Positions 1 through 60,740 of a DNA stretch of 60,740 nt are shown here, in pieces; the stretch's first letter is position 1; every line of letters starts with the position of its first letter. The stretch is from NCBI GenBank assembly GCA_026391215.1, contig JAPLDX010000133.1, positions 1 through 60,740 of the forward strand. The letters run 5' to 3'. The notes under the pieces are model-generated. The model had not been told where the DNA came from, searched no databases, and was given only the letters and a program-made list of their open reading frames with translations. The stretch comes from Bacteroidia bacterium. Lineage in GTDB: Bacteria; Bacteroidota; Bacteroidia; Bacteroidales; VadinHA17. The position numbers were made by a program, and so were the translations under genes.

Positions 1-1479
1 TTTTTCAGGATCCAGATTCTGATATGCTTTGTGAGGAACGGCGAAAATTACAGCTTCAGCATTAACTAAAGCTTTGTTCAGATCCTGCTCAATATGTATC
101 TCTTTCAGTTTTTCCTGGTTTCTGAAGAATCTCGCCTTGCTTTGTCCGACACCCGGAAAAGTATCCTGCTGTTCAAATTCCCACCAGTGTTCAACATAGG
201 GGTCATGTACACGTATCTCTGCTCCCATCTCTGTAAGCTTCCGGATAACCACCTCAGATCCGCTGTAACGGGTATCTCCGACATCTTCACGATATGCTGC
301 ACCAAGGATCAATATATCAGCTCCGGCGATCGGTTGCCCCATATTTCTTAGCGCATCACGTGTTAGTTGTCCGACATGAAGTCCGCGAGTGTCATTAATA
401 TCAATTGCCAGTGGCGTTATTTTGAAGATATCATCCTCAAAACCAAGAATATGCTTATAAGCCCATAGACCAAGACCACCATCTTTTGGCAGACAATAAC
501 CTCCAATTCCAGGTCCCGGGAATATTATGTTACTATGTGTTGGTCTTACTTTTATTGCTTTTATTACTTTAACAAGATCCACTCCGTTTCTTTCTGCAAA
601 CAGGCTCCATTCATCAAGGAAAGCCAGGATGGTGGCCCTGTAACTGTTTTCAACAATCTTCGCTGTCTCAGATTCAATGGGCCTATCCATAACTGTCAAT
701 GGATATTTGTCTGTGTTAAGAACCTCATTTAGGAATTTTACAACTTTCTCCTTTGCTGTTTCATTTATTCCGCTGCAAACCCTCCAGAAATCACGGATAC
801 TGGCAACATAATTACGTCCCGGCATAACTCTTTCATAACTATGAGCCAGCAAAGGATCGGAATTAATACCTCGTTTTCTGAACACTTTTTTCATTATCGG
901 ATATGCAACCTGCTCTGTAGTACCAGGCGCTACAGTTGTTTCAATAAGTACAAGCGCTCCTGCCGGGATATGCTCAGCAATGACATAAAGAGAAGCCTCC
1001 AGTGCTGCCATATCTGTTTGACCTGTACGCACGTTACCCAGATCCTCTTTCAGATAATCGCACTGCACATCAACTACCACAACGTCAGCCAGTTTCAGAA
1101 CATCGTAAGTATACGTGGCAATAAGTGTCTTTTTCTGATTCACACAACGTTCAATCATAGGGTCCACTTCAGGATCTTCAGCTTTAACAGGTGAAACACC
1201 CCTGTTCAGCAAAGGTATTTTCCAGAAGCTCCGTGCACTTGGACGCTGCATGCCAATGACAAATTTTGAAGGCTGACCTTTCCTGTCAACCGTATCGGCA
1301 ACAATCGCAGCCATTACCGCACCTACAAAGCCTACACCCATCACTACAACAATCTCGCGGTTCCTGGCACGTTCCTGTTCGACTCGCATTTTAAGTTTCT
1401 CAAATTCAGCCTTATAATCCTCTGGTTTCGGTAATGGAAATTTCTCTCCGGTCGGACTTATTGAATAATTCTCATTCAT
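1..1479 (-). CDS. Nucleotide-sugar dehydrogenase (UDP-glucose/GDP-mannose dehydrogenase family), 3' end runs off the window
   Basis: Not in the ORF track because it has no stop inside the window. Manual translation from ATG at 1479 gives MNENYSISPTGEKF..VVVMGVGFVGAVMAA (Rossmann GxGxxG), IETTVAPGTT, ERVMPG, ETAKIVENSYR, GPGIGGYCLPKD (catalytic Cys motif) and GAAYREDVGDTR. Confidence 0.9.
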   Translation of the reverse strand, partial: MNENYSISPTGEKFPLPKPEDYKAEFEKLKMRVEQERARNREIVVVMGVGFVGAVMAAIVADTVDRKGQPSKFVIGMQRPSARSFWKIPLLNRGVSPVKAEDPEVDPMIERCVNQKKTLIATYTYDVLKLADVVVVDVQCDYLKEDLGNVRTGQTDMAALEASLYVIAEHIPAGALVLIETTVAPGTTEQVAYPIMKKVFRKRGINSDPLLAHSYERVMPGRNYVASIRDFWRVCSGINETAKEKVVKFLNEVLNTDKYPLTVMDRPIESETAKIVENSYRATILAFLDEWSLFAERNGVDLVKVIKAIKVRPTHSNIIFPGPGIGGYCLPKDGGLGLWAYKHILGFEDDIFKITPLAIDINDTRGLHVGQLTRDALRNMGQPIAGADILILGAAYREDVGDTRYSGSEVVIRKLTEMGAEIRVHDPYVEHWWEFEQQDTFPGVGQSKARFFRNQEKLKEIHIEQDLNKALVNAEAVIFAVPHKAYQNLDPEK

Positions 1480-1668
1480 ACACAATACTTATTACTTAAA
1501 ATAATTGGCGAAGATAAAAGTTTATAATGGAAATAAAAACGGATGTGATAATAAGTCAGAATTTACAACCAAAAAATCTTGTGTATATTTAGCATTTTCC
1601 GGATAAAAATGTACAATAATGAATTCTTCACAAAAAATACTCTTTACTCCCTGTAAGCCTAGGAAAAC

Positions 1669-3348
1669 ATGAAAAAGAGCGCATATGTATTTCTTTATTT
1701 CTGTGTTTTCTGGATATTAATACCGGGATTGCTGTATTATGCCTCGCTGTTGTTAGACAAGTATTTATTCCCCGGAAGCAGATTAATTGCAGACACTGTC
1801 ATCCCCGGGTATATTCTGGGGATCGCTGGATTCCTTATGCTTCTACTGACATTATTTCAATTTAAGCAATTCAGCGGAGAGTTCCCTGTATCTGCAACAC
1901 CACCAGAAAAAATCATAATGAGAGGTGTTTTTACCGTCTGGAGGCACCCGATCTATCTTTTCGCCTCAGTTATGCTTATTGGTATCGCATTGATAATGAG
2001 ATCAAAAGCCTTGTTAATCATAGTTTCTCCTGTTTTTATCATTATGGTAGTGCTTTATATTATCCGGGAAGAAGCCATACTTATTAAACGCTTTGGCGAT
2101 CAGTATATAAAATACAAAAGAAATGTACCATTTCTGGTTCCCCGCCTGCGTCATTGGCTGACCATACCTGGATTTATCCTGTTAAAATCCAAATTCAGGA
2201 TAAAGGTGCTGAACAGGGAGAACCTGCCATCCTTCCTCCCATTCATAGTCATTTCCGGTCACCGGCATTATCTTGATCCTATAATAATAAATTATGCAAT
2301 ACCAATGCCGCTGACTCAGATAGCAACTTTTGAGATGTTCCGTAGTCCTTTTAACCGCCGGTTATTTACATGGTTCGGGGCTATTCCAAGAAAACGGTTC
2401 TTAAAAGATATGGAAGGAACCCAACGAATATTATCAAAGCTCAGGTCTGGTCATCCCATATGTTTGTTTCCGGAAGGCGGCCGCTCATGGACCGGAAAGA
2501 TAAGGCCATTCAAACCTGAATCCATGAAGCTTATTAAACACTTTAAGGATATCCCGGTTCTTCCAGTCCGCATTGAGGGAAATTACCATTCCTGGCCAAG
2601 ATGGGCAAACCACTTGATGAGATCAGATATTACTGTCACTATTGAAAAACCTGTTTTAATTGATTCTGATGCCTCAATTGATGACCTGGAAAAAACTCTT
2701 AGAGAGCTTGTTGAACCGCGTGAAGAAATTGAGAATGAAAAGATATGCAAGGAGAAAAACAGGATAGAGAATTTATCAAAAGTAATTTACAGGTGCCCGG
2801 TTTGTATGAATTCACATCCGCCAGATGAAATTATTCCTGATTCCTTGTACTGCAATAAATGCAAAACCAGGTTTACTCTCCGGCCCGATTTCAGAATTGA
2901 TTTTACCTGTGGAAATATTGAAAAAATTGAGTCAATACACAATCTCTATAATCGCATAAAAATCATATATTCTGATATTTACAATATACTATCTGAAGAT
3001 TTGATTAACCTATATTCCGATTATCTGGATCAGGAAGAAAAACTGATATATCTATCACCCTGCCAGCTCTGGACCGAAACAAAAGATATCTTCGAAATAT
3101 CAATAAAAGGTACCTGTTTAGTGAGTGATAAATCGGTTACTGTCATTGACAAAAAGGAAAAACTGACAATTCCTCTTAAGGATATTGGAGCCGTAACCAT
3201 TGAGAGCAATTATAAGCTTCAGATATATAATGAGGTCAAAGAAGTTCTTTACCAGTTGACTTTCAATGAAGATAGTGCCCTTAAGTACCAGGACCTTCTT
3301 GAAGTCACAATAAGAGAATTATTTAAAAAACAGATCATTACAAGATAA
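1669..3348 (+). CDS. Fusion of a PEMT/ICMT-like membrane methyltransferase domain and a PlsC-type lysophospholipid acyltransferase, with a Cys-rich ribbon in the C-terminal part
   Basis: N-terminus has hydrophobic helices plus GVFTVWRHPIY..REEAILIKRFGDQYIKYKRNVP. Middle has HRHYLD (HX4D) and LFPEGGRS. C-terminal part has CPVC..CNKC. Confidence 0.8.
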   Translation: MKKSAYVFLYFCVFWILIPGLLYYASLLLDKYLFPGSRLIADTVIPGYILGIAGFLMLLLTLFQFKQFSGEFPVSATPPEKIIMRGVFTVWRHPIYLFASVMLIGIALIMRSKALLIIVSPVFIIMVVLYIIREEAILIKRFGDQYIKYKRNVPFLVPRLRHWLTIPGFILLKSKFRIKVLNRENLPSFLPFIVISGHRHYLDPIIINYAIPMPLTQIATFEMFRSPFNRRLFTWFGAIPRKRFLKDMEGTQRILSKLRSGHPICLFPEGGRSWTGKIRPFKPESMKLIKHFKDIPVLPVRIEGNYHSWPRWANHLMRSDITVTIEKPVLIDSDASIDDLEKTLRELVEPREEIENEKICKEKNRIENLSKVIYRCPVCMNSHPPDEIIPDSLYCNKCKTRFTLRPDFRIDFTCGNIEKIESIHNLYNRIKIIYSDIYNILSEDLINLYSDYLDQEEKLIYLSPCQLWTETKDIFEISIKGTCLVSDKSVTVIDKKEKLTIPLKDIGAVTIESNYKLQIYNEVKEVLYQLTFNEDSALKYQDLLEVTIRELFKKQIITR

Positions 3349-3356
3349 TTAAACAC

Positions 3357-4346
3357 ATGAAGTTATCTGGATTCAATAAAATATTCTTTGATGTTGTTAC
3401 TGAAAAAAGGGAGTATCTTATTTTTTACATCTCAATACTTAAGGTCCGCAGGTGTTATCTTACATTTTTACAGTCTCAGTGGTCAGTCCCTTGTTCATCA
3501 GGGATTTATTTATCCCAGTTCAACATTACCTCAAAAATCAAACTTCTCAATATCTGCGAAAATGAAATTGCCTTTGTGGAGGGGAGAATAGTAATTGAAG
3601 ATGACAATACCAATGTTAAATTATCAACCCCTTTACTGGAAATAGATTTGAATTATGTGAATGTCAGTCTGTCTTCCAATCAGATGACTGACATGGTAGT
3701 GGATATTTCAGGACATAATATTCTCAGCTGGAGACCCATTTATCTTAAGAGTAAAGTCACTGGCAGTTTCAAAGCAAACGGAAGCAATGTAAACGTTATT
3801 GACTCTTATGGTTATTCTGACCTTGTCAGAATAAGAAATATTCCTCTTAAGGTTCCTGTCAGCAGGCTTTTGTGGGGTCGTCTTCATTCAGGGAATATTG
3901 ACCTTACTTTTTCTTTGATTATCAACAGGAATAAAAGCTCAGATTCAAAGCTGTTTCTTTCCGTGGATGACAAATCAATGGAATTTTCAAATCTGAGTCT
4001 TTCTGTTAGGGAAGAAACAGCATATTCCAGGTTATCAATCATTTATCCTTCCATATACTATATAAATGTGAAAGATAAAGACAAGGAGATTTCACTGGAA
4101 ATATATGATCAGAATGCTGTAATCATTAATGAATTCATGGATGTCAAAAATCAGGCAGGCTCATTAATGTCCTCCCTGGCCAGACATATTTCAGGGGATC
4201 CAAAAGGTATAAAATTCATGGCTAAAGCAAATGTTATCTTTAAGAATAATTTGGTAATTAAAGAGTTCCATGGTTTGCCCATGATCAGTGAATATGTCTG
4301 TTTTTATCAGGCTTCCCCACCTTATTTCTTCCAGCGTTCCAGCTGA
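3357..4346 (+). CDS. Hypothetical beta-rich protein (possibly tocopherol-cyclase/lipocalin-like), co-transcribed with the acyltransferase fusion
   Basis: 329-aa ORF 8 bp after the previous stop. GYSD and WGRLH motifs suggest this fold, but the assignment is weak. Confidence 0.45.
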   Translation: MKLSGFNKIFFDVVTEKREYLIFYISILKVRRCYLTFLQSQWSVPCSSGIYLSQFNITSKIKLLNICENEIAFVEGRIVIEDDNTNVKLSTPLLEIDLNYVNVSLSSNQMTDMVVDISGHNILSWRPIYLKSKVTGSFKANGSNVNVIDSYGYSDLVRIRNIPLKVPVSRLLWGRLHSGNIDLTFSLIINRNKSSDSKLFLSVDDKSMEFSNLSLSVREETAYSRLSIIYPSIYYINVKDKDKEISLEIYDQNAVIINEFMDVKNQAGSLMSSLARHISGDPKGIKFMAKANVIFKNNLVIKEFHGLPMISEYVCFYQASPPYFFQRSS

Positions 4347-4585
4347 GAAATGTGTGAAGTATAAAACCATCTTTTTAAAGGCCCGTAATTCATCTCTTTA
4401 AGTTTGCCTTTAACCAAAGCTATCATTTCAGACGGCTTGGTAAAAGTATCTTTGAATTTGCCTTCCTGATAGCAATAACTACAGTATTTCTGTGTTTTTG
4501 AACCGTCAGCATTTGTCCCTCCGTTTCCCGGATCCTTTTCCATTGGCATTCCGCAACTCTGGCAGAACTTGTCGAATTTTCCCAT
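4322..4585 (-). CDS. Small zinc-ribbon protein (FCQSCGMP family)
   Basis: FCQSCGMPM..GTNADGS...YCSYCY and a C-terminal LERWK. Confidence 0.85.
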   Translation of the reverse strand: MGKFDKFCQSCGMPMEKDPGNGGTNADGSKTQKYCSYCYQEGKFKDTFTKPSEMIALVKGKLKEMNYGPLKRWFYTSHISQLERWKK

Positions 4586-4596
4586 AATAGTTACTT

Positions 4597-4613
4597 TGAT
4601 TAGAAATTAATCA
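4597..4613. promoter_or_regulatory. Operator TGATTA-N5-TAATCA, candidate site of the XRE-S24 repressor
   Basis: TGATTAGAAATTAATCA is the exact reverse complement of the site at 8639-8655 and lies 11 bp upstream of the zinc-ribbon start. Confidence 0.65.
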
Positions 4614-4744
4614 TAATTTTCATTAAAAATTTAATTATTAATTCTGAATAAGTCAAGTATTTTTATAAAAATTTTAAAATTAATATCTTAGATACCTATT
4701 ATTAATATTACTTAACTTTTAATGCTCATAAAATCTTTTGTTTA

Positions 4745-5410
4745 ATGGAACAGATTAATAAGTCAACCCTTGAATTACTGTCAGACCTGAAGAAGCATAA
4801 TGACAGGGACTGGTTTTTAAAGAACCGTAACAGATACCTTGAGGCAAAGCTGAATTATGAATCATTCATCCAGGCAGTTATCAATGGAATTTCAGCCTTT
4901 GATCCGATTCTTAAAGATCTTGAGGCAAAAAGCTGTACCTACAGGATCAACCGTGATATAAGGTTCTCCAATGATAAGACTCTGTATAAGACCCATCTCG
5001 GGGCATTTATTGTCAAAGGAGGAAAACAGAACGGTGACAGGTATGCAGGATATTATGTTCATGTGGAGCCGGGGAACAACAGCATGATAGCAGGCGGAGC
5101 CTATATTCCGCCCTCTCCATGGCTGAAGCTAATCAGGGAGAAAATTGATGAGCAGGGAGATAAGTTCCTGAAAATAATTGAAAATAAAGAGTTTGTAAAA
5201 ATTTTCGGACAGCTGGAGGGAGAAAAACTGAAAACAGCTCCCAAAGGATTCCCAAAAGATCATCCTAACATTGAATTTCTGAAGCTTAAAAGCTACCTTG
5301 TAACAAGAATGATTTCAGACAAGGAGATCATTGGTAAAGATTGCTTTGACCTTATTATCAGGGCATCAAAGGCAATGAAGCCTCTGAATGACTTCCTGAA
5401 TGATTACTAA
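4745..5410 (+). CDS. DUF2461 (TIGR02453) family protein
   Basis: LKKHNDRDWF, YRINRDIRFSNDKTLYK, GYYVHVEPG and LKTAPKGFPKDHP motifs. Confidence 0.85.
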   Translation: MEQINKSTLELLSDLKKHNDRDWFLKNRNRYLEAKLNYESFIQAVINGISAFDPILKDLEAKSCTYRINRDIRFSNDKTLYKTHLGAFIVKGGKQNGDRYAGYYVHVEPGNNSMIAGGAYIPPSPWLKLIREKIDEQGDKFLKIIENKEFVKIFGQLEGEKLKTAPKGFPKDHPNIEFLKLKSYLVTRMISDKEIIGKDCFDLIIRASKAMKPLNDFLNDY

Positions 5411-5422
5411 TCATACCACCAG

Positions 5423-6436
5423 ATGACCGGATTGGAACGTACCCTCGGTTTTCTGAACAGGGAGCCTGTTGACAGGCCTCCCTTCCATCCTATTATCATG
5501 CGCTGGGCCGCTAAATATGCGGGAATTAAGTACCGGAATTTTTGTCTTAATCCTCTTGATAAATGTAAAGGTATGATACGGTGTGCCAGGGATTTTGATA
5601 TTGACTGGGTAACAGTAATGTCTGATCCCTGGGCCGAAGCTTCAGCTTTCGGTATCCAGGTAGAATACCCTGAAGACAGTCTGCCGGTTGATAAGGGCGG
5701 ACATCTGCCTGATGCTTCAACTGCTTCCCTCCTCCCGCACTATAATCCATTGAAAAATGTACGCTGTAAAAACAGAATAGTCGAGATAGAGGAATTCAGG
5801 AAACAGGTTGGAAATGAGAAATTCATTGTTGGCTGGGTAGAGGGTCCCGTTGCCGAGTATGTCGACCTCAGGGGTGCTTCCAATGCATCGGTGGATCTTC
5901 TGCTGGAACCGGAAGTTGTGGAAAGGACAATGGATACAATCATCGAATGTGCAATGGAGTTTATAACTCTTCAGATAAAAGCAGGCGCCCATTGTATAGG
6001 GATTGGCGATGCTTTTTGCTCACAGATAGGTCCTGAGCTGTATTATAAATATGCATTTGAAAGACAGAAGAAACTGGTTGACCATATTCATTCGGAAGGT
6101 ACTGCAGCCAAGCTTCACATTTGCGGTGATACCGGATCAATACTGGAAGGAATGATCCGTACCGGCACTGATATTATTGATATTGATCACCTTGTTCCCT
6201 CACTCCGGCCATTTGCCTCATTATTAACCGGAAATCAGGTCTTCTCAGGGAAGAGCGATCCTGTTACTGTAATTCAGGACGGATCAGCTGATTTAATAAA
6301 ACAGTCAGTTATGACAGATTATAAAGACTCAAATGGAAGGTGTATTGTTTCAGCCGGCTGTGAGATAACCCCCGGAACCACCATTAAAAACATGATCTCT
6401 TTCAGAAATGCTGATCTTCCTTACAGGATCACATAG
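5423..6436 (+). CDS. Uroporphyrinogen decarboxylase-family protein (MtaA/CmuA-like methyltransferase)
   Basis: EASAFG, VGWVEGP, LHICG (Zn ligands) and SAGCEI motifs. Confidence 0.8.
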   Translation: MTGLERTLGFLNREPVDRPPFHPIIMRWAAKYAGIKYRNFCLNPLDKCKGMIRCARDFDIDWVTVMSDPWAEASAFGIQVEYPEDSLPVDKGGHLPDASTASLLPHYNPLKNVRCKNRIVEIEEFRKQVGNEKFIVGWVEGPVAEYVDLRGASNASVDLLLEPEVVERTMDTIIECAMEFITLQIKAGAHCIGIGDAFCSQIGPELYYKYAFERQKKLVDHIHSEGTAAKLHICGDTGSILEGMIRTGTDIIDIDHLVPSLRPFASLLTGNQVFSGKSDPVTVIQDGSADLIKQSVMTDYKDSNGRCIVSAGCEITPGTTIKNMISFRNADLPYRIT

Positions 6437-7086
6437 AAGAATATCGCAATGAAATGTGAAACACTACCTCCAATGACCATCAGATGCCACAACAGATGAT
6501 GGTACCGGAACTTTACAACTCTGAAGAAGATTATCCCGAGCGTATAGAAGAGCCCTCCGATAATGATCCAAAAATAGCACATGAATGGAGCAGATCTCAT
6601 TACTGGTCCGGAGAAGAATATGACAAGCCATCCCATCAGGACATATATGAGGATATCAACAAAGGAAACCCCATTTTCAAATCTGTTTGATTTCATCAAT
6701 AAACGGGTAATTCCTATTATTGCCAGGCCCCATTCGATGCCGAATACTACCCAGCCCATGGGGCCATGGAGAACGATAAGAGCAAGAGGAGTATAAGTGC
6801 CTGCTATAAGCACAAAAATTGCAGATCTGTCAAAGATAAAAAACCGCTCCTTGGCATTTCCTGCCCTGAGCCAGTGAGTAATGGTTGATGAAAGATATAG
6901 GAATATCATGGAAGTCCCGAATACTGCGCTGCTGACAATGTGCCATGCATTTCCCCTCAATGCTGAATATACTATCATCAGCACAAGTGCGGCTGTTGAA
7001 AGCAATGTTCCTGCGAGATGCGACAGGGCATTTGCCAGATCCTCGCTGGCCGTGAACCTGTTGTTGGTTGAAATAGATGTAGTCAT
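6421..7086 (-). CDS. Hemolysin III / PAQR family membrane protein
   Basis: EDLANALSH, SSTITH, DRSAIFVLIAGTYTP and HHLLWHLMV motifs; about 7 TM helices. Confidence 0.9.
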   Translation of the reverse strand: MTTSISTNNRFTASEDLANALSHLAGTLLSTAALVLMIVYSALRGNAWHIVSSAVFGTSMIFLYLSSTITHWLRAGNAKERFFIFDRSAIFVLIAGTYTPLALIVLHGPMGWVVFGIEWGLAIIGITRLLMKSNRFENGVSFVDILIYVLMGWLVIFFSGPVMRSAPFMCYFWIIIGGLFYTLGIIFFRVVKFRYHHLLWHLMVIGGSVSHFIAIFFYVIL

Positions 7087-7224
7087 AATCTTTACTTTCG
7101 TCAGTTTTTCGACTGAATATTAGATTCAGTCTGCAAATATATTACTGAAAACTCTAATTCCTGAATAAAATTTGATTATCATAAAAAATTCATATATTTC
7201 GTTCTCAAATATAAAAAGACAAAC

Positions 7225-7761
7225 ATGAAAAAGCTGATTTTCGCACTTCTATTTACCTCTGTAGCAATTACTTATACAGTTGGGCAAACTGCCAAACTTG
7301 AAATAGGCATGAAAGCACCGGCATGGACATTCACCGATGCTGATAAAAAGGAATTTACAATGAATTCCTGGGCAGGCAAGGTTCTGCAGATCAATTATGT
7401 TGATCCGGATGTATCAGATCTGAATGATCCTTTCAATGATTACATTGACAAAGCTGCTGATATTGACAAAAGGATAAACAAGGATTTCTTCAAGGGAATG
7501 GGAATCGTTGACTGTAAATCTACCTGGAAGCCCAACGGACTGATCAGAATGATTGCCGGCAATAAGGCAAAGAAGTATGATACGACCATTCTGTTTGATT
7601 ATGACGGGATTCTTCAGAAGGACTGGGGAATGCCGGAAGACAACTATACAGTGGTCATTGTGGATAAGAATAGAGTTGTAAGGGCAAAATATGAAGGTGA
7701 GGTTCCCTCATCTGAATTTGAAAAGGTCGTTCAGCTTCTAATAGAACTAACCAAGGAATAA
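7225..7761 (+). CDS. YtfJ-family exported thioredoxin-like protein
   Basis: Signal peptide, WAGKVLQINYVDPD, ILFDYDG..QKDWG, VVIVDKN. Confidence 0.7.
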   Translation: MKKLIFALLFTSVAITYTVGQTAKLEIGMKAPAWTFTDADKKEFTMNSWAGKVLQINYVDPDVSDLNDPFNDYIDKAADIDKRINKDFFKGMGIVDCKSTWKPNGLIRMIAGNKAKKYDTTILFDYDGILQKDWGMPEDNYTVVIVDKNRVVRAKYEGEVPSSEFEKVVQLLIELTKE

Positions 7762-7778
7762 CAGATAGTTTCTGATAC

Positions 7779-8606
7779 TTAGTTTACCTCGCTGGCATCG
7801 GAAATATCACTGCCAAGTCTGGCTTTTATTCTTTGCAGGTCGTTTTTCATTGAAGCAACTGCCTGGATGAGCTGTTTTTCAGGCAGGACAGGATCAGGAA
7901 GTTCGTTGCTTATGTAGTTGACGAATTTCCATATTTCCTTTACTTCATTAATATGGACCTCGTATGGTTCATAGATTGGATTTAGGGAATAGAGAACAAG
8001 TTTTCCGTCATTCTTAAGGTTATTTTCAACAACCTTAAAGACAATACCATCATTAATTGTGAAAACGACGTAAGCCTTCCCGCTGATTATTTCGCGCCAG
8101 TCCTGCACAAACTCGCCGGTCACCCATGAACCGTCGGGTATCGGAAGCATTGAGTCGCCCTTGAGCTGAAAAGTCCTGTATTTTCTTTTTTCCGATAGAA
8201 ACGGGAGCCTGAACCTTGGAAGCTCCTCAATATATTCAGGATCAGCATAACCAGTTGCATATCCAGCTTTTGCTTTCTCCGGCACCAGTTCAATGTTTTC
8301 CACATTATCAGCACTGACGGTTGTGGTCAGCACCCTGAGGTTGCTTCCTTTTACATAGGCATCATACCCCCTTTCCAGTTCACCAAGCTGGCTTTCCGAT
8401 AGTTTTGAAATATCGATCTTCAGCAATGTGTCAATTGACAGGTTGAAGTATCGGGAAAATGAGACCAGGATTTCGATACCCGGCTGGGCTACACCGTTCT
8501 CATACCCGCTCAGGGTGGAACGTTTAAGGTTAAGGGCAACAGCAACATCATCCTGTGTTCTGCCCCTTCTTTTTCTTAAAAATTTTATGTTGGAAGTGAA
8601 GTACAT
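7779..8606 (-). CDS. XRE-HTH + S24 autopeptidase repressor (Bacteroidota LexA-like)
   Basis: N-terminal XRE HTH (IKFLRKRRGRTQDDVA..RSTLSGYENG), Ala-Gly cleavage site AKAGY, GDSM (Ser) and VFK (Lys). Divergent from dinB-dnaE2. Confidence 0.9.
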   Translation of the reverse strand: MYFTSNIKFLRKRRGRTQDDVAVALNLKRSTLSGYENGVAQPGIEILVSFSRYFNLSIDTLLKIDISKLSESQLGELERGYDAYVKGSNLRVLTTTVSADNVENIELVPEKAKAGYATGYADPEYIEELPRFRLPFLSEKRKYRTFQLKGDSMLPIPDGSWVTGEFVQDWREIISGKAYVVFTINDGIVFKVVENNLKNDGKLVLYSLNPIYEPYEVHINEVKEIWKFVNYISNELPDPVLPEKQLIQAVASMKNDLQRIKARLGSDISDASEVN

Positions 8607-8615
8607 AATAAAAAT

Positions 8616-8655
8616 TGATTATATTGTAATCATAGAATTGATTAATTTCTAATCA
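8616..8655. promoter_or_regulatory. Two tandem TGATTA-N5-TAATCA operators in the repressor/dinB divergent promoter
   Basis: TGATTATATTGTAATCA (8616-8632) and TGATTAATTTCTAATCA (8639-8655), 23 bp apart. Confidence 0.75.
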
Positions 8656-8716
8656 AAACTAAAACATATTTGTTATATAAACAAGAAAAAGCAAAAAAAT
8701 TTTCATTGCGGGTAAC

Positions 8717-9958
8717 ATAGAGAGATCCGTCCTGCATCTTGACCTCGACACTTTTTTTGTATCTGTGGAGAGGTTGAAGAACAGCAGGCTCAACGGCAAG
8801 CCGGTGATAATAGGCGGCATGTCGGATCGCGGTGTAGTGTCGAGCTGCAGCTATGAGGCCAGAAAATACGGAGTAAACTCCGCCATGCCCATGAGGATGG
8901 CCAGGAACATGTGTCCCGATGCCATAATAATACGCGGCGACATGGAGTCGTACAGCAAGTATTCACACATGGTTACCGATATAATTGCCGAAAGAGCGCC
9001 GCTTTATGAGAAGTCTTCGATTGATGAGCATTATATCGACATCACCGGTATGGATCGCTTTTACGGGTGCAGTAAATGGTCGCATGAGCTGCGCCAGCAT
9101 ATAATAAAGGAGACCGGGCTGCCAATTTCAACAGGGCTTTCCATAAACAAAACCGTTTCAAAGATAGCTACCGGCGAGGCAAAGCCGAACGGCGAGATAG
9201 AGGTACAAAAAGAGATAGTACTCCCCTTTCTTGACCCGCTGTCGATAGGCAAGATACCGATGATCGGCCAGAAAACATATCATGTGCTCCGGTCAATGGG
9301 CATAGCAACCATATACACCCTGAGGAATATCCCTGCAGAGATGCTTGAAAAGCTGATGGGCAAAAACGGCATCGAGGTGTGGAAAAGAGCCAATGGAATA
9401 GATTCCACTCCCGTGATAAGTTATTCGGAGCAGAAATCCATAAGCACCGAACATACATTTGAAAAAGACACCACCGATATGGCACGACTCAACCAGCTGC
9501 TGGTGAGCATGGTGGAAAAGATTGCCTACGATATGAGAAAGCAGGAAAAACTGACCTCCTGCGTCACTGTGAAAATAAGGTATTCAAATTTTGATACGCA
9601 TACCCTGCAGAAAAGGATCCCCTATACGGCTTTCGATCACGTACTTGCAGAGATCGCCAAGGAACTGTTTGCCAGGCTGTACCAGAGACGCATGCTTATC
9701 AGGCTTATCGGTGTAAGGTTCAGCCACCTGGTACAGGGAGTCCAGCAACTCGACCTGTTCGATGACACTCCTGAAAAAGTAAGCCTTTACATGGCCATGG
9801 ATAAGCTCAGAAGGCGTTTCGGGCGGGATACGGTACGGAGAGCTGCCGGGGTGATGACCAGCAGCGAAAGAGAGGAAAAAGCCCTTAAACAGCTTGAAAA
9901 TGCGGTTTGCGAACGGAAAATGATGGAGGAACGGCTGAGGGGTTATTATGTATCTTAA
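8717..9958 (+). CDS. dinB: Y-family DNA polymerase IV; true start lies upstream of the ORF-track GTG (8765), probably a non-AUG codon
   Basis: In-frame upstream sequence reads I(ATA 8717)ERSVLHLDLDTFFVSVE, which holds the catalytic motif. Also SYEARKYGV, SIDE and KIRY motifs. An in-frame TAA at 8678 bounds the ORF. Confidence 0.9.
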   Translation: MERSVLHLDLDTFFVSVERLKNSRLNGKPVIIGGMSDRGVVSSCSYEARKYGVNSAMPMRMARNMCPDAIIIRGDMESYSKYSHMVTDIIAERAPLYEKSSIDEHYIDITGMDRFYGCSKWSHELRQHIIKETGLPISTGLSINKTVSKIATGEAKPNGEIEVQKEIVLPFLDPLSIGKIPMIGQKTYHVLRSMGIATIYTLRNIPAEMLEKLMGKNGIEVWKRANGIDSTPVISYSEQKSISTEHTFEKDTTDMARLNQLLVSMVEKIAYDMRKQEKLTSCVTVKIRYSNFDTHTLQKRIPYTAFDHVLAEIAKELFARLYQRRMLIRLIGVRFSHLVQGVQQLDLFDDTPEKVSLYMAMDKLRRRFGRDTVRRAAGVMTSSEREEKALKQLENAVCERKMMEERLRGYYVS

Positions 9959-12881
9959 CTGTCATTCATATTACAGTCTTCGTTATGGAACGATGTCCGT
10001 TGAGCAGCTGGTACAGCAGGCCGTCTCTGCTGGAGCTGAAGCGATAACGCTGACGGATATCAATAATTCAACTGCCATACCTGAATTTGCAGGGGAATGC
10101 ATCAAAAACAACCTCAGACCTGTTGCCGGCATTGAATTCAGAAATGATAATGATCTTCAATACATAGGGATAGCGCGAAATAACAACGGATTAAGAGAAC
10201 TGAATGAATTCCTGTCAAAGCTCAATTTCGAAAAAACGCCGGTCCCGTTCCCGGCACCCCTATTCTCCCAGTCATACATCATTTATTCATTTTCGAAATC
10301 TCCCAAACGTAAATTATTTGATAATGAACGCATTGGCATAAAGACAGAAGAGGCAAACAGGCTCCTGTCACTTGAATCAAAGGATAGAGATCCAATGGTT
10401 ATTGTGCAACCGGTTACATTTGCCGGGAAGGATGATATTTTCATTCACAGAAGCCTTCGGGCAGTCGATAATAACATTCTCCTGAGCCATGTCAAGCCGT
10501 GGCAATGTGCCGGGGAGAATGAGCTTCTCAGTTCCCCTGATTATCTGAGAAGAGCATTTTCAGAATACCCGGTAATAATCAGCAATACTGAAAAGCTGCT
10601 CGGAGATTGCAGCCTCGACTTTGACAGGGAAAGTCAAAAAAACAAAAATATCTTTTCGGCAAGCAGATATGACGACAAACTGCTGCTTGAAAAGCTAGCC
10701 TGGGACGGGATGATATACAGGTACGGGAAACAGAATGATGAGGCAAGGAAAAGAATAAAGCATGAGCTTGAGATAATCGACAAGCTGGGGTTTTCGGCGT
10801 ACTTCCTGATAACCTGGGATATAATCCGGTACTCAATGGCAAGGGGTTTTTACCACGTCGGAAGAGGAAGCGGAGCCAATTCCATTGTTGCTTATTGCTT
10901 GAAGATCACCAACGTTGACCCTATTGACCTGAACCTTTACTTTGAGAGATTCATAAATCCCAAACGAAGCAGTCCTCCCGACTTCGACATTGATTATTCA
11001 TGGAAGGACCGGGATGAGGTTATCGATTACATCTTTAAAAGGTATGGGTATAATCATACCGCCCTTCTTGGAACGATAAGCACCTTCAGGGGAAAATCAA
11101 TCGTTAGGGAACTCGGGAAAGTCCATGGATTACCAAAAGAAGAGATTGATGCAATAATTGACAATCCATCATCCGAAACAAACAGGAACGGGATAACCGA
11201 TGTTATCTTTTCTACCGGACGCAGGATAGCTGATTTCCCGAATATGAGAAGCATTCATGCAGGGGGCATCCTCATTTCGGAGGAACCGGTATCATGCTAC
11301 ACCGCCCTTGATATGCCACCCAAAGGATTTCCGACAACCCAGTGGGATATGTATACTGCTAAAGAGATTGGTTTTGAGAAGCTTGACATACTCAGCCAGA
11401 GGGGTATCGGGCATATACGTGAAAGCGCCGATATAATCCTGAGGAACAGGGCAATAGATGTGGATGTTCACGCAATACAGAAGTTCAAGAACGATCAGAA
11501 GATCAAGGAGTATCTTAAAACCGGTGAGACAAAAGGGTGCTTTTATGTTGAAAGTCCTTCGATGCGCGGCCTCCTGCAGAAGCTCAGGTGCGATGACTAT
11601 AAAACCCTTGTCGCCGCCAGCTCGATAATCAGGCCGGGAGTTGCCCGCTCCGGGATGATGCGGGAATACATATATCGCTTCCATAATCCACACAACTTTA
11701 AGTACTTACACCCGATAATGAAAGAACAGCTTGAGGAGACTTTCGGAGTTATGGTCTACCAGGAAGATGTCCTTAAAGTATGTCATCATTTTGCCGGTCT
11801 CGACCTTGCCGATGCAGATACCCTTCGCCGTGCAATGAGCGGAAAATTCCGGTCGAAGCAGGAAATGAAGCGGATAGTTGATAAGTTCTTTTCAAACTGC
11901 CTCGAAAAGGGATACAGTGAAAAGCTTACAAAAGAGGTATGGCGGCAGATTGAGTCTTTCGCGGGTTATTCATTCTCAAAGGCTCACTCGGCATCCTATG
12001 CCGTAGAGAGCTTCCAGAGCCTTTATCTTAAAGCTCATTTCCCTCTGGAATTCATAGTAGCGGTTATTAATAATTTCGGCGGATTTTACAGGACATGGGT
12101 CTATGTTCATGAAGCAAAGAGATATGGGGCAAATATTCAGCTGCCTTGCGTGAACAGGAGCACTTACAAGACAACCATCTATGGTACAGATATCTATCTT
12201 GGATTTATCCATATAATGAGCGTTGAAGAAAAGCTTGCGAAATCAATTGAGGAGAACCGTCTGGCTGAAGGACCATTCTCAGGTCTGAGCGATTTTATAA
12301 CACGGCTCAGTCCCGGACTGGAACAGGTGATACTTCTTATAAGGGCCGGGGCATTCAGGTTCACCGGAAAAAAAAAGTCGGTGCTGCTGTGGGAAACCCA
12401 CATGATGATGAATAAAACCAGGCCGGATACCATGAGGCCTCTATTCTCCTACCCTGTTAAAGAATTTGCCCTCCCCGATCTTGAACACGACAGGCTTGAC
12501 GATGCTTATGATGAAATAGAACTTTTAAGCTTTCCTGTGTCATTGACATGGTTCGACATGCTTGAAACACAATTCAGGGGAGAGATATCAGCCCGTGATA
12601 TGATCAGTCATATCGGAAAGAGAGTCAGAATGGTCGGCCACCTGGTGACTATCAAGTACATAAGGACAATCAAAAAGGAATGGATGAATTTCGGGTGTTT
12701 TATTGATCCTGAAGGCAGCTTCTTTGACACAACACATTTTCCTCAGTCACTGAAGGAGTATCCGTTTAAAGGAGCAGGTACATATCTCATCCTTGGTAAA
12801 GTCGTTGAAGAGTTTGGTTATCCTTCGGTTGAAGTTGAAAAAATAGCCAGGCTTCCTGTTAAACCTGATAAAAGATACTGA
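9948..12881 (+). CDS. dnaE2: Error-prone DNA polymerase III alpha subunit (DnaE2-type)
   Basis: PHP domain HSYYS, GRGSGANS, PPDFDID, GYSFSKAHS; 977 aa; overlaps dinB by 11 bp; next to a LexA-like repressor. Confidence 0.85.
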   Translation: MYLNCHSYYSLRYGTMSVEQLVQQAVSAGAEAITLTDINNSTAIPEFAGECIKNNLRPVAGIEFRNDNDLQYIGIARNNNGLRELNEFLSKLNFEKTPVPFPAPLFSQSYIIYSFSKSPKRKLFDNERIGIKTEEANRLLSLESKDRDPMVIVQPVTFAGKDDIFIHRSLRAVDNNILLSHVKPWQCAGENELLSSPDYLRRAFSEYPVIISNTEKLLGDCSLDFDRESQKNKNIFSASRYDDKLLLEKLAWDGMIYRYGKQNDEARKRIKHELEIIDKLGFSAYFLITWDIIRYSMARGFYHVGRGSGANSIVAYCLKITNVDPIDLNLYFERFINPKRSSPPDFDIDYSWKDRDEVIDYIFKRYGYNHTALLGTISTFRGKSIVRELGKVHGLPKEEIDAIIDNPSSETNRNGITDVIFSTGRRIADFPNMRSIHAGGILISEEPVSCYTALDMPPKGFPTTQWDMYTAKEIGFEKLDILSQRGIGHIRESADIILRNRAIDVDVHAIQKFKNDQKIKEYLKTGETKGCFYVESPSMRGLLQKLRCDDYKTLVAASSIIRPGVARSGMMREYIYRFHNPHNFKYLHPIMKEQLEETFGVMVYQEDVLKVCHHFAGLDLADADTLRRAMSGKFRSKQEMKRIVDKFFSNCLEKGYSEKLTKEVWRQIESFAGYSFSKAHSASYAVESFQSLYLKAHFPLEFIVAVINNFGGFYRTWVYVHEAKRYGANIQLPCVNRSTYKTTIYGTDIYLGFIHIMSVEEKLAKSIEENRLAEGPFSGLSDFITRLSPGLEQVILLIRAGAFRFTGKKKSVLLWETHMMMNKTRPDTMRPLFSYPVKEFALPDLEHDRLDDAYDEIELLSFPVSLTWFDMLETQFRGEISARDMISHIGKRVRMVGHLVTIKYIRTIKKEWMNFGCFIDPEGSFFDTTHFPQSLKEYPFKGAGTYLILGKVVEEFGYPSVEVEKIARLPVKPDKRY

Positions 12882-12895
12882 TAAATATCATATAA

Positions 12896-15067
12896 TCAAC
12901 TATTTATGCGGATTACTTTCAAAACTCCTTTGATGGCATGTATTTTTCTTATTATACCATGCAGGACATCATTATTTGGCACAAGCAGATTCAGGATACC
13001 TTCAAACATTCCCTCTTCCATGTTATAATTGAAATTCCGTATAGTTACATTATACTTTGTAATAATATCAGAAATTTTGTTTACAATACTTATATCCTCA
13101 ACTCCTGTTATCTTTATGGATGTAATAAAATATGTCAGGTTTTTTGTTTTGATCCATCTTGCAGAAACCACCCTGTATGGATATCTGGCCATCATATTAT
13201 GGGCGTTAGGACAGCTGGTTCTGTGGATCTTGATTCCTTCTGAAATTGTTACGAAGCCGAATACTGTATCTCCAAAAACAGGATTACAGCACTTTGAAAG
13301 CCTATAGTCAAGTCCCTCCATCCTATCTTCAATGATCAGGAAATCTGCATATTGGGTGTCACCAATATCTTTGACCTCCTTTTCCGCTGGCAAAGGAGCC
13401 TGGGCAACAGGTTGAGGTGCCTGATCCTTCTGCAGGATCTCCTTAATCTCCAGAAGCTCAATTTTCCCGCTTTCTATCAGGAAATAAAGATCCTGTGCTG
13501 TTTTGAGATTATAATGATTGATCAGCCTTTGAATGACTGTATAGCCATAGGGCATTTTCCAGTTCTTCAGCCGGCGCATCAGCATTTCCTTCCCTTCGGC
13601 TGCTGCCCTTGTTTTTTCCTCGTTTAACGCCAGTTTTATCTTTGTTCTGGCTTTGCTTGTCACAACAAAGGAAAGCCAGTCACGCTTTGGCTTCTGGTTC
13701 TTGCTCCTTATAATATCGACATGATCCCCATTCTGCAGTATATGCTTTATTGTTACGTTTTTACCATTTACTTTCCCTCCTACGCAGGAAGCTCCAACGT
13801 CAGTATGTATTTCAAATGCAAAATCCAGGACCGTCGCACCTGCCGGAAGCTGTCTCAGATCTCCCTTCGGGGTAAACACAAATACTTCATCGGTATATAA
13901 GCCTGATCTTATCTGGTCGAGAAATGAACTCTCCTCCTTTTCAGAAGATTCAAGTATCTCACGCATTTTGGTAAGCCAGGTATCAAGTCCGCCCTCGCCT
14001 TTCATGCCCTTATACTTGAAATGTGCTGCCAGTCCTTTTTCTGCTATCTCATCCATTCTTGTCGAGCGGATCTGGACTTCAACCCACTTACCCCGGGGAC
14101 CAACCACTGTAGTATGCAGCGATTCATAGCCGTTTGATTTGGGAACAGAGATCCAATCACGCAGCCTGCTTGGATTAGGCTGGTACAGATCAGTAACTAT
14201 CGAATAAGCTCTCCAGCATTCTGATTTTTCGTTTTCTACATCACTGTCAAGTATGATCCTGACAGCAAACAGGTCGTAAATCTCATCAAATTCCACTCCC
14301 TGCTTTTTCATTTTAAGCATTATGGAATGAATTGATTTTGTGCGGCTCTTGATTGAGAATTTGAAACCGTTCTTTTCGAGTTTTTCCTTAAGCGGCTGTG
14401 AAAATTCCCGTATCAGCCTGTTTCGCGATGCAGTGGTCTGTTTCAGCCTGTTTTCGACATAATTATATTGATCAGGTTCAAGATATTTCACGGCAAGGTC
14501 CTCCATTTCCAGCTTAATATTGTAGAATCCAAGCCTGTGAGTAAGAGGTGCATAAAGGAAGTATGTCTCAGAAGCAAGAGGCAGCCTCTCCTTTTCAGGG
14601 GCTGTATCCAGATTTCGCATATATTCGAGACGCTCAACCATCTTGATAAGGATAACCCGGACATCGTCTGCAAGGCTTAACAACAATTTACGGAAGTTTT
14701 CTGCCTGGTATGATGACTGCATTGATTCAATGCTGCTTATCCTGGAGAAACCATTTAATATCTCTACCACCTTCTTTCCAAATTCCTTTTCAACCTCTTT
14801 TGGGGTGATAGTCAGCTTATTATATGAATCATGCAAAAGAGCAGTAACAATTGAGGTCAGTCCCAGATCCATTTCTCCTGCAATTATCCTTGCAACTGAA
14901 AGAGCATGAAGGATCTGAGCTTTACCGGTAAGCGTCACACAATCTCCGCATGAATCTATTGCAAGGTCCAGTGCTCTTCTGATCTTTCCAATATCTTCAG
15001 GGGCAACTGTCTTCCTGGTTGCCCTTAACAATGCCCTGTATCCCGATTGAAGTTCTTGTGAATTCAC
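12896..15067 (-). CDS. relA: Long RelA/SpoT homolog, (p)ppGpp synthetase with TGS and ACT domains; hydrolase motifs degenerate
   Basis: RTKSIHSI, DLFAVR, GYESLHTT, EVQIR, FVFTPKG..DFAFEIHT (TGS), KCCNP. Confidence 0.9.
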   Translation of the reverse strand: MNSQELQSGYRALLRATRKTVAPEDIGKIRRALDLAIDSCGDCVTLTGKAQILHALSVARIIAGEMDLGLTSIVTALLHDSYNKLTITPKEVEKEFGKKVVEILNGFSRISSIESMQSSYQAENFRKLLLSLADDVRVILIKMVERLEYMRNLDTAPEKERLPLASETYFLYAPLTHRLGFYNIKLEMEDLAVKYLEPDQYNYVENRLKQTTASRNRLIREFSQPLKEKLEKNGFKFSIKSRTKSIHSIMLKMKKQGVEFDEIYDLFAVRIILDSDVENEKSECWRAYSIVTDLYQPNPSRLRDWISVPKSNGYESLHTTVVGPRGKWVEVQIRSTRMDEIAEKGLAAHFKYKGMKGEGGLDTWLTKMREILESSEKEESSFLDQIRSGLYTDEVFVFTPKGDLRQLPAGATVLDFAFEIHTDVGASCVGGKVNGKNVTIKHILQNGDHVDIIRSKNQKPKRDWLSFVVTSKARTKIKLALNEEKTRAAAEGKEMLMRRLKNWKMPYGYTVIQRLINHYNLKTAQDLYFLIESGKIELLEIKEILQKDQAPQPVAQAPLPAEKEVKDIGDTQYADFLIIEDRMEGLDYRLSKCCNPVFGDTVFGFVTISEGIKIHRTSCPNAHNMMARYPYRVVSARWIKTKNLTYFITSIKITGVEDISIVNKISDIITKYNVTIRNFNYNMEEGMFEGILNLLVPNNDVLHGIIRKIHAIKGVLKVIRINS

Positions 15068-15138
15068 CTGAGATTATTATATAAATTAGTCCTGGTGCAA
15101 GTAAATAAATATTATTTTATTTAATTCCTGTTACAACT

Positions 15139-15174
15139 AAAAATCCCCGGCTCTTTTCAGAATCCCGGGGATTT
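15139..15174 (-). terminator. Rho-independent terminator downstream of the 15194-16270 gene
   Basis: AAATCCCCGG...CCGGGGATTT inverted repeat with a U-run on the minus strand. Confidence 0.65.
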
Positions 15175-15193
15175 ATCGATCAGGTAATTAGTT

Positions 15194-16270
15194 TTATCTG
15201 AATGAGATCCCCAATCCTGTCGATACAACATTATACTGTGCCCTTGTATAATCGGCATGGATGGTAAGTACTGCAAACTTCAGCCTGAAACCTATATTAG
15301 CCCTTAGTCCTGAGAAATTTTCAATGTTCATCTCGGGAAAGCTTTCACCTTTTCTAACCCCGCTATCGTTATATACAGCATTTGTTCCAACAAGAACTGG
15401 TGTAGGATAATTGCCGGACAGTTTGAGAACTGTACTAGTCTTGGTATAGCCCAATCCACCATAAAATGTTATGACTGCAAGGTTTACTGATGCTATAGCA
15501 CTTACATTCAAAGCTGTAACAGTTGCAGACAAATTCTGGTCACTAAAAGATGTTGCAGTGTATGTAGCATAATCCGTCAAAGAAGGTGGCTGCAAATTGA
15601 TCGGGACATTTCCATTCAACCTGGTATATCCTGCAAAAATAGATGCATCAACAGGCAGAAGCTCATTGCCTGGTATGTATTGCATTATGCTGTGCATCAG
15701 CCCGACACCCCATAACATAACATCACCCTTGAACTTATCCTGATCGAGCCGCAATCTTGGAATGAATCTTCCCTTTATTTCAGTTCCCAGTGGAAGACCT
15801 ATTCCTATCTGGGCAGTGGGTACCGGGATATATTTCCAGGCGGTTCCAGGAGGCGTATTAAATGTTGCAAGGGTATATCCTCCGGCTGAATAAGTCATCG
15901 CCGGACCATTTTCATTAGGACCAGCTATTGTAGGTGCCGGACCAGTTTTAGGACTTATATTTGTTGAAAGGTCCAGTGTTGATAAATCAAATGTTTCTGC
16001 TGAAGAGGGTACAAATCCGACATTTAATCCTGCAGTAACATCAAAGCCTCCGAATTTATGAGGTTTGGCAGTATTGTACCAGCCACCGTTCAATCCGGCC
16101 CCAAAAGCATTGATCCATGGAGCCATATAGGATTCCAGGAACTTAACACCGTCAGCAGTATTGCTTTTTAAGAAGTCGAACTTGTTATAAAACTGTGAAA
16201 AAGCAGCCGATGAAAACAATACAATCGTGATCATCAGGGTTGCAATACGTTTTGTGAACAGTCTATTCAT
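15194..16270 (-). CDS. DUF6588-like exported/outer-membrane beta-barrel protein
   Basis: Signal peptide, GLNGGWYNTAKPH, alternating beta-strand pattern, terminal GISFR. Confidence 0.7.
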   Translation of the reverse strand: MNRLFTKRIATLMITIVLFSSAAFSQFYNKFDFLKSNTADGVKFLESYMAPWINAFGAGLNGGWYNTAKPHKFGGFDVTAGLNVGFVPSSAETFDLSTLDLSTNISPKTGPAPTIAGPNENGPAMTYSAGGYTLATFNTPPGTAWKYIPVPTAQIGIGLPLGTEIKGRFIPRLRLDQDKFKGDVMLWGVGLMHSIMQYIPGNELLPVDASIFAGYTRLNGNVPINLQPPSLTDYATYTATSFSDQNLSATVTALNVSAIASVNLAVITFYGGLGYTKTSTVLKLSGNYPTPVLVGTNAVYNDSGVRKGESFPEMNIENFSGLRANIGFRLKFAVLTIHADYTRAQYNVVSTGLGISFR

Positions 16271-16414
16271 AGTCAGTGGATTTAGTAATTATCGGAACAA
16301 ATATAGAAAAATTTGATAACTCAAGTTAATGCCCTGCCTCAAATTACATAACGCATTCACAACTCCAAAGGTTGCATTAAAAGTAATAAATGAAGTGTTT
16401 ATCCGGTATCTGGA

Positions 16415-16927
16415 CTACTTTTCTTCTATACCCTCAAGCCCTTCCAGTTCTTCAATACCTAATGTATTTGAGAGTTCTGACAGCTCTTTCAGGTTAATAT
16501 TACCTTTTATGGAAATAAGTGAGTTGCCGCCGGTACCTCCTGAAATGACAAGGAGTTCCGATATATTGTCTCCATTCTGTCTGACCAGAAACATTGTCTG
16601 ATCATGACCATCCTTCACCACCATAAGCTCATCATATGCCGAGAAATCAAAACTCTTCCTTAGCTCGAGAAAGAAATTTATCTTTTTGGCTGAAATAGAA
16701 TCATCTTCTGACAATATCCTGATTGATTTAAGCCTGAGCATGATATTATCAGGCTTGCTTTCAGCCTCCAGGGAGCCAAGCAGGTTTAACATTCTGCCTG
16801 AGATTGATACGTATGTAAAACCCTCCTGGTCAGAGTATTTGTCAAATAGCTCATCAACCGGATTTGTCTGGGCATTCAATGCCGAACATATCAGAAATAC
16901 CCCTATGATTAAAAACTGCCTCTTCAT
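16415..16927 (-). CDS. DUF4252 family protein
   Basis: Signal peptide, LFDKYSDQEGFTYVSIS, YDELMVVKD, ISIKGNINL. Confidence 0.8.
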   Translation of the reverse strand: MKRQFLIIGVFLICSALNAQTNPVDELFDKYSDQEGFTYVSISGRMLNLLGSLEAESKPDNIMLRLKSIRILSEDDSISAKKINFFLELRKSFDFSAYDELMVVKDGHDQTMFLVRQNGDNISELLVISGGTGGNSLISIKGNINLKELSELSNTLGIEELEGLEGIEEK

Positions 16928-16933
16928 TTTAAT

Positions 16934-17521
16934 TTATTTATTATTGTTTCTTATGTTTATCTGATTCTCATTTGTAGATATTTGTTCAAAAAGCTTTATC
17001 CTTTTCAGGTTTTTTGAAATTATTACGGCTGACCTATCTATTGATCTCATACCTGTCAGTGTTGCAATTTGAATTTTACCTATTGGTTTTAATGCCTGTG
17101 TTCCCTTATTGAGCTTTACTGACACTTCATTCAGGATCCTCATTGTTTCGGCATATGCAAGCTTAGGATCTGAAAAAGTATCTTCTTGCTTCGGCTGAGG
17201 GAAAAAGAGAAAATATGAGCCTATCAGCAGAAGGATTGCTGCTGCAGAACTCAGAATATAGATATACCTCTTCCTGACAGATATGCTGCTTTTGTTCTTT
17301 TCAGTATCATAGACAACTTTCTTAATTCTCTCCTCAAAATCTGCTGACGGGACCGGTATAACATCAGCACAGCTGTAATGGCTGAATATCTCTTTTTCAG
17401 CTTCATAACCATCCAGGATATCATCGCCTGAAAAGTACTTTCTCAGGTCTTCTTCCTCTGACAAGGAGGTATCCCCGTTATAATACTTTTCCAGTAATTC
17501 TTTCAGTCTTTCCTCTTTCAT
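16934..17521 (-). CDS. Anti-sigma factor (single TM)
   Basis: LLEKYYNGDTSLSEEEDLRKYF N-terminus, one TM helix, DTFSDPKLAYAET; overlaps the ECF sigma gene. Confidence 0.75.
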   Translation of the reverse strand: MKEERLKELLEKYYNGDTSLSEEEDLRKYFSGDDILDGYEAEKEIFSHYSCADVIPVPSADFEERIKKVVYDTEKNKSSISVRKRYIYILSSAAAILLLIGSYFLFFPQPKQEDTFSDPKLAYAETMRILNEVSVKLNKGTQALKPIGKIQIATLTGMRSIDRSAVIISKNLKRIKLFEQISTNENQINIRNNNK

Positions 17522-18020
17522 CCGTGTACTTAATATATTTTTCCTTTATCATCTGTCGTGCTCTTGACAATATTACCCTCAGGTTATTTATATTCATGCC
17601 ATTCTGGCTGGCTATTTCCTCATATGACATACCGTTAATCTCACGTAACTGAACCAGGTCTCTGCAGGCCTCCGGCAGATCATCAATTATTCCGCTAACA
17701 ATTTCCCTTGTTTCCAGGCTTACCATCTGGTCGTACGGTGTCGGGGACTGATCAGCGGCTTGAGTATCTGATCCGTCTTTTTCAGAGTCAATATATTTCC
17801 ATTTTCTAAGGAGATCAATGCAGCTGTTCCTGGTCATTGTAACGGCTAGTGCGTTGATATTTTCATAATAATCAAGCTTATCTTTCATCATCCACATCTT
17901 CATGAAGACCTCCTGAACAACATCTTCTGATTCCTGCCTGTTTTTAATGATACTGTAAGCAATGACAAACAGTTTACGGTTCAGCTTATGTATTATATCA
18001 TTAAATGCATTACGCGTCAT
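17478..18020 (-). CDS. ECF sigma-70 factor
   Basis: SEDVVQEVFMKMW, RNSCIDLLRK, GMSYEEIA..LSRAR (regions 2 and 4). Confidence 0.9.
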   Translation of the reverse strand: MTRNAFNDIIHKLNRKLFVIAYSIIKNRQESEDVVQEVFMKMWMMKDKLDYYENINALAVTMTRNSCIDLLRKWKYIDSEKDGSDTQAADQSPTPYDQMVSLETREIVSGIIDDLPEACRDLVQLREINGMSYEEIASQNGMNINNLRVILSRARQMIKEKYIKYTDERGKTERITGKVL

Positions 18021-18068
18021 CAGGCAAGAATCCTAAAACAAATTCAGATCAAAGATAAAACAATCGAT

Positions 18069-18587
18069 TCAGTTACTATTAATAACAATTTCGACTCCGT
18101 TATCTCTTTTCATCCTGTCTGCGAATTCTTTTGCTTCTTTATAAGTCATATTCCCTTTGACCTGGATTAGAACGTTATCCTCACCGTCATCGTCGCCAGC
18201 GACTACCAGGAATTCCCTGAAACCCCTGCCATCAGCGCGGACAAGCATTACCAAGTCGTGATCGGAATTCTTTACTCTCATGAATTCTTCATAATCTTTG
18301 CGGTCAAGCTCTCTCTCAACCATTTCAAAGAAATTGCCGGCATAGATTCCATCATCTTCCTGGGCAAGTATCCTGACCGTACTTATATCTGCAGGCCAGT
18401 AATGATCATCATCATCATCATCATCATTATCAAAAGCCCTGATGAGCTTCAGCAGATTGCCGTTGATCGTAATTGTCGTAAAACCATCGCTCCCGGCATA
18501 CTTGTTAAAAAGAGCATCAACTGATTTCTGGCTGAATCCCGAAACTGTTATCATCATAATGACGATTGCGAAAATTAATCTTCTCAT
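18069..18587 (-). CDS. DUF4252 family protein
   Basis: LFNKYAGSDGFTTITIN, YEEFMRVK, LIQVKGNM; paralog of 16415-16927. Confidence 0.8.
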   Translation of the reverse strand: MRRLIFAIVIMMITVSGFSQKSVDALFNKYAGSDGFTTITINGNLLKLIRAFDNDDDDDDDHYWPADISTVRILAQEDDGIYAGNFFEMVERELDRKDYEEFMRVKNSDHDLVMLVRADGRGFREFLVVAGDDDGEDNVLIQVKGNMTYKEAKEFADRMKRDNGVEIVINSN

Positions 18588-18621
18588 ATAAACTGAATTA
18601 AGTTAAATAGAAATCGTTCTA

Positions 18622-18653
18622 TATGAAGACGTACAACACGATGTATCATTACA
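18622..18653 (-). promoter_or_regulatory. ECF-type promoter TGTAAT-N16-CGTCTTCATA
   Basis: Upstream of the DUF4252-ECF operon; the same spacing and motif recur at 44652 and 52382. Confidence 0.6.
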
Positions 18654-18676
18654 AAAAAAGCCGGAAATTTTTCCGG
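18653..18676 (-). terminator. Terminator after the SDR gene
   Basis: CCGGAA-N4-TTCCGG hairpin followed by T7 on the minus strand. Confidence 0.6.
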
Positions 18677-18704
18677 TATTTAAATATTATTTCTTTGGTT
18701 CATC

Positions 18705-19544
18705 TTACCTGACAGGAGAATCAGGCTCTTTTGACATTTCAATATATAAAGCCCAGTCTACAATAGTGGGGACTATTCTCTGGAAAAGTGCAGTTAACCT
18801 GCCTTCCCATGTGAGAATTTTGTTTCTTTTCTTCTTACGTATTCCTTTAAGCACCCATTTAGCAACATATTCCGGTGACATCAGCTTTCCCTCTTCCCTT
18901 GGCGATGTTCCTTGTTCCGTGCCGTCAGCTGTCAGAGCATGCTTCCTTATCTCTGAGGCTGTGAATCCGGGAGCTATAACCATCACGTGCAAGCCATTCT
19001 TTAGATTTTCAATCCTTATTGTTTCAAGGAAACCATGTATAGCAAATTTTGATGCAGAATAACCTGTACGGCCGGGAAGACCATGGAATCCTGCCACGGA
19101 TGAAACTCCAACCAGCGAACCCTTATTCGCAACCAGCAAGGGCAATGCATATTTGGTACAATAAACTGTGCCCCAGAAATTTACATTCATAAGAGTATGC
19201 AGTACTTTCAGGTCAACGTCATCAAAAGCAGCTCTCATTGAGAGACCAGCATTATTTATCAGTATGTTGAGAGTACCATATTTTTCAACAGTTCTTTCAA
19301 CAAGGCTTCTGCAATCTGCTTCGCTGGTGACATCGGTTCTCACAAAGCTTGCTTCCTGTTTCTTCCTCCTGATGTCTTCCACGATTGATGCAAGTCTTTC
19401 TTCCGACCTGGCAGCGAGCATAACTTTGCTTCCATTGGCTGCAAATTCACGGGCGACAGCTTCACCTATCCCGGAAGATGCACCTGTGACTATTACAACC
19501 TTGTCTTCAAAAAGGCGTTTCATGTTTTGAATCTCTTCAAACAA
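18705..19544 (-). CDS. SDR-family oxidoreductase
   Basis: TGASSGIG, NNAG and YSASK motifs. Confidence 0.9.
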   Translation of the reverse strand: MFEEIQNMKRLFEDKVVIVTGASSGIGEAVAREFAANGSKVMLAARSEERLASIVEDIRRKKQEASFVRTDVTSEADCRSLVERTVEKYGTLNILINNAGLSMRAAFDDVDLKVLHTLMNVNFWGTVYCTKYALPLLVANKGSLVGVSSVAGFHGLPGRTGYSASKFAIHGFLETIRIENLKNGLHVMVIAPGFTASEIRKHALTADGTEQGTSPREEGKLMSPEYVAKWVLKGIRKKKRNKILTWEGRLTALFQRIVPTIVDWALYIEMSKEPDSPVR

Positions 19545-19612
19545 AATTCTATCGCTAAAATAACTGATTTTCTAATCAAATGAAGTATGATTTCAAAGTG
19601 ACGGTATAAAAT

Positions 19613-19644
19613 AGAAAACCCGGAACAAATATTCCGGGTATTCT
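19613..19644 (-). terminator. Terminator directly downstream of the tRNA-like fragment
   Basis: AGAAAACCCGGAA-loop-TTCCGGGTATTCT inverted repeat, U-rich tail on the minus strand. Confidence 0.65.
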
Positions 19645-19646
19645 TT

Positions 19647-19661
19647 GTGATCTAGCTGGGA
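19647..19661 (-). other. tRNA 3'-end-like fragment (Arg-like), probable att site at the left end of the element
   Basis: Minus strand reads TCCCAG-CTAGATC-AC, i.e. T-stem 3' strand, acceptor 3' strand and discriminator. The T-loop and the rest of the tRNA are absent. It is followed by a terminator and lies near an integrase. Confidence 0.55.
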
Positions 19662-19848
19662 CCCGCTTATTTATTTTATGATGATATCAAATGACTGTTA
19701 AAACCCTCAGTATTACAGCTATTTATAAAAATAAGGTTTATCATGAGTTATCAAAATAGCTCACAATGTTAATAAATTTCTTGCCCTGATTCTTCCCCGT
19801 ATTATATTTTATTTAATTTTGCTCTATTGATAAATTAAAACTATTGTT

Positions 19849-20415
19849 ATGGGAAAGAAAATAATGATTAATGAGGTTACAGCCTGGGATATATACTTTA
19901 AGCGAGCAAACAGGCTTAAGAAAGAATCACTGAGAGCCCATAGATCAGAGTTGTCTCCTATTAAAAGAAGACTTTATGCGAGTGATCATGAGCTTATGGG
20001 GTTAAAAAACGAATCTCAGAAATGGGATGAAAGACTTCGATGCAGGAAGGAATTGTCAGATGAAGAAGAAAAAGATTTCCAGTTTTATCTGGAAAAGAAA
20101 AGACTGTTGAAACCCATAATAATCAGACTGATAATGAGTTCTAAACAAAGTGTTATCAGTAAACTACTACATGAATTTCAAGATTATGGATTAGATATCC
20201 ATCAGCTGCTGCTCAATCATAATCCTTCATTAATGGAACGCAAGGATTATAATGCTGAGATAAACCGGCTGAAAAAAGAAATAGCATATTATAAAGAGCG
20301 CGAAACACAGCATTTTAAAATAATGGATCTTCAATATTCTGTGATGATGCAGAAAAGATGCAGCAAGGAGGACCCACTTCCGACGCATCTTAAGGTTGTA
20401 ACAATCGAAGGATAA
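19849..20415 (+). CDS. Hypothetical protein (element-borne, helical/coiled-coil)
   Basis: 188-aa ORF preceded by a TAATTTTG promoter box at 19814-19821 and 8 bp from the integrase. Confidence 0.55.
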   Translation: MGKKIMINEVTAWDIYFKRANRLKKESLRAHRSELSPIKRRLYASDHELMGLKNESQKWDERLRCRKELSDEEEKDFQFYLEKKRLLKPIIIRLIMSSKQSVISKLLHEFQDYGLDIHQLLLNHNPSLMERKDYNAEINRLKKEIAYYKERETQHFKIMDLQYSVMMQKRCSKEDPLPTHLKVVTIEG

Positions 20416-20423
20416 CTTAATTT

Positions 20424-21782
20424 ATGGCAATCAGTGTAATTTTTAAGCTCAAAGAGCCTCAGGCAGGAGTCTCTCCAGGAGACCAAAAGGAGACTCCTGT
20501 TAACCTTTTTTTCAATTATGGCTATTATGTCATTACCAGGGACGGGAAAAAGAAATACACCCCATTAAAATTCGCAACCGGTGAAAAAATAAAACCATGC
20601 TACTGGAAGGACCGGCCGGTTTACCGTGCAAAACAAGTTAAGGAAATTGATTATCAAAGCTTCAATACTATCCTGGACAATATTGAAGGCGCAGCGAAAA
20701 AGGTTTTCAGGAACGAGAGAGCTGCTAACCAGCTACCGACGCCGGATCAGCTCCGGGATCTTCTTAAAAAGGAGCTTAACCTTATTCCGGAGCTGGCAAA
20801 TCCACAAAGAGAATCTTTAAATGAATTTATTGACCGCTTTAACAAAGAAATCGAATCAGGATCGAGACAGACAAAGGGAAGAAAGAAACATAGATATACA
20901 CCCGGGACAGTAAAAAATTATAAATCTTTTAAAAACCAGTTCGACGCATATCAAAAAAGTAAAGGTACGAAGCTGGATTTTAATGATATAGATATGTCAT
21001 TCTATAACGAATTTGTTAATTATTTTACAGAAAAGAAGCAATCTCCAAATAATATTGGTAAGCAGGTCAAATGTCTTAAGGTAATTATGAGGGCTGCCCT
21101 GACAGAAACTCCTCCGCTTCATTCAAATAATGATATTAACGACAAGGATTTTGTTACCCTCAGAGAACCTGCAGAGGAAATATATCTGAATGTTTCTGAG
21201 ATTGAAAAGCTTGAAAATCTGAATCTTTCATATAATAAACACTTAGACAAAATCAGAGATGTATTTTTAATCGGAGTTTACACTGCTCAAAGATTTTCTG
21301 ATTATTCAAGGATCCGGAAAGAGAATATCAGGACCCTTCAATCAGGAACTAAAGTAATTGATCTTAAACAGCAAAAAACAAAAGAGGGAGTTATTATTCC
21401 CATAATGCCTAAACTGGATTCGATCTTAATGAAGTACAATTACAGCATTCCCCGAACCTATGATCAAAAGGTCAATAAATACATTAAAGAAATCGCGAAG
21501 GATGCCGGCATTACTGAAATGATTCCTGTTAAAAGGATCCAGGGGGGACTGGAGATTGAAAAGGACTATCCAAAATATAAGCTGATAAAAACACATACAG
21601 CCCGGAGATCCGGGGCGACTAATATGTATCTGGCCGGGATCCCGACTGTTGATATCATGAAATTGACCGGTCACCTGAATGAATCAGGGTTTTTAAAATA
21701 TATTAAAGTCGGGAAGGAAGAGACAGCTGATAATCTCTCCAAGCATCCTTATTTTAATACTCACCTTAAAGTTGCGAAGTGA
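20424..21782 (+). CDS. Tyrosine integrase (Bacteroidota arm-binding + SAM-like + catalytic domains)
   Basis: TAQRFSD (R), QQKT (K), THTARR (HxxR), TGH, FLKYI (Y). Confidence 0.93.
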   Translation: MAISVIFKLKEPQAGVSPGDQKETPVNLFFNYGYYVITRDGKKKYTPLKFATGEKIKPCYWKDRPVYRAKQVKEIDYQSFNTILDNIEGAAKKVFRNERAANQLPTPDQLRDLLKKELNLIPELANPQRESLNEFIDRFNKEIESGSRQTKGRKKHRYTPGTVKNYKSFKNQFDAYQKSKGTKLDFNDIDMSFYNEFVNYFTEKKQSPNNIGKQVKCLKVIMRAALTETPPLHSNNDINDKDFVTLREPAEEIYLNVSEIEKLENLNLSYNKHLDKIRDVFLIGVYTAQRFSDYSRIRKENIRTLQSGTKVIDLKQQKTKEGVIIPIMPKLDSILMKYNYSIPRTYDQKVNKYIKEIAKDAGITEMIPVKRIQGGLEIEKDYPKYKLIKTHTARRSGATNMYLAGIPTVDIMKLTGHLNESGFLKYIKVGKEETADNLSKHPYFNTHLKVAK

Positions 21783-22645
21783 TGAATGAACTAGAAAAAG
21801 ATGCATTTGACTGGAAGGCATTTCTTGAAAAGCTTTCTGATTTTAAGGACGAGGAGGAACAATTAATGTTTTTTTCGGAAGCCAGAGAAAAATATAAAGA
21901 AGAAATCCCGGATTTTACTAACCAGTTTTGGTCAGAGCTAAAGGATATCAGCTTTCAATGTGAAAGAGAAGAATATTACAATGAACCGGATGTTTATCAT
22001 GATGATTTCAGACAACATACATTTGAATCTAACTTTGGTATTCCACTGGGAGAGCTAGATGAGTTTACGCGATATGAGATTACAACCGAACTATATCAGA
22101 TGTTTAAATGGGCTGATAACAAGAACCATAAACATTTTATGAAAATGACAAGGCTCTGGGTTGATGGGGTTGATTTTGTAGAAACAAATACCCAGGCCTG
22201 GTCAGTCAAAGACAGATTATTCTTATTAAGGACGATTGTAAATTTTAGGGTACTTCCTGAGATTGACCTTCAGAATGATATAAAGAATTATTCGCGCTAT
22301 TGTGATGAGTTTGGGGCAGGAGGGGAAAGGTTAAGCAAATTGTTAAGTATAATTATGAACACACCCGCGACTAGTATTGAAAAGTGTTTACCACAGATGA
22401 AAAAATATCTTGATTTTAAAGGATTAGATGATTCAATTAAAAAAGAACAAGAGAGAGCTGTCGCAGGAATATGGGCGAACAGGCTTAGGAGAATAACCAA
22501 TATATTTGACAGGCTGACTGCAAGTGCTAAGTATAGTAAAAAGAGCACTGATATCAGTGCTAATTATTCAAATGCTAAAAAGTACCTTGAGAAATTAAAT
22601 GATGCTTATGAGTACTATTTTGGCCCTAACGAGAAAAAAAAATAA
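21779..22645 (+). CDS. Hypothetical protein between integrase and Xis-like gene
   Basis: 288-aa ORF overlapping the integrase stop; no motif recognised. Confidence 0.6.
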   Translation: MMNELEKDAFDWKAFLEKLSDFKDEEEQLMFFSEAREKYKEEIPDFTNQFWSELKDISFQCEREEYYNEPDVYHDDFRQHTFESNFGIPLGELDEFTRYEITTELYQMFKWADNKNHKHFMKMTRLWVDGVDFVETNTQAWSVKDRLFLLRTIVNFRVLPEIDLQNDIKNYSRYCDEFGAGGERLSKLLSIIMNTPATSIEKCLPQMKKYLDFKGLDDSIKKEQERAVAGIWANRLRRITNIFDRLTASAKYSKKSTDISANYSNAKKYLEKLNDAYEYYFGPNEKKK

Positions 22646-22715
22646 TAAAAGGTGCAACACCTATTCGTTTATTAATTGCTCATATGTGAAATTTGCATGA
22701 GTAAACTTAATATTC

Positions 22716-23006
22716 ATGCAAAACGCTGTTTTACTTGAGAATGTTACCAGGGAGGAACTGATTCGCGACATCAGGGCCCTGGTATCTGAAATAATCGATC
22801 AAAAGCTTCAGCCCGAACCTCAAAAGGATTTTCTTACTAAAAAAGAGGTTTCGGCCATGCTTCGCATTTCCCTTCCTACATTACAACGGATGACTCAGTC
22901 CGGATCCATTACAGGCTACCGGATGGGGCGTCGCATCCTGTACCGGGCCGCAGAGGTTGACAATGCCCTCAAAACCATTGAAACAATCAAATACAAGCGG
23001 AACTAA
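22716..23006 (+). CDS. Excisionase-like HTH_17 protein
   Basis: FLTKKEVSAMLRISLPTLQRMTQSG.ITGYRMGRRILY. Confidence 0.88.
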   Translation: MQNAVLLENVTREELIRDIRALVSEIIDQKLQPEPQKDFLTKKEVSAMLRISLPTLQRMTQSGSITGYRMGRRILYRAAEVDNALKTIETIKYKRN

Positions 23007-23479
23007 TGGCACACACTTACGACACCCGGACCGACAAGAGGATCCCGCTCCCTGGCAGCCGCGAATACTCAGTGAGAATCGAGTTCAAAAAAGTAGTTAA
23101 TCAGATTATATTCCCCTGCAAACTTTCTCCGTTTGAGGAAATTGGCAAAATCGACAGTACTAAAATTCAAACATTCCGGGCCCTCCTGGACACTGGATCC
23201 GTTGATATCTGTATCACAGAACAGACAGCGAAAAAGCTGCAGCTCACTTCAATTGGAACGAGAGAGAGTTTCGGATCTACCGGATCCTGTAAGAAAAACA
23301 TTTATGTAATCAACCTTCATTTACCCTGGGGAATTACTATGCCTATTGAAGTTATGGAATCTGCTGATCATGCTGATTTTGACCTGATTATCGGAATGAA
23401 CATTATTTCAAAGGGAGAGCTTTATATCATCAATTCTTGCAATAAAACAACTGTTCAATTTAAGCAACTTTTTCTATAA
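23006..23479 (+). CDS. Retropepsin-like aspartic protease
   Basis: RALLDTGS catalytic motif and DLIIGMNII C-terminal motif. Confidence 0.82.
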   Translation: MAHTYDTRTDKRIPLPGSREYSVRIEFKKVVNQIIFPCKLSPFEEIGKIDSTKIQTFRALLDTGSVDICITEQTAKKLQLTSIGTRESFGSTGSCKKNIYVINLHLPWGITMPIEVMESADHADFDLIIGMNIISKGELYIINSCNKTTVQFKQLFL

Positions 23480-23480
23480 A

Positions 23481-25040
23481 ATGGCTTACGGACTCAAATA
23501 TGAACTTTTATGCACCTCAAAGCTGGGGAATGCTTACAAGCTGAAGCTTCTGTTTGACGGGTATGAAGGATCTGAAGTTGACCGGAACGTACCTGCCTCC
23601 CCTTTTATTTTGAAAAAAGATAGCGCAGCTGTAATCAACGGCACGTCATTGCAGTTTTCGATTCGTGAAGAGGTTGATTTTGAGCTTTTAGAGTTCTATA
23701 CCGGCAACTCTAAGCACATTAAAGCTGAGTTGTATAAAAGCACAACGATGATATGGACAGGATATGTGCTTTCACAGCAGTACCAGGCTCCATATGTTCC
23801 GGCATCACGGAAGCCAGCAATCACTTTTACGGCTGCAGACGGGCTGGGGATCCTTAAAAATGAGGAGTTCACTCTTACCGGCAACAAGTCCCAGCTGGAA
23901 ATAATAATGCACTGCATTGATAAGATCGGTTTAGGCCTGGGTTACTCTATTGCCATAGATCTGTATGAGGAGCATCACAATGAAACATATTCTCCCCTGG
24001 CACAAACTTACGAAGATGCTTCTATTTATGAAGAATTCAACTGTTATGAAGTGCTGGAAAAGATGCTGGAAAAATACTACGCTGAGATATCTCAGTGTAA
24101 TTGCCGTTGGCGGATAGTATCTAAAACCGACAAGAAAAGCATTCCAAAGCTCTATACCTATGCCGGTGTTTATGAATCCGCCGGATCGACTCCGACTGTT
24201 CTTGACCTGGGATATCCTGATGTTTCAGGTACGGATGTATGGCCGATAGGATCCCTGCAGCATGGAATACAATCAGGAGGAAAGAAAGTTAAGATCAGTC
24301 ATGATTTTGGACTAAAGCCTTCGTTCCTTAGTAATTACAATTTCTTAAATTATTCAGGTAGTGCTTTTGAAAGCTGGACGAAAAGCGGCAGTTTTGATAT
24401 CTTACAGAAGTGGTTAAATGGCAAGCCGTATGCTTTTCTTGACGGGTATTCAAATGTATATACAGACTATATCCAGCAATCCATACAGCTGGTTAATACT
24501 TCCGGTGATGATTTTGTTGTGGAATTTGAATTTGCACCGATTGCCCGTGTTGTTCATGGACCCGGAGACATAACCGGCATTGTGGATACAAATGTTGAAG
24601 TGCTTGTTTATATCTGGGATGGCGGTACCGGCTACCGGTATCTTACGAAAACGGGATGGAGCACTGATTTCGGACATCTTGAAGAGGCCGTGTGTTCTTC
24701 AATATCACAACCTACCTGGAATAAATTAAGAGTATTTACATCAGAACTTCCTTTTGCCTCATGTACTTTGTTTGTGCGTTTATTCCGGCTTCATAGCAGC
24801 GGTCCGTTAGAAAACCAGACGCTTACCGGTATGGCCTATTCTAATATCTGGTGTTATCCTTTGCATTTAAACGAAAATTATCCCAGCAAAATTGAGGTTA
24901 CGGCATCATTTGATAACAGTACCGAGTCTCTAAAACTGTCCGACATAGATGTCTTTACAGCTGATGCACCTGATTATGACAATGCGGGTTTTATGTATAA
25001 AAATATCACAAAACTAAGCGACGGTACACCAACTCAGTAA
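23481..25040 (+). CDS. Siphophage tail-tip/minor tail-like structural protein
   Basis: MAYGLKYE..., WTGYV..QQYQAPY, ITFTAADGLGILK and NCYEVLEKML resemble the protein that follows the tape measure in Bacteroidota siphophages (recognition from memory, unsearched). Confidence 0.6.
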   Translation: MAYGLKYELLCTSKLGNAYKLKLLFDGYEGSEVDRNVPASPFILKKDSAAVINGTSLQFSIREEVDFELLEFYTGNSKHIKAELYKSTTMIWTGYVLSQQYQAPYVPASRKPAITFTAADGLGILKNEEFTLTGNKSQLEIIMHCIDKIGLGLGYSIAIDLYEEHHNETYSPLAQTYEDASIYEEFNCYEVLEKMLEKYYAEISQCNCRWRIVSKTDKKSIPKLYTYAGVYESAGSTPTVLDLGYPDVSGTDVWPIGSLQHGIQSGGKKVKISHDFGLKPSFLSNYNFLNYSGSAFESWTKSGSFDILQKWLNGKPYAFLDGYSNVYTDYIQQSIQLVNTSGDDFVVEFEFAPIARVVHGPGDITGIVDTNVEVLVYIWDGGTGYRYLTKTGWSTDFGHLEEAVCSSISQPTWNKLRVFTSELPFASCTLFVRLFRLHSSGPLENQTLTGMAYSNIWCYPLHLNENYPSKIEVTASFDNSTESLKLSDIDVFTADAPDYDNAGFMYKNITKLSDGTPTQ

Positions 25041-25098
25041 CATTGGAACAAGACATTAATGACATAATCACAAAAATAAAATAAAGAAAATTAACGAT

Positions 25099-25407
25099 AT
25101 GGAAACGCCCGAATATTTAACGTTACGCAATGATCAAAAGGTTCGTATTGAATTAAATATGAACTCTATAGGATCATTTACCGCTCTGACCGGGAAAGAA
25201 TTTTTTGAACTTGCTGAAGGCCCTAAGGATGTAAACTCCATACGGACACTGGCCTGGTGTGCAGTTGTAGAGGGAGAAGCCTGTGAGGGGAGTGAACTTA
25301 AAATGACAGAACTCGAATTTGGCCGGCAGATGGGCTTGAAGCAAATGAAGGACTTCTTTCAGATTTTTGGCAGGCTGGTTAGCTCTAGTGTGGAAAAAAA
25401 AAGCTAG
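25099..25407 (+). CDS. Tail assembly chaperone (gpG-like)
   Basis: ~100-aa acidic ORF ending GAA AAA AAA AGC TAG, directly upstream of the TMP. Confidence 0.75.
   Translation: METPEYLTLRNDQKVRIELNMNSIGSFTALTGKEFFELAEGPKDVNSIRTLAWCAVVEGEACEGSELKMTELEFGRQMGLKQMKDFFQIFGRLVSSSVEKKS
25393..25403 (+). other. -1 programmed frameshift slippery site (A AAA AAA)
   Basis: The -1 frame is open from the A9 run through 31 codons into the ATG at 25497. Confidence 0.75.
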
Positions 25408-25496
25408 CAGCTAGAGCAAGATCCATCGCGGCCGGAGAACAGTTAGAAGATAAGGATCACAAAGTAAAGACTAATAAAGTTATAACATACGCAGAG

Positions 25497-25829
25497 ATGA
25501 GAGAGATAGCACTTGGAAGGCTCCTGTACACGCCGGCACGTTTCGGATCAATGCTGGTCGGAGATTTCCTTGATGCTCTTTCAGGGTATATTGAAGGGGA
25601 GAACAACCGTATGCGAAGCATTGCAGAACTGATAAGAACCGCTACAACAATTCTGTGGAACAAGCAAATAGGAAAAGAAAATGTTTTACCAGCTGAACAG
25701 TTATGGAGATTTCCCTGGGATAGTGCAAATATCGAAACAGAGGAGCTGGGTGAAGAGTCTTTGAAAGAAAGAGAAAAGATCCAGGAAACACAGACTAAGT
25801 TCTTAATGGATAATTTCCCCGACACCTGA
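25497..25829 (+). CDS. Tail assembly chaperone gpT-like part (expressed as a G-T fusion)
   Basis: LLYTPARFGSMLVGDFLDALSGY..R....LWRFPWD; in the -1 frame relative to the upstream ORF. Confidence 0.7.
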   Translation: MREIALGRLLYTPARFGSMLVGDFLDALSGYIEGENNRMRSIAELIRTATTILWNKQIGKENVLPAEQLWRFPWDSANIETEELGEESLKEREKIQETQTKFLMDNFPDT

Positions 25830-25842
25830 AAAATAAAGAAAA

Positions 25843-27450
25843 ATGGGAGAAGTAATTTCAAACCTGAAAGCCCGTTTCAGTGTAGAAAACTCAGACTTTA
25901 GAAAAGGATTGTCTGAAAATGAGAGAGCTTTAAATGACCTGGATAGAAAGGTATGGAAAAGTGTTGATGCATTTAAAGCCATGTTTACCCCGCTGGCTTT
26001 ATTGGCAGGTGTGGGCGGTGCGTTTGCCCTGCTAAAGAAATCAATCAACGAGGTTGAAGGTCCGGCCGACAGGTTTGAAGCTGTAATAGGAGGCGGTAAA
26101 GAGGCTTTGTTTGAGTTTCAGAGAGCCTTGGGATCCATGGACTTCTCAAACTTTTTCCAAAACCTGGCCGAAGGTTTTGAACGTGGTAAGCAATTCACCG
26201 AAGCTTTAGACGAACTGGCCGACAAGGCTGCCTATAATGACTATAAGATTGCATCATTGACCCGGGAATCTAACGCCCTGCAGGAGATTGCAAAAGACAA
26301 AACAAAAGAGCTTAAGGTCCGGGCTGACGCTGCTGAAAAAATATTAGCGATTGAAGAAAAGATAAAGGATCGTAAAGCGGAACTGGCAAACGAGGAATAT
26401 GATATCGTTAAAAAACAATGGGAGTCGAGAAATAAAATGGAGGCAGATGAGGCTGTCAAACTCTATGAGACTATTGACAACCTTTCTGAAGATGTAAAGG
26501 CCAAACTTGATAAAGCATTCGACTGGCAAATCGGTTTGTTTGGAACCAAACAGGGCACAGAAAATATTGTAAGCGGGCAAAGTGCCGCCGGTATGTTAGC
26601 CGGCATACCCCAAGATGTAATTAAATCCTATGCTGATTATCTCAATCTTATTGATAAAGGCGAAAAGGATGTTCTGATCAAATTGTTCAACTCCGCCAAA
26701 GATTTCGAAGAAAAAATATCACAGGCCCAGGAGAGATATAACGGCATCGTGGCTCAGACAACCCGGCTCCTGCCAGCTGAAGATAAGCAACTGAACAAAA
26801 ATCTGCAAACCACAAAACAACTTAACAAGGAAAGAGAGCTGGATCTCATTAAACGAGCTTCCACAAGTAATATTCAATTACCTGACTTTAAATATGATTT
26901 ATCCGGGTTAAATGAACTTAAGCAAGTCTATATACCCTTGGTTAAAGAGCTGGGTGAAGTGGAGAAACAGATTAATGGGATCATTGAAAGAGCTGCGGAA
27001 AATATGCTTGTTGGTTTCGGGGAATGGCTTGGAGCGTTTTCGGTGGGAATGGCAGGATTCCGGGATCTTCGCCAGATGGTGGGGAATGCTTTCGGTGACA
27101 TGCTGATCCAGCTTGGCACTGTAGCAATAGAGGCGGGAGTAGGTATCAAAGCAATAAAAACGGCTTTTGAATCAATGAATCCTGCTGTCGCAATTGCTGC
27201 GGGGATCGCGTTGATTGCATTTGGAAGTGCAATCAAAAATTCAATTTCAAAGATTAATGCAGACAGAGCAGAGGCAGCAAGTGCATCTGGCTCAGGAGAA
27301 TCGAACAAATTTATTTACGATACCCGTGGTACAGGATCGGCGAGTGTTCAGCCCCAGACAATAATAATTACCGGCAAGCTGAAAGCCGAAGGCTCCGACC
27401 TGGTTTATGTTTTCAATCAGGAATCAATGCGTAGAGATATAGTTACATGA
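25843..27450 (+). CDS. Short tape measure protein (535 aa)
   Basis: N-terminal NLKARFSVENSDFRKGL, long helical Ala/Gly-rich body, hydrophobic AIAAGIALIAFG, C-terminal ITGKLKAEGSDLVYV; follows the G/GT chaperones. Confidence 0.75.
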   Translation: MGEVISNLKARFSVENSDFRKGLSENERALNDLDRKVWKSVDAFKAMFTPLALLAGVGGAFALLKKSINEVEGPADRFEAVIGGGKEALFEFQRALGSMDFSNFFQNLAEGFERGKQFTEALDELADKAAYNDYKIASLTRESNALQEIAKDKTKELKVRADAAEKILAIEEKIKDRKAELANEEYDIVKKQWESRNKMEADEAVKLYETIDNLSEDVKAKLDKAFDWQIGLFGTKQGTENIVSGQSAAGMLAGIPQDVIKSYADYLNLIDKGEKDVLIKLFNSAKDFEEKISQAQERYNGIVAQTTRLLPAEDKQLNKNLQTTKQLNKERELDLIKRASTSNIQLPDFKYDLSGLNELKQVYIPLVKELGEVEKQINGIIERAAENMLVGFGEWLGAFSVGMAGFRDLRQMVGNAFGDMLIQLGTVAIEAGVGIKAIKTAFESMNPAVAIAAGIALIAFGSAIKNSISKINADRAEAASASGSGESNKFIYDTRGTGSASVQPQTIIITGKLKAEGSDLVYVFNQESMRRDIVT

Positions 27451-27475
27451 CAACAAAAATAAAGAAGCAATTACT

Positions 27476-28279
27476 ATGAAGACAATAAAAATTTCTTTTG
27501 GTTTGAGAGGGAGCCTGCCCGCAGATGCTGAAAAGACCAGGGAAGTATCATTTATACTTTCAACTTATACCAGGGACCGTGCCGGTACAGTACTGAACCA
27601 GGCCAACTGGCAGCTGGATAATTTCCGCAAAAACCCTGTTGTGGGTTACATGCATTCACCGATTGATATACCAATTTCCGGGCCGGATCCTGACTATGTT
27701 ATTGGCCATGATCTTAACCCACATGTTGAAGGCTCAGGGAAAGAGGGTAAACTCCTGGGACTTCTGAAATTCGACCCGGTAGAAATTAACCTCCTGGCAG
27801 AAAAGATTTTAAGGAAAGTACTGTTCGGAACGCTCCGGGCTGCCTCGGTTTGTTTTTCGGAAATTGGTACCGGTAAATGGGGACAGGGCGAAGAGGCACA
27901 GGGCCGCGATAATGAGACATATTATTACAACGGTCAGGAACTGTTAGAGTGGTCCATTGTACCTATACCAAGTAACCCAGATTCTGTAAATGCAGGGAAA
28001 AGGTTTGTTAGAAATACAAGCCGTGCCGCTATTGCCTATACTCTTGATTCCCTGGGATCAAAGTTTTCCATATCTCAGATTGAAAACATGAGAATTTGCG
28101 ATGTGCTCGATCTTCTCGATGGTAAAGATCTTGGTATTAATACCAGGGACCCGCAAAAAGCCCGCAAATTGGGAGATGATCCCATTGCCAATGCCGACAT
28201 AATTGAACGAATCAGACAGGAACAATGGGAATTAAAGACAAAAATTATACGGATACGGACAGGCCTGGAAAAATTATAA
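27476..28279 (+). CDS. HK97-family prohead protease
   Basis: FILST..RDR.GTV, NFRKNPVVGYMH, LRAASVCF, ELLEWSIVPIPSNP. Confidence 0.88.
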   Translation: MKTIKISFGLRGSLPADAEKTREVSFILSTYTRDRAGTVLNQANWQLDNFRKNPVVGYMHSPIDIPISGPDPDYVIGHDLNPHVEGSGKEGKLLGLLKFDPVEINLLAEKILRKVLFGTLRAASVCFSEIGTGKWGQGEEAQGRDNETYYYNGQELLEWSIVPIPSNPDSVNAGKRFVRNTSRAAIAYTLDSLGSKFSISQIENMRICDVLDLLDGKDLGINTRDPQKARKLGDDPIANADIIERIRQEQWELKTKIIRIRTGLEKL

Positions 28280-28307
28280 ATTTTTAAATACTCAAATACT
28301 TAAAATC

Positions 28308-29420
28308 ATGAAACACAAACTCTTTATCCTGGATATCATAAACAAATCTCTAAGAGGTGAAAAATATGATATGGACGAACTTGAGCTAATGGACATTGCC
28401 AGAAGAAACCTTAATACCTGTGGCCTCTTGAAAAAGTTGCGGGATGACAAGCTAACATGTCTGATTCCATTAAACATATCAGATGGGGATGATAGATACC
28501 TGTACGGCCGCTTAAATCGTGATATCGATACGGAACAATACCTGTTAGGTCGCAAACCAATGTATGTTATCAATCCTATTACTGATGTTAGTGTTTTTGC
28601 CCTGGCGGGGGCTAAATTTTTTCAGTTAGGAATGGACGCAATTAAGATCCCATCATTCAGTAATATAATGGCCAGCTGGGTAGATGACGGGGACGAGCCT
28701 GCAGACGACGGTGATGAGATTACAATCGGAGGTGCAACCTTTGTCCCAAAACGGATATTCGTTTGCCTTGATATTCCGACTAAAATGATCCTTCAGGGAG
28801 GTCCGGAAATTGAGAAGTGGCTTGGTGATAATATAACAGCAGCTATTGCCGCTAAGGTTGATGCAACAATAGGGGGACTAACCGCATCCTCTGCCAGCAA
28901 ACCACAGGGGATGGGATATGCCATAACTACCGGTCTTGATACCAAGGAAAATGCAGTTGTACCTGATCTTGATGATCTTGTGGCCATGGAAGAAGCAGTA
29001 GCGGATCTGAGAGTTCCAATAGAGAACTTTGCCTGGATAACAAACGGTGTTGGAAGAAGGATCCTTCGAAAAACACCATATTCAGTTGATGAAAATAATT
29101 ATGCTTATCAGAAAGGCAAAGTGCTTGATGCCCCTGCCTTTTTTTCAAATCTTATTCCCGTTGGAGCCGGTGCAGACAGTAACGGTACACCGCTTTATTA
29201 CGGAAACTGGAAAGACCTTGGTATTATTCAGTTCGGTGCATATGAGATTATAGCAGATCCGTATACTCTTAAAAAGCAGAGTATAATTCAATTGAACGTA
29301 AGTACCTGGTTCGATTTTAAAGGGCTCAGGGGCAGTTCTCCGACTGATGCTAAGAACGGGACAACCCAGGATAATGATTATGCCTTCAGTTTTACCAGCA
29401 AAGCTATAAAGAGCGCGTAG
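28308..29420 (+). CDS. HK97-fold major capsid protein
   Basis: ASWVDDGDEP, TFVPKR, MILQGGPEIEKWLGDNI..AIA..VD, PQG, YGNWKDL..QFG.YEIIADPYT. Confidence 0.85.
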   Translation: MKHKLFILDIINKSLRGEKYDMDELELMDIARRNLNTCGLLKKLRDDKLTCLIPLNISDGDDRYLYGRLNRDIDTEQYLLGRKPMYVINPITDVSVFALAGAKFFQLGMDAIKIPSFSNIMASWVDDGDEPADDGDEITIGGATFVPKRIFVCLDIPTKMILQGGPEIEKWLGDNITAAIAAKVDATIGGLTASSASKPQGMGYAITTGLDTKENAVVPDLDDLVAMEEAVADLRVPIENFAWITNGVGRRILRKTPYSVDENNYAYQKGKVLDAPAFFSNLIPVGAGADSNGTPLYYGNWKDLGIIQFGAYEIIADPYTLKKQSIIQLNVSTWFDFKGLRGSSPTDAKNGTTQDNDYAFSFTSKAIKSA

Positions 29421-29470
29421 CTTAATTACGTGTACGGGTGTTAATAATCAATAATTTAAACTATAATTCA

Positions 29471-30076
29471 ATGACACAATTAAAACCGTTTTCAGGATTC
29501 GAAGCCCAAATGTCAGGAGCCTTTGGCGACTTTTATATTGGCCACGCAGCTGCAGTTACCACAAAAAAGTTTTCTCATATCGTTGTAGGAGAGAGCGGAG
29601 CGACTTTAACTGATGTTAAGATACGGGGTGTTTCTGTTAAAGCCGCCCGTGCTTATCCAAATGTAATGCCTGCGGGTTATCCGATGTGCGCCGGGGGCAA
29701 TGACTATTTCGATTCAATCGAATTATCTGCCGGCGACGCCCAGGGATTCTTCTTTGAAGAACCAGTAACCCCTGTCGCTTCCGCGGTAGCTGTTGAAAAT
29801 GGAGTTGCAGAAGCTGCCATGGCGCCTGTTATCACTTTCGACAACGCGGGCTTGAGCGGCAGTAAAGATATTCGCTACCGGCTAAAAGACAGTGATGGAG
29901 AGATAGTGAGCAGTGGAACGCGTACTATTTACTTTCTCAACGGGGAAGATGTGACAGTGATCATACCGGGACTAACATACCCCGAGACGATTGCCGAAGA
30001 TTATACTTTCGAAATAAACCTGGGCGACGGCGAAGCATGGGTGGCCGGTGCAGCATTTGATGTTACGGCGGAATAA
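29471..30076 (+). CDS. Putative capsid decoration/structural protein with an Ig-like C-terminal domain
   Basis: Directly after the MCP; two beta-rich halves joined by EEPVTP. ATG at 29471 is preferred over the GTG at 29438. Confidence 0.45.
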   Translation: MTQLKPFSGFEAQMSGAFGDFYIGHAAAVTTKKFSHIVVGESGATLTDVKIRGVSVKAARAYPNVMPAGYPMCAGGNDYFDSIELSAGDAQGFFFEEPVTPVASAVAVENGVAEAAMAPVITFDNAGLSGSKDIRYRLKDSDGEIVSSGTRTIYFLNGEDVTVIIPGLTYPETIAEDYTFEINLGDGEAWVAGAAFDVTAE

Positions 30077-30094
30077 TGCTTAACAATCATAAGA

Positions 30095-30233
30095 TGCAGG
30101 GGTTTTCATTCGTTTTTCAAGGGCGGACTTTTCCCCTGCAGCCTTGCTTTCTTAATGTTCATTTTGGAAGGGCTGTTCGGGGATCTTCAATGTATATCGT
30201 CTTCATTGATTTTCCCTGTAACAGCCTTCTTTT
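30095..30233 (+). other. Two tandem long RNA hairpins after the structural operon
   Basis: TGCAGGGG...CCCCTGCA (30095-30140) and GAAGGGCTGTT..TCAATG/CATTGA..AACAGCCTTC (30167-30229) followed by TTTT. Confidence 0.55.
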
Positions 30234-30250
30234 AAGATCAAAAATGAATT

Positions 30251-30478
30251 ATGATGAGTGAGTTACATGATAAAATAGTAATCGAGTTGACCCCATGGGA
30301 GGCCGAACAATTGAACAAGGGTTTAAAATACCTGGTTGATTGTCATATCTGCAATCCGGAGAATGTTAAAAGGATCCCGGATGAAAGTCTTAAAGCCGTT
30401 TCCTGGATAATTACTTTCCGGATCAACACACTGAATAAGGATCATTACATCGGAAAGACAAAAGTTCATACCCGGTAA
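30251..30478 (+). CDS. Hypothetical small protein
   Basis: 75-aa ORF with a CHIC motif, co-oriented in the replication module. Confidence 0.45.
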   Translation: MMSELHDKIVIELTPWEAEQLNKGLKYLVDCHICNPENVKRIPDESLKAVSWIITFRINTLNKDHYIGKTKVHTR

Positions 30479-30489
30479 TCATTCTAAGG

Positions 30490-30651
30490 ATGCTTGACAA
30501 GGTTAAAATAGCTGGGAAAGAGTATTATTCAATAGAGCTCTTTATGATCATTGCGGGCCTGAGGTCCCGGAGATCTGTTTATGCCTGGGTTGACCAGGGT
30601 AAGGCTGAAAAAAAGAAAATCGGAAGTAATTCATTCTTTGCAAAACTGTAA
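30490..30651 (+). CDS. Small HTH protein (AlpA/Xis-like), missed by the ORF track
   Basis: Manual translation: MLDKVKIAGKEYYSIELFMIIAGLRSRRSVYAWVDQGKAEKKKIGSNSFFAKL (53 aa), just upstream of Rep. Confidence 0.6.
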   Translation: MLDKVKIAGKEYYSIELFMIIAGLRSRRSVYAWVDQGKAEKKKIGSNSFFAKL

Positions 30652-30701
30652 TTTTTTTATTCCGTAAAAGCACAATGTGTGCAGTGTAAATTAATTAGTT
30701 A

Positions 30702-31595
30702 ATGAAGGATAGTAAAACATATAAATTTAATGGATTTGAACAGATAAAAGCCTTTTTCAGCTGGATAGCAAATAATCCGGATAAATTAAAATCCAGTCAT
30801 ATCAGCCTTTATTTCTACATTTTCAATCAGGCAAATATAGCCATGTGGAGATCATTCCCCTGCTCTCATATTGAAGCTATGAAAGCAGCCGGGATAGGGA
30901 ATAAAGGTACTTATTACAAGTGTCTGGACAATCTTCGAGAATGGAATTTAATTGAATATAAAAAGGGTTTAAACATTTATAAGTATCCATTAATAAATCT
31001 TATTTACTTGTCCGAAAATGGACAACTAAAAGAGGGTTACTTGTCCGAAAATGAACCTGACAAGTCCGAAAATGGACAACTAAAAGAAGGTTACTTGTCC
31101 GAAAATGGACAACTAAAAGGATGTAAAGTATCTAAAAATGAACACAATGAGCAAAACACATTAAAAAATGATTTTACACCTTCTTATAACAATAACAATA
31201 TAACAAAGAAGAATGTAACAAGTGACATTCTACCCTCCCCTGAAAATTTTTTAAATGATTCAGATTTAACTAAAGAAATAAATCCTGCTGAAATTCTTTA
31301 TGATGAAATAACACAATTTTTTCCGGAAGATCTCCGGCCCAAAACTCAAAAACAGAAATCCGCCTGGATCGACACCTTGGACAAACTTATGAGAATTGAC
31401 GGACATTCCGCGGAAGAGATTAAAAAAGTGATCAGGAAAACCAGGGAAAATGATTTTTGGAAATCAAATTTTCTCTCAGTATTGAAGCTCAGAAAAAAAA
31501 ATAAAGAGGAAATCTTTTATTACACTGTTTTTAAAAACATTAACAGTCCAGAACCTGAGCGAAGAATTAAAAAGGTGAACGATCTTTGGAAATAA
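30702..31595 (+). CDS. Phage-type replication initiator (wHTH N-terminus, replisome-organizer-like C-terminus)
   Basis: SSHISLYFYI..N...W, GIGNKGTYYKCLDNL..WNLI, internal repeats, C-terminal DKLMRIDG..DFWKSNFLSVLKLRKK. Confidence 0.75.
   Translation: MKDSKTYKFNGFEQIKAFFSWIANNPDKLKSSHISLYFYIFNQANIAMWRSFPCSHIEAMKAAGIGNKGTYYKCLDNLREWNLIEYKKGLNIYKYPLINLIYLSENGQLKEGYLSENEPDKSENGQLKEGYLSENGQLKGCKVSKNEHNEQNTLKNDFTPSYNNNNITKKNVTSDILPSPENFLNDSDLTKEINPAEILYDEITQFFPEDLRPKTQKQKSAWIDTLDKLMRIDGHSAEEIKKVIRKTRENDFWKSNFLSVLKLRKKNKEEIFYYTVFKNINSPEPERRIKKVNDLWK
31004..31145 (+). repeat. Iteron-like direct repeats (TTACTTGTCCGAAAATGGACAACTAAAAG) inside the rep gene; probable origin
   Basis: Copies at 31004, 31037 (partial), 31064 and 31091 plus a degenerate one near 31128. 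Full copies contain TTGTCC-N6-GGACAA. An AT-rich tract follows. Confidence 0.75.
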
Positions 31596-31632
31596 TTTAA
31601 AGTGTTAATTATTAATCAATTATAAAACAATC

Positions 31633-31884
31633 ATGGCAAAGAAAAAACAAATAGTGACAACAACCGATGAGATCGCATGTTTCATTGTCAACTTGCTGCA
31701 TGGCATTGCGCATGATTCCGGCAAGGTGATGCGGGTAAAGGGAATGAGATCCATAAAAAAAGCGTATGTAAAATTAATTGAAAGAGGTGCGCTCTCTACA
31801 GCCGTCGAAGAATACCAGGAGACCATGGCCCTTCAGTATGAATTAGATATCATGGCAAAATCAAAACAGGATGAACACCGATAA
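31633..31884 (+). CDS. Hypothetical protein
   Basis: 83-aa ORF overlapping the next recombinase gene. Confidence 0.5.
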   Translation: MAKKKQIVTTTDEIACFIVNLLHGIAHDSGKVMRVKGMRSIKKAYVKLIERGALSTAVEEYQETMALQYELDIMAKSKQDEHR

Positions 31885-32833
31885 ACCTATTCTGCAGCTG
31901 GTAGATGAATTCCTGGCAGATCTTGAAAAAGCTGAAGGGACAAGGAATCTTTACAGAAAGACCCTGCAGTACTGGATAACCTGGTCAACAAAAAACGATT
32001 GTGATATCAAGGACCTGACACGGGCCGATCTCATAAATTATAAAAGCTTCCTGACAAGATCCGGAAGGTCCGCGGCAACCGTGGATAGTTATGGAAGCGC
32101 AATAAGAAAGTTTCTTTCCTGGTTAGTTGAAATGGGGTATCTGACAAGAAATCCGGCTGAGGGATTACAATGGCAAAGGGACCGGCAAGGAACATTTATC
32201 AAGCAGGCATTGACACTGAAAGAGGTAGATAAACTATTGAAGGTCCATAACCAGAATACACCGGTAAGCAAGCGTAACTATGCTATGATCGATCTCATGA
32301 GTTTCACGGGGCTCAGGTGCATTGAAGTAACCAGGCTTAACATTGGCGATGTAAAGAGAGCTGCTAACCGCTGGCACCTTCAGGTATGGAGAAAAGGAAG
32401 CAAGGAAAGAGGCGGGACCATAAACGTACCTTATGACAGGATAAAACCGATTCGGGAATACTGGAAGTACAGATCAGGGACACTGTCAGATGATCAGCCG
32501 GTATTTGTCAATCATTCTCCCAGGAGCAATAACACCCGGCTGACACCGGCCTGCATATCAAGGATCATCAAAGGATCCCTGAGAAAGATCGGACTGGATT
32601 CTAACAGGTACACTGCTCACAGTCTCAGACATACAGCCGCTACACTTGCTTACTATGCCGGCAGTGAATACTTTGAGATAGGTCAAATGTTAGGACATTC
32701 AAGTCCGCGACAAACAGAACATTATATTCATGCGTTAGGAGTCGGGTCCACGCTCCAGGGTAGAGCAACTATGAAAATCAATGAATATGTTCAGAAACAC
32801 AAAAAGAACAGGCCAAAACGTAAACAATCCTGA
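31871..32833 (+). CDS. Second tyrosine recombinase (XerC/D-like, no arm-binding domain)
   Basis: SAM-like N-terminus, TGLRCIEV, RKGSK, HSLRH, LGHSS, TEHY. Confidence 0.9.
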   Translation: MNTDKPILQLVDEFLADLEKAEGTRNLYRKTLQYWITWSTKNDCDIKDLTRADLINYKSFLTRSGRSAATVDSYGSAIRKFLSWLVEMGYLTRNPAEGLQWQRDRQGTFIKQALTLKEVDKLLKVHNQNTPVSKRNYAMIDLMSFTGLRCIEVTRLNIGDVKRAANRWHLQVWRKGSKERGGTINVPYDRIKPIREYWKYRSGTLSDDQPVFVNHSPRSNNTRLTPACISRIIKGSLRKIGLDSNRYTAHSLRHTAATLAYYAGSEYFEIGQMLGHSSPRQTEHYIHALGVGSTLQGRATMKINEYVQKHKKNRPKRKQS

Positions 32834-32928
32834 TAGTTTTAAGTCTTAATGGTCATAATCCTATATGATTATTAGCATTGAAAGAAAATGAACGAGATGA
32901 GAAAAGTGATATCCCCGGCCGGAATATT

Positions 32929-33075
32929 GTCAAAACTCTATATCTGCCTGATAATCAGTCAAATTTCAGTCAGGGGTATAGGGGGGGGTAAATCTCACGG
33001 GCGAAAGTCGCTGAGACCGTTAGTCCCGTTAGTCCCGTCAATCGGTGCCGCTGTCAAAATTCAAGGTAGGGGTAT
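32929..33075 (+). other. cos-like packaging-site region
   Basis: G8 run followed by TAAATCTC...GACCG, flanked by direct repeats GTCAAATTTCAGTCAGGGGTAT (32958-32979) and GTCAAAATTCAAGGTAGGGGTAT (33053-33075). Confidence 0.5.
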
Positions 33076-33117
33076 TAACATTATATCAATCTAATTACTA
33101 AAACAACTATAGAAATC

Positions 33118-33534
33118 ATGAAACTAGAAATTCAAAAAACAGAAAAAAGAAAGATTACATTTGATTACAAGACAATCAAAATCTTTGAAGATGCCTGTAA
33201 AAAGCTGAGCATAGATCCTTTAAAACTTCCGGACCTGAACGGGATCCCGGAGGAATTTCACAAACCGATCATCGCCGGGTATAAGCTGATGATAGTTTAT
33301 AAAGCTATTAATAACGGATGGCGCCCGGACTGGAGCAACTGGAGCCAGTATAAATATTATCCCTGGTTCAGGGTCTCTTCGTCCGGGTTCGGTTTCGCGA
33401 ATTCGTATTACAACTACGATATCGCGATTGCGCACGTCGGTTTCCGCCTTTGCACTAACACTTCAGAAAAGGCACTGTATATAGGCGAACAGTTCAAGGA
33501 CCTTTACCAGGATTATTTCCTGTATTCAGAATAA
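33118..33534 (+). CDS. Phage protein resembling Bacteroidota DGR targets, with a C-terminal variable-region-like segment
   Basis: IKIFEDAC, PDWSNWSQYKYYPWF, SSGFGF.NSYYNYD....VGFRLC. Codons 33355-33462 include none ending in A. Confidence 0.65.
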   Translation: MKLEIQKTEKRKITFDYKTIKIFEDACKKLSIDPLKLPDLNGIPEEFHKPIIAGYKLMIVYKAINNGWRPDWSNWSQYKYYPWFRVSSSGFGFANSYYNYDIAIAHVGFRLCTNTSEKALYIGEQFKDLYQDYFLYSE

Positions 33535-33867
33535 ATAAAAGCCATGGGCGCAAAATTGCCCCGGTTGACCAGGACAAGGATCCCCGGGTTCAGGGAGCAA
33601 CTCCACTGGTAAGATCCTGAATCATCAGGCCCGGGAATCATATTTAACTCCCGCAGCTGGGGACACCGATCAGTATCCCGGAGCTGCAGGACAGTGATAT
33701 CATACCAGGAAAGGATCTCTGGCCAGCGGACCAGCGATCAGGCCGGTACCGGTTAACCAGGTCAGGATACTGAAGCTGATAAAAACAGCATAAAACTATT
33801 TTTTCCAAGAATTGTTGATAAATTTGCGCCTTCGTACTATCTTTGATTAAATAGTAAATACTGTCTT

Positions 33868-34257
33868 ATGCCGAAAAATCAAACAATATCCGGAGAATGG
33901 ATCAGCGGCAAAAATAAAATTGAATGCATTTTGCCTCTAATTATTTTTGAAGATGATAACAATATTATCGCTTTTTGCCCGGCTTTAGATATTAGCGGTT
34001 ATGGATCTACAGAAGCAGCGGCCGATGAGTCTTTTAAGGAAACCCTTTCTGAGTATTTCCGATATACAGTTAATAAAAAGACTCTTGCTGAAGATCTTCG
34101 TAAGCTTGGATGGACTATAAGGAAAAATCTGAAAAAAGAACCGATACCGCCAACAATGGAAAATCTTCTACAGAATAATGAAGATTTTAACAGGATCTTC
34201 AATACCTACGATTTTCAGAAAAGAAATACCACGATTAAAATCCCAGCCCTGGCTTAA
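33868..34257 (+). CDS. HicB-like antitoxin
   Basis: IAFCPALDISGYGSTEAAA..SFKETL partial RNase H fold; TAAATTTG promoter box at 33819. Confidence 0.7.
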   Translation: MPKNQTISGEWISGKNKIECILPLIIFEDDNNIIAFCPALDISGYGSTEAAADESFKETLSEYFRYTVNKKTLAEDLRKLGWTIRKNLKKEPIPPTMENLLQNNEDFNRIFNTYDFQKRNTTIKIPALA

Positions 34258-34496
34258 TGACTCCGTCCATTAAGAATGTCAGCGTAGAAGATTATAAATC
34301 CTTCCTTTCGCACCACGGATTAAAAAATATACGTACATCTAAGGGACACGAAGTATGGTGCGGGGCCAAACTTACCAGGCCTGTTATTTTTCAAACACAT
34401 ATTGATCCTATTCCTCTGTTCATTATCAAGAGCAATCTCAGGACAATGGGGCTCACATTAAATGATTTACGGGACTATTTAAATTCAAAAAATTAA
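34257..34496 (+). CDS. HicA-like mRNA interferase toxin
   Basis: 79 aa, FL..HG....RTSKGHEVW, PIPLFIIKSNLR; coupled to hicB through TAATG. Confidence 0.7.
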   Translation: MTPSIKNVSVEDYKSFLSHHGLKNIRTSKGHEVWCGAKLTRPVIFQTHIDPIPLFIIKSNLRTMGLTLNDLRDYLNSKN

Positions 34497-34522
34497 GAGT
34501 TATAAATGAAAGTCCTTACGGC

Positions 34523-35161
34523 TTACCGGGGTCCCTCTCCCACTTTAAATAGTAGTTCTTTTCTTAATTTCACTATTGTTTCAAGAGATTCAGTATATTC
34601 CGTCATATATAGGCGCACCTCTGTACGAAGTTTTCTTATTTCATTACAGGATCTAGTACATTCAATATTTGACTTTCTATCATTATGGAAACTTGAGTCA
34701 ATAAAACTGTAGTAACCTTTTTTTGTTATTATTAAGTGATCATCGATATTTATATCGAGCTTTTCTCCAATAATTCTGATTTGTTCCGTTACAACTTTAT
34801 CAGAATTGGAGGGTTCAGGGGATTCTGAAGGATGATTGTGAGCGACTATTATTGAGCTTGCCCGGCAAACAAGAGCACATGAGAATAAAAATTGATAATC
34901 AATTGTGGTAGAGTTAAGTTTTCCGGTAGAGATAACCCTGAATCCCAAGGCTTCAAGCTGAGCGTTTAAGAATAATGCACAAAATTGCTCCTGAATATTA
35001 ATAAGTGAATCATCCCACATTTTAAGAAAGATCCGATAAGCAATATCTGGGCTGGTAACTGAAATACAATCTTTTGGTTTTTTACAGTAATGTACTTTTA
35101 ATTCAGCAACAGACCAATCTTTTACCGAATTAACTTTTTCAATAAAAACTTTCCTTTTCAT
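34523..35161 (-). CDS. RadC-like JAB-domain protein
   Basis: EQFCALFLN, HNHPS..PS.SD, DDHLII. Confidence 0.88.
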   Translation of the reverse strand: MKRKVFIEKVNSVKDWSVAELKVHYCKKPKDCISVTSPDIAYRIFLKMWDDSLINIQEQFCALFLNAQLEALGFRVISTGKLNSTTIDYQFLFSCALVCRASSIIVAHNHPSESPEPSNSDKVVTEQIRIIGEKLDINIDDHLIITKKGYYSFIDSSFHNDRKSNIECTRSCNEIRKLRTEVRLYMTEYTESLETIVKLRKELLFKVGEGPR

Positions 35162-35337
35162 AATATAAAACTTATATTGGTATCCAACATAATTTATATA
35201 AAATGTACCTATTCTGTACCTTCAGTAGCGCAATTAACCATTAGATGCAAATCCTTACTTTCTGTATTGGAAAGTAACGATACTTTGCTCTGTTTTGCTT
35301 CTCTCTAAGGATTAGAATGTTTTTACTAAACATAGCT

Positions 35338-36069
35338 TCATTCAATAATTAGAGCCACCTGGTAGTAATTATTTACAGCTCCCATAAGCTTTGTTTTTAT
35401 GTAATATGAGTTGCAAAATATTTTATATGCGTAAAATTCATGGTTAGGCACATTAAATTCATCAAAAAACAAAACATCTCCCCTTTTAAGATAAGGACCT
35501 AAAGTTGTAAGAGCAAATAAGGTAGATGAAAACAAGTCGGCGTCCATATGTATCACTTTTCTTTTCCCATTTCTTAAATTGTGATTTAGAAGAAAATCCG
35601 GGACACTCTCCTGGAATAAACCTTTAATAAATTTTGCCCTGGAATCATTTACATTTGGAACATCAGCTATCATATCGCCTTTTTTAAAGGTTCCCCAATT
35701 TTCAGGAAGCCCTTCAAAAGTGTCAAATCCATAAAATCTGATTTCAGGATGTAAACAATTACTTATCCACCATTTAAAGGAGTACCCACCGCAAACACCA
35801 AATTCCAGAAAATCAAATGGTTCATTTCTTATATTCAACTTTTCAATGACATATTGGTAAAGAATATAACGTTTTGAATAATCTCTTTTTGCAGTGTAGA
35901 AATCATTAAGAATGTTGTTTTTATCCTGTTGTGCTATCCATTTTGAGAGAGAGATTGTATTGGATAAAAACAATAAAGGACCCTTCATCCATCCAAATAG
36001 AAAGTGAGGCTTTGATAACAGTACAAGTCCCTTAAAATAAGCATTTATCTTCTTTAGTAATTTTTTCAT
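35338..36069 (-). CDS. TylF/MycF-family O-methyltransferase
   Basis: LEFGV, YGFDTFEGLP, KGLFQES, HMDADLFSST, FDEF. Confidence 0.85.
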   Translation of the reverse strand: MKKLLKKINAYFKGLVLLSKPHFLFGWMKGPLLFLSNTISLSKWIAQQDKNNILNDFYTAKRDYSKRYILYQYVIEKLNIRNEPFDFLEFGVCGGYSFKWWISNCLHPEIRFYGFDTFEGLPENWGTFKKGDMIADVPNVNDSRAKFIKGLFQESVPDFLLNHNLRNGKRKVIHMDADLFSSTLFALTTLGPYLKRGDVLFFDEFNVPNHEFYAYKIFCNSYYIKTKLMGAVNNYYQVALIIE

Positions 36070-36233
36070 TCACTTGTTCAATGCCTGTTTTGGTCTCCTG
36101 ATATTTATGAGTATACAAATGAAATGAATTAGTTATTGATAATTATCAATAATTGCAAAATAATTACTGTAAATAATTGATAGTTACCAAGCAATGACCT
36201 ATAAAGACAAAAACCTCTGAATCATGGAACTCT

Positions 36234-36249
36234 TGGCACAAATTTTGGG
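36234..36249 (+). promoter_or_regulatory. Possible sigma54 -24/-12 promoter
   Basis: TGGCAC-N5-TTGG; a perfect 20-bp palindrome TTATTGATAATTATCAATAA lies upstream at 36133-36152. Confidence 0.4.
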
Positions 36250-36369
36250 GATTAATACCGACATAAAGTTCATTATTTGACAATATATATTCTTTACCCC
36301 ATGTTTTCAGTAATTTGCTAACTTTGTAGTAATTTGAAAATTTTGAAATACAAATTAATAGCCAGTGAG

Positions 36370-37077
36370 ATGAGAATAAGAGTATTTGTTTTAATTCTGT
36401 TATCTGTTTTGAGCATAAGCAGTTTAGAAGCTCAGAAGAAAAATTCCAAAATATTGATTACAGGAACAGTGGTTGACGCCTCTCAGAATCCTGTATCAAA
36501 TGCTATTGTGATGATTGACGGACAGAATACCAGTTCCATGACCGATGTAAATGGGATTTATAAAATAAAGGTTAAACCAACTGCAAAAATGATTGGAGTG
36601 GTTTCATTTGCCAGCGGAATGAAAGAAGAGGCTATAGATGGAAGAACTGTGATAAATTTTAGTTATGCTAAATCATCAGCTCAGCAGCAAGGGGACCAAA
36701 TCATTCCCCCGGGTGAACAGGGAGTCAATACAGGCTATGACGTTCAGAAAAGAAGTGACGCCACTTCGCCTGTAAGAACAATTGACGGTACAGATAAAAA
36801 ATATGCTTCTTACTCTTCAGTATATGAAATGATTTCCAGGGAAGTAAGCGGTGTCAGGGTTAGTGGGACAAGTATCATAATACAGGAATCCAAGGATTTC
36901 TTTGGTCAGGTTGAAGCTTTACTGGTTGTCGATGGAGTTCCAGTTAATGATTTCAGTGGCATCTCTCCATCAACAGTTGAATCAATAACGGTGCTTAAGG
37001 GTTCCTCTGCTGCAATCTATGGAACTAGAGGCTATGGTGGTGTAGTTGTGGTCACAACCAAGAAATCGAATCAGTAG
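36370..37077 (+). CDS. SusC-like N-terminal extension + TonB plug domain protein without a beta-barrel
   Basis: Signal peptide from ATG 36370, ITGTVVD..PVSNA, TDVNGIY, LLVVDGVP, ESITVLKGSSAAIYGTRG.GGVVVVTTK then stop. Confidence 0.8.
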   Translation: MRIRVFVLILLSVLSISSLEAQKKNSKILITGTVVDASQNPVSNAIVMIDGQNTSSMTDVNGIYKIKVKPTAKMIGVVSFASGMKEEAIDGRTVINFSYAKSSAQQQGDQIIPPGEQGVNTGYDVQKRSDATSPVRTIDGTDKKYASYSSVYEMISREVSGVRVSGTSIIIQESKDFFGQVEALLVVDGVPVNDFSGISPSTVESITVLKGSSAAIYGTRGYGGVVVVTTKKSNQ

Positions 37078-37119
37078 AAATTCCGGAAATAATATATCTT
37101 AGCCGTTTAAATCCTGCCT

Positions 37120-38118
37120 ATGAAAATATGCGTTACAGGAGCAAACGGCTTTCTTGCCAGTAATATAATAAGGGAATTGCTTTCCCGTGATTACCAGGTT
37201 GTAGCATTTATCAAGACTGGTGAGAATATTGCTACAATCAAGGACCTTAATATAATCAGGAAATATGGAGATATCCTGGATTATAATTCAATTCTTGAGG
37301 CAATTGACGGATGTGATGCCCTGATACACACTGCAGCAAGTACTGCATTGTACCCTTCCCGGTCAGAAATACAGCATAAAATAAATGTGGAAGGCGCTCT
37401 TAATGTAATGAATGCCGCCCTTGAGAGAAAGGTTTCAAGGGTAATTCATATCGGGACAGCCAACTCTTTTGGTTTCGGAACAAAAGAAAATCCAGGGAAT
37501 GAAGAGGCTCCCTATTCTTGCGGCAGATATAAGCTGGATTATATGGACACAAAATGTGAAGCGCAACAGAAGGTTCTGGATCTTGTCAGAACCAGGAACC
37601 TGCCGGCAGTGATACTTAATCCAACATTTATGCTGGGTCCTTATTGCGGAGCCTATGGATCGGGACAGATGCTTATGGCTGTAAAAAACCGGCAAACTCC
37701 AGGGTACTCCCGGGGCGGAAGAAACTTTTTATATGTAAAGGATGCTGCAGTCGCTGTGGTAAATGCCCTGACAATGGGAAATACCGGTGAATGTTATATC
37801 CTGGGAAATGAGAACCTGTGCTTCAAGGAAATATTTGGCAAAATGGCTGCAGTCGCCGGAGTAACTCCACCAAAGCTGTATATACCGGGATTTGCGGCAA
37901 AGTTGTTTGGTCTTTTGTTGACAGGAGCTGGAAAAATCTTTGGATTTACCCCAGTCTTAACATACAGATCAGCTGCAATGTCCGATGATTTTAATTATTA
38001 TTCCGCAGAGAAAGCTATAAAAGAATTGAAGCTCCCTCAAACTCCGATTGAGGTAGCAATTAAAGAAGCCTATGAGTGGCTGGAAGCAATAGGTAAATCT
38101 GACAATCATGCAGGATAA
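37120..38118 (+). CDS. NAD-dependent epimerase/dehydratase (dihydroflavonol reductase/HpnA-like)
   Basis: VTGANGFLA, IHTAA, YMDTK, LNPTFMLGP. Confidence 0.85.
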   Translation: MKICVTGANGFLASNIIRELLSRDYQVVAFIKTGENIATIKDLNIIRKYGDILDYNSILEAIDGCDALIHTAASTALYPSRSEIQHKINVEGALNVMNAALERKVSRVIHIGTANSFGFGTKENPGNEEAPYSCGRYKLDYMDTKCEAQQKVLDLVRTRNLPAVILNPTFMLGPYCGAYGSGQMLMAVKNRQTPGYSRGGRNFLYVKDAAVAVVNALTMGNTGECYILGNENLCFKEIFGKMAAVAGVTPPKLYIPGFAAKLFGLLLTGAGKIFGFTPVLTYRSAAMSDDFNYYSAEKAIKELKLPQTPIEVAIKEAYEWLEAIGKSDNHAG

Positions 38119-38923
38119 CTATTTCAAAGGCAAGGTTATAATTATAACCGGAGCCCGTCAGGGCATTGGCAAAACATTAAGTCTCTTATTAGCAGTTGAA
38201 GGTGCCAGGCTGGCCATTAACAGCAGAAATGCTGAAAAGCTAACTGAGCTGAAAAACACTCTGAATTCAAAGGGATGCAGTGTGATTGATATACCGGGAG
38301 ATATTTCGGATGAGCAGGTATGTAAAAATATTGCCGATCAGACAGTTAAGGAATTCGGAAGGATAGATATTTTAATAAATAACGCGGGTGTTGCAGGTGA
38401 CGGGACCGTTGAAGAAGCTGATCCATCAATATTCAGAAAGCAGGTTGAAGTAAATCTGCTAGGCTCCTATTATATGACAAGGTATGCCCTGCCGCACATA
38501 AAATCATCACAAGGGAGTATTTTGTTCGTATCAAGCCTTGCAGGCTTATTCGGCCTTCCGGCCTACAGCGGCTATTCAGCATCAAAAATGGCACTGACAG
38601 CGCTTGCGCAGAGCCTGAAAAATGAGCTTTATGGCCAGAATGTGCATATCGCAATAGCCCATGTCGGATTCACGGAAAATGACGCTTCTAAAAAACAATA
38701 TAATGCAAAAGGAGAACTTACTCTATTACCAGACAGGAAAGTCAAAAGAGTTACTTCTGAAAAGACAGCATCGCTGCTGATGAAGCAGATCCGGACCAGG
38801 AAATTCAGATCTGTACATTCATTTCTTGGAAAAGCAGAATTTCTAGTTTCCAAATTCTTTCCCGGCCTGATCGCACTGATTGTTCGCAAATCTGGTGCTA
38901 AGGAAAGCAAGGGCAGCAGATGA
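38108..38923 (+). CDS. SDR-family oxidoreductase
   Basis: TGARQGIG, NNAG, YSASK. Confidence 0.88.
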   Translation: MQDNYFKGKVIIITGARQGIGKTLSLLLAVEGARLAINSRNAEKLTELKNTLNSKGCSVIDIPGDISDEQVCKNIADQTVKEFGRIDILINNAGVAGDGTVEEADPSIFRKQVEVNLLGSYYMTRYALPHIKSSQGSILFVSSLAGLFGLPAYSGYSASKMALTALAQSLKNELYGQNVHIAIAHVGFTENDASKKQYNAKGELTLLPDRKVKRVTSEKTASLLMKQIRTRKFRSVHSFLGKAEFLVSKFFPGLIALIVRKSGAKESKGSR

Positions 38924-40269
38924 ATAATCTTCTTTTTACAGATGCACTGAAGCTGAAACGGCCTGCTGCTTTTCATATAATGCTCAAGCCTGCAGGACCT
39001 GCATGCAACCTCAATTGCACTTATTGCTATTACCTGGAAAAGAAGAATCTCTTTCCGGGCAAGAGTGAATTCAGGATGTCAGATGATCTCCTGGAGAATT
39101 TTACAAAACAGTATATTGAAGCACATGAGGCGCCACTGGTGACTTTCACCTGGCAGGGCGGCGAACCTACCCTGATGGGACTTGAATTTTTCAAAAAAGC
39201 CACTGAGTACCAGAAAAAATTTGCAGGGGAAAAACAAATAGAAAATGCTTTCCAGACTAATGGTACGAAGCTCAATGATGACTGGTGTAAGTTCTTTACT
39301 GACAATAATATATTGGTAGGCATCTCAATTGATGGTGAAGAACATAATCATAACCATTACAGACAAACTTCTACCGGTGGATCTACTTTTAGCCGAGTCA
39401 TGAAGGGAATTGAATTGCTGCACAAACACAAAGTTGAATTCAATACTCTGAGCACAGTTAATGATTATAATGTTCATTATGCTTCTGAGACATTTAGGTT
39501 CCTTAAGAAGATAGGGAGTGGATTTATGCAGTTCCTTCCAGTTGTGGAACGGATACGGAAGGATCGACAAGAGAATAGCTTAACTCTTGTCGCTCCGGTT
39601 CATGGCGAAGCCGATGTGACTCAATGGTCGGTTGGTGCAACAGAATTCGGTAGATTCCTGATAACAATTTTTGATGAGTGGGTCAGAAACGATGTTGCAA
39701 GGTATTATGTTCAGATATTCGATACCGCATTAGCCAATTATGTCGGTTCGAACCCGGGATTATGTGTTTTTGCGGATACCTGTGGTGATGCCATGGTCAT
39801 GGAGCATAACGGGGATCTTTATTCATGCGATCATTTTGTTTATCCTGAATATCTCCTTGGTAATATTTCGAAAACACCTATGGCTGAGCTTGTTAAATCA
39901 CAAAATCAATTTGATTTCGGGATTAATAAAAGAAATAAATTGCCACGCTACTGCCTGAAGTGTGCTGTTCAGTATGCATGTCATGGAGAATGTCCGAAGC
40001 ACAGGTTTATCCTGACACCTGACGGAAAACCGGGACTGAATTACCTCTGTGAGGGTTATAAGATGTTTTTTAAGCATGTTGAGCCATATATGGAGTATAT
40101 GGCCAAAGAGCTTAATAACAAACGTCCGCCGGCAAATGTGATGAACTGGTTGAAAAATAAGGAGAATCAGCATCTGAAACCCGACCTTCCAGGGCGCAAT
40201 GATCCATGTCCCTGCGGTAGCGGCAAAAAATTCAAGAACTGCTGTGCCAGTAAGCCGATGAATTATTAA
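38920..40269 (+). CDS. Anaerobic sulfatase maturase (radical SAM-SPASM) with a C-terminal SEC-C motif
   Basis: CNLNCTYC, WQGGEP, YSCDHFVYP, CHGECPK, GRNDPCPCGSGKKFKNCC. Confidence 0.92.
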   Translation: MNNLLFTDALKLKRPAAFHIMLKPAGPACNLNCTYCYYLEKKNLFPGKSEFRMSDDLLENFTKQYIEAHEAPLVTFTWQGGEPTLMGLEFFKKATEYQKKFAGEKQIENAFQTNGTKLNDDWCKFFTDNNILVGISIDGEEHNHNHYRQTSTGGSTFSRVMKGIELLHKHKVEFNTLSTVNDYNVHYASETFRFLKKIGSGFMQFLPVVERIRKDRQENSLTLVAPVHGEADVTQWSVGATEFGRFLITIFDEWVRNDVARYYVQIFDTALANYVGSNPGLCVFADTCGDAMVMEHNGDLYSCDHFVYPEYLLGNISKTPMAELVKSQNQFDFGINKRNKLPRYCLKCAVQYACHGECPKHRFILTPDGKPGLNYLCEGYKMFFKHVEPYMEYMAKELNNKRPPANVMNWLKNKENQHLKPDLPGRNDPCPCGSGKKFKNCCASKPMNY

Positions 40270-40296
40270 TTCCATAATATGCCATTGGTATTTTAT

Positions 40297-40405
40297 TGTC
40301 TAATTAATTTACAAATAATTGTCTAATATATTTACATGTTTATGTTTGATATATTTTATATATATCAGGATATCAATGTAATACATTAATGGCATAATCT
40401 TTGGT
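40297..40405 (+). promoter_or_regulatory. sigma54 promoter with two upstream activator sites
   Basis: TGTCTAATTAATTTACA (40297-40313), TGTCTAATATATTTACA (40320-40336) and -24/-12-like TGGCATAATCTTTGGT (40390-40405). Confidence 0.6.
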
Positions 40406-40434
40406 CTGAAAGATGTATCTATGAAACCCGGAAA

Positions 40435-41647
40435 ATGAAGAATTGCATCTCGATATTATTCCTTATTATAATCTTTTGCTGGCAGAAGAGTTCAGGACAG
40501 GTTGTACAGGATATTAAGAAGTGGACACTGGAAGATTGCATAGATTATGCTGTTACCAATAATATAAGTTTGAAAAGGCAGACCCTTCTGACAGAAACTT
40601 CAGAAGCAAATCTGTTCAAGTCAAAGATGGATTTTCTGCCAACATTGAATTTCGGATCTGATGCTCAGATGGGTTTTGGACGATCAATAGACCCTGTTAC
40701 AAACCTCATTACTTTCAAACAGAATATAAGCAATTCATACGCATTATCCACCCGTTTAAATCTGTTTAACGGATTTGCCACTCTGAATACGACTATTGCC
40801 AACAAGTTTATGTACAAGGCAGGCATGGAGGCTGAAAAAATAGCCAGGAACACTCTTATCATTGAGATTTTAGGGCAATATTACCAGGTTTTGTATGCCA
40901 GAGGGATCGAGGGAGCTTCAAAAATGCAGGTTGATCTTTCAGAAAAGCAGCATTTCCGTATCACGAGAATGGTGGGAACAGGAAAAGAGGCGCTGTCAAG
41001 GCAATATGAGATAGAAAGTCAGCTTTCAAACGATAAACTCTCCTATACCATTGCACATAACAATGCCAGCCAGGCGTTAACCACTCTTAAGCAGATGCTC
41101 CGGATTGAACCCGGAACTGATTTTGATATTCTAATACCGGATCTGTCTGATTTACCTATAACTTTATACCGGCTATTATAAGGTAATAAGCGATGAAGCA
41201 ACCGACCAGGTTTCATTCACAAGTCAATTAAAAAACAATAACAGCCAGGCTGTTTACTTTTCACTCAATGTACCCATCTTTAATAATTATGTGACAGGAC
41301 ATAATATCAAAACTGCCAAGATCCGGAAGAATGATACAGCCCTGAGGCTTGAACTGGAAAAGAACAATCTCTATACTGAAATAGAAAATGCATGTCTCGA
41401 TTATGCAAGAGGCAAGGATGAATTTCTCGCAGCAAAAGCCAGTCTGGAGTTTAATAATAAGTCATTTAGTGCAGTAGAAAAGAAATTTGAAACGGGCCTG
41501 GTCGATGTGACTGATTATTCAGCTGCAAAAACTACCCTGTTCAGAGCTGAGGCTGAAGCTTTACGGACAAAACTACAGGTACTTATCAGGAAGCTTACGA
41601 TCAGCTTTTATACAACCGGAGAATTTGAGAATTTAATTTATAATTAA
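40435..41647 (+). pseudogene. TolC-family outer-membrane factor, split by a frameshift with an apparent internal deletion near 41160
   Basis: N-part WTLEDCIDYAVTNN..FLPTLN ends at 41181. Another frame resumes LYTGYY..SLNVPIFNN through KKFETGLV. The usual second-repeat entry segment appears to be missing. Confidence 0.7.
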
Positions 41648-41669
41648 TCAGATAAATACAGAACTGTAT

Positions 41670-42944
41670 ATGGATACTCCTATTGAAAATATGGACAAAC
41701 CTATTGAGAAGAAGAAAGGATTTCAGAAAAAACATATCGGATATCTTGCAATAGGGATAGCCATGGTCGTTCTGATCTATATGGCTTTCTTCACGGACCG
41801 CACTTCAACATACCGTGTAGAGAAGGAAAAACTCATTATCGAGACTATAATAAAGGATCAATTCAATGATTACATAACAGTTCCCGGTACTGTGGAACCG
41901 ATCAGCATAATTTTCCTTGATGCACAGGAAGGCGGACGAGTTGAAGAGATACTAATAGAAGAGGGCTCCATGGTAAAGAAAGGCGATATAATTCTACGGC
42001 TTTCGAATCCTGATCTCTATCTAAATATTCTTGACAGTGAAGCACAGCTGGCTGAAAAGGAAAACTTTCTCAGGAACACTCAGGTAACAATGGAACAGGA
42101 ACGAATCTCAATAAAAAGAGAGCTTATCAATCTTAAATATGATATTGAGAGAAAAGAACGTACATATAAGCAAAATGCCGAATTAATTAAAGATAACCTG
42201 ATTTCCAGGGAAGAATTCATCCGTTCGAAAGAGGACCTTGACATGGCACTTAGCTCACAGGAACTTTTTGTTGAGAGACAGAAAGCAGACTCTCTTTTCC
42301 GTTCAGTGCAGGTAGAAACCATAAAAGCTAATCTTGAAAATATGCGGAAGAATCTGGCACTTGTCAGGGATAGAATGGAGAATCTTAATGTCAGAGCTAC
42401 AGTTGATGGACAGCTTGGCCTGCTGGTGCCTGAGATTGGCAAGTCAATCTCAAGAGGCGAAAATATGGGACAGATAAATGTTTTAACATCTTATAAGGTT
42501 ACAGCACAAATAGATGAGCACTACATTGACAGGGTGAGAACTCAGCTCACAGCCACACTTGACAGGCAGGGGAATGAATTTGATCTTATGGTAAGAAGGG
42601 TGTACCCAGAAGTAAGGAATGGAACATTTGAGATCGATATGGTTTTTATCGACAGCATGCCGGATAATATCAGAACCGGACAGACATATTATATCAGTCT
42701 TGAGCTGGGGCAGCCCAAAGAATCTGTGCTGGTTCCAATCGGAGGATTTTTCCAGGAGACCGGCGGACAATGGATCTTTGTCCTTGATCCTTCGGAATCA
42801 TTTGCCATAAAGAGGAATATTTCGATAGGCAGAAAGAATCCAAAATATTACGAAGTTCTTGAAGGACTTGAACCGGGTGAAAAGGTTATTATATCCGGTT
42901 ACGAATCCTTCGGGAAGAATGAAAAGCTTGTATTTAAAAAATAA
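41670..42944 (+). CDS. Efflux membrane-fusion (periplasmic adaptor) protein
   Basis: N-terminal TM, EGGRVEEILIEEGSMVKKGD, IDEHYIDRV, EVLEGLEPGEKVI. Confidence 0.9.
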   Translation: MDTPIENMDKPIEKKKGFQKKHIGYLAIGIAMVVLIYMAFFTDRTSTYRVEKEKLIIETIIKDQFNDYITVPGTVEPISIIFLDAQEGGRVEEILIEEGSMVKKGDIILRLSNPDLYLNILDSEAQLAEKENFLRNTQVTMEQERISIKRELINLKYDIERKERTYKQNAELIKDNLISREEFIRSKEDLDMALSSQELFVERQKADSLFRSVQVETIKANLENMRKNLALVRDRMENLNVRATVDGQLGLLVPEIGKSISRGENMGQINVLTSYKVTAQIDEHYIDRVRTQLTATLDRQGNEFDLMVRRVYPEVRNGTFEIDMVFIDSMPDNIRTGQTYYISLELGQPKESVLVPIGGFFQETGGQWIFVLDPSESFAIKRNISIGRKNPKYYEVLEGLEPGEKVIISGYESFGKNEKLVFKK

Positions 42945-42967
42945 AATAACTTTTAATACCTACTACA

Positions 42968-43630
42968 ATGATCAAAACCAATGATTTAACAAAGATCTTC
43001 AGGACTGAAGAAGTTGAGACAACAGCTCTCAATAAAGTAAATCTTAACGTAAAAGAGGGTGAATATGTTGCAGTAATGGGACCCTCAGGATGCGGAAAAT
43101 CGACACTTCTGAATATACTGGGGCTGCTTGACAATCCCAGTTCAGGAAGCTACATCTTCAATGGAACAGAAGTTGCAAATCTTAAAGAGCGCGACAGGAC
43201 TGTTTTCCGCAAGGGTAACATAGGATTTGTCTTTCAATCCTTTAATCTCATCGACGAACTAAACGTCTATGAGAATGTTGAGCTGCCGCTTATCTATCTG
43301 AAAATGAAAACCAGTGAAAGAAAGAAAAAAGTTGAAGATGCTCTCGAAAGGATGAAAATCACCCACAGAGCTAAACACTTTCCACAGCAGCTGTCTGGCG
43401 GACAACAGCAGAGGGTAGCAATAGCCCGCGCTGTAGTTGCAAATCCTAAGCTAATACTTGCCGACGAGCCTACAGGTAATCTTGATTCAAAAAATGGTAT
43501 AGAGGTAATAAACCTTCTGACAGAACTAAACAAGGAGGGGACGACCATAATAATGGTTACACACTCAGACAGGGATGCCGGATATGCTCACAGGATAGTT
43601 AACCTGTTTGATGGCCAGATTGTAGGCTAA
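42968..43630 (+). CDS. ABC transporter ATPase (MacB/LolD-like)
   Basis: GPSGCGKST, LSGGQQQRVAIARA, ILADEPTGNLD. Confidence 0.95.
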   Translation: MIKTNDLTKIFRTEEVETTALNKVNLNVKEGEYVAVMGPSGCGKSTLLNILGLLDNPSSGSYIFNGTEVANLKERDRTVFRKGNIGFVFQSFNLIDELNVYENVELPLIYLKMKTSERKKKVEDALERMKITHRAKHFPQQLSGGQQQRVAIARAVVANPKLILADEPTGNLDSKNGIEVINLLTELNKEGTTIIMVTHSDRDAGYAHRIVNLFDGQIVG

Positions 43631-44562
43631 GAGTTGCCGGAATCGAGCTTCTTGAGCTTGTTATAAAGAGTTTGCCTGGTAATTCCGAGTTTGGCAGCAG
43701 CGATACTGATGTTGTTGCCATTCCTTTTCAGGCAGTCATATATCATTTTCTTCTCCATCTCTGCCAGGGTAAGTTCATGATAATGAACGTTTTTTGCCTG
43801 TGACTTAAATTCGAAATCAGATGGTATAAGAACAGGGGAATCACTCATGATGACCGCTTTCTCAATAGAATGCTGAAGCTCTCTTACATTTCCTGGCCAG
43901 TCATAGTTTGAGAGCTTTTCCAGAGCGTGCGTATTTATCCTCATCGGTTCCCTGTCATATTTCTCACAATATTTTCTCAGAAAGAAATTTGCAAGAACAG
44001 GAATGTCATCCACCCTGTCACGTAATGAAGGGACTTCAATCATGATGGTATTAATCCTGTAGAGAAGATCTTCCCGGAACCGCCCCTCTCCGACCATCTT
44101 CATAAGATCACAGTTTGTGGCGCATATCAGCCGGATATCAACCGGTATTTGCTTGTTTGAACCGACTCTAACAACCTGCCTGTTCTGAAGAACATTCAGC
44201 AATTTTGACTGAGACTGAAGTGAAAGATTACTAATCTCATCCATGAACAGTGTCCCTCCGGCTGCGAGCTCAAATTTTCCTTTCCTGTCATCTCTGGCGT
44301 CTGTAAATGCACCCTTAACATGGCCAAAAAGCTCACTTTCAAAAAGCGTTTCGGTAATTGAACCCATATCGACACTAACCATCAGCTCTCCTGATCTTGA
44401 TGAAAGGTTGTGAATTTCCCTGGCAATGAGCTCTTTTCCTGTCCCGTTCTCACCAGTGATCAGAACATTAGCATCCGTCGCCGCAATCTTCCGGACAATA
44501 TTCATAACATTGATCATAGTCGGAGATGCTCCCTGTATAAGCTTGTCAATAGTATTGCTCAT
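43627..44562 (-). CDS. sigma54 enhancer-binding protein (AAA+ and Fis-HTH only, no receiver/sensor domain)
   Basis: GENGTGKE, ESELFGH.KGAFTDA, FMDEI, FREDLLYR, WPGNVREL and an HTH; the AAA+ domain begins at about residue 8. Confidence 0.9.
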   Translation of the reverse strand: MSNTIDKLIQGASPTMINVMNIVRKIAATDANVLITGENGTGKELIAREIHNLSSRSGELMVSVDMGSITETLFESELFGHVKGAFTDARDDRKGKFELAAGGTLFMDEISNLSLQSQSKLLNVLQNRQVVRVGSNKQIPVDIRLICATNCDLMKMVGEGRFREDLLYRINTIMIEVPSLRDRVDDIPVLANFFLRKYCEKYDREPMRINTHALEKLSNYDWPGNVRELQHSIEKAVIMSDSPVLIPSDFEFKSQAKNVHYHELTLAEMEKKMIYDCLKRNGNNISIAAAKLGITRQTLYNKLKKLDSGNS

Positions 44563-44651
44563 GATTGGTTATTTAACACCGAAGTTAATAAATAATGTCT
44601 AATTATTTGACAACTGACATATTGTTTTCAGAAATATATTATCAATATCCC

Positions 44652-44683
44652 TGCAACATTCAGACTTAATAAGCGTCTTTATA
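44652..44683 (+). promoter_or_regulatory. ECF-type promoter TGCAAC-N16-CGTCTTTATA
   Basis: Lies 23 bp upstream of the 44706 start; matches the motif at 52382. Confidence 0.6.
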
Positions 44684-44705
44684 TCAGAAATAAAAACCCG
44701 GAGAG

Positions 44706-45014
44706 ATGACAGTAAAATTAAATGCAAACGAGGTAGTGCTTAAAGCAAGTGATACAAACCAGCTAATAGAAAACCTGAAAGTAGATGGTAAGCTGATTGT
44801 AACAAATCAGCGGATATATTTCAAGCCGCTCGATGAGCTGAAAGACAAGTTCAATTTCGAGATTCTGTTTGAAAATATCATGGAAGTCATTTTCTATAAT
44901 AAGAGCCTCAGTTTTGTTAAAGGGATCAATGTCATTACCCGTGACGGAAAGAGTCACTCCTTCCCTCTCAAGAAACGAGATGAGATTGGACAGCTAATCA
45001 ACAGAATGTATTGA
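44706..45014 (+). CDS. GRAM/PH-like domain protein
   Basis: LNANEVV..., GKLIVTNQRIYF, EILFENI.EV pattern. Confidence 0.65.
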   Translation: MTVKLNANEVVLKASDTNQLIENLKVDGKLIVTNQRIYFKPLDELKDKFNFEILFENIMEVIFYNKSLSFVKGINVITRDGKSHSFPLKKRDEIGQLINRMY

Positions 45015-45032
45015 CTCTTTAAGACCCCCCAT

Positions 45033-45083
45033 CCCCCCTGAAGGGGGGCTAATTCCCATACGGTGTGCCCCGTAGCGACGGGG
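45033..45083. terminator. Two GC-rich hairpins between convergent genes
   Basis: CCCCCC-TGAA-GGGGGG (45033-45048) and CCCCGT-AGCG-ACGGGG (45068-45083). Confidence 0.55.
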
Positions 45084-45084
45084 G

Positions 45085-47487
45085 TTATTCGTAATGCAAT
45101 GACTCAACCGGATTCCTCAGCGCAGCCCTCACAACCTTTACGCTGATTGTCAATATAGTTGCAACAATCATAATCAATGCTGATAGCAGCAGGATGCCAG
45201 GGGTGATTTTAGTAAAATAATCCCAGATGCTGTCCATCAAACTCAGCGACATATAGTATCCTCCGGCACATCCAAGGATTGATGAAATCAATAGTACAAT
45301 AAGAAATTTCCGGCTGACAAGGAACATTAGTATTGGTACCGGAGCCCCTTGTATTTTCCTTATACCCACCTCTTTAGTACGTTTGATTATATCGAGTGAT
45401 ACAAGATTGTACATTCCGATGAGAGATAATAATGTGGCAACAATCGCAAGGAATACGTTAACCTTAAGAATGCTGCCATTAATATCCTTCTCTTCCTGCA
45501 TTAAATCTTCCTGGAGCCTTCCTCCGAAGAGATAATTAGTCCCCATGGCTTTCCATTTCTGATCCATAAAATCGAGGACTCCCGGCAGGTCTTCAGGATT
45601 AGCCCTTACAACCAGTACGACAAACTGACGACTGTCGGCACTAAACTGACGAGTGTCTGCCACTCTCAGCATAGCAGGCTCAATTTCTTCCCAGACTCCA
45701 CTGATATAAAAATCCTCCACTACGCCGATAATGGTAAGAGTTGTTGTATCGTAAAGAGTTACAGTTCTACCAACACCATCTGGCCATCCAAAATCCTTAA
45801 CCAGTTTCTGATTGACTATTATTGATCCGTTTGTTTTGTCGGCTTCTGCTCTGTTCTTGTCAAAAAGTCTGCCATCTCTCAGGCGTAATCCTATAGTTTG
45901 AGCATATTCAGGCCCTATATCCATAACATCCACCTCAAGCTGCTTCTCAGCATCTTTTATAGGTCTCCTGTAACTCCCCCATCCTAAATGGTTTATTGTC
46001 CCCTCAGCAGAAATTATTTTAGGATTCGTAATTATCTCGTTACGGTATGCAGTAAATAATTCAGAAGAAATGGGGGCGATTATAAGTTTATCCCTGTCAA
46101 AGCCAAGGTCAAGTGTTTTCTGGTATTCAGCATTTCTGGCAAAAACAATGCCCATGACAAGCGACATTATTGAAATTGAAAACTGGAGTGTAAGAAGCAC
46201 CAGCGAAAGTTTTCCTGATCCCTTAATCGATGAATCACCTTTTATTATACTAACAGGACTGAATGAACTAACATATAATGCCGGGTAGACACCTGCAAGA
46301 AAACCTGTGACCAAAACAAGCATGATTAAAAATACCCAGAAGAAAGCATATCTGGTAAATGTCATTTCAATTGACATGTATGACCATAAGCTGCTGTAAG
46401 CAGGTACAAGAAACTCGGCAAAAGCAATACCGACAATAAGGGCCAAAAGGCAAATAATGAAAGTCTCGAACATAAACTGCGTAACCAGCTGTTTCCTGAG
46501 TCCGCCAAAGGTTTTCCTGAGCCCAATTTCCTTAAGCCGCCTGCTGAAAATCGATCTGGAGGTATTGGCAAAATTAAAACATGCAAGAAGGAGGATGAAA
46601 ATTGCCATCACAGAAGGCGCAATAAGTGCTGCAGGATGCAGAGAAGGAAAGAGGCCTGAAGACCAGATATCTCTTGAATTTGATCCCACTTCCTTAAGTG
46701 GCACTAATGAAAACCTGTTTATCCTGAAATCTTCCCGTGCCTTATTCTGAACCAGCAGATAGTCCTTCAATGAACTGGCAATGGAAGGTATAAGAGATTT
46801 CTCCTGTACCTGGATAAACAGCGCTGTTGTCCACAGCTTCCAGTCTGCATCATTGGCTCCCCACATACTCAGGAAGTTTTCATAATGTGAGAGAATATCA
46901 ATCCTGAAGCTGGAGTTTTCCGGAAGATCACTGAATACTGCACTTACAGTAAAGGAGAACTCTTTATTCTGGTCATTTACAAGTGAGATAGACTTACCTA
47001 CAGGGTATTCTTCTCCGAAAAGAGTTTTGGCCATAGTCTCACTTATAAGAACATTCCCGGTGCCGGGTACCGACTTTGTATCTCCGAAAATTGAATGGAA
47101 TGTAAAAATCTCCAGGAATTCCGGATCTACAAAAGAAATCTGGGCAGGGAAAAGATCATCCCCCATCTTTACCATAGATCCCGACCTGTGTAATCTGGAT
47201 GCTTTCAGAATCCCGGGTATATCCTTTTTTATCAGAAGTCCCAGTGTGGATGGAACACGACCATATTCCTGCTCCCTTCCCTGCATATCCCTGAAGCAGG
47301 TGATCCTGTATATCTCATTGAAGTTTTCATGAGTTCTGTCAAACTCATAATTGAACATGTGATTGAAGAAAGCAACGATACAGACTGACAAAGCAATGCC
47401 AAGACCAATAATGTTGATCAGAGTGAAAACCTTGTTCTTCAATAAGTTTCTGAAGGTTACAAGGAGGTAATTCCTGAACATAGACAA
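45085..47487 (-). CDS. MacB/FtsX-type ABC permease (two repeats)
   Basis: FRNLLKNKVFTLINIIGLGIA, RLKEIGLRK, RTKEVGIRK, NPVESLHYE. Confidence 0.9.
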   Translation of the reverse strand: MSMFRNYLLVTFRNLLKNKVFTLINIIGLGIALSVCIVAFFNHMFNYEFDRTHENFNEIYRITCFRDMQGREQEYGRVPSTLGLLIKKDIPGILKASRLHRSGSMVKMGDDLFPAQISFVDPEFLEIFTFHSIFGDTKSVPGTGNVLISETMAKTLFGEEYPVGKSISLVNDQNKEFSFTVSAVFSDLPENSSFRIDILSHYENFLSMWGANDADWKLWTTALFIQVQEKSLIPSIASSLKDYLLVQNKAREDFRINRFSLVPLKEVGSNSRDIWSSGLFPSLHPAALIAPSVMAIFILLLACFNFANTSRSIFSRRLKEIGLRKTFGGLRKQLVTQFMFETFIICLLALIVGIAFAEFLVPAYSSLWSYMSIEMTFTRYAFFWVFLIMLVLVTGFLAGVYPALYVSSFSPVSIIKGDSSIKGSGKLSLVLLTLQFSISIMSLVMGIVFARNAEYQKTLDLGFDRDKLIIAPISSELFTAYRNEIITNPKIISAEGTINHLGWGSYRRPIKDAEKQLEVDVMDIGPEYAQTIGLRLRDGRLFDKNRAEADKTNGSIIVNQKLVKDFGWPDGVGRTVTLYDTTTLTIIGVVEDFYISGVWEEIEPAMLRVADTRQFSADSRQFVVLVVRANPEDLPGVLDFMDQKWKAMGTNYLFGGRLQEDLMQEEKDINGSILKVNVFLAIVATLLSLIGMYNLVSLDIIKRTKEVGIRKIQGAPVPILMFLVSRKFLIVLLISSILGCAGGYYMSLSLMDSIWDYFTKITPGILLLSALIMIVATILTISVKVVRAALRNPVESLHYE

Positions 47488-47493
47488 CAGTTT

Positions 47494-49914
47494 TTATTCA
47501 TATTTGAGTGACTGGGCAGGATTTACCCTGGCTGCTCTCACAATGCGGTAGCTTATGGTAATAAGTGCAATTCCAAGTGCAATTACAAGACCCGAAAGAA
47601 AGCTGAATATCCCTGGATTTATTCGGAAATAGAAGTTTTCCAACCATTTGTTTATATAGATGTAGATAAGCGGCCATGCGATCAGGGCTGAAATTGAGAC
47701 AAGCATGATTATTTCTTTTGAAATTACGAAATATACTCTGGAAACAGATGATCCCATCGCCTTTCTGACTCCGATCTCCTTGGTTCGCTGTTCAACAGTA
47801 AAGGATGTCAGGCCAAACAGTCCGAGTGCAGCGATAAAGATCGCCAGGATAGAGAAAACAATTGCCAGCTGGGCATTCTGCTTTTCCTGGCTGTACATCT
47901 GTTCAAAGTCTTCATCAACAAAGTAATATTGCATCGGATCATTCGAAGTAAATTCCTTCCATCTGTTTTCAATCTCAGTTATGGTTTGCTGATAGTTTTG
48001 GGCAGAAAGTTTTACTGTTATATATCCCCAAAGGTTATCATTTCCCTTAAAAGCAAAAACATATGGCTGAATGGGATTGCGGAGAGATTCAAAATTGAAG
48101 TTCTTAACAATTCCAATTACCTGTATATATCTGAAAGTACCAGATTCATTGGGTACTATGAAACGTGTATTTTCAATGTCAGTTATTCCGAAATTCTTTA
48201 CGGCACTCTCGTTTATTATACATGCATCGGAGTCAGTTGTAAATGATTTGTCGAAATTACGGCCTTTTGTGAGAGTCATTCTATAAGTATCGATATAATC
48301 GTAGTCGATCCAGTTGGTTGTCATAAGAAAGGATTCTTCCTTCCTTCCTTCAATGCCATAGCCATTGGTGTTGTTATTACGGCCTGGGACAGCTGTGGAG
48401 CTGGCAATGTTTATTACTCCGGGGATCTCTTTTACTGCAACCTTGAATGCCTCAACTCTCGTGGAAAGAGCCTGAGCCCTGTTTATTACCAGCATCTGCT
48501 CCTTGTCGAAACCGACATCCTTATTCAGCATATAGAATATCTGCCGGTACATTACCAGTGTTCCTGTTATAAGAAGGATAGATACTGAAAACTGAAATAC
48601 AACAAGTATTCTTCTTAACATGCCAGTCTGCATGCTTCCTTTTACACTACCTTTCAGGACTTCTATTGGGTTGAATGACGAAAGGAACAGTGCAGGATAG
48701 CTTCCAGAAAGGAATCCGACTAGAAGCGTGAATAAAAGCAATGCAGGTACAGTGTACCATTGCGCAAAAAGCCGCAGCTCAAGATGTGTTCCAAGCAGGT
48801 TATTGAAATATGGCAGTGTGAGCCAAATGATTACAAGAGCAAGTATCAGTGAAATAAATGCCAGAATGAATGATTCAGAGAGAAATTGTGTAACCAGCAT
48901 TCCGCGTGTTGATCCTCCCACTTTCTTTATTCCGACCTCTTTAGCTCTTCTGGTTGCCTGGGCTGTGGCAAGGTTCATAAAATTGATTGCAGCGATCAGG
49001 ACGATGAGAATGGCGATACTCCCAAAAATATAAAGGTATTTTGGATCGATGGCATCTTTGAACTGCTGCTGGATTGAGGAATCAAGGTGAATATCAGTAA
49101 GCTTCTGAAGAAGGAACATATACTTGTTTCCCTGTGCGGCAAAATCCTCGAGTGTGATCCCCATAAACTGCTTGACCTCGGGTCCTACATATTTCTCAAG
49201 CATGGCAGGAATTTTCTCACTCACGGTAAGGTCACTGGAATTGGGTTTTAGCAGCAGGTAAGTACTGAAGCTGTTACTAAGCCAGATAGGATTGTTTGAT
49301 CTGGGATTGGTCATGAATGAGACAATAATATTTGCATCGAAATGAGATTTTTCCGGGATATCGGCCATGATGCCGGAGATAATATATCGTGCTGTATCGT
49401 CTCCGAGTTTAAGTGCTTTATCAATAGGATTTTCATCACCAAAGATCTTTTTTGCAGTTGATTCTGAAAGAACTGCTCTCCTGGGCGCATTAAGCAAATT
49501 ATCTGGATCACCCTTTATTAACGGTATTGAAAAGAAATTAAAGAATGAAGAGTCTGCTTCGATAAGATTTTCCTCTGTAAATGTCTGGTCATTGTATTCG
49601 ACGATTGTTGGTCCCCACCCATTCATCCTGAGGAAATCCTCAACTTCCGGATATTCTCTTGTCATTGTAGGTCCTATGGGAGCGCAGGTATATGCGCCGA
49701 CAAATTCCTGCCCTCCTACCTTCCCGTTTAGCACAAGCCTGTATATCCTGTCTTTCTTCACATTGAACCTGTCATAGGCGGCTTCATTGATCACATAAAG
49801 TGCAATAAGCAGACTGCATGCAATGCCTATTGAAAGGCCAAGGATATTGATAATGATGTATGACCGCTGTCTCTTGAAAGACCGGATGCTGTACCTGAAT
49901 AAATTGCTGAACAT
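47494..49914 (-). CDS. MacB/FtsX-type ABC permease
   Basis: INILGLSIGIA, RAKEVGIKK, RTKEIGVRK, NPAQSLKYE. Confidence 0.92.
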   Translation of the reverse strand: MFSNLFRYSIRSFKRQRSYIIINILGLSIGIACSLLIALYVINEAAYDRFNVKKDRIYRLVLNGKVGGQEFVGAYTCAPIGPTMTREYPEVEDFLRMNGWGPTIVEYNDQTFTEENLIEADSSFFNFFSIPLIKGDPDNLLNAPRRAVLSESTAKKIFGDENPIDKALKLGDDTARYIISGIMADIPEKSHFDANIIVSFMTNPRSNNPIWLSNSFSTYLLLKPNSSDLTVSEKIPAMLEKYVGPEVKQFMGITLEDFAAQGNKYMFLLQKLTDIHLDSSIQQQFKDAIDPKYLYIFGSIAILIVLIAAINFMNLATAQATRRAKEVGIKKVGGSTRGMLVTQFLSESFILAFISLILALVIIWLTLPYFNNLLGTHLELRLFAQWYTVPALLLFTLLVGFLSGSYPALFLSSFNPIEVLKGSVKGSMQTGMLRRILVVFQFSVSILLITGTLVMYRQIFYMLNKDVGFDKEQMLVINRAQALSTRVEAFKVAVKEIPGVINIASSTAVPGRNNNTNGYGIEGRKEESFLMTTNWIDYDYIDTYRMTLTKGRNFDKSFTTDSDACIINESAVKNFGITDIENTRFIVPNESGTFRYIQVIGIVKNFNFESLRNPIQPYVFAFKGNDNLWGYITVKLSAQNYQQTITEIENRWKEFTSNDPMQYYFVDEDFEQMYSQEKQNAQLAIVFSILAIFIAALGLFGLTSFTVEQRTKEIGVRKAMGSSVSRVYFVISKEIIMLVSISALIAWPLIYIYINKWLENFYFRINPGIFSFLSGLVIALGIALITISYRIVRAARVNPAQSLKYE

Positions 49915-49957
49915 GATTTTATTATGGTTATATTATTATTTGTCAAATTTATACTAT

Positions 49958-52330
49958 TTATTCAACTTTCAAGGCTTCTGCAGGGTTGATCCACGATGCT
50001 TTAAACGCCTGAAAGCTAACGGTTATCAACGAAATCAGCAAAGCTCCTGCAGCTATAAGGGCAAAGACAGTTATACTTAAATCAATCCTGCTTGCGAACT
50101 GCATAAGAAGGTTTTGAACGATTATCCAGCCAGTAGGCAGAGCAATGAGCAATGAAATAAAAATGAGCACCATAAATTCTTTTACCATTGAATAAAGAAT
50201 GTTCCCTGTGCCAGCTCCCATTACTTTCCTGATCCCGATCTCATTGGTTCTCTTTTCTGTTGAATATGCAGATAATCCGTACAATCCAAGGCATGCTATT
50301 ATAACGGCAAGTATTGTGAAGTACTTCAATAACTTTGTAAGACGAAGCTGTGTGCGGAAGAGATTATTATAATCCTCATCGATAAAAGAATAGTCGAAAG
50401 GATATTCAGGAAGTACTTTAATCCAGACATTTTCAGCTGTTTTCAGGGCTTCAGGAATATTCCCGGCGACAAGCCTGATAAGGATAAAGTTCAGATATTC
50501 AGGACCAGTCAGAGCGAAAGCGATAGGCTCTATAGGCTGATCAGCTCCCTTAAAGTGAAAATTCTTCAATACTCCCACTATTCTTCCATTGATACCCATA
50601 AAGCTGAAACTCTTTCCGACCGGATCATCAACTCCCATGATCTTTACCACCTCTTCATTAACAAGAAAATTACCTGTTGTATCTTTAGCAAAATCAGAAG
50701 GGTAATCTCTTGAGAAATCCCTGCCCGATTTAAGTTCCATCTTCATTGTTTCAAGATAATCGTAATCAACGGCATTGGTCCCTATAAGCACACGTTTTTC
50801 AGGATCCCTGCCTTCCCAGTCTGCTCCACCGGAATTGCTCCCGATTCTTACCGGATTGCTTCTTGCTGCCGTGACTCCCTGGATAAGGGTCTCTTTCCGA
50901 AGCTCATCTTTCAGAGAGTAATATTTGGGCAGCATATCTCCCAGCATTGGAATGCATATAAGATTTTCCTTGTCAAATCCCAGATCCGTATCCTGAAGGT
51001 GCTTTAACTGCATATAAATGAATACTGCAGTCACAGCAATCAATATAGAAAGTGTAAACTGAATGATAACAAGAATTTGTCTTAACCTTCCATTGCCTTT
51101 GCCGGAAACTGTTTCTCCCTTCAGAACAGCCACAGGTTTAAATGATGAGAGGTAAAAGGCCGGATATATACCTGATATAACTCCGGCAGCAAACCCTACA
51201 ATGATCACGCTGATTATGAACCTGAACTGGAAAAGATCGTGGAGGATGAATTTCTTCCCTGTAATATTATTGAACAATGGAAGTGCCACTCCTACCAGGA
51301 TCAGAGCAAACAGCATGGCTACAGCTACCAGGAACAGTGACTCAACCATAAACTGGATAATTAAAGTTTTCTGGTCCGCACCGGTGACTTTCTTGATACC
51401 TATTTCTTTTGAGCGGCCTGAAGCTTTGGCTGTTGTAAGGTTTATGAAATTAAAACAAGCTATCAGCAGAACAAAAACAGCAATCAGGGTGAATATATAT
51501 ACAATAATTACAGGGCCTTTGCTTATTTCAAAACCAAACTGACCATGAAGATGAATGTCCCGGAGCGGGAATAAAAGATATTTTGTCTGTGTTTGCGGCA
51601 GATTTTCCAGTACAACATCAGTCAGCTTCTTATTAACAGCTTCAATATCAGAACCTTTTTCAAGCAAAACGAATGTAAAAATTGAATTATTGCCCCAGCC
51701 ATTATCTACTGCATTGATCTCATACAAAAAAGAATAAGGGATCATTCCTTCAAAAGTAAAAATCGAATTCCGGGGAAGATCCTTCATAACACCTGTTACC
51801 ATGAACTGGAGTTTGTTCTCAATTGTTATGGTCTTTCCCATAGGGTTCGTATCTCCAAAATACTTTGAGGCCAGCTTCTCCGTAAGTACAATTGAGTGTG
51901 GTGAATTCAGCGCAGTCTCAGGATCGCCCAGGATAAATGGCATAGTGAATACTTTGAACAATCCTGAATCAACCGCAACAATTGCTGATTCAAAGAATAC
52001 TTTATCTTCCTGCCGGAACAATATCCGTGGAAGCCTGTTTAAACGCGTCTGCTCCCTGATTTCTGGTATCTTTTCTTTCCAGACCGGTCCGCATGGATGG
52101 GGAGTTACAGTCACATGGTATCTGTCACCTGAATAAAACTGGTCCTCCTCGACCCTGTATATATTTTCAGCATTCAGGTTGTACTTTTCATAGCTAAATT
52201 CATCCTGAACCCATAAAAGAATCAGTAATGATGCAGCAAGCCCGATTGCCAGACCAGTTATATTTATGAAAGCAAAACCTTTGTATTTCAGTATGTTCCG
52301 GAAGGTCAGGTGTAGAAAACTCTTTAACAT
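49958..52330 (-). CDS. MacB/FtsX-type ABC permease
   Basis: INITGLAIGLA, RSKEIGIKK, RTNEIGIRK, NPAEALKVE. Confidence 0.92.
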   Translation of the reverse strand: MLKSFLHLTFRNILKYKGFAFINITGLAIGLAASLLILLWVQDEFSYEKYNLNAENIYRVEEDQFYSGDRYHVTVTPHPCGPVWKEKIPEIREQTRLNRLPRILFRQEDKVFFESAIVAVDSGLFKVFTMPFILGDPETALNSPHSIVLTEKLASKYFGDTNPMGKTITIENKLQFMVTGVMKDLPRNSIFTFEGMIPYSFLYEINAVDNGWGNNSIFTFVLLEKGSDIEAVNKKLTDVVLENLPQTQTKYLLFPLRDIHLHGQFGFEISKGPVIIVYIFTLIAVFVLLIACFNFINLTTAKASGRSKEIGIKKVTGADQKTLIIQFMVESLFLVAVAMLFALILVGVALPLFNNITGKKFILHDLFQFRFIISVIIVGFAAGVISGIYPAFYLSSFKPVAVLKGETVSGKGNGRLRQILVIIQFTLSILIAVTAVFIYMQLKHLQDTDLGFDKENLICIPMLGDMLPKYYSLKDELRKETLIQGVTAARSNPVRIGSNSGGADWEGRDPEKRVLIGTNAVDYDYLETMKMELKSGRDFSRDYPSDFAKDTTGNFLVNEEVVKIMGVDDPVGKSFSFMGINGRIVGVLKNFHFKGADQPIEPIAFALTGPEYLNFILIRLVAGNIPEALKTAENVWIKVLPEYPFDYSFIDEDYNNLFRTQLRLTKLLKYFTILAVIIACLGLYGLSAYSTEKRTNEIGIRKVMGAGTGNILYSMVKEFMVLIFISLLIALPTGWIIVQNLLMQFASRIDLSITVFALIAAGALLISLITVSFQAFKASWINPAEALKVE

Positions 52331-52351
52331 GATCTGTTAGTTGGTATCTGC

Positions 52352-52382
52352 ATAAAGACGAATTATTATCTCTTTTGTTGCA
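52352..52382 (-). promoter_or_regulatory. ECF-type promoter TGCAAC-N16-CGTCTTTAT
   Basis: Upstream of the three-permease run; same motif as at 44652. Confidence 0.6.
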
Positions 52383-52560
52383 TAAGAAAAGAATAACGTT
52401 TCTAATACTGGTTGCTTGCTGCTGGTAAATTGTTGATTGAGCAAGGTTGTTTGTAGTTTATTGCAGGTTGCCTGTTAATGTTAGGTTAATCTTTGCCTGA
52501 AAGAATGTTCATCGAAAAATATATTATATATTTATTTTTTTAACTAACCTATCGAATATT

Positions 52561-54933
52561 ATGTTTAAAAATCTGCTTAAAACAGCTGTTCGCCATATCC
52601 GGAAACATTTTGGCTATAGTCTGTTAAACATTTTAGGTCTGACGCTGGGGATCTCCAGTGCCCTGTTCCTTATAATATATGTGTCGGATGAGTTAAGTTA
52701 TGACCGGTATCATGAAAATGCGGACCGAATTTACCGGGTATCCTCAAAAATTACTGAAACTGATGACCAGTTCACCTGGAATGTTGCCCAGATACCAATG
52801 GGGCCGCAGGTAGTTCAGGATTATCCGGAAGTGCAGTCTTTTGTACGTTTTTTAAACATGCCGCGTGAACTATACAAATATGAGGATAAAGAATACATTG
52901 AAGAAAATTTCTACTACGCTGATTCTACCCTGTTCGACATGTTTACCTATAAAGTTCTTAAAGGGGAAGTTCGGTCGGCAGTAAAAGATCCGGGTAAAAT
53001 AGTGCTTACTGAAACAGTGGCTGGCAGGTATTTTGGCGATAAGGATCCTGTTGGCAAAACATTAACTACTGGTGATAATACATATGAAGTTACAGGTATT
53101 ATAGAGGATGTCCCTTCCAATTCTCATTTCCGCTTTGATGCAGTCTCGGCGAGGAACAATCTGCCGAAGCAGATTGGAAGCTGGGGGAATTTCGGCGTTT
53201 TTACCTATCTCCTGTTCCCCGCCGGCATGGATGTGGGGGCATTTGAAACCAAGATCCAGGGCATGTACGATGCCCATATGAAGACAATATTTGAACCTCT
53301 AAAAATAACCATTGAATATATTCTTGAGCCGATCACAAAAATTCACCTGTATTCAACAAATGCAGGGGAACCGGAGCCCACAGGCAGCATTACATATGTG
53401 ATTATTTTTGGAATTGTTGCGCTTTTCCTTATCCTGATAGCGGCAATCAATTATATGAACCTTGCTACAGCCCGTTCAGCAAGCCGTGCCAGGGAAGTGG
53501 GCTTGCGTAAAGTTGTAGGTTCCCGCAGGGGACCGCTTATTGCCCAGTTCTTGTCAGAGTCAGTTATTCTGACAATTATATCACTTATAATCAGTATAAT
53601 ACTCCTAATAATACTTCTTCCAAAATTCAATCTTTTTGCCGGAAAATCATTCGATCTTTCCATACTTTACAGTCCGGTGGTAATAATATTAGTTGTTGGA
53701 GTTGTACTTGTTGCCGGTATATTCGGAGGCAGCTATCCTGCTTTCTTCCTTTCCAGATTCATTCCTGTAACAGTTCTGAAAGGTGAAATCACGCAGGGTT
53801 CTGCAGGCAGTTTGTTCCGCAAGATACTGGTCGTTATCCAGTTTACAATATCGGTTGCAATGATTGTATGTACCCTGGTGGTTTTCAGACAGCTGAAATA
53901 TCTTAAGAATACGGATCAGGGATTTAACCAGGAGAACGTTCTTACGCTTCAGCTTGACCAGGGAATGATCAGAAAATATCGCGTACTCAAACGTACGCTT
54001 ATGGAAAACAATGATATAAAGTATGTTACATCAACAAATACACCGGTTGGAGAAGGCTCAGGCAAAGTAATATTCAATATGGAAACTGACCAGGGAATGG
54101 CTCAGAGAGGAATCAATTTTGCAGTTGTGGATCATGATTTTGTCGATGCGCTTGGTATTAATATAATTAAAGGGCGTGATTTCCAGCAGGATATGCCTTC
54201 GGATACTCTTACAGGCGTTGTAGTGAATGAGACTCTAGCAAACAGAATGGGATGGAGCGATGCGATTGGAAAGAAGGTAGAGCTGGGAAACGGAGCCTTC
54301 ATTAATGCACGGGTCATCGGGGTGATGAAAGATTATCATCAGACAGGCATGTACAATGAGATTGAGTCACTTATGCTTGTCTGGCGCGATAGCTTTACTA
54401 ACATAATATATATTAAGCTAAGCGGAAATAATACTGAGCAAACCATAAGCTTTATAGAAAACAAATGGAAAGAGGTTTTTCCTGATCAGCCTTTTACATA
54501 TACTTACCTTTCAGAGAGATTCAACAGGCAGTTTGAAGCAGATGAAAAGAGAGGCTTTATATTTACTCTGTTTACAATTCTGGCCATTCTGATCGCATGT
54601 CTCGGATTATTTGGACTAGCATCGTATATGGTTGAACAGAGGACTAAGGAAATAGGGATCCGGAAAGTATTCGGCGCTGACGAAAGTGTCATTGTATGGT
54701 TAATATCAAAGGAATTCTTTATACTGGTAGCTATTTCAATAGTAATAGCTCTTCCTGCAGCATATTTTATTATGAGCAACTGGCTGCAGAATTATGTATA
54801 CAAGACAAGCATAAGTGCAATGGTTCTAATTTTTGCAGCACTTCTGACATTTGTACTTACATTTATAACTATCAGTTACAAAGCATACCAGGCATCAATA
54901 CTAAATCCGGCTAATTCTATAAAAACAGAATAA
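52561..54933 (+). CDS. MacB/FtsX-type ABC permease
   Basis: LNILGLTLG, RAREVGLRK, RTKEIGIRK, NPANSIKTE. Confidence 0.92.
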   Translation: MFKNLLKTAVRHIRKHFGYSLLNILGLTLGISSALFLIIYVSDELSYDRYHENADRIYRVSSKITETDDQFTWNVAQIPMGPQVVQDYPEVQSFVRFLNMPRELYKYEDKEYIEENFYYADSTLFDMFTYKVLKGEVRSAVKDPGKIVLTETVAGRYFGDKDPVGKTLTTGDNTYEVTGIIEDVPSNSHFRFDAVSARNNLPKQIGSWGNFGVFTYLLFPAGMDVGAFETKIQGMYDAHMKTIFEPLKITIEYILEPITKIHLYSTNAGEPEPTGSITYVIIFGIVALFLILIAAINYMNLATARSASRAREVGLRKVVGSRRGPLIAQFLSESVILTIISLIISIILLIILLPKFNLFAGKSFDLSILYSPVVIILVVGVVLVAGIFGGSYPAFFLSRFIPVTVLKGEITQGSAGSLFRKILVVIQFTISVAMIVCTLVVFRQLKYLKNTDQGFNQENVLTLQLDQGMIRKYRVLKRTLMENNDIKYVTSTNTPVGEGSGKVIFNMETDQGMAQRGINFAVVDHDFVDALGINIIKGRDFQQDMPSDTLTGVVVNETLANRMGWSDAIGKKVELGNGAFINARVIGVMKDYHQTGMYNEIESLMLVWRDSFTNIIYIKLSGNNTEQTISFIENKWKEVFPDQPFTYTYLSERFNRQFEADEKRGFIFTLFTILAILIACLGLFGLASYMVEQRTKEIGIRKVFGADESVIVWLISKEFFILVAISIVIALPAAYFIMSNWLQNYVYKTSISAMVLIFAALLTFVLTFITISYKAYQASILNPANSIKTE

Positions 54934-54947
54934 AAGGAATAGAATTA

Positions 54948-55010
54948 ACCACGAAGTTGCACAGAGTACAACGGAGTAACACTGTTTTTTACTCTGTGGA
55001 ACTCTGTGGT
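54948..55010. repeat. Imperfect inverted repeat of the CACAGAG/CTCTGTG type between convergent genes
   Basis: ACCACGAAGTTGCACAGAGTA ... TACTCTGTGGAACTCTGTGGT. Confidence 0.55.
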
Positions 55011-55033
55011 AAAAAAATGTGACTTTAACTTTA

Positions 55034-57094
55034 TTATTCTTCAATAATAGCTACATCCCACGGTTTCAGACTGATGAAGTCACCCCTCTTTACTGAAGCA
55101 TTTGTGAAGAGGTTTGTTCCTTTCTGGTAGTTATATGCAACAGATTTGTCCTGACCTGAATAATTCAGATAGTATCTTATGGTCTTCCCCTGATCGTTGA
55201 TTCCTTGCCTGATGACAATAGGATAACTTTCATTATCCTCTTTGCTTATCAGACCTAATTCTTTTGCTTTAGTTGCTACAATTGATGACTGGATCTCATC
55301 AGAAACCAGGCTGCCTTCATAGATCAGGCTACCCTTACCATACCTGTTTTCCGTAACTGCAGGATATTTGCCGAAAAATGGATCATCATAAAATGCCAGC
55401 GGCTTTGCAGTTTCAGGAATGATAAATTCAATCCACGTCAGTGAGATATTCTTTTCCTGCCCTACTTTAAAAGGATCATCCTTAATCGGAACTGATGAGG
55501 TACTTGAAAATTCCTGGTAATAAAAGCCGCATGCTTCACGAAGAGGGCCGGGAGCTTTAATATGGCGGACAACTGAATTTTCATCACAGAACCCGCTCTT
55601 TACCGACATTATAACGTGACCGCCGTTTTTGACAAAATCCGATATCTTCATAAGCAGCTCATCACTCGCTACATACAGAGGTGGAACGAATAAAAGATCA
55701 TATCCGGTGAAATCGGCATTTTCAGCCAGCACAAAATCGACTCCGATATTGTTCCTGTATGCAGCCCGGTGCATCTGCCGTACTACTTCCATGTAAACAT
55801 TCCCATCCTTAATAGGCATATAGCTTATCCCAAAATCAGATGCCCGGCTGTAGAGTATTGCAGCCCTGTTTTTTATCTCAAGATTTACGAGCTTTGGTCC
55901 TATCTTTTGCAGTTCGTGGGCAACCTGGCTTACCTCGTAATAGAACCTGTTTGGTTCAAGGTCGTGTCCCAGTACACCTTTCCAGTAAGTCTCCTGTCCG
56001 TAATGCAGTGAATGCCAGTGCCAGTATTCCACCATATTGGCACCTCCTGCCAGGTGTGAATAAACAAACAGGCGTCCCTGACCATCAAATGGAGGGGTTT
56101 GTCCCCGTGCATCCCACCCTATTGTCTGTGCATTTGTCTCAGTAACGAGATGGTTATTTTTCTTCAGGCTCCTGTAAAAGTCATCAGCCCACATAACATC
56201 CTCTCCCCTGACATCATTCTGGCTGCCGTGGTAAACATTGAGTGATGGCATATCCATTTTCCTTGATGCAGCAAGCTGATCGAGAGTTGTAAGCGAGGGC
56301 ATGAAGCAATGGGTTATAAACTGATCCGGCCTTTTGTATTCGCTTACAATTTCTGCCTGCCAGGTAAGGTAATCCGCAACCACCTTCTGCCCATACATAT
56401 CCCATTCGAGCTTATAGGAAGGATTAGTAGCATTTTGCCTAGGAGGGAATTCATCCCAGTCATTAAGGGTCATACCCCAGTAATTAAGTCCCCAAAGTGT
56501 GTTAAGAGTATCTGTAGTTTTGTATTTCTTTTTGAGGTAGTCAATAAATCCCCTGGAATAATCATAATTGGCAGCACCGTATGTGCCCGTTTCATTATCA
56601 ACCTGGTACCCGATAATTGCTGGATGTTTGGCATAATGTTCCATCATCTTCCTGATTATTCTTTCGGAGTAGAAAAGGTAGACGGGGCTTGTAATATCAA
56701 AATTCTGCCGGATGCCGTAGCTGCTTTTTGAACCGTTAAGCCTCTCCACGAATATTTCCGGGTGTTTAAGGGCCATCCACGCGGGGATTGAGTATGTTGG
56801 TGTTCCAAGTATAACTTTTATCCCTGCTTTATGAAGCTGATCGATGATTCTATCCATCCATGCAAATTCAAAACGTCCTTCCTCAGGTTCGAAAAGGCTC
56901 CATGTTGATTCTCCAAGACGAACCACGCTTATGCCTGCCTCCTGCATAAGCTGTATATCTTTGTCAAGCCTTTCATACGGCATATACTCATGGTAATATG
57001 CAACACCGTAAAGAACTGTATTGAACTTTGGAGCCTGAGCTGCCACATTGATGGCAACGAAAAACATAAGGGAAAATACCAGGTATCGTTTCAT
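55034..57094 (-). CDS. GH42 beta-galactosidase with signal peptide
   Basis: YGVAYYHEY, VRLGESTWS..EP, YQVDNE (acid/base), VTETNAQ (nucleophile), trimerisation domain. Confidence 0.88.
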   Translation of the reverse strand: MKRYLVFSLMFFVAINVAAQAPKFNTVLYGVAYYHEYMPYERLDKDIQLMQEAGISVVRLGESTWSLFEPEEGRFEFAWMDRIIDQLHKAGIKVILGTPTYSIPAWMALKHPEIFVERLNGSKSSYGIRQNFDITSPVYLFYSERIIRKMMEHYAKHPAIIGYQVDNETGTYGAANYDYSRGFIDYLKKKYKTTDTLNTLWGLNYWGMTLNDWDEFPPRQNATNPSYKLEWDMYGQKVVADYLTWQAEIVSEYKRPDQFITHCFMPSLTTLDQLAASRKMDMPSLNVYHGSQNDVRGEDVMWADDFYRSLKKNNHLVTETNAQTIGWDARGQTPPFDGQGRLFVYSHLAGGANMVEYWHWHSLHYGQETYWKGVLGHDLEPNRFYYEVSQVAHELQKIGPKLVNLEIKNRAAILYSRASDFGISYMPIKDGNVYMEVVRQMHRAAYRNNIGVDFVLAENADFTGYDLLFVPPLYVASDELLMKISDFVKNGGHVIMSVKSGFCDENSVVRHIKAPGPLREACGFYYQEFSSTSSVPIKDDPFKVGQEKNISLTWIEFIIPETAKPLAFYDDPFFGKYPAVTENRYGKGSLIYEGSLVSDEIQSSIVATKAKELGLISKEDNESYPIVIRQGINDQGKTIRYYLNYSGQDKSVAYNYQKGTNLFTNASVKRGDFISLKPWDVAIIEE

Positions 57095-57239
57095 AAGCTG
57101 AGAGTTTTATCAGAACCCAAATTAAGATTTTTTTGTTCACTTATTCCGTAGACTGTACAGAAATATTTTAATTTATTGAAAATAAATGAAATATATCAAA
57201 TAAAAACCGTATCTTGCGCCAAATTAATTAAATCAAATT

Positions 57240-57431
57240 ATGAGTAAAGGAACAGTAAAATTCTTTAATGTATCTAAAGGATTTGGATTCATTAAAGAGG
57301 ATGATTCATCAAAAGAGTACTTTGTACACTCCTCAGGATTAAAGGATAACATTGCAGAAAATGATGTAGTGACCTTCGATCTTGAACAGGGAAAAAAAGG
57401 ATTAAATGCAGTAAATGTTAAACTTGCTTAG
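57240..57431 (+). CDS. Cold-shock protein
   Basis: GTVKFFNVSKGFGFI..YFVHSSG..GLNAVNV. Confidence 0.95.
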   Translation: MSKGTVKFFNVSKGFGFIKEDDSSKEYFVHSSGLKDNIAENDVVTFDLEQGKKGLNAVNVKLA

Positions 57432-57460
57432 TTTATCTACATAAACATTTAAAATTTTTG

Positions 57461-57487
57461 GTCCCGCCAAAAGCGGGACTTTTTTTT
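57461..57487 (+). terminator. Rho-independent terminator
   Basis: GTCCCGC-CAAAA-GCGGGAC followed by T8. Confidence 0.85.
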
Positions 57488-57536
57488 GAAGTCAGAAATG
57501 AGAGAACACAGGATCTGAACAATAATTAAAACTGAA

Positions 57537-57710
57537 ATGAAGAATAACAATATATACGATAAAAAGCAGGCAGCTATTAAATCTCCGGATCTTAATAAGT
57601 TACAGGAAGTTGTGATTGATCACAGAACAAGAATTTATATAGCCAAGGATGCAGATCCTGATGATGCAAAAAACCGTTATCTGTTGCGCAGAACCCCTGT
57701 AAAATCCTGA
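57537..57710 (+). CDS. Small hypothetical protein (57 aa), missed by the ORF track
   Basis: MKNNNIYDKKQAAIKSPDLNKLQEVVIDHRTRIYIAKDADPDDAKNRYLLRRTPVKS; protein-like composition filling the gap. Confidence 0.55.
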   Translation: MKNNNIYDKKQAAIKSPDLNKLQEVVIDHRTRIYIAKDADPDDAKNRYLLRRTPVKS

Positions 57711-57719
57711 GTATTTATA

Positions 57720-58424
57720 TCAGTGTTTTTTCCCCATTGGGCAGACAGAGACACATAATCCGCATATCCTGGCATCGACATTGAGTCTTTGCCTGGCAAG
57801 CTCGTTACATTTCTCCCTGCACTTATGAGGATCAAAAAAGTCATTTCTGCGAATATCTACATTCCACAGCTTGCCAGTTGCCGCACTTGCAGGACATTTT
57901 ACCACACAGACATTACATTTTCCGCATTTGCTTTCCTCAACCGGAACGGAATCGATTCCCGGATCCTGATTCAGCAGCATGCTGACTAGCCTTAACCGGG
58001 GACCAAACACATTTGATATTAAAAGATCAGATTTACCTATCCATCCCAGTCCTGCCCTTGTAGCGACCATTTTATGGGAAATATCGACGGTGAGTGTTCT
58101 GAGATATTCGTCGTTGTATTCTTCTGTACCACGTGTAACTGTTGGTTTGAGTGCTATTGACTCCACTCCTGCCCTTTTTAAATCAGCCTGTATCTTCCCG
58201 ATCAGGATTGCCAGCTCCTTATTGATCTGATGGTAATGGTCATAGTATTCCATTGTCGGGCCGTCCTTTATACCATCTATAATTTTGTCATCCAGCCTTT
58301 TACCTATGGAAATGCCATAATAAAATCCGTTGAATTTCTTATCTATCAGTCCATGCAGATCAGCAAATCCAAAGATGAAATCTTCAGCAGGGATGAGATT
58401 GTTCTTTATGATATCCTTAATCAT
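57720..58424 (-). CDS. QueG/epoxyqueuosine reductase-like 4Fe-4S protein
   Basis: SHKMVATRAGLGWIGKS..FGPRLRL, CGKCNVCVVKCP, CGLCVSVCP. Confidence 0.85.
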   Translation of the reverse strand: MIKDIIKNNLIPAEDFIFGFADLHGLIDKKFNGFYYGISIGKRLDDKIIDGIKDGPTMEYYDHYHQINKELAILIGKIQADLKRAGVESIALKPTVTRGTEEYNDEYLRTLTVDISHKMVATRAGLGWIGKSDLLISNVFGPRLRLVSMLLNQDPGIDSVPVEESKCGKCNVCVVKCPASAATGKLWNVDIRRNDFFDPHKCREKCNELARQRLNVDARICGLCVSVCPMGKKH

Positions 58425-58504
58425 ATAATGTTATGGATATGGCAAATAAAAGTAAGAAATTATTGTAATTTAGTACTTGTGGAATGTATTAAAATTGTAT
58501 CGCT

Positions 58505-58987
58505 ATGAAACCAGGAACTTTTACCCGGCTCTATGAGCAGTTAGTATTTGCTGTGAAGTACAGAGAATGTTTATTTAACTAGGGTCAGAGAAAGCAAGTT
58601 TTTTCATATATAAGCGGAATAGTGGCTAACCTTGGGCATAAATCCTTGATTGTTAATGGATATTCTGATCACGTTCATATATTATTTGGCCGCAATCCAT
58701 CACTATCAACTTCAGATACAGTATCAGCTATTAAGAAATCCTCATCTTTTTTCATTAATGAGCAGAAATGGTTTCCTGGGAAGTTCCAATGGCAGGATGG
58801 TTATGGTGCAATTTCATATAGCAGAAGTCAGATTGATGATGTTTATAAGTACATTGCTAATCAGGAAGATCATCATAAATCAAGGAGATTTAGGGAAGAA
58901 TACATAGAAATGTTAAGAAGAGTAGAGATAGATTTTAAAGAGGAATTCCTCTTTGATTTTTTTGATAAAATGAATGATGGTTTGTAG
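58505..58987 (+). pseudogene. IS200/RAYT-type HUH Y1 transposase with an in-frame TAG at 58580
   Basis: ATG 58505 MKPGTFTRLYEQLVFAVKYR..N*GQRK.., then DHVH (HUH), KKSSS, FQWQDGY and YIANQEDHH. Confidence 0.8.
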
Positions 58988-59004
58988 ACCTTAGTATTTT
59001 ATTT

Positions 59005-59256
59005 GATCCTCTACGAGGATCTTATTGCATTGTGTTATCAATTTGCTACAATAATTCGATCCTCTACGAGGATCATTGAATGTAATACGCTGATTAAGAA
59101 TTGATTATTGATGATTCAAAATATTGTCAGATGATTACAGGCCAGCAATTTACTATAGTTAAATGGTGTTATCTGAAGTGCAATAAGATGATCGTAGATC
59201 ATCGAATTATTGTAGGAAAATCAATCAAAAGGTAGTTGCGATGGTTGTAGACCATC
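59005..59256. repeat. REP/BIME-like array: four 17-bp hairpins with GTA loops arranged as two inverted doublets
   Basis: GATCCTC-TAC-GAGGATC at 59005 and 59058; GATGATC-GTA-GATCATC at 59187; GATGGTT-GTA-GACCATC at 59240. Both doublets have 53-bp spacing. Flanks CTACAATAATTCGA / TCGAATTATTGTAG are inverted. Confidence 0.75.
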
Positions 59257-59310
59257 GAATAATATGATAATAGAATAATCTATATCAGGTATCTGACTGA
59301 TCACCGGTAA

Positions 59311-59709
59311 TTATTGAAATAGGCAAGCAGTGTTTTCGGATTGCCAGATGACTATTTCATTTTTGAGGAGATCAGGATTTACATAATCTTCACCATATCC
59401 TATGTATCCGATCATTTCGCCGTTACAATTATAAACAATAAATACTGAATCGGCGAAAGGATTACAATTCCCGGTAATAAAGACCGTCTCGCCTTTGTAG
59501 GCAGCCATTTTAATATAATAGTATCTGGAATACTCAGGGTTCATCTTTTCGACAGTTTCTATCTGGTCTTTTAACCAGGAAAGCTCCTTAACCGGATCAT
59601 CGACACCGCATGTATTTTCGTATTCATCCTTTTCACAGGAAAGGACCAGCATCATGCAAATACTGACCAAAAAAACCGGGGCAGTTAAAAACTTCTTCAT
59701 GTCTTTCAT
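59311..59709 (-). CDS. Small lipoprotein (DUF6970-like)
   Basis: Lipobox LVLSC, CGVDDPVKELSWLK, VYNCNG. Confidence 0.6.
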   Translation of the reverse strand: MKDMKKFLTAPVFLVSICMMLVLSCEKDEYENTCGVDDPVKELSWLKDQIETVEKMNPEYSRYYYIKMAAYKGETVFITGNCNPFADSVFIVYNCNGEMIGYIGYGEDYVNPDLLKNEIVIWQSENTACLFQ

Positions 59710-60359
59710 TTATTTATCCAGCACGGTTCATTACGGATATCAGTATCACTATTAATAAGATCAAGTTTGCAGGAAATGCATTCATTTTTGGATCTGTCAA
59801 TCTCATCATGTATTCTCAGGAACGGGTGTCCCAGGCATTCATTAAAGCTCGGGCTTTCATAATAAATCTCGCCATCGTTTAGGTTATTGATCCCTGACGC
59901 TTCTTCCAGTACAGCTTTCGCATCATTCCGTGAAGAATAATTAAGATGTTCCACCATGACAACTTTGTAAATGCTTGAGCTGAATCCAAATAAATCAAGA
60001 GCACTGTTTATCTGATTTTTATTCAGATAAGTGCTTCTGGGCAGCTGTAATGACGGGTATAAGCCTTGGGTTGAAGGATCAATCCAGATTATGAATTGGT
60101 CAGCTAAGCTTGCTTCTGCCCAGTCGATTTTAACCTTATATTCAACCCTGAATGATTGTCCGTCATTCCAGGAGTCAATTTCCGAAAATGTCGGAGTAAT
60201 ATGTTCATCAAAATATTTCTCAGTCAGATGGTTTCTGGATATGAAAAGCTCCTTCCATATATTGAAATACTCAGTGCAGTTTTCACTTTCACAGAGATCT
60301 GATTTTTCGCAGGACGGAAGAAGGGCAAAAAAGAAACATATTAGAAATATTTTCTTCAT
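59706..60359 (-). CDS. Hypothetical lipoprotein
   Basis: Start MKKIFLICFFFALLPSC (lipobox) at ATG 60359. Confidence 0.6.
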   Translation of the reverse strand: MKKIFLICFFFALLPSCEKSDLCESENCTEYFNIWKELFISRNHLTEKYFDEHITPTFSEIDSWNDGQSFRVEYKVKIDWAEASLADQFIIWIDPSTQGLYPSLQLPRSTYLNKNQINSALDLFGFSSSIYKVVMVEHLNYSSRNDAKAVLEEASGINNLNDGEIYYESPSFNECLGHPFLRIHDEIDRSKNECISCKLDLINSDTDIRNEPCWINK

Positions 60360-60431
60360 GGTCAGCGGGTTTTGAAATGATCCGCACAAAAAATGTACCA
60401 AGCCGTGGAGAAAATATAGCTTAATTTGCTG

Positions 60432-60740
60432 CTACTGGAATATTTTACCAAAATTTGCCTGTAATCCCAGGGAAATGAGAAACGGCTGATAATTGAACTC
60501 AATATGAGTTTCATTAAGCGGAAGCGACACTCCCACCTGTGCAACAGCTTTAATATGATCCCAGCCTAATTTCAGGGTTACTGCCGGTTCAAGGAGAAAG
60601 CCGGCATTATTTACCGTCTCCTGCACCATATTGACTGCCACAAACCGGGTTGATATACCGAAGTCAATTACCTTTGATGTAATACCCAAGGTTGGTTGAA
60701 TAAAGAACCTGGTAAGCTTTACATCTGAACGTGAAATCCA
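60432..60740 (-). CDS. C-terminal part of an outer-membrane beta-barrel-like protein (start outside window)
   Basis: Alternating beta-strands, EPAVTLKLGW, ISLGLQANF. Confidence 0.55.
   Translation of the reverse strand, partial: WISRSDVKLTRFFIQPTLGITSKVIDFGISTRFVAVNMVQETVNNAGFLLEPAVTLKLGWDHIKAVAQVGVSLPLNETHIEFNYQPFLISLGLQANFGKIFQ

Follow-up and report, generated by a model that had tools for sequence, protein, structure and literature searches.

The window, meaning the whole stretch of 60,740 nucleotides that was analysed, carries a satellite-like element at 19.8-34.7 kb (annotated genes). Its named gene classes, from the integrase to the second recombinase, are all co-oriented on the + strand, as are the ORFs described below unless stated otherwise. 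An earlier, sequence-only reading of this DNA had listed integrase, Xis, tail tip, G/GT, tape measure, protease, MCP, Rep, and recombinase, and every one of these classes was recovered in its place. As a search for att direct repeats around the element found none, the ends at 19647 and 35230 are approximate, and the element is most likely ~13-15.5 kb in size and integrated in a Bacteroidota genome. The left non-coding arm (19647-19848) is probably an attachment or regulatory region; its positions 19738-19827 show 77% identity (blastn) to a non-coding stretch 5' of the integrase-proximal ORF in the circular relative L055.

Directly 5' of the integrase lies a 188-aa ORF (19849-20415) without a match in family searches (Pfam, PHROG, and NCBIfam). 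The tyrosine integrase itself (20424-21782, 452 aa; PF13102 3e-12, PF00589 2e-9) has copies at 58-63% identity in L055, L060, and L065. It is followed by a 288-aa protein of no assigned function (21779-22645), seen in small elements only (26-78% identity in L044, L055, L065, and L168) and with just 3 matches in a further search. Then come an HTH_17 (AlpA/Xis-like) DNA-binding protein (22716-23006; PF12728 1e-9) and a single-domain retropepsin-like aspartic protease of 157 aa (23006-23479; PF13650 3e-5), matched in L055 at 4e-11, whose Asp-Thr-Gly motif is invariant in 5/5 sequences. Downstream of the structural genes, three small ORFs of 61, 75, and 53 aa (30076-30651), the last two conserved in other small elements, precede a replication initiator, Rep (30702-31595), which matches O-like/DnaD-like PHROGs and contains 4 direct repeats within its gene (30977-31143). 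An 83-aa ORF and a second tyrosine recombinase (together 31633-32833; recombinase 31871-32833, XerC/D-like, 320 aa) come next, the latter with copies at 36-63% identity in L168, L169, L055, L142, G584, G674, and G410. Together, the integrase and the Xis-like protein would enable integration and excision, and Rep with its internal repeats would support replication as a circle, while the second Xer-like recombinase may resolve multimers.

The right end of the element is uncertain. A 68-aa ORF (32888-33094) is 93% identical to the start of contig C85 of the same assembly, and because a second, related element in this assembly seemingly ends just past the homologue of this ORF, the arm at 33.1-35.2 kb may be cargo or a separate insert. 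This arm opens with a 138-aa protein (33118-33534) related to variable (target) proteins of a diversity-generating retroelement in phage G431; neither a reverse transcriptase nor a template repeat for it is present in the window. Its variable region differs from the G431 template repeat at 14/25 A positions and at 5/57 other positions, and this A-bias ties the element to that phage family. A non-coding intergenic stretch of 256 nt follows (33535-33790), which is GC-rich (57% vs 40%), strongly structured, and unique. The rest of the right arm (33868-35161) contains three small ORFs (129, 79, and 68 aa) and, on the - strand, a RadC/JAB gene (34523-35161). Its membership in the element is uncertain; contig break points lie near 35155-35196.

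Tail and capsid modules

The tail module begins with a short, Dit-like tail-tip protein of 519 aa (23481-25040), compared with a phage median of 851 aa. In Cellulophaga phage phi39:1, as in >50 phage contigs, its homologue is encoded directly 3' of the tape measure. The predicted model of the element's protein (pLDDT 88.6) matches the folds of phage structural and minor tail proteins, and its C-terminus is a jelly roll resembling a carbohydrate-binding module. The tail assembly chaperones G and GT occupy 25099-25829 (G 25099-25407; -1 frame open 25389-25829), with a slippery run of 9 A at 25394-25402 in the overlap, so that the frameshift signal is preserved as previously proposed. All 35 of 35 distinct phage G/T pairs share this arrangement and 33/35 have a poly-A heptamer; judging from these pairs, the poly-A -1 slip site is the related phage family's own. 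Next is the tape measure protein (25843-27450, 535 aa), recognized by the position of its homologues between T and the tail-tip gene in phage loci, by a match of residues 380-447 to the annotated tape measure of phi39:1, and by coiled-coil and hydrophobic Gly/Ala-rich segments. Since it is as long as its phage relatives (median 514 aa; 561 aa in G431), the altered tail length proposed in the sequence-only reading is not indicated. A 212-aa protein encoded downstream of the capsid genes (29438-30076; 59% identity to G431 g21556) is probably a tail-tip accessory protein, as its phage homologues are encoded 1-5 kb downstream of the tail-tip gene.

The capsid module consists of an HK97-type prohead serine protease (27476-28279, 267 aa; Pfam S78, weak, phrog_11321, phrog_617) and an HK97-fold major capsid protein (MCP; 28308-29420, 370 aa; PF05065, TIGR01554, phrog_617). 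While the protease and the tail-tip protein are ~50-56% identical to their phage counterparts, the MCP reaches only ~21-22% identity to MCPs of the related phages. An MCP tree of 54 rows places the window together with G546, L142, and all 8 database homologues in a single clade (support 99), from which 43 phage-context MCPs are separated, and a 36% identical MCP lies beside TerL and portal genes in G571:C92. Thus, by these comparisons, the MCP lineage is separate from that of the related phages, but not exclusive to small elements.

Among the window ORFs, no match to terminase, portal, connector, or tube families was found in Pfam, PHROG, or NCBIfam, and tblastn with TerL, portal, and four connector and tube proteins of G431 returned nothing in the window, in agreement with the absence of these parts claimed previously. 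By annotation, the element lacks terminase, portal, head-tail connectors, tail tube, and lysis genes. Neither a cos site, a pac site, nor a small terminase was identified in the element. The cos-like site and the cos-type helper of the sequence-only reading find no backing; the only candidate for the site is the structured stretch at 33535-33790, which may be what was meant.

Related phages and a family of small elements

In >50 related phage contigs, the structural homologues follow the canonical order, and terminase, portal, connectors, and tube are encoded as well. Gene neighbourhoods were counted in 117 fetched loci with the tail-tip protein, which include a tape measure in 101, T in 71, G in 58, the prohead protease in 55, and the MCP in 51. 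The phage order is protease-MCP-(2.6 kb)-G-T-tape measure-tail tip, and the order in the element differs from it, as had been noted. G431, for example, encodes TerL (PF03354, PF20441), portal (PF04860), adaptor, and integrase, and its protease, G, T, tape measure, tail-tip protein, 212-aa protein, and Rep are 37-59% identical to those of the window. The structural genes and the poly-A slip site are shared with temperate HK97-like siphophages of Bacteroidota (Cellulophaga phage phi39:1, Flavobacterium phage 11b, G431, G581:C47, and G584:C323), and these similarities point to such phages as the source or partner of the element's structural genes. These phages differ from the element in their canonical gene order, in having TerL, portal, connectors, tube, further tail-tip proteins, and a longer form of the tail-tip protein itself, and in having neither the aspartic protease nor the 288-aa protein. 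The aspartic protease is characteristic of the small elements: 3/117 Dit-bearing loci have it, all 3 satellite-like.

At least 7 small elements share the backbone of integrase, Xis, Rep, second recombinase, and aspartic protease, and none has a terminase or portal. Elements of ~11-15 kb with this backbone exist in further species and in metagenomes, one of them as a circle, and most likely represent a previously undescribed family in Bacteroidota. The element is therefore not unique to this genome. The exact gene set and order are not conserved: the subset and order of structural genes differ in every small element, with some lacking the MCP and others the tape measure. The fragment L044, from another data set, is collinear with the window over 2.5 kb at 71-83% identity, running from the 288-aa protein through Xis and the aspartic protease to the tail tip. 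Between the two, dN/dS is 0.095-0.27 for four genes (0.095 for the tail-tip gene, 0.22 for the 288-aa protein, and 0.27 for the Xis-like gene; MCP and tape measure are not among the four), and these genes are under purifying selection, which together with the intact ORFs agrees with what had been proposed. L054/L055 is a 13.5-kb circle, as judged from a terminal repeat of 127 bp and from a copy in another sample that is permuted and 99.8-100% identical; it carries tail tip, tape measure, and protease without an MCP. What the circle shows is an extrachromosomal or tandem form rather than encapsidation; the sequence-only reading had suggested looking for circular forms.

Other members have different combinations, such as MCP, tail tip, and DnaB with a G-like protein in L142; protease, MCP, tape measure, and tail tip in G546; and tail tip and protease without an MCP in G492. 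In G584, tail tip, protease, and MCP are spread over three contigs, and the same genome holds a related prophage whose tail-tip protein and protease are 68% and 66% identical, respectively. G674 and G410 are represented by fragments only. Counting against a satellite, L142 is the only satellite-like contig from the viral collection, and a scan of IMG/VR with the aspartic-protease alignment found no relative. In a tail-tip tree of 69 rows, satellite copies fall at at least 3 places, interleaved with phage copies. Finally, the second element in the assembly of the window is located at the end of contig C131, adjoining mnmE, and shares the core from the protease to the 68-aa ORF; the start of its protease gene has 95% nucleotide identity to that of the window, and its tape measure shares 82% identity with the one in G431. 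Contig depth gives hints of population heterogeneity, which are weak by the tool's own warning.

Probable helper dependence and alternative explanations

With a probability of roughly 0.7, we consider the stretch to be an integrated, helper-dependent phage satellite with its own capsid-shell and tail-tip genes and no packaging motor. This reading is well supported, because the related phages are complete while the small elements share a backbone without terminase or portal. We infer that a helper would package the element. When a temperate HK97-like siphophage, like G431 or the G581/G584 prophages, develops in the same cell, the element would excise and replicate, and use the terminase, portal, connectors, and tube of the helper. 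It would supply its own capsid shell, probably smaller and fitted to ~13-15 kb of DNA, and its own tail tip, giving chimeric particles with an adsorption specificity set by the satellite. The tail module resembles a tail-initiation set (tail-tip protein, chaperones, and tape measure) that would replace that of the helper. As the tape measure has the length of the helper's, its role may be to match the tail-tip complex that the satellite brings, or to escape or cause interference, rather than to change the tail length. The retropepsin-like protease is a candidate factor for processing or disabling a structural protein of the helper or the satellite.

It is unlikely that the stretch is instead a defective prophage, a siphophage left after deletions or rearrangements, kept by chance or partly domesticated, and no longer mobile. 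Such an origin would agree with the homologues of all structural genes in full phages of one family, with the att search, which found no sites, and with the assembly of the window (98.9% complete), in which no helper was found: it has no PF04860 or PF03354 match, its sole PF05065 match is the element's MCP, and a search with the ORFs of 15 phage loci likewise found none. The missing helper also counts against the satellite reading. Yet the backbone recurs in other species at 26-63% protein identity with intact ORFs, one relative is circular in two samples, and dN/dS is 0.10-0.27 for four genes. The low identity of the MCP and its own clade leave recent deletion as no explanation, and neither the aspartic protease nor the 288-aa protein occurs in any of the examined phages, including G431. 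None of the findings named beforehand as counting against a satellite (a unique arrangement arising by deletion, relaxed selection, or a hidden portal or terminase) was made.

Somewhat more doubtful is a defence or interference island, with the structural genes acting as decoys that poison phage capsid or tail assembly and with little or no transfer. Satellite structural look-alikes are known to interfere with helpers; in the accessible part of the report on PLE11, a PLE protein blocks the phage tape measure while the PLE uses its own (PMC12987554). The shortened tail-tip protein and a protease specific to small elements would also suit decoys, but a full set of G/GT, tape measure, and tail tip plus MCP and protease exceeds what decoys need, and the integration, excision, and replication modules and the circular relative point to a mobile life cycle. 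Since one element can both interfere and be transferred, such a role largely amounts to a sub-function of a satellite.

Two further explanations are very improbable. In an autonomous, very small tailed phage, portal and terminase would have diverged beyond recognition and could hide among the ORFs without a family match (188, 288, 212, and 129 aa and smaller). However, besides the integrase, just two ORFs exceed 400 aa, and these are the tail-tip protein and the tape measure by homology and position; tube and connector genes are missing as well, and TerL and portal of the related phages are easily recognized, with no homologue in the window. An assembly chimera, misjoining parts of two elements or of a phage, is suggested by the core shared with the second element and by the breaks of contigs C131 and C85, which fall precisely at this core. 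Against this, the arms and the core are connected across their joins by contigs from three runs of one study; Logan contigs of runs X1 (record 5, 27089-30213) and X2 (record 14, 31090-33309), from the same study as the likely source, cross both joins, and L044 from another data set keeps the order of 288-aa protein, Xis, aspartic protease, and tail tip.

Comparison with known satellites

The integrated satellite favoured here probably belongs to an undescribed Bacteroidota family; the earlier claim of a new type is softened because satellites with tape measures (PLE11, EPIPs, and some cf-PICIs) have recently been reported. In P4 and SaPIs, scaffold-like proteins reshape the MCP that the helper makes, whereas this element brings its own, distantly related MCP. 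Like them, it is small, about one third to 0.4 of the length of the helper contigs (~34-38 kb, which may be incomplete genomes), and this size would fit a smaller capsid. The MCP-less relatives L054/L055 and G492 may follow a P4/SaPI-like route via the protease or another factor. The capsid-forming PICIs (cf-PICIs), described by Alqurainy et al. in 2023, reportedly encode all capsid and packaging functions except TerL, including portal, connectors, and small terminase, and borrow tails only. They resemble the element as integrative satellites that encode an HK97 MCP and a prohead protease of their own, together with an AlpA/HTH_17-type regulator and a replication module, but differ in having portal, connectors, and small terminase, not found here, while tail-tip genes are present here. 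Both PMC12987554 and PMC11389934 mention cf-PICIs.

EPIPs of Mycolicibacterium are, in the available part of a bioRxiv preprint dated December 2025, satellites with an MCP and a tape measure, whose small capsids and altered tails were seen by electron microscopy (PMC12822802, preprint). Genes for both proteins are likewise present in the element. EPIPs differ in their actinobacterial host, serine integrase, small terminase, head-tail adaptor and stopper, scaffold, and tails longer than the helper's, and that part of the preprint reports no tail-tip protein, G/GT chaperones, or prohead protease for them (PMC12822802). Among the PLEs, PICI-like elements of Vibrio cholerae, PLE11 encodes a tape measure, a tail assembly chaperone, and a baseplate hub of its own, and its tape measure, 95 aa shorter than the helper's, yields shorter tails, as far as the accessible part of the source describes (Nature 2026, PMC12987554); in the element, the lengths are alike. 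PLEs also differ in their myovirus helper ICP1 and gammaproteobacterial host, and no MCP or prohead protease of their own is described in that part (PMC12987554). As presented there, PLE11 swaps the tail-initiation proteins of its helper for its own and uses the remaining helper head and tail parts, forming chimeric tails, and it is this strategy that the genes seen here resemble.

Gene content and surroundings of the element

The assembly comprises 3.39 Mb in 135 contigs and is rated 98.9% complete, and the element lies on C119, one whole contig of 60,740 bp. Between 19849 and 34712, every sizeable ORF is on the + strand and the ORFs are tightly packed. Family searches identified a tyrosine integrase (20424-21782, +), an HTH_17 Xis/AlpA-like protein (22716-23006, +), an O-like/DnaD-like replication initiator, Rep (30702-31595, +), with four direct repeats inside its gene at 30977-31143, and a second tyrosine recombinase (31871-32833, +), while a RadC gene lies on the opposite strand (34523-35161, -). 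In addition, a small retropepsin-like protein (23006-23479, +) was found by a weak PF13650 match, a prohead protease (27476-28279, +) by a weak Pfam S78 match together with phrog_11321 (2e-10) and phrog_617, and an HK97 major capsid protein, MCP (28308-29420, +), by PF05065 (6e-8), TIGR01554 and phrog_617 (3e-19). The 519-aa, G/T and 535-aa products had no family matches and were identified via relatives, as described below. In the Protein Atlas, a 288-aa protein of the element matched unnamed Bacteroidota clusters only, and a 212-aa protein had no match.

The element is flanked on the left by an SDR dehydrogenase, DUF4252 proteins and a sigma factor, all ordinary Bacteroidota-type host genes, and on the right by host genes for a methyltransferase, the truncated N-terminus of a TonB receptor and an epimerase. 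The receptor ORF (36334-37077, 247 aa), just right of the element region, contains only the CarboxypepD_reg and Plug domains of a TonB-dependent receptor and is an N-terminal, apparently truncated gene. No tRNA occurs anywhere in the window, so there is no tRNA target, and a direct-repeat search for att sites, comparing the left junction with 32.8-36.4 kb, returned only 10-12-nt matches at chance level. Synteny of the flank with four related genomes stops at the SDR gene (18705-19544), and the empty site is therefore not reconstructible. A bidirectional terminator-like hairpin (19618-19639) stands between this gene and the left arm of the element; a relative in sequencing run X5 has another hairpin in the same place, followed by sequence matching from 19646. 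Rfam gave no match across 19400-36400. Of what a sequence-only reading had described, the gene content and the absences discussed below stand, while its cos-like site and exact boundaries were not confirmed.

Traces of a second element are present in the same assembly. The end of contig C131 (23093-28409, L202) carries mnmE, one HTH_17 gene, an integrase, an ORF of 261 aa, another HTH_17 gene, a tape measure of 559 aa and an ORF of 80 aa, and a protease begins there and runs to the contig end. Its tape measure shares 82% identity over 458 residues with that of the related phage G431, and the beginning of its protease shares 95% nucleotide identity with window 27447-27733. The C131 integrase differs from that of the window element. 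Contig C85 begins (1-195, L203) with sequence 93% identical to window 32887-33090, followed by a glycoside hydrolase gene, and C131 and C85 thus end and start, respectively, at the stretch common to both elements. The simplest reading of these sequences is that C131 and C85 represent a second element of ~11 kb with the same core, from the protease to a 68-aa ORF, and another left arm; the assembly would have omitted or collapsed this core. Logan contigs from runs X1 and X2, which belong to one study and one of which is possibly the source of the assembly, cross both joins of the window version, showing that the window is not a chimera. Over 20.2-27.5 kb, contig depth in X1-X3 is roughly half that of the flanks, and over 27.5-32.8 kb it resembles the flanks, a hint of two core-sharing elements or a mixed population, as contig depth is no copy number. 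Joints with 21-nt sides in the run contigs were ignored, and two loose-end strings from these contigs are absent from the assembly.

Related phages and the tail module

With an alignment of tail-tip homologues (A2), 109 metagenome loci were found, of which 80 were fetched together with 37 viral loci, giving 117 fetched loci. By blastp with the window proteins, the tape measure was found in 101 of these, T in 71, G in 58, the protease in 55 and MCP in 51, always in the order protease, MCP, ~2.6 kb of other sequence, G, T, tape measure and tail tip. Eight viral contigs measure 34-38 kb. Among the related phages, G431 (34,167 bp, reported linear, CheckV completeness 47%) encodes TerL (PF03354, PF20441), portal (PF04860), protease, MCP, an adaptor, connectors and an integrase, and its tail genes comprise a 144-aa protein in the tube position, G, T, a tape measure of 561 aa, a tail-tip protein of 637 aa and more tail-tip proteins. 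Compared with the window by tblastn, identities are 56% for the protease, 41% for G, 37% for T, 56% for the tail-tip protein, 59% for the 212-aa protein, 56% over 107 residues for Rep, and 21% for MCP. Within the genus search, full phages of the G431-type family were found in G581 and G584. MT835917 (15.5 kb) was considered as a small element and rejected, being an ordinary phage fragment with TerL and portal.

Searches starting from MCP retrieved little. A single-protein scan of genome and viral contigs gave no loci, and the MCP alignment (A1) matched nothing among metagenome and genome contigs and only distant ordinary phages (23-29% identity) among viral contigs. A search of 401 genomes at class level found only G330, a complete canonical prophage.

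The tail proteins of the element were recognised through these relatives. The 519-aa protein (23481-25040) has 44 database homologues, mostly longer (600-900 aa). Its N-terminal part matches a Flavobacterium phage 11b protein and the product encoded directly 3' of the tape measure in Cellulophaga phage phi39:1, the latter annotated in its record as a virion component by MS/MS proteomics. The structural model of the 519-aa protein (pLDDT 88.6, confident) displays a C-terminal jelly roll resembling carbohydrate-binding modules, and its fold matches include phage structural and minor tail proteins as well as chains of the lambda tail-tip complex. On this basis, it is called a putative short-form tail-tip (Dit-like) protein, a term that here does not distinguish Dit from hub. 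Tail-tip proteins have a median length of 851 aa (71 complete ORFs, all fetched loci), and the shortest are those of small elements (503-533 aa; 632 aa in L142, a contig described below).

Downstream lie ORFs G (102 aa) and T (110 aa). G ends in GTG GAA AAA AAA AGC TAG, with nine A's at 25394-25402, and the -1 frame is open over 25389-25829. In related phages, the T homologue overlaps G in the -1 frame in all 35 distinct loci, and 33 of them have a poly-A heptamer in the final 75 nt of G. The 535-aa protein (25843-27450) has its homologue in phage loci between T and the tail-tip gene, and over residues 380-447 it matches the protein annotated as tape measure in phi39:1; searches of PDB sequences with the tape measure and a tail-tip profile returned nothing significant. 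Complete tape measure ORFs in small elements encode 519, 523, 535 and 559 aa, and those in phage loci have a median of 514 aa and a range of 374-561 aa (n=13, strict filter, complete ORFs). As the tape measure is as long as that of helper-type phages, a reset of tail length appears unlikely, and the earlier suggestion that the element sets tail length is not supported.

The absences noted from the sequence hold. TerL, portal, connector and tube had no Pfam, PHROG or NCBIfam match among the element ORFs, and tblastn with the TerL, portal, connectors and tube of G431 against the whole assembly returned nothing. Likewise, PF04860 and PF03354 had no match in the assembly, where the sole PF05065 match is the element's own MCP. 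The assembly also lacks a resident helper.

A family of small elements and the history of its genes

The backbone of the element recurs elsewhere, showing that the element is not unique, and the structural cargo differs among members. In L044, a fragment of 2.5 kb, four genes keep the window's order at 71-83% identity: those for the 288-aa protein, Xis, the aspartic protease and the tail tip. An exact terminal repeat of 127 bp is present in L054, and L055, from another sample, is a circular permutation of L054 with 99.8-100% identity; taken together, the two sequences describe a 13.5-kb circle. This circle encodes a two-domain aspartic protease, an integrase, a 288-like protein, Xis, a Rep region and a second recombinase, and its structural genes are a tail tip of 533 aa, a tape measure of 519 aa and the protease, with MCP absent. 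L142, a 12.3-kb IMG/VR contig, carries an integrase, tail tip, MCP, G-like protein, DnaB helicase and second recombinase.

The genus-level search covered 349 family genomes with the tail-tip protein and 212 genus genomes with aspartic-protease and MCP profiles, and satellite-like elements were found in six of the 212, the window's own included. In G546, a 288-like protein, Xis, protease, MCP (45% identity), tape measure, tail tip, Rep, aspartic protease and a second recombinase (63% identity) are present, while G492 has an integrase, tail tip, protease, Rep, second recombinase and aspartic protease. A small element in G584, spread over three contigs, carries an integrase, tail tip, protease, MCP, Rep, second recombinase and aspartic protease; the same genome contains a prophage (C323) whose tail-tip protein and protease are 68% and 66% identical to those of the small element. 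G674 and G410 contain fragments of small elements. No TerL or portal homologues were found in the elements of L044, L054/L055, L142, G546, G492, G584, G674 or G410.

The retropepsin-like aspartic protease occurs in three of the 117 tail-tip loci, all satellite-like, and is absent from G431. Its Asp-Thr-Gly motif is invariant in all five copies. The protein has a single domain of 157 aa in the window (23006-23479) and in L044, and a tandem two-domain form of 309-320 aa in four other elements (L055 265-1194; L168, L169, L196), which mirrors the dimer and pseudo-dimer forms of aspartic proteases. In the 445-aa database protein P0050, an aspartic-protease domain is fused to a tail-tip homologue. 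The aspartic-protease alignment found no relative among viral contigs; matches in G491, G490, G402 and G412 had no other satellite genes nearby and were not counted.

Measured against L044, dN/dS is lowest for the tail-tip protein, at 0.095 over 269 codons, and rises through 0.157 (aspartic protease) and 0.217 (288-aa protein) to 0.27 (Xis). The tail-tip tree (69 rows, quick IQ-TREE, SH-aLRT support only) places the window copy in a well-supported clade with six phage-context copies, the G546 copy with two phage copies and the L142 copy with one, while G492 and L054/L055 form a separate clade. The satellite or phage label needs at least three changes, where "phage" denotes a tape measure directly upstream, a rule under which short contigs (e.g., L035) are possibly mislabelled. 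In the MCP tree (54 rows), the window, G546 and L142 copies group with all eight database homologues in a single clade (support 99), and 43 phage-context MCPs fall outside it. The median MCP length is 424 aa (44 complete ORFs), versus 370 aa in the window. From these sequence comparisons, the capsid gene appears to be ancient and inherited separately, and the tail-tip genes appear to have been repeatedly swapped with phages. One contig outside the MCP tree, G571:C92 (L192, 17,022 bp), encodes a Rep-like protein, TerL and portal, and its 473-aa MCP is 36% identical to the satellite-type MCP versus 25% to that of the helper family. As this MCP lies beside TerL and portal, the satellite-type lineage is not confined to small elements, and the contig may represent the source phage group of the satellite MCP lineage or a capsid-forming type of element.

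A further link to the phages is found near the right end. In G431, a diversity-generating retroelement (12584-14658) combines a reverse transcriptase (phrog_1423, 1e-123) with a template repeat and two paralogous targets, whose repeats differ from the template at 18/25 and 13/25 A positions and at 1/57 other positions each. The 138-aa ORF of the window (33118-33534) is 38-50% identical to these targets, and its repeat (33346-33473) differs from the G431 template at 14/25 A positions versus 5/57 others. Neither a reverse transcriptase nor a template copy was found in the window or assembly, so the ORF is an orphan target and not a retroelement. It was possibly captured from a phage or is possibly diversified in trans by a helper. 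A satellite-like fragment in G410 carries a copy 48% identical to it. The predicted structure of the 138-aa protein, which may have a lectin-like fold, is poor (pLDDT 47, 4-row alignment). A role as small terminase, considered as homologues lie upstream of TerL in G431, was rejected, these homologues being the retroelement targets beside the reverse transcriptase. Directly 3' of the orphan target, 33535-33790 is non-coding, with 57% GC versus 40% for the element, and has a predicted fold of -97.3 kcal/mol (z = -3.9; 0/200 shuffles as stable). No copy occurs elsewhere in the assembly or in any fetched locus. A role in packaging or recombination, or as an RNA, is possible for this segment.

The satellite reading and known satellite classes

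We put the probability that the element is a phage satellite at roughly 70%, judging from its sequence and that of its relatives. By annotation, its genes give it a predicted capacity for integration, excision and replication (integrase, HTH_17 protein, Rep with repeats, second recombinase), and for making a capsid shell and a tail-initiation complex. Essential virion and packaging genes (TerL, portal, connector and tube) are absent, and no means of DNA packaging or of making a tail tube is encoded. A related phage family is at hand as candidate helpers, co-resident with a satellite-like element in G584 and with none in the window's assembly. A G431-type helper would supply terminase, portal, connectors, tube and lysis. 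The element is about 1/3 to 0.4 the size of the related phage contigs (34-38 kb), and a capsid of smaller triangulation number would hold its DNA, by analogy with the smaller capsids of SaPI and P4. The satellite would also set its own adsorption specificity, as suggested by the carbohydrate-binding-like domain modelled in its short tail-tip protein.

A far more detailed proposal, which we regard as improbable in its entirety, would make the element the first known member of a satellite family specific to Bacteroidota, which would build its own capsid shell and tail-initiation complex on the portal, terminase, connectors and tube of a helper, so that virions would be chimeric at both ends. Here, tail-tip swaps with successive helpers would re-aim host range, the retropepsin-like protease would act as an interference or maturation factor, and the orphan target of some members would be diversified in trans by the helper's retroelement. 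If these elements prove to be satellites of any kind, the replacement of helper tail-initiation proteins by a satellite, a finding from a Vibrio myovirus, would extend to siphophages and to another phylum, and a capsid shell and tail tip without portal or terminase would be a combination not reported so far. Members with differing structural subsets would then allow tests of which virion parts a satellite has to encode itself and which it can take from a helper. The contrast of a vertically kept MCP with repeatedly exchanged tail-tip genes suggests how satellites track helpers and hosts, and the aspartic protease and orphan retroelement target provide leads on satellite-helper conflict and host-range change. 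Bacteroidota dominate guts, sediments and marine particles, and no description of Bacteroidota phage satellites was found in full-text searches of open-access main texts.

A complete HK97-like temperate siphophage is not matched, with TerL, portal, connectors and tube missing and a non-canonical gene order. PICIs of the SaPI type are defined by a divergent master repressor beside the integrase, pri-rep, a small terminase and capsid-morphogenesis genes, whereas the genes of the element are co-oriented over 19849-34712 and no repressor, primase or small terminase had a family match. P4-like satellites are defined by Psu, Delta, Sid, an alpha primase-helicase and a cos site matching P2-like helpers; no such families were found with Pfam, PHROGs or NCBIfam, and the phages related to the element are siphophage-like. 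The cf-PICIs carry full capsid modules and borrow their tails, having a portal, head-tail connectors and a small terminase of their own and no tail genes. The element likewise has its own MCP and prohead protease, yet none of those portal, connector or small terminase genes was recognised by family searches or by tblastn with G431 proteins, and it does have tail-tip, G/GT and tape measure genes.

The cf-PICIs are mentioned in PMC11389934 and PMC12987554. VEIMEs have no major capsid genes (PMC9618062), and EPIPs pair an MCP and tape measure of their own with a serine integrase, an adaptor, a stopper and a small terminase (PMC12822802). The element shares MCP and tape measure with EPIPs but has tyrosine recombinases instead of a serine integrase, and small terminase, adaptor and stopper were not found. 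PLE is a Vibrio cholerae island answering ICP1, with RepA_N replication and its own tape measure, chaperone and hub; in PMC12987554, these three proteins of PLE11 are described as replacing those of ICP1 in chimeric tails, and the legend of its Extended Data Fig. 10 reports putative tape measure genes in PLE-like elements and some cf-PICIs. Compared by description, PLE and the element would be parallel in function, each having its own tape measure, chaperones and tail-tip protein, while host, helper type and other genes differ. By defining features, the element thus falls outside PICI, cf-PICI, P4-like and EPIP elements, and by analogy it would work most like a PLE at the tail and most like a cf-PICI at the capsid shell.
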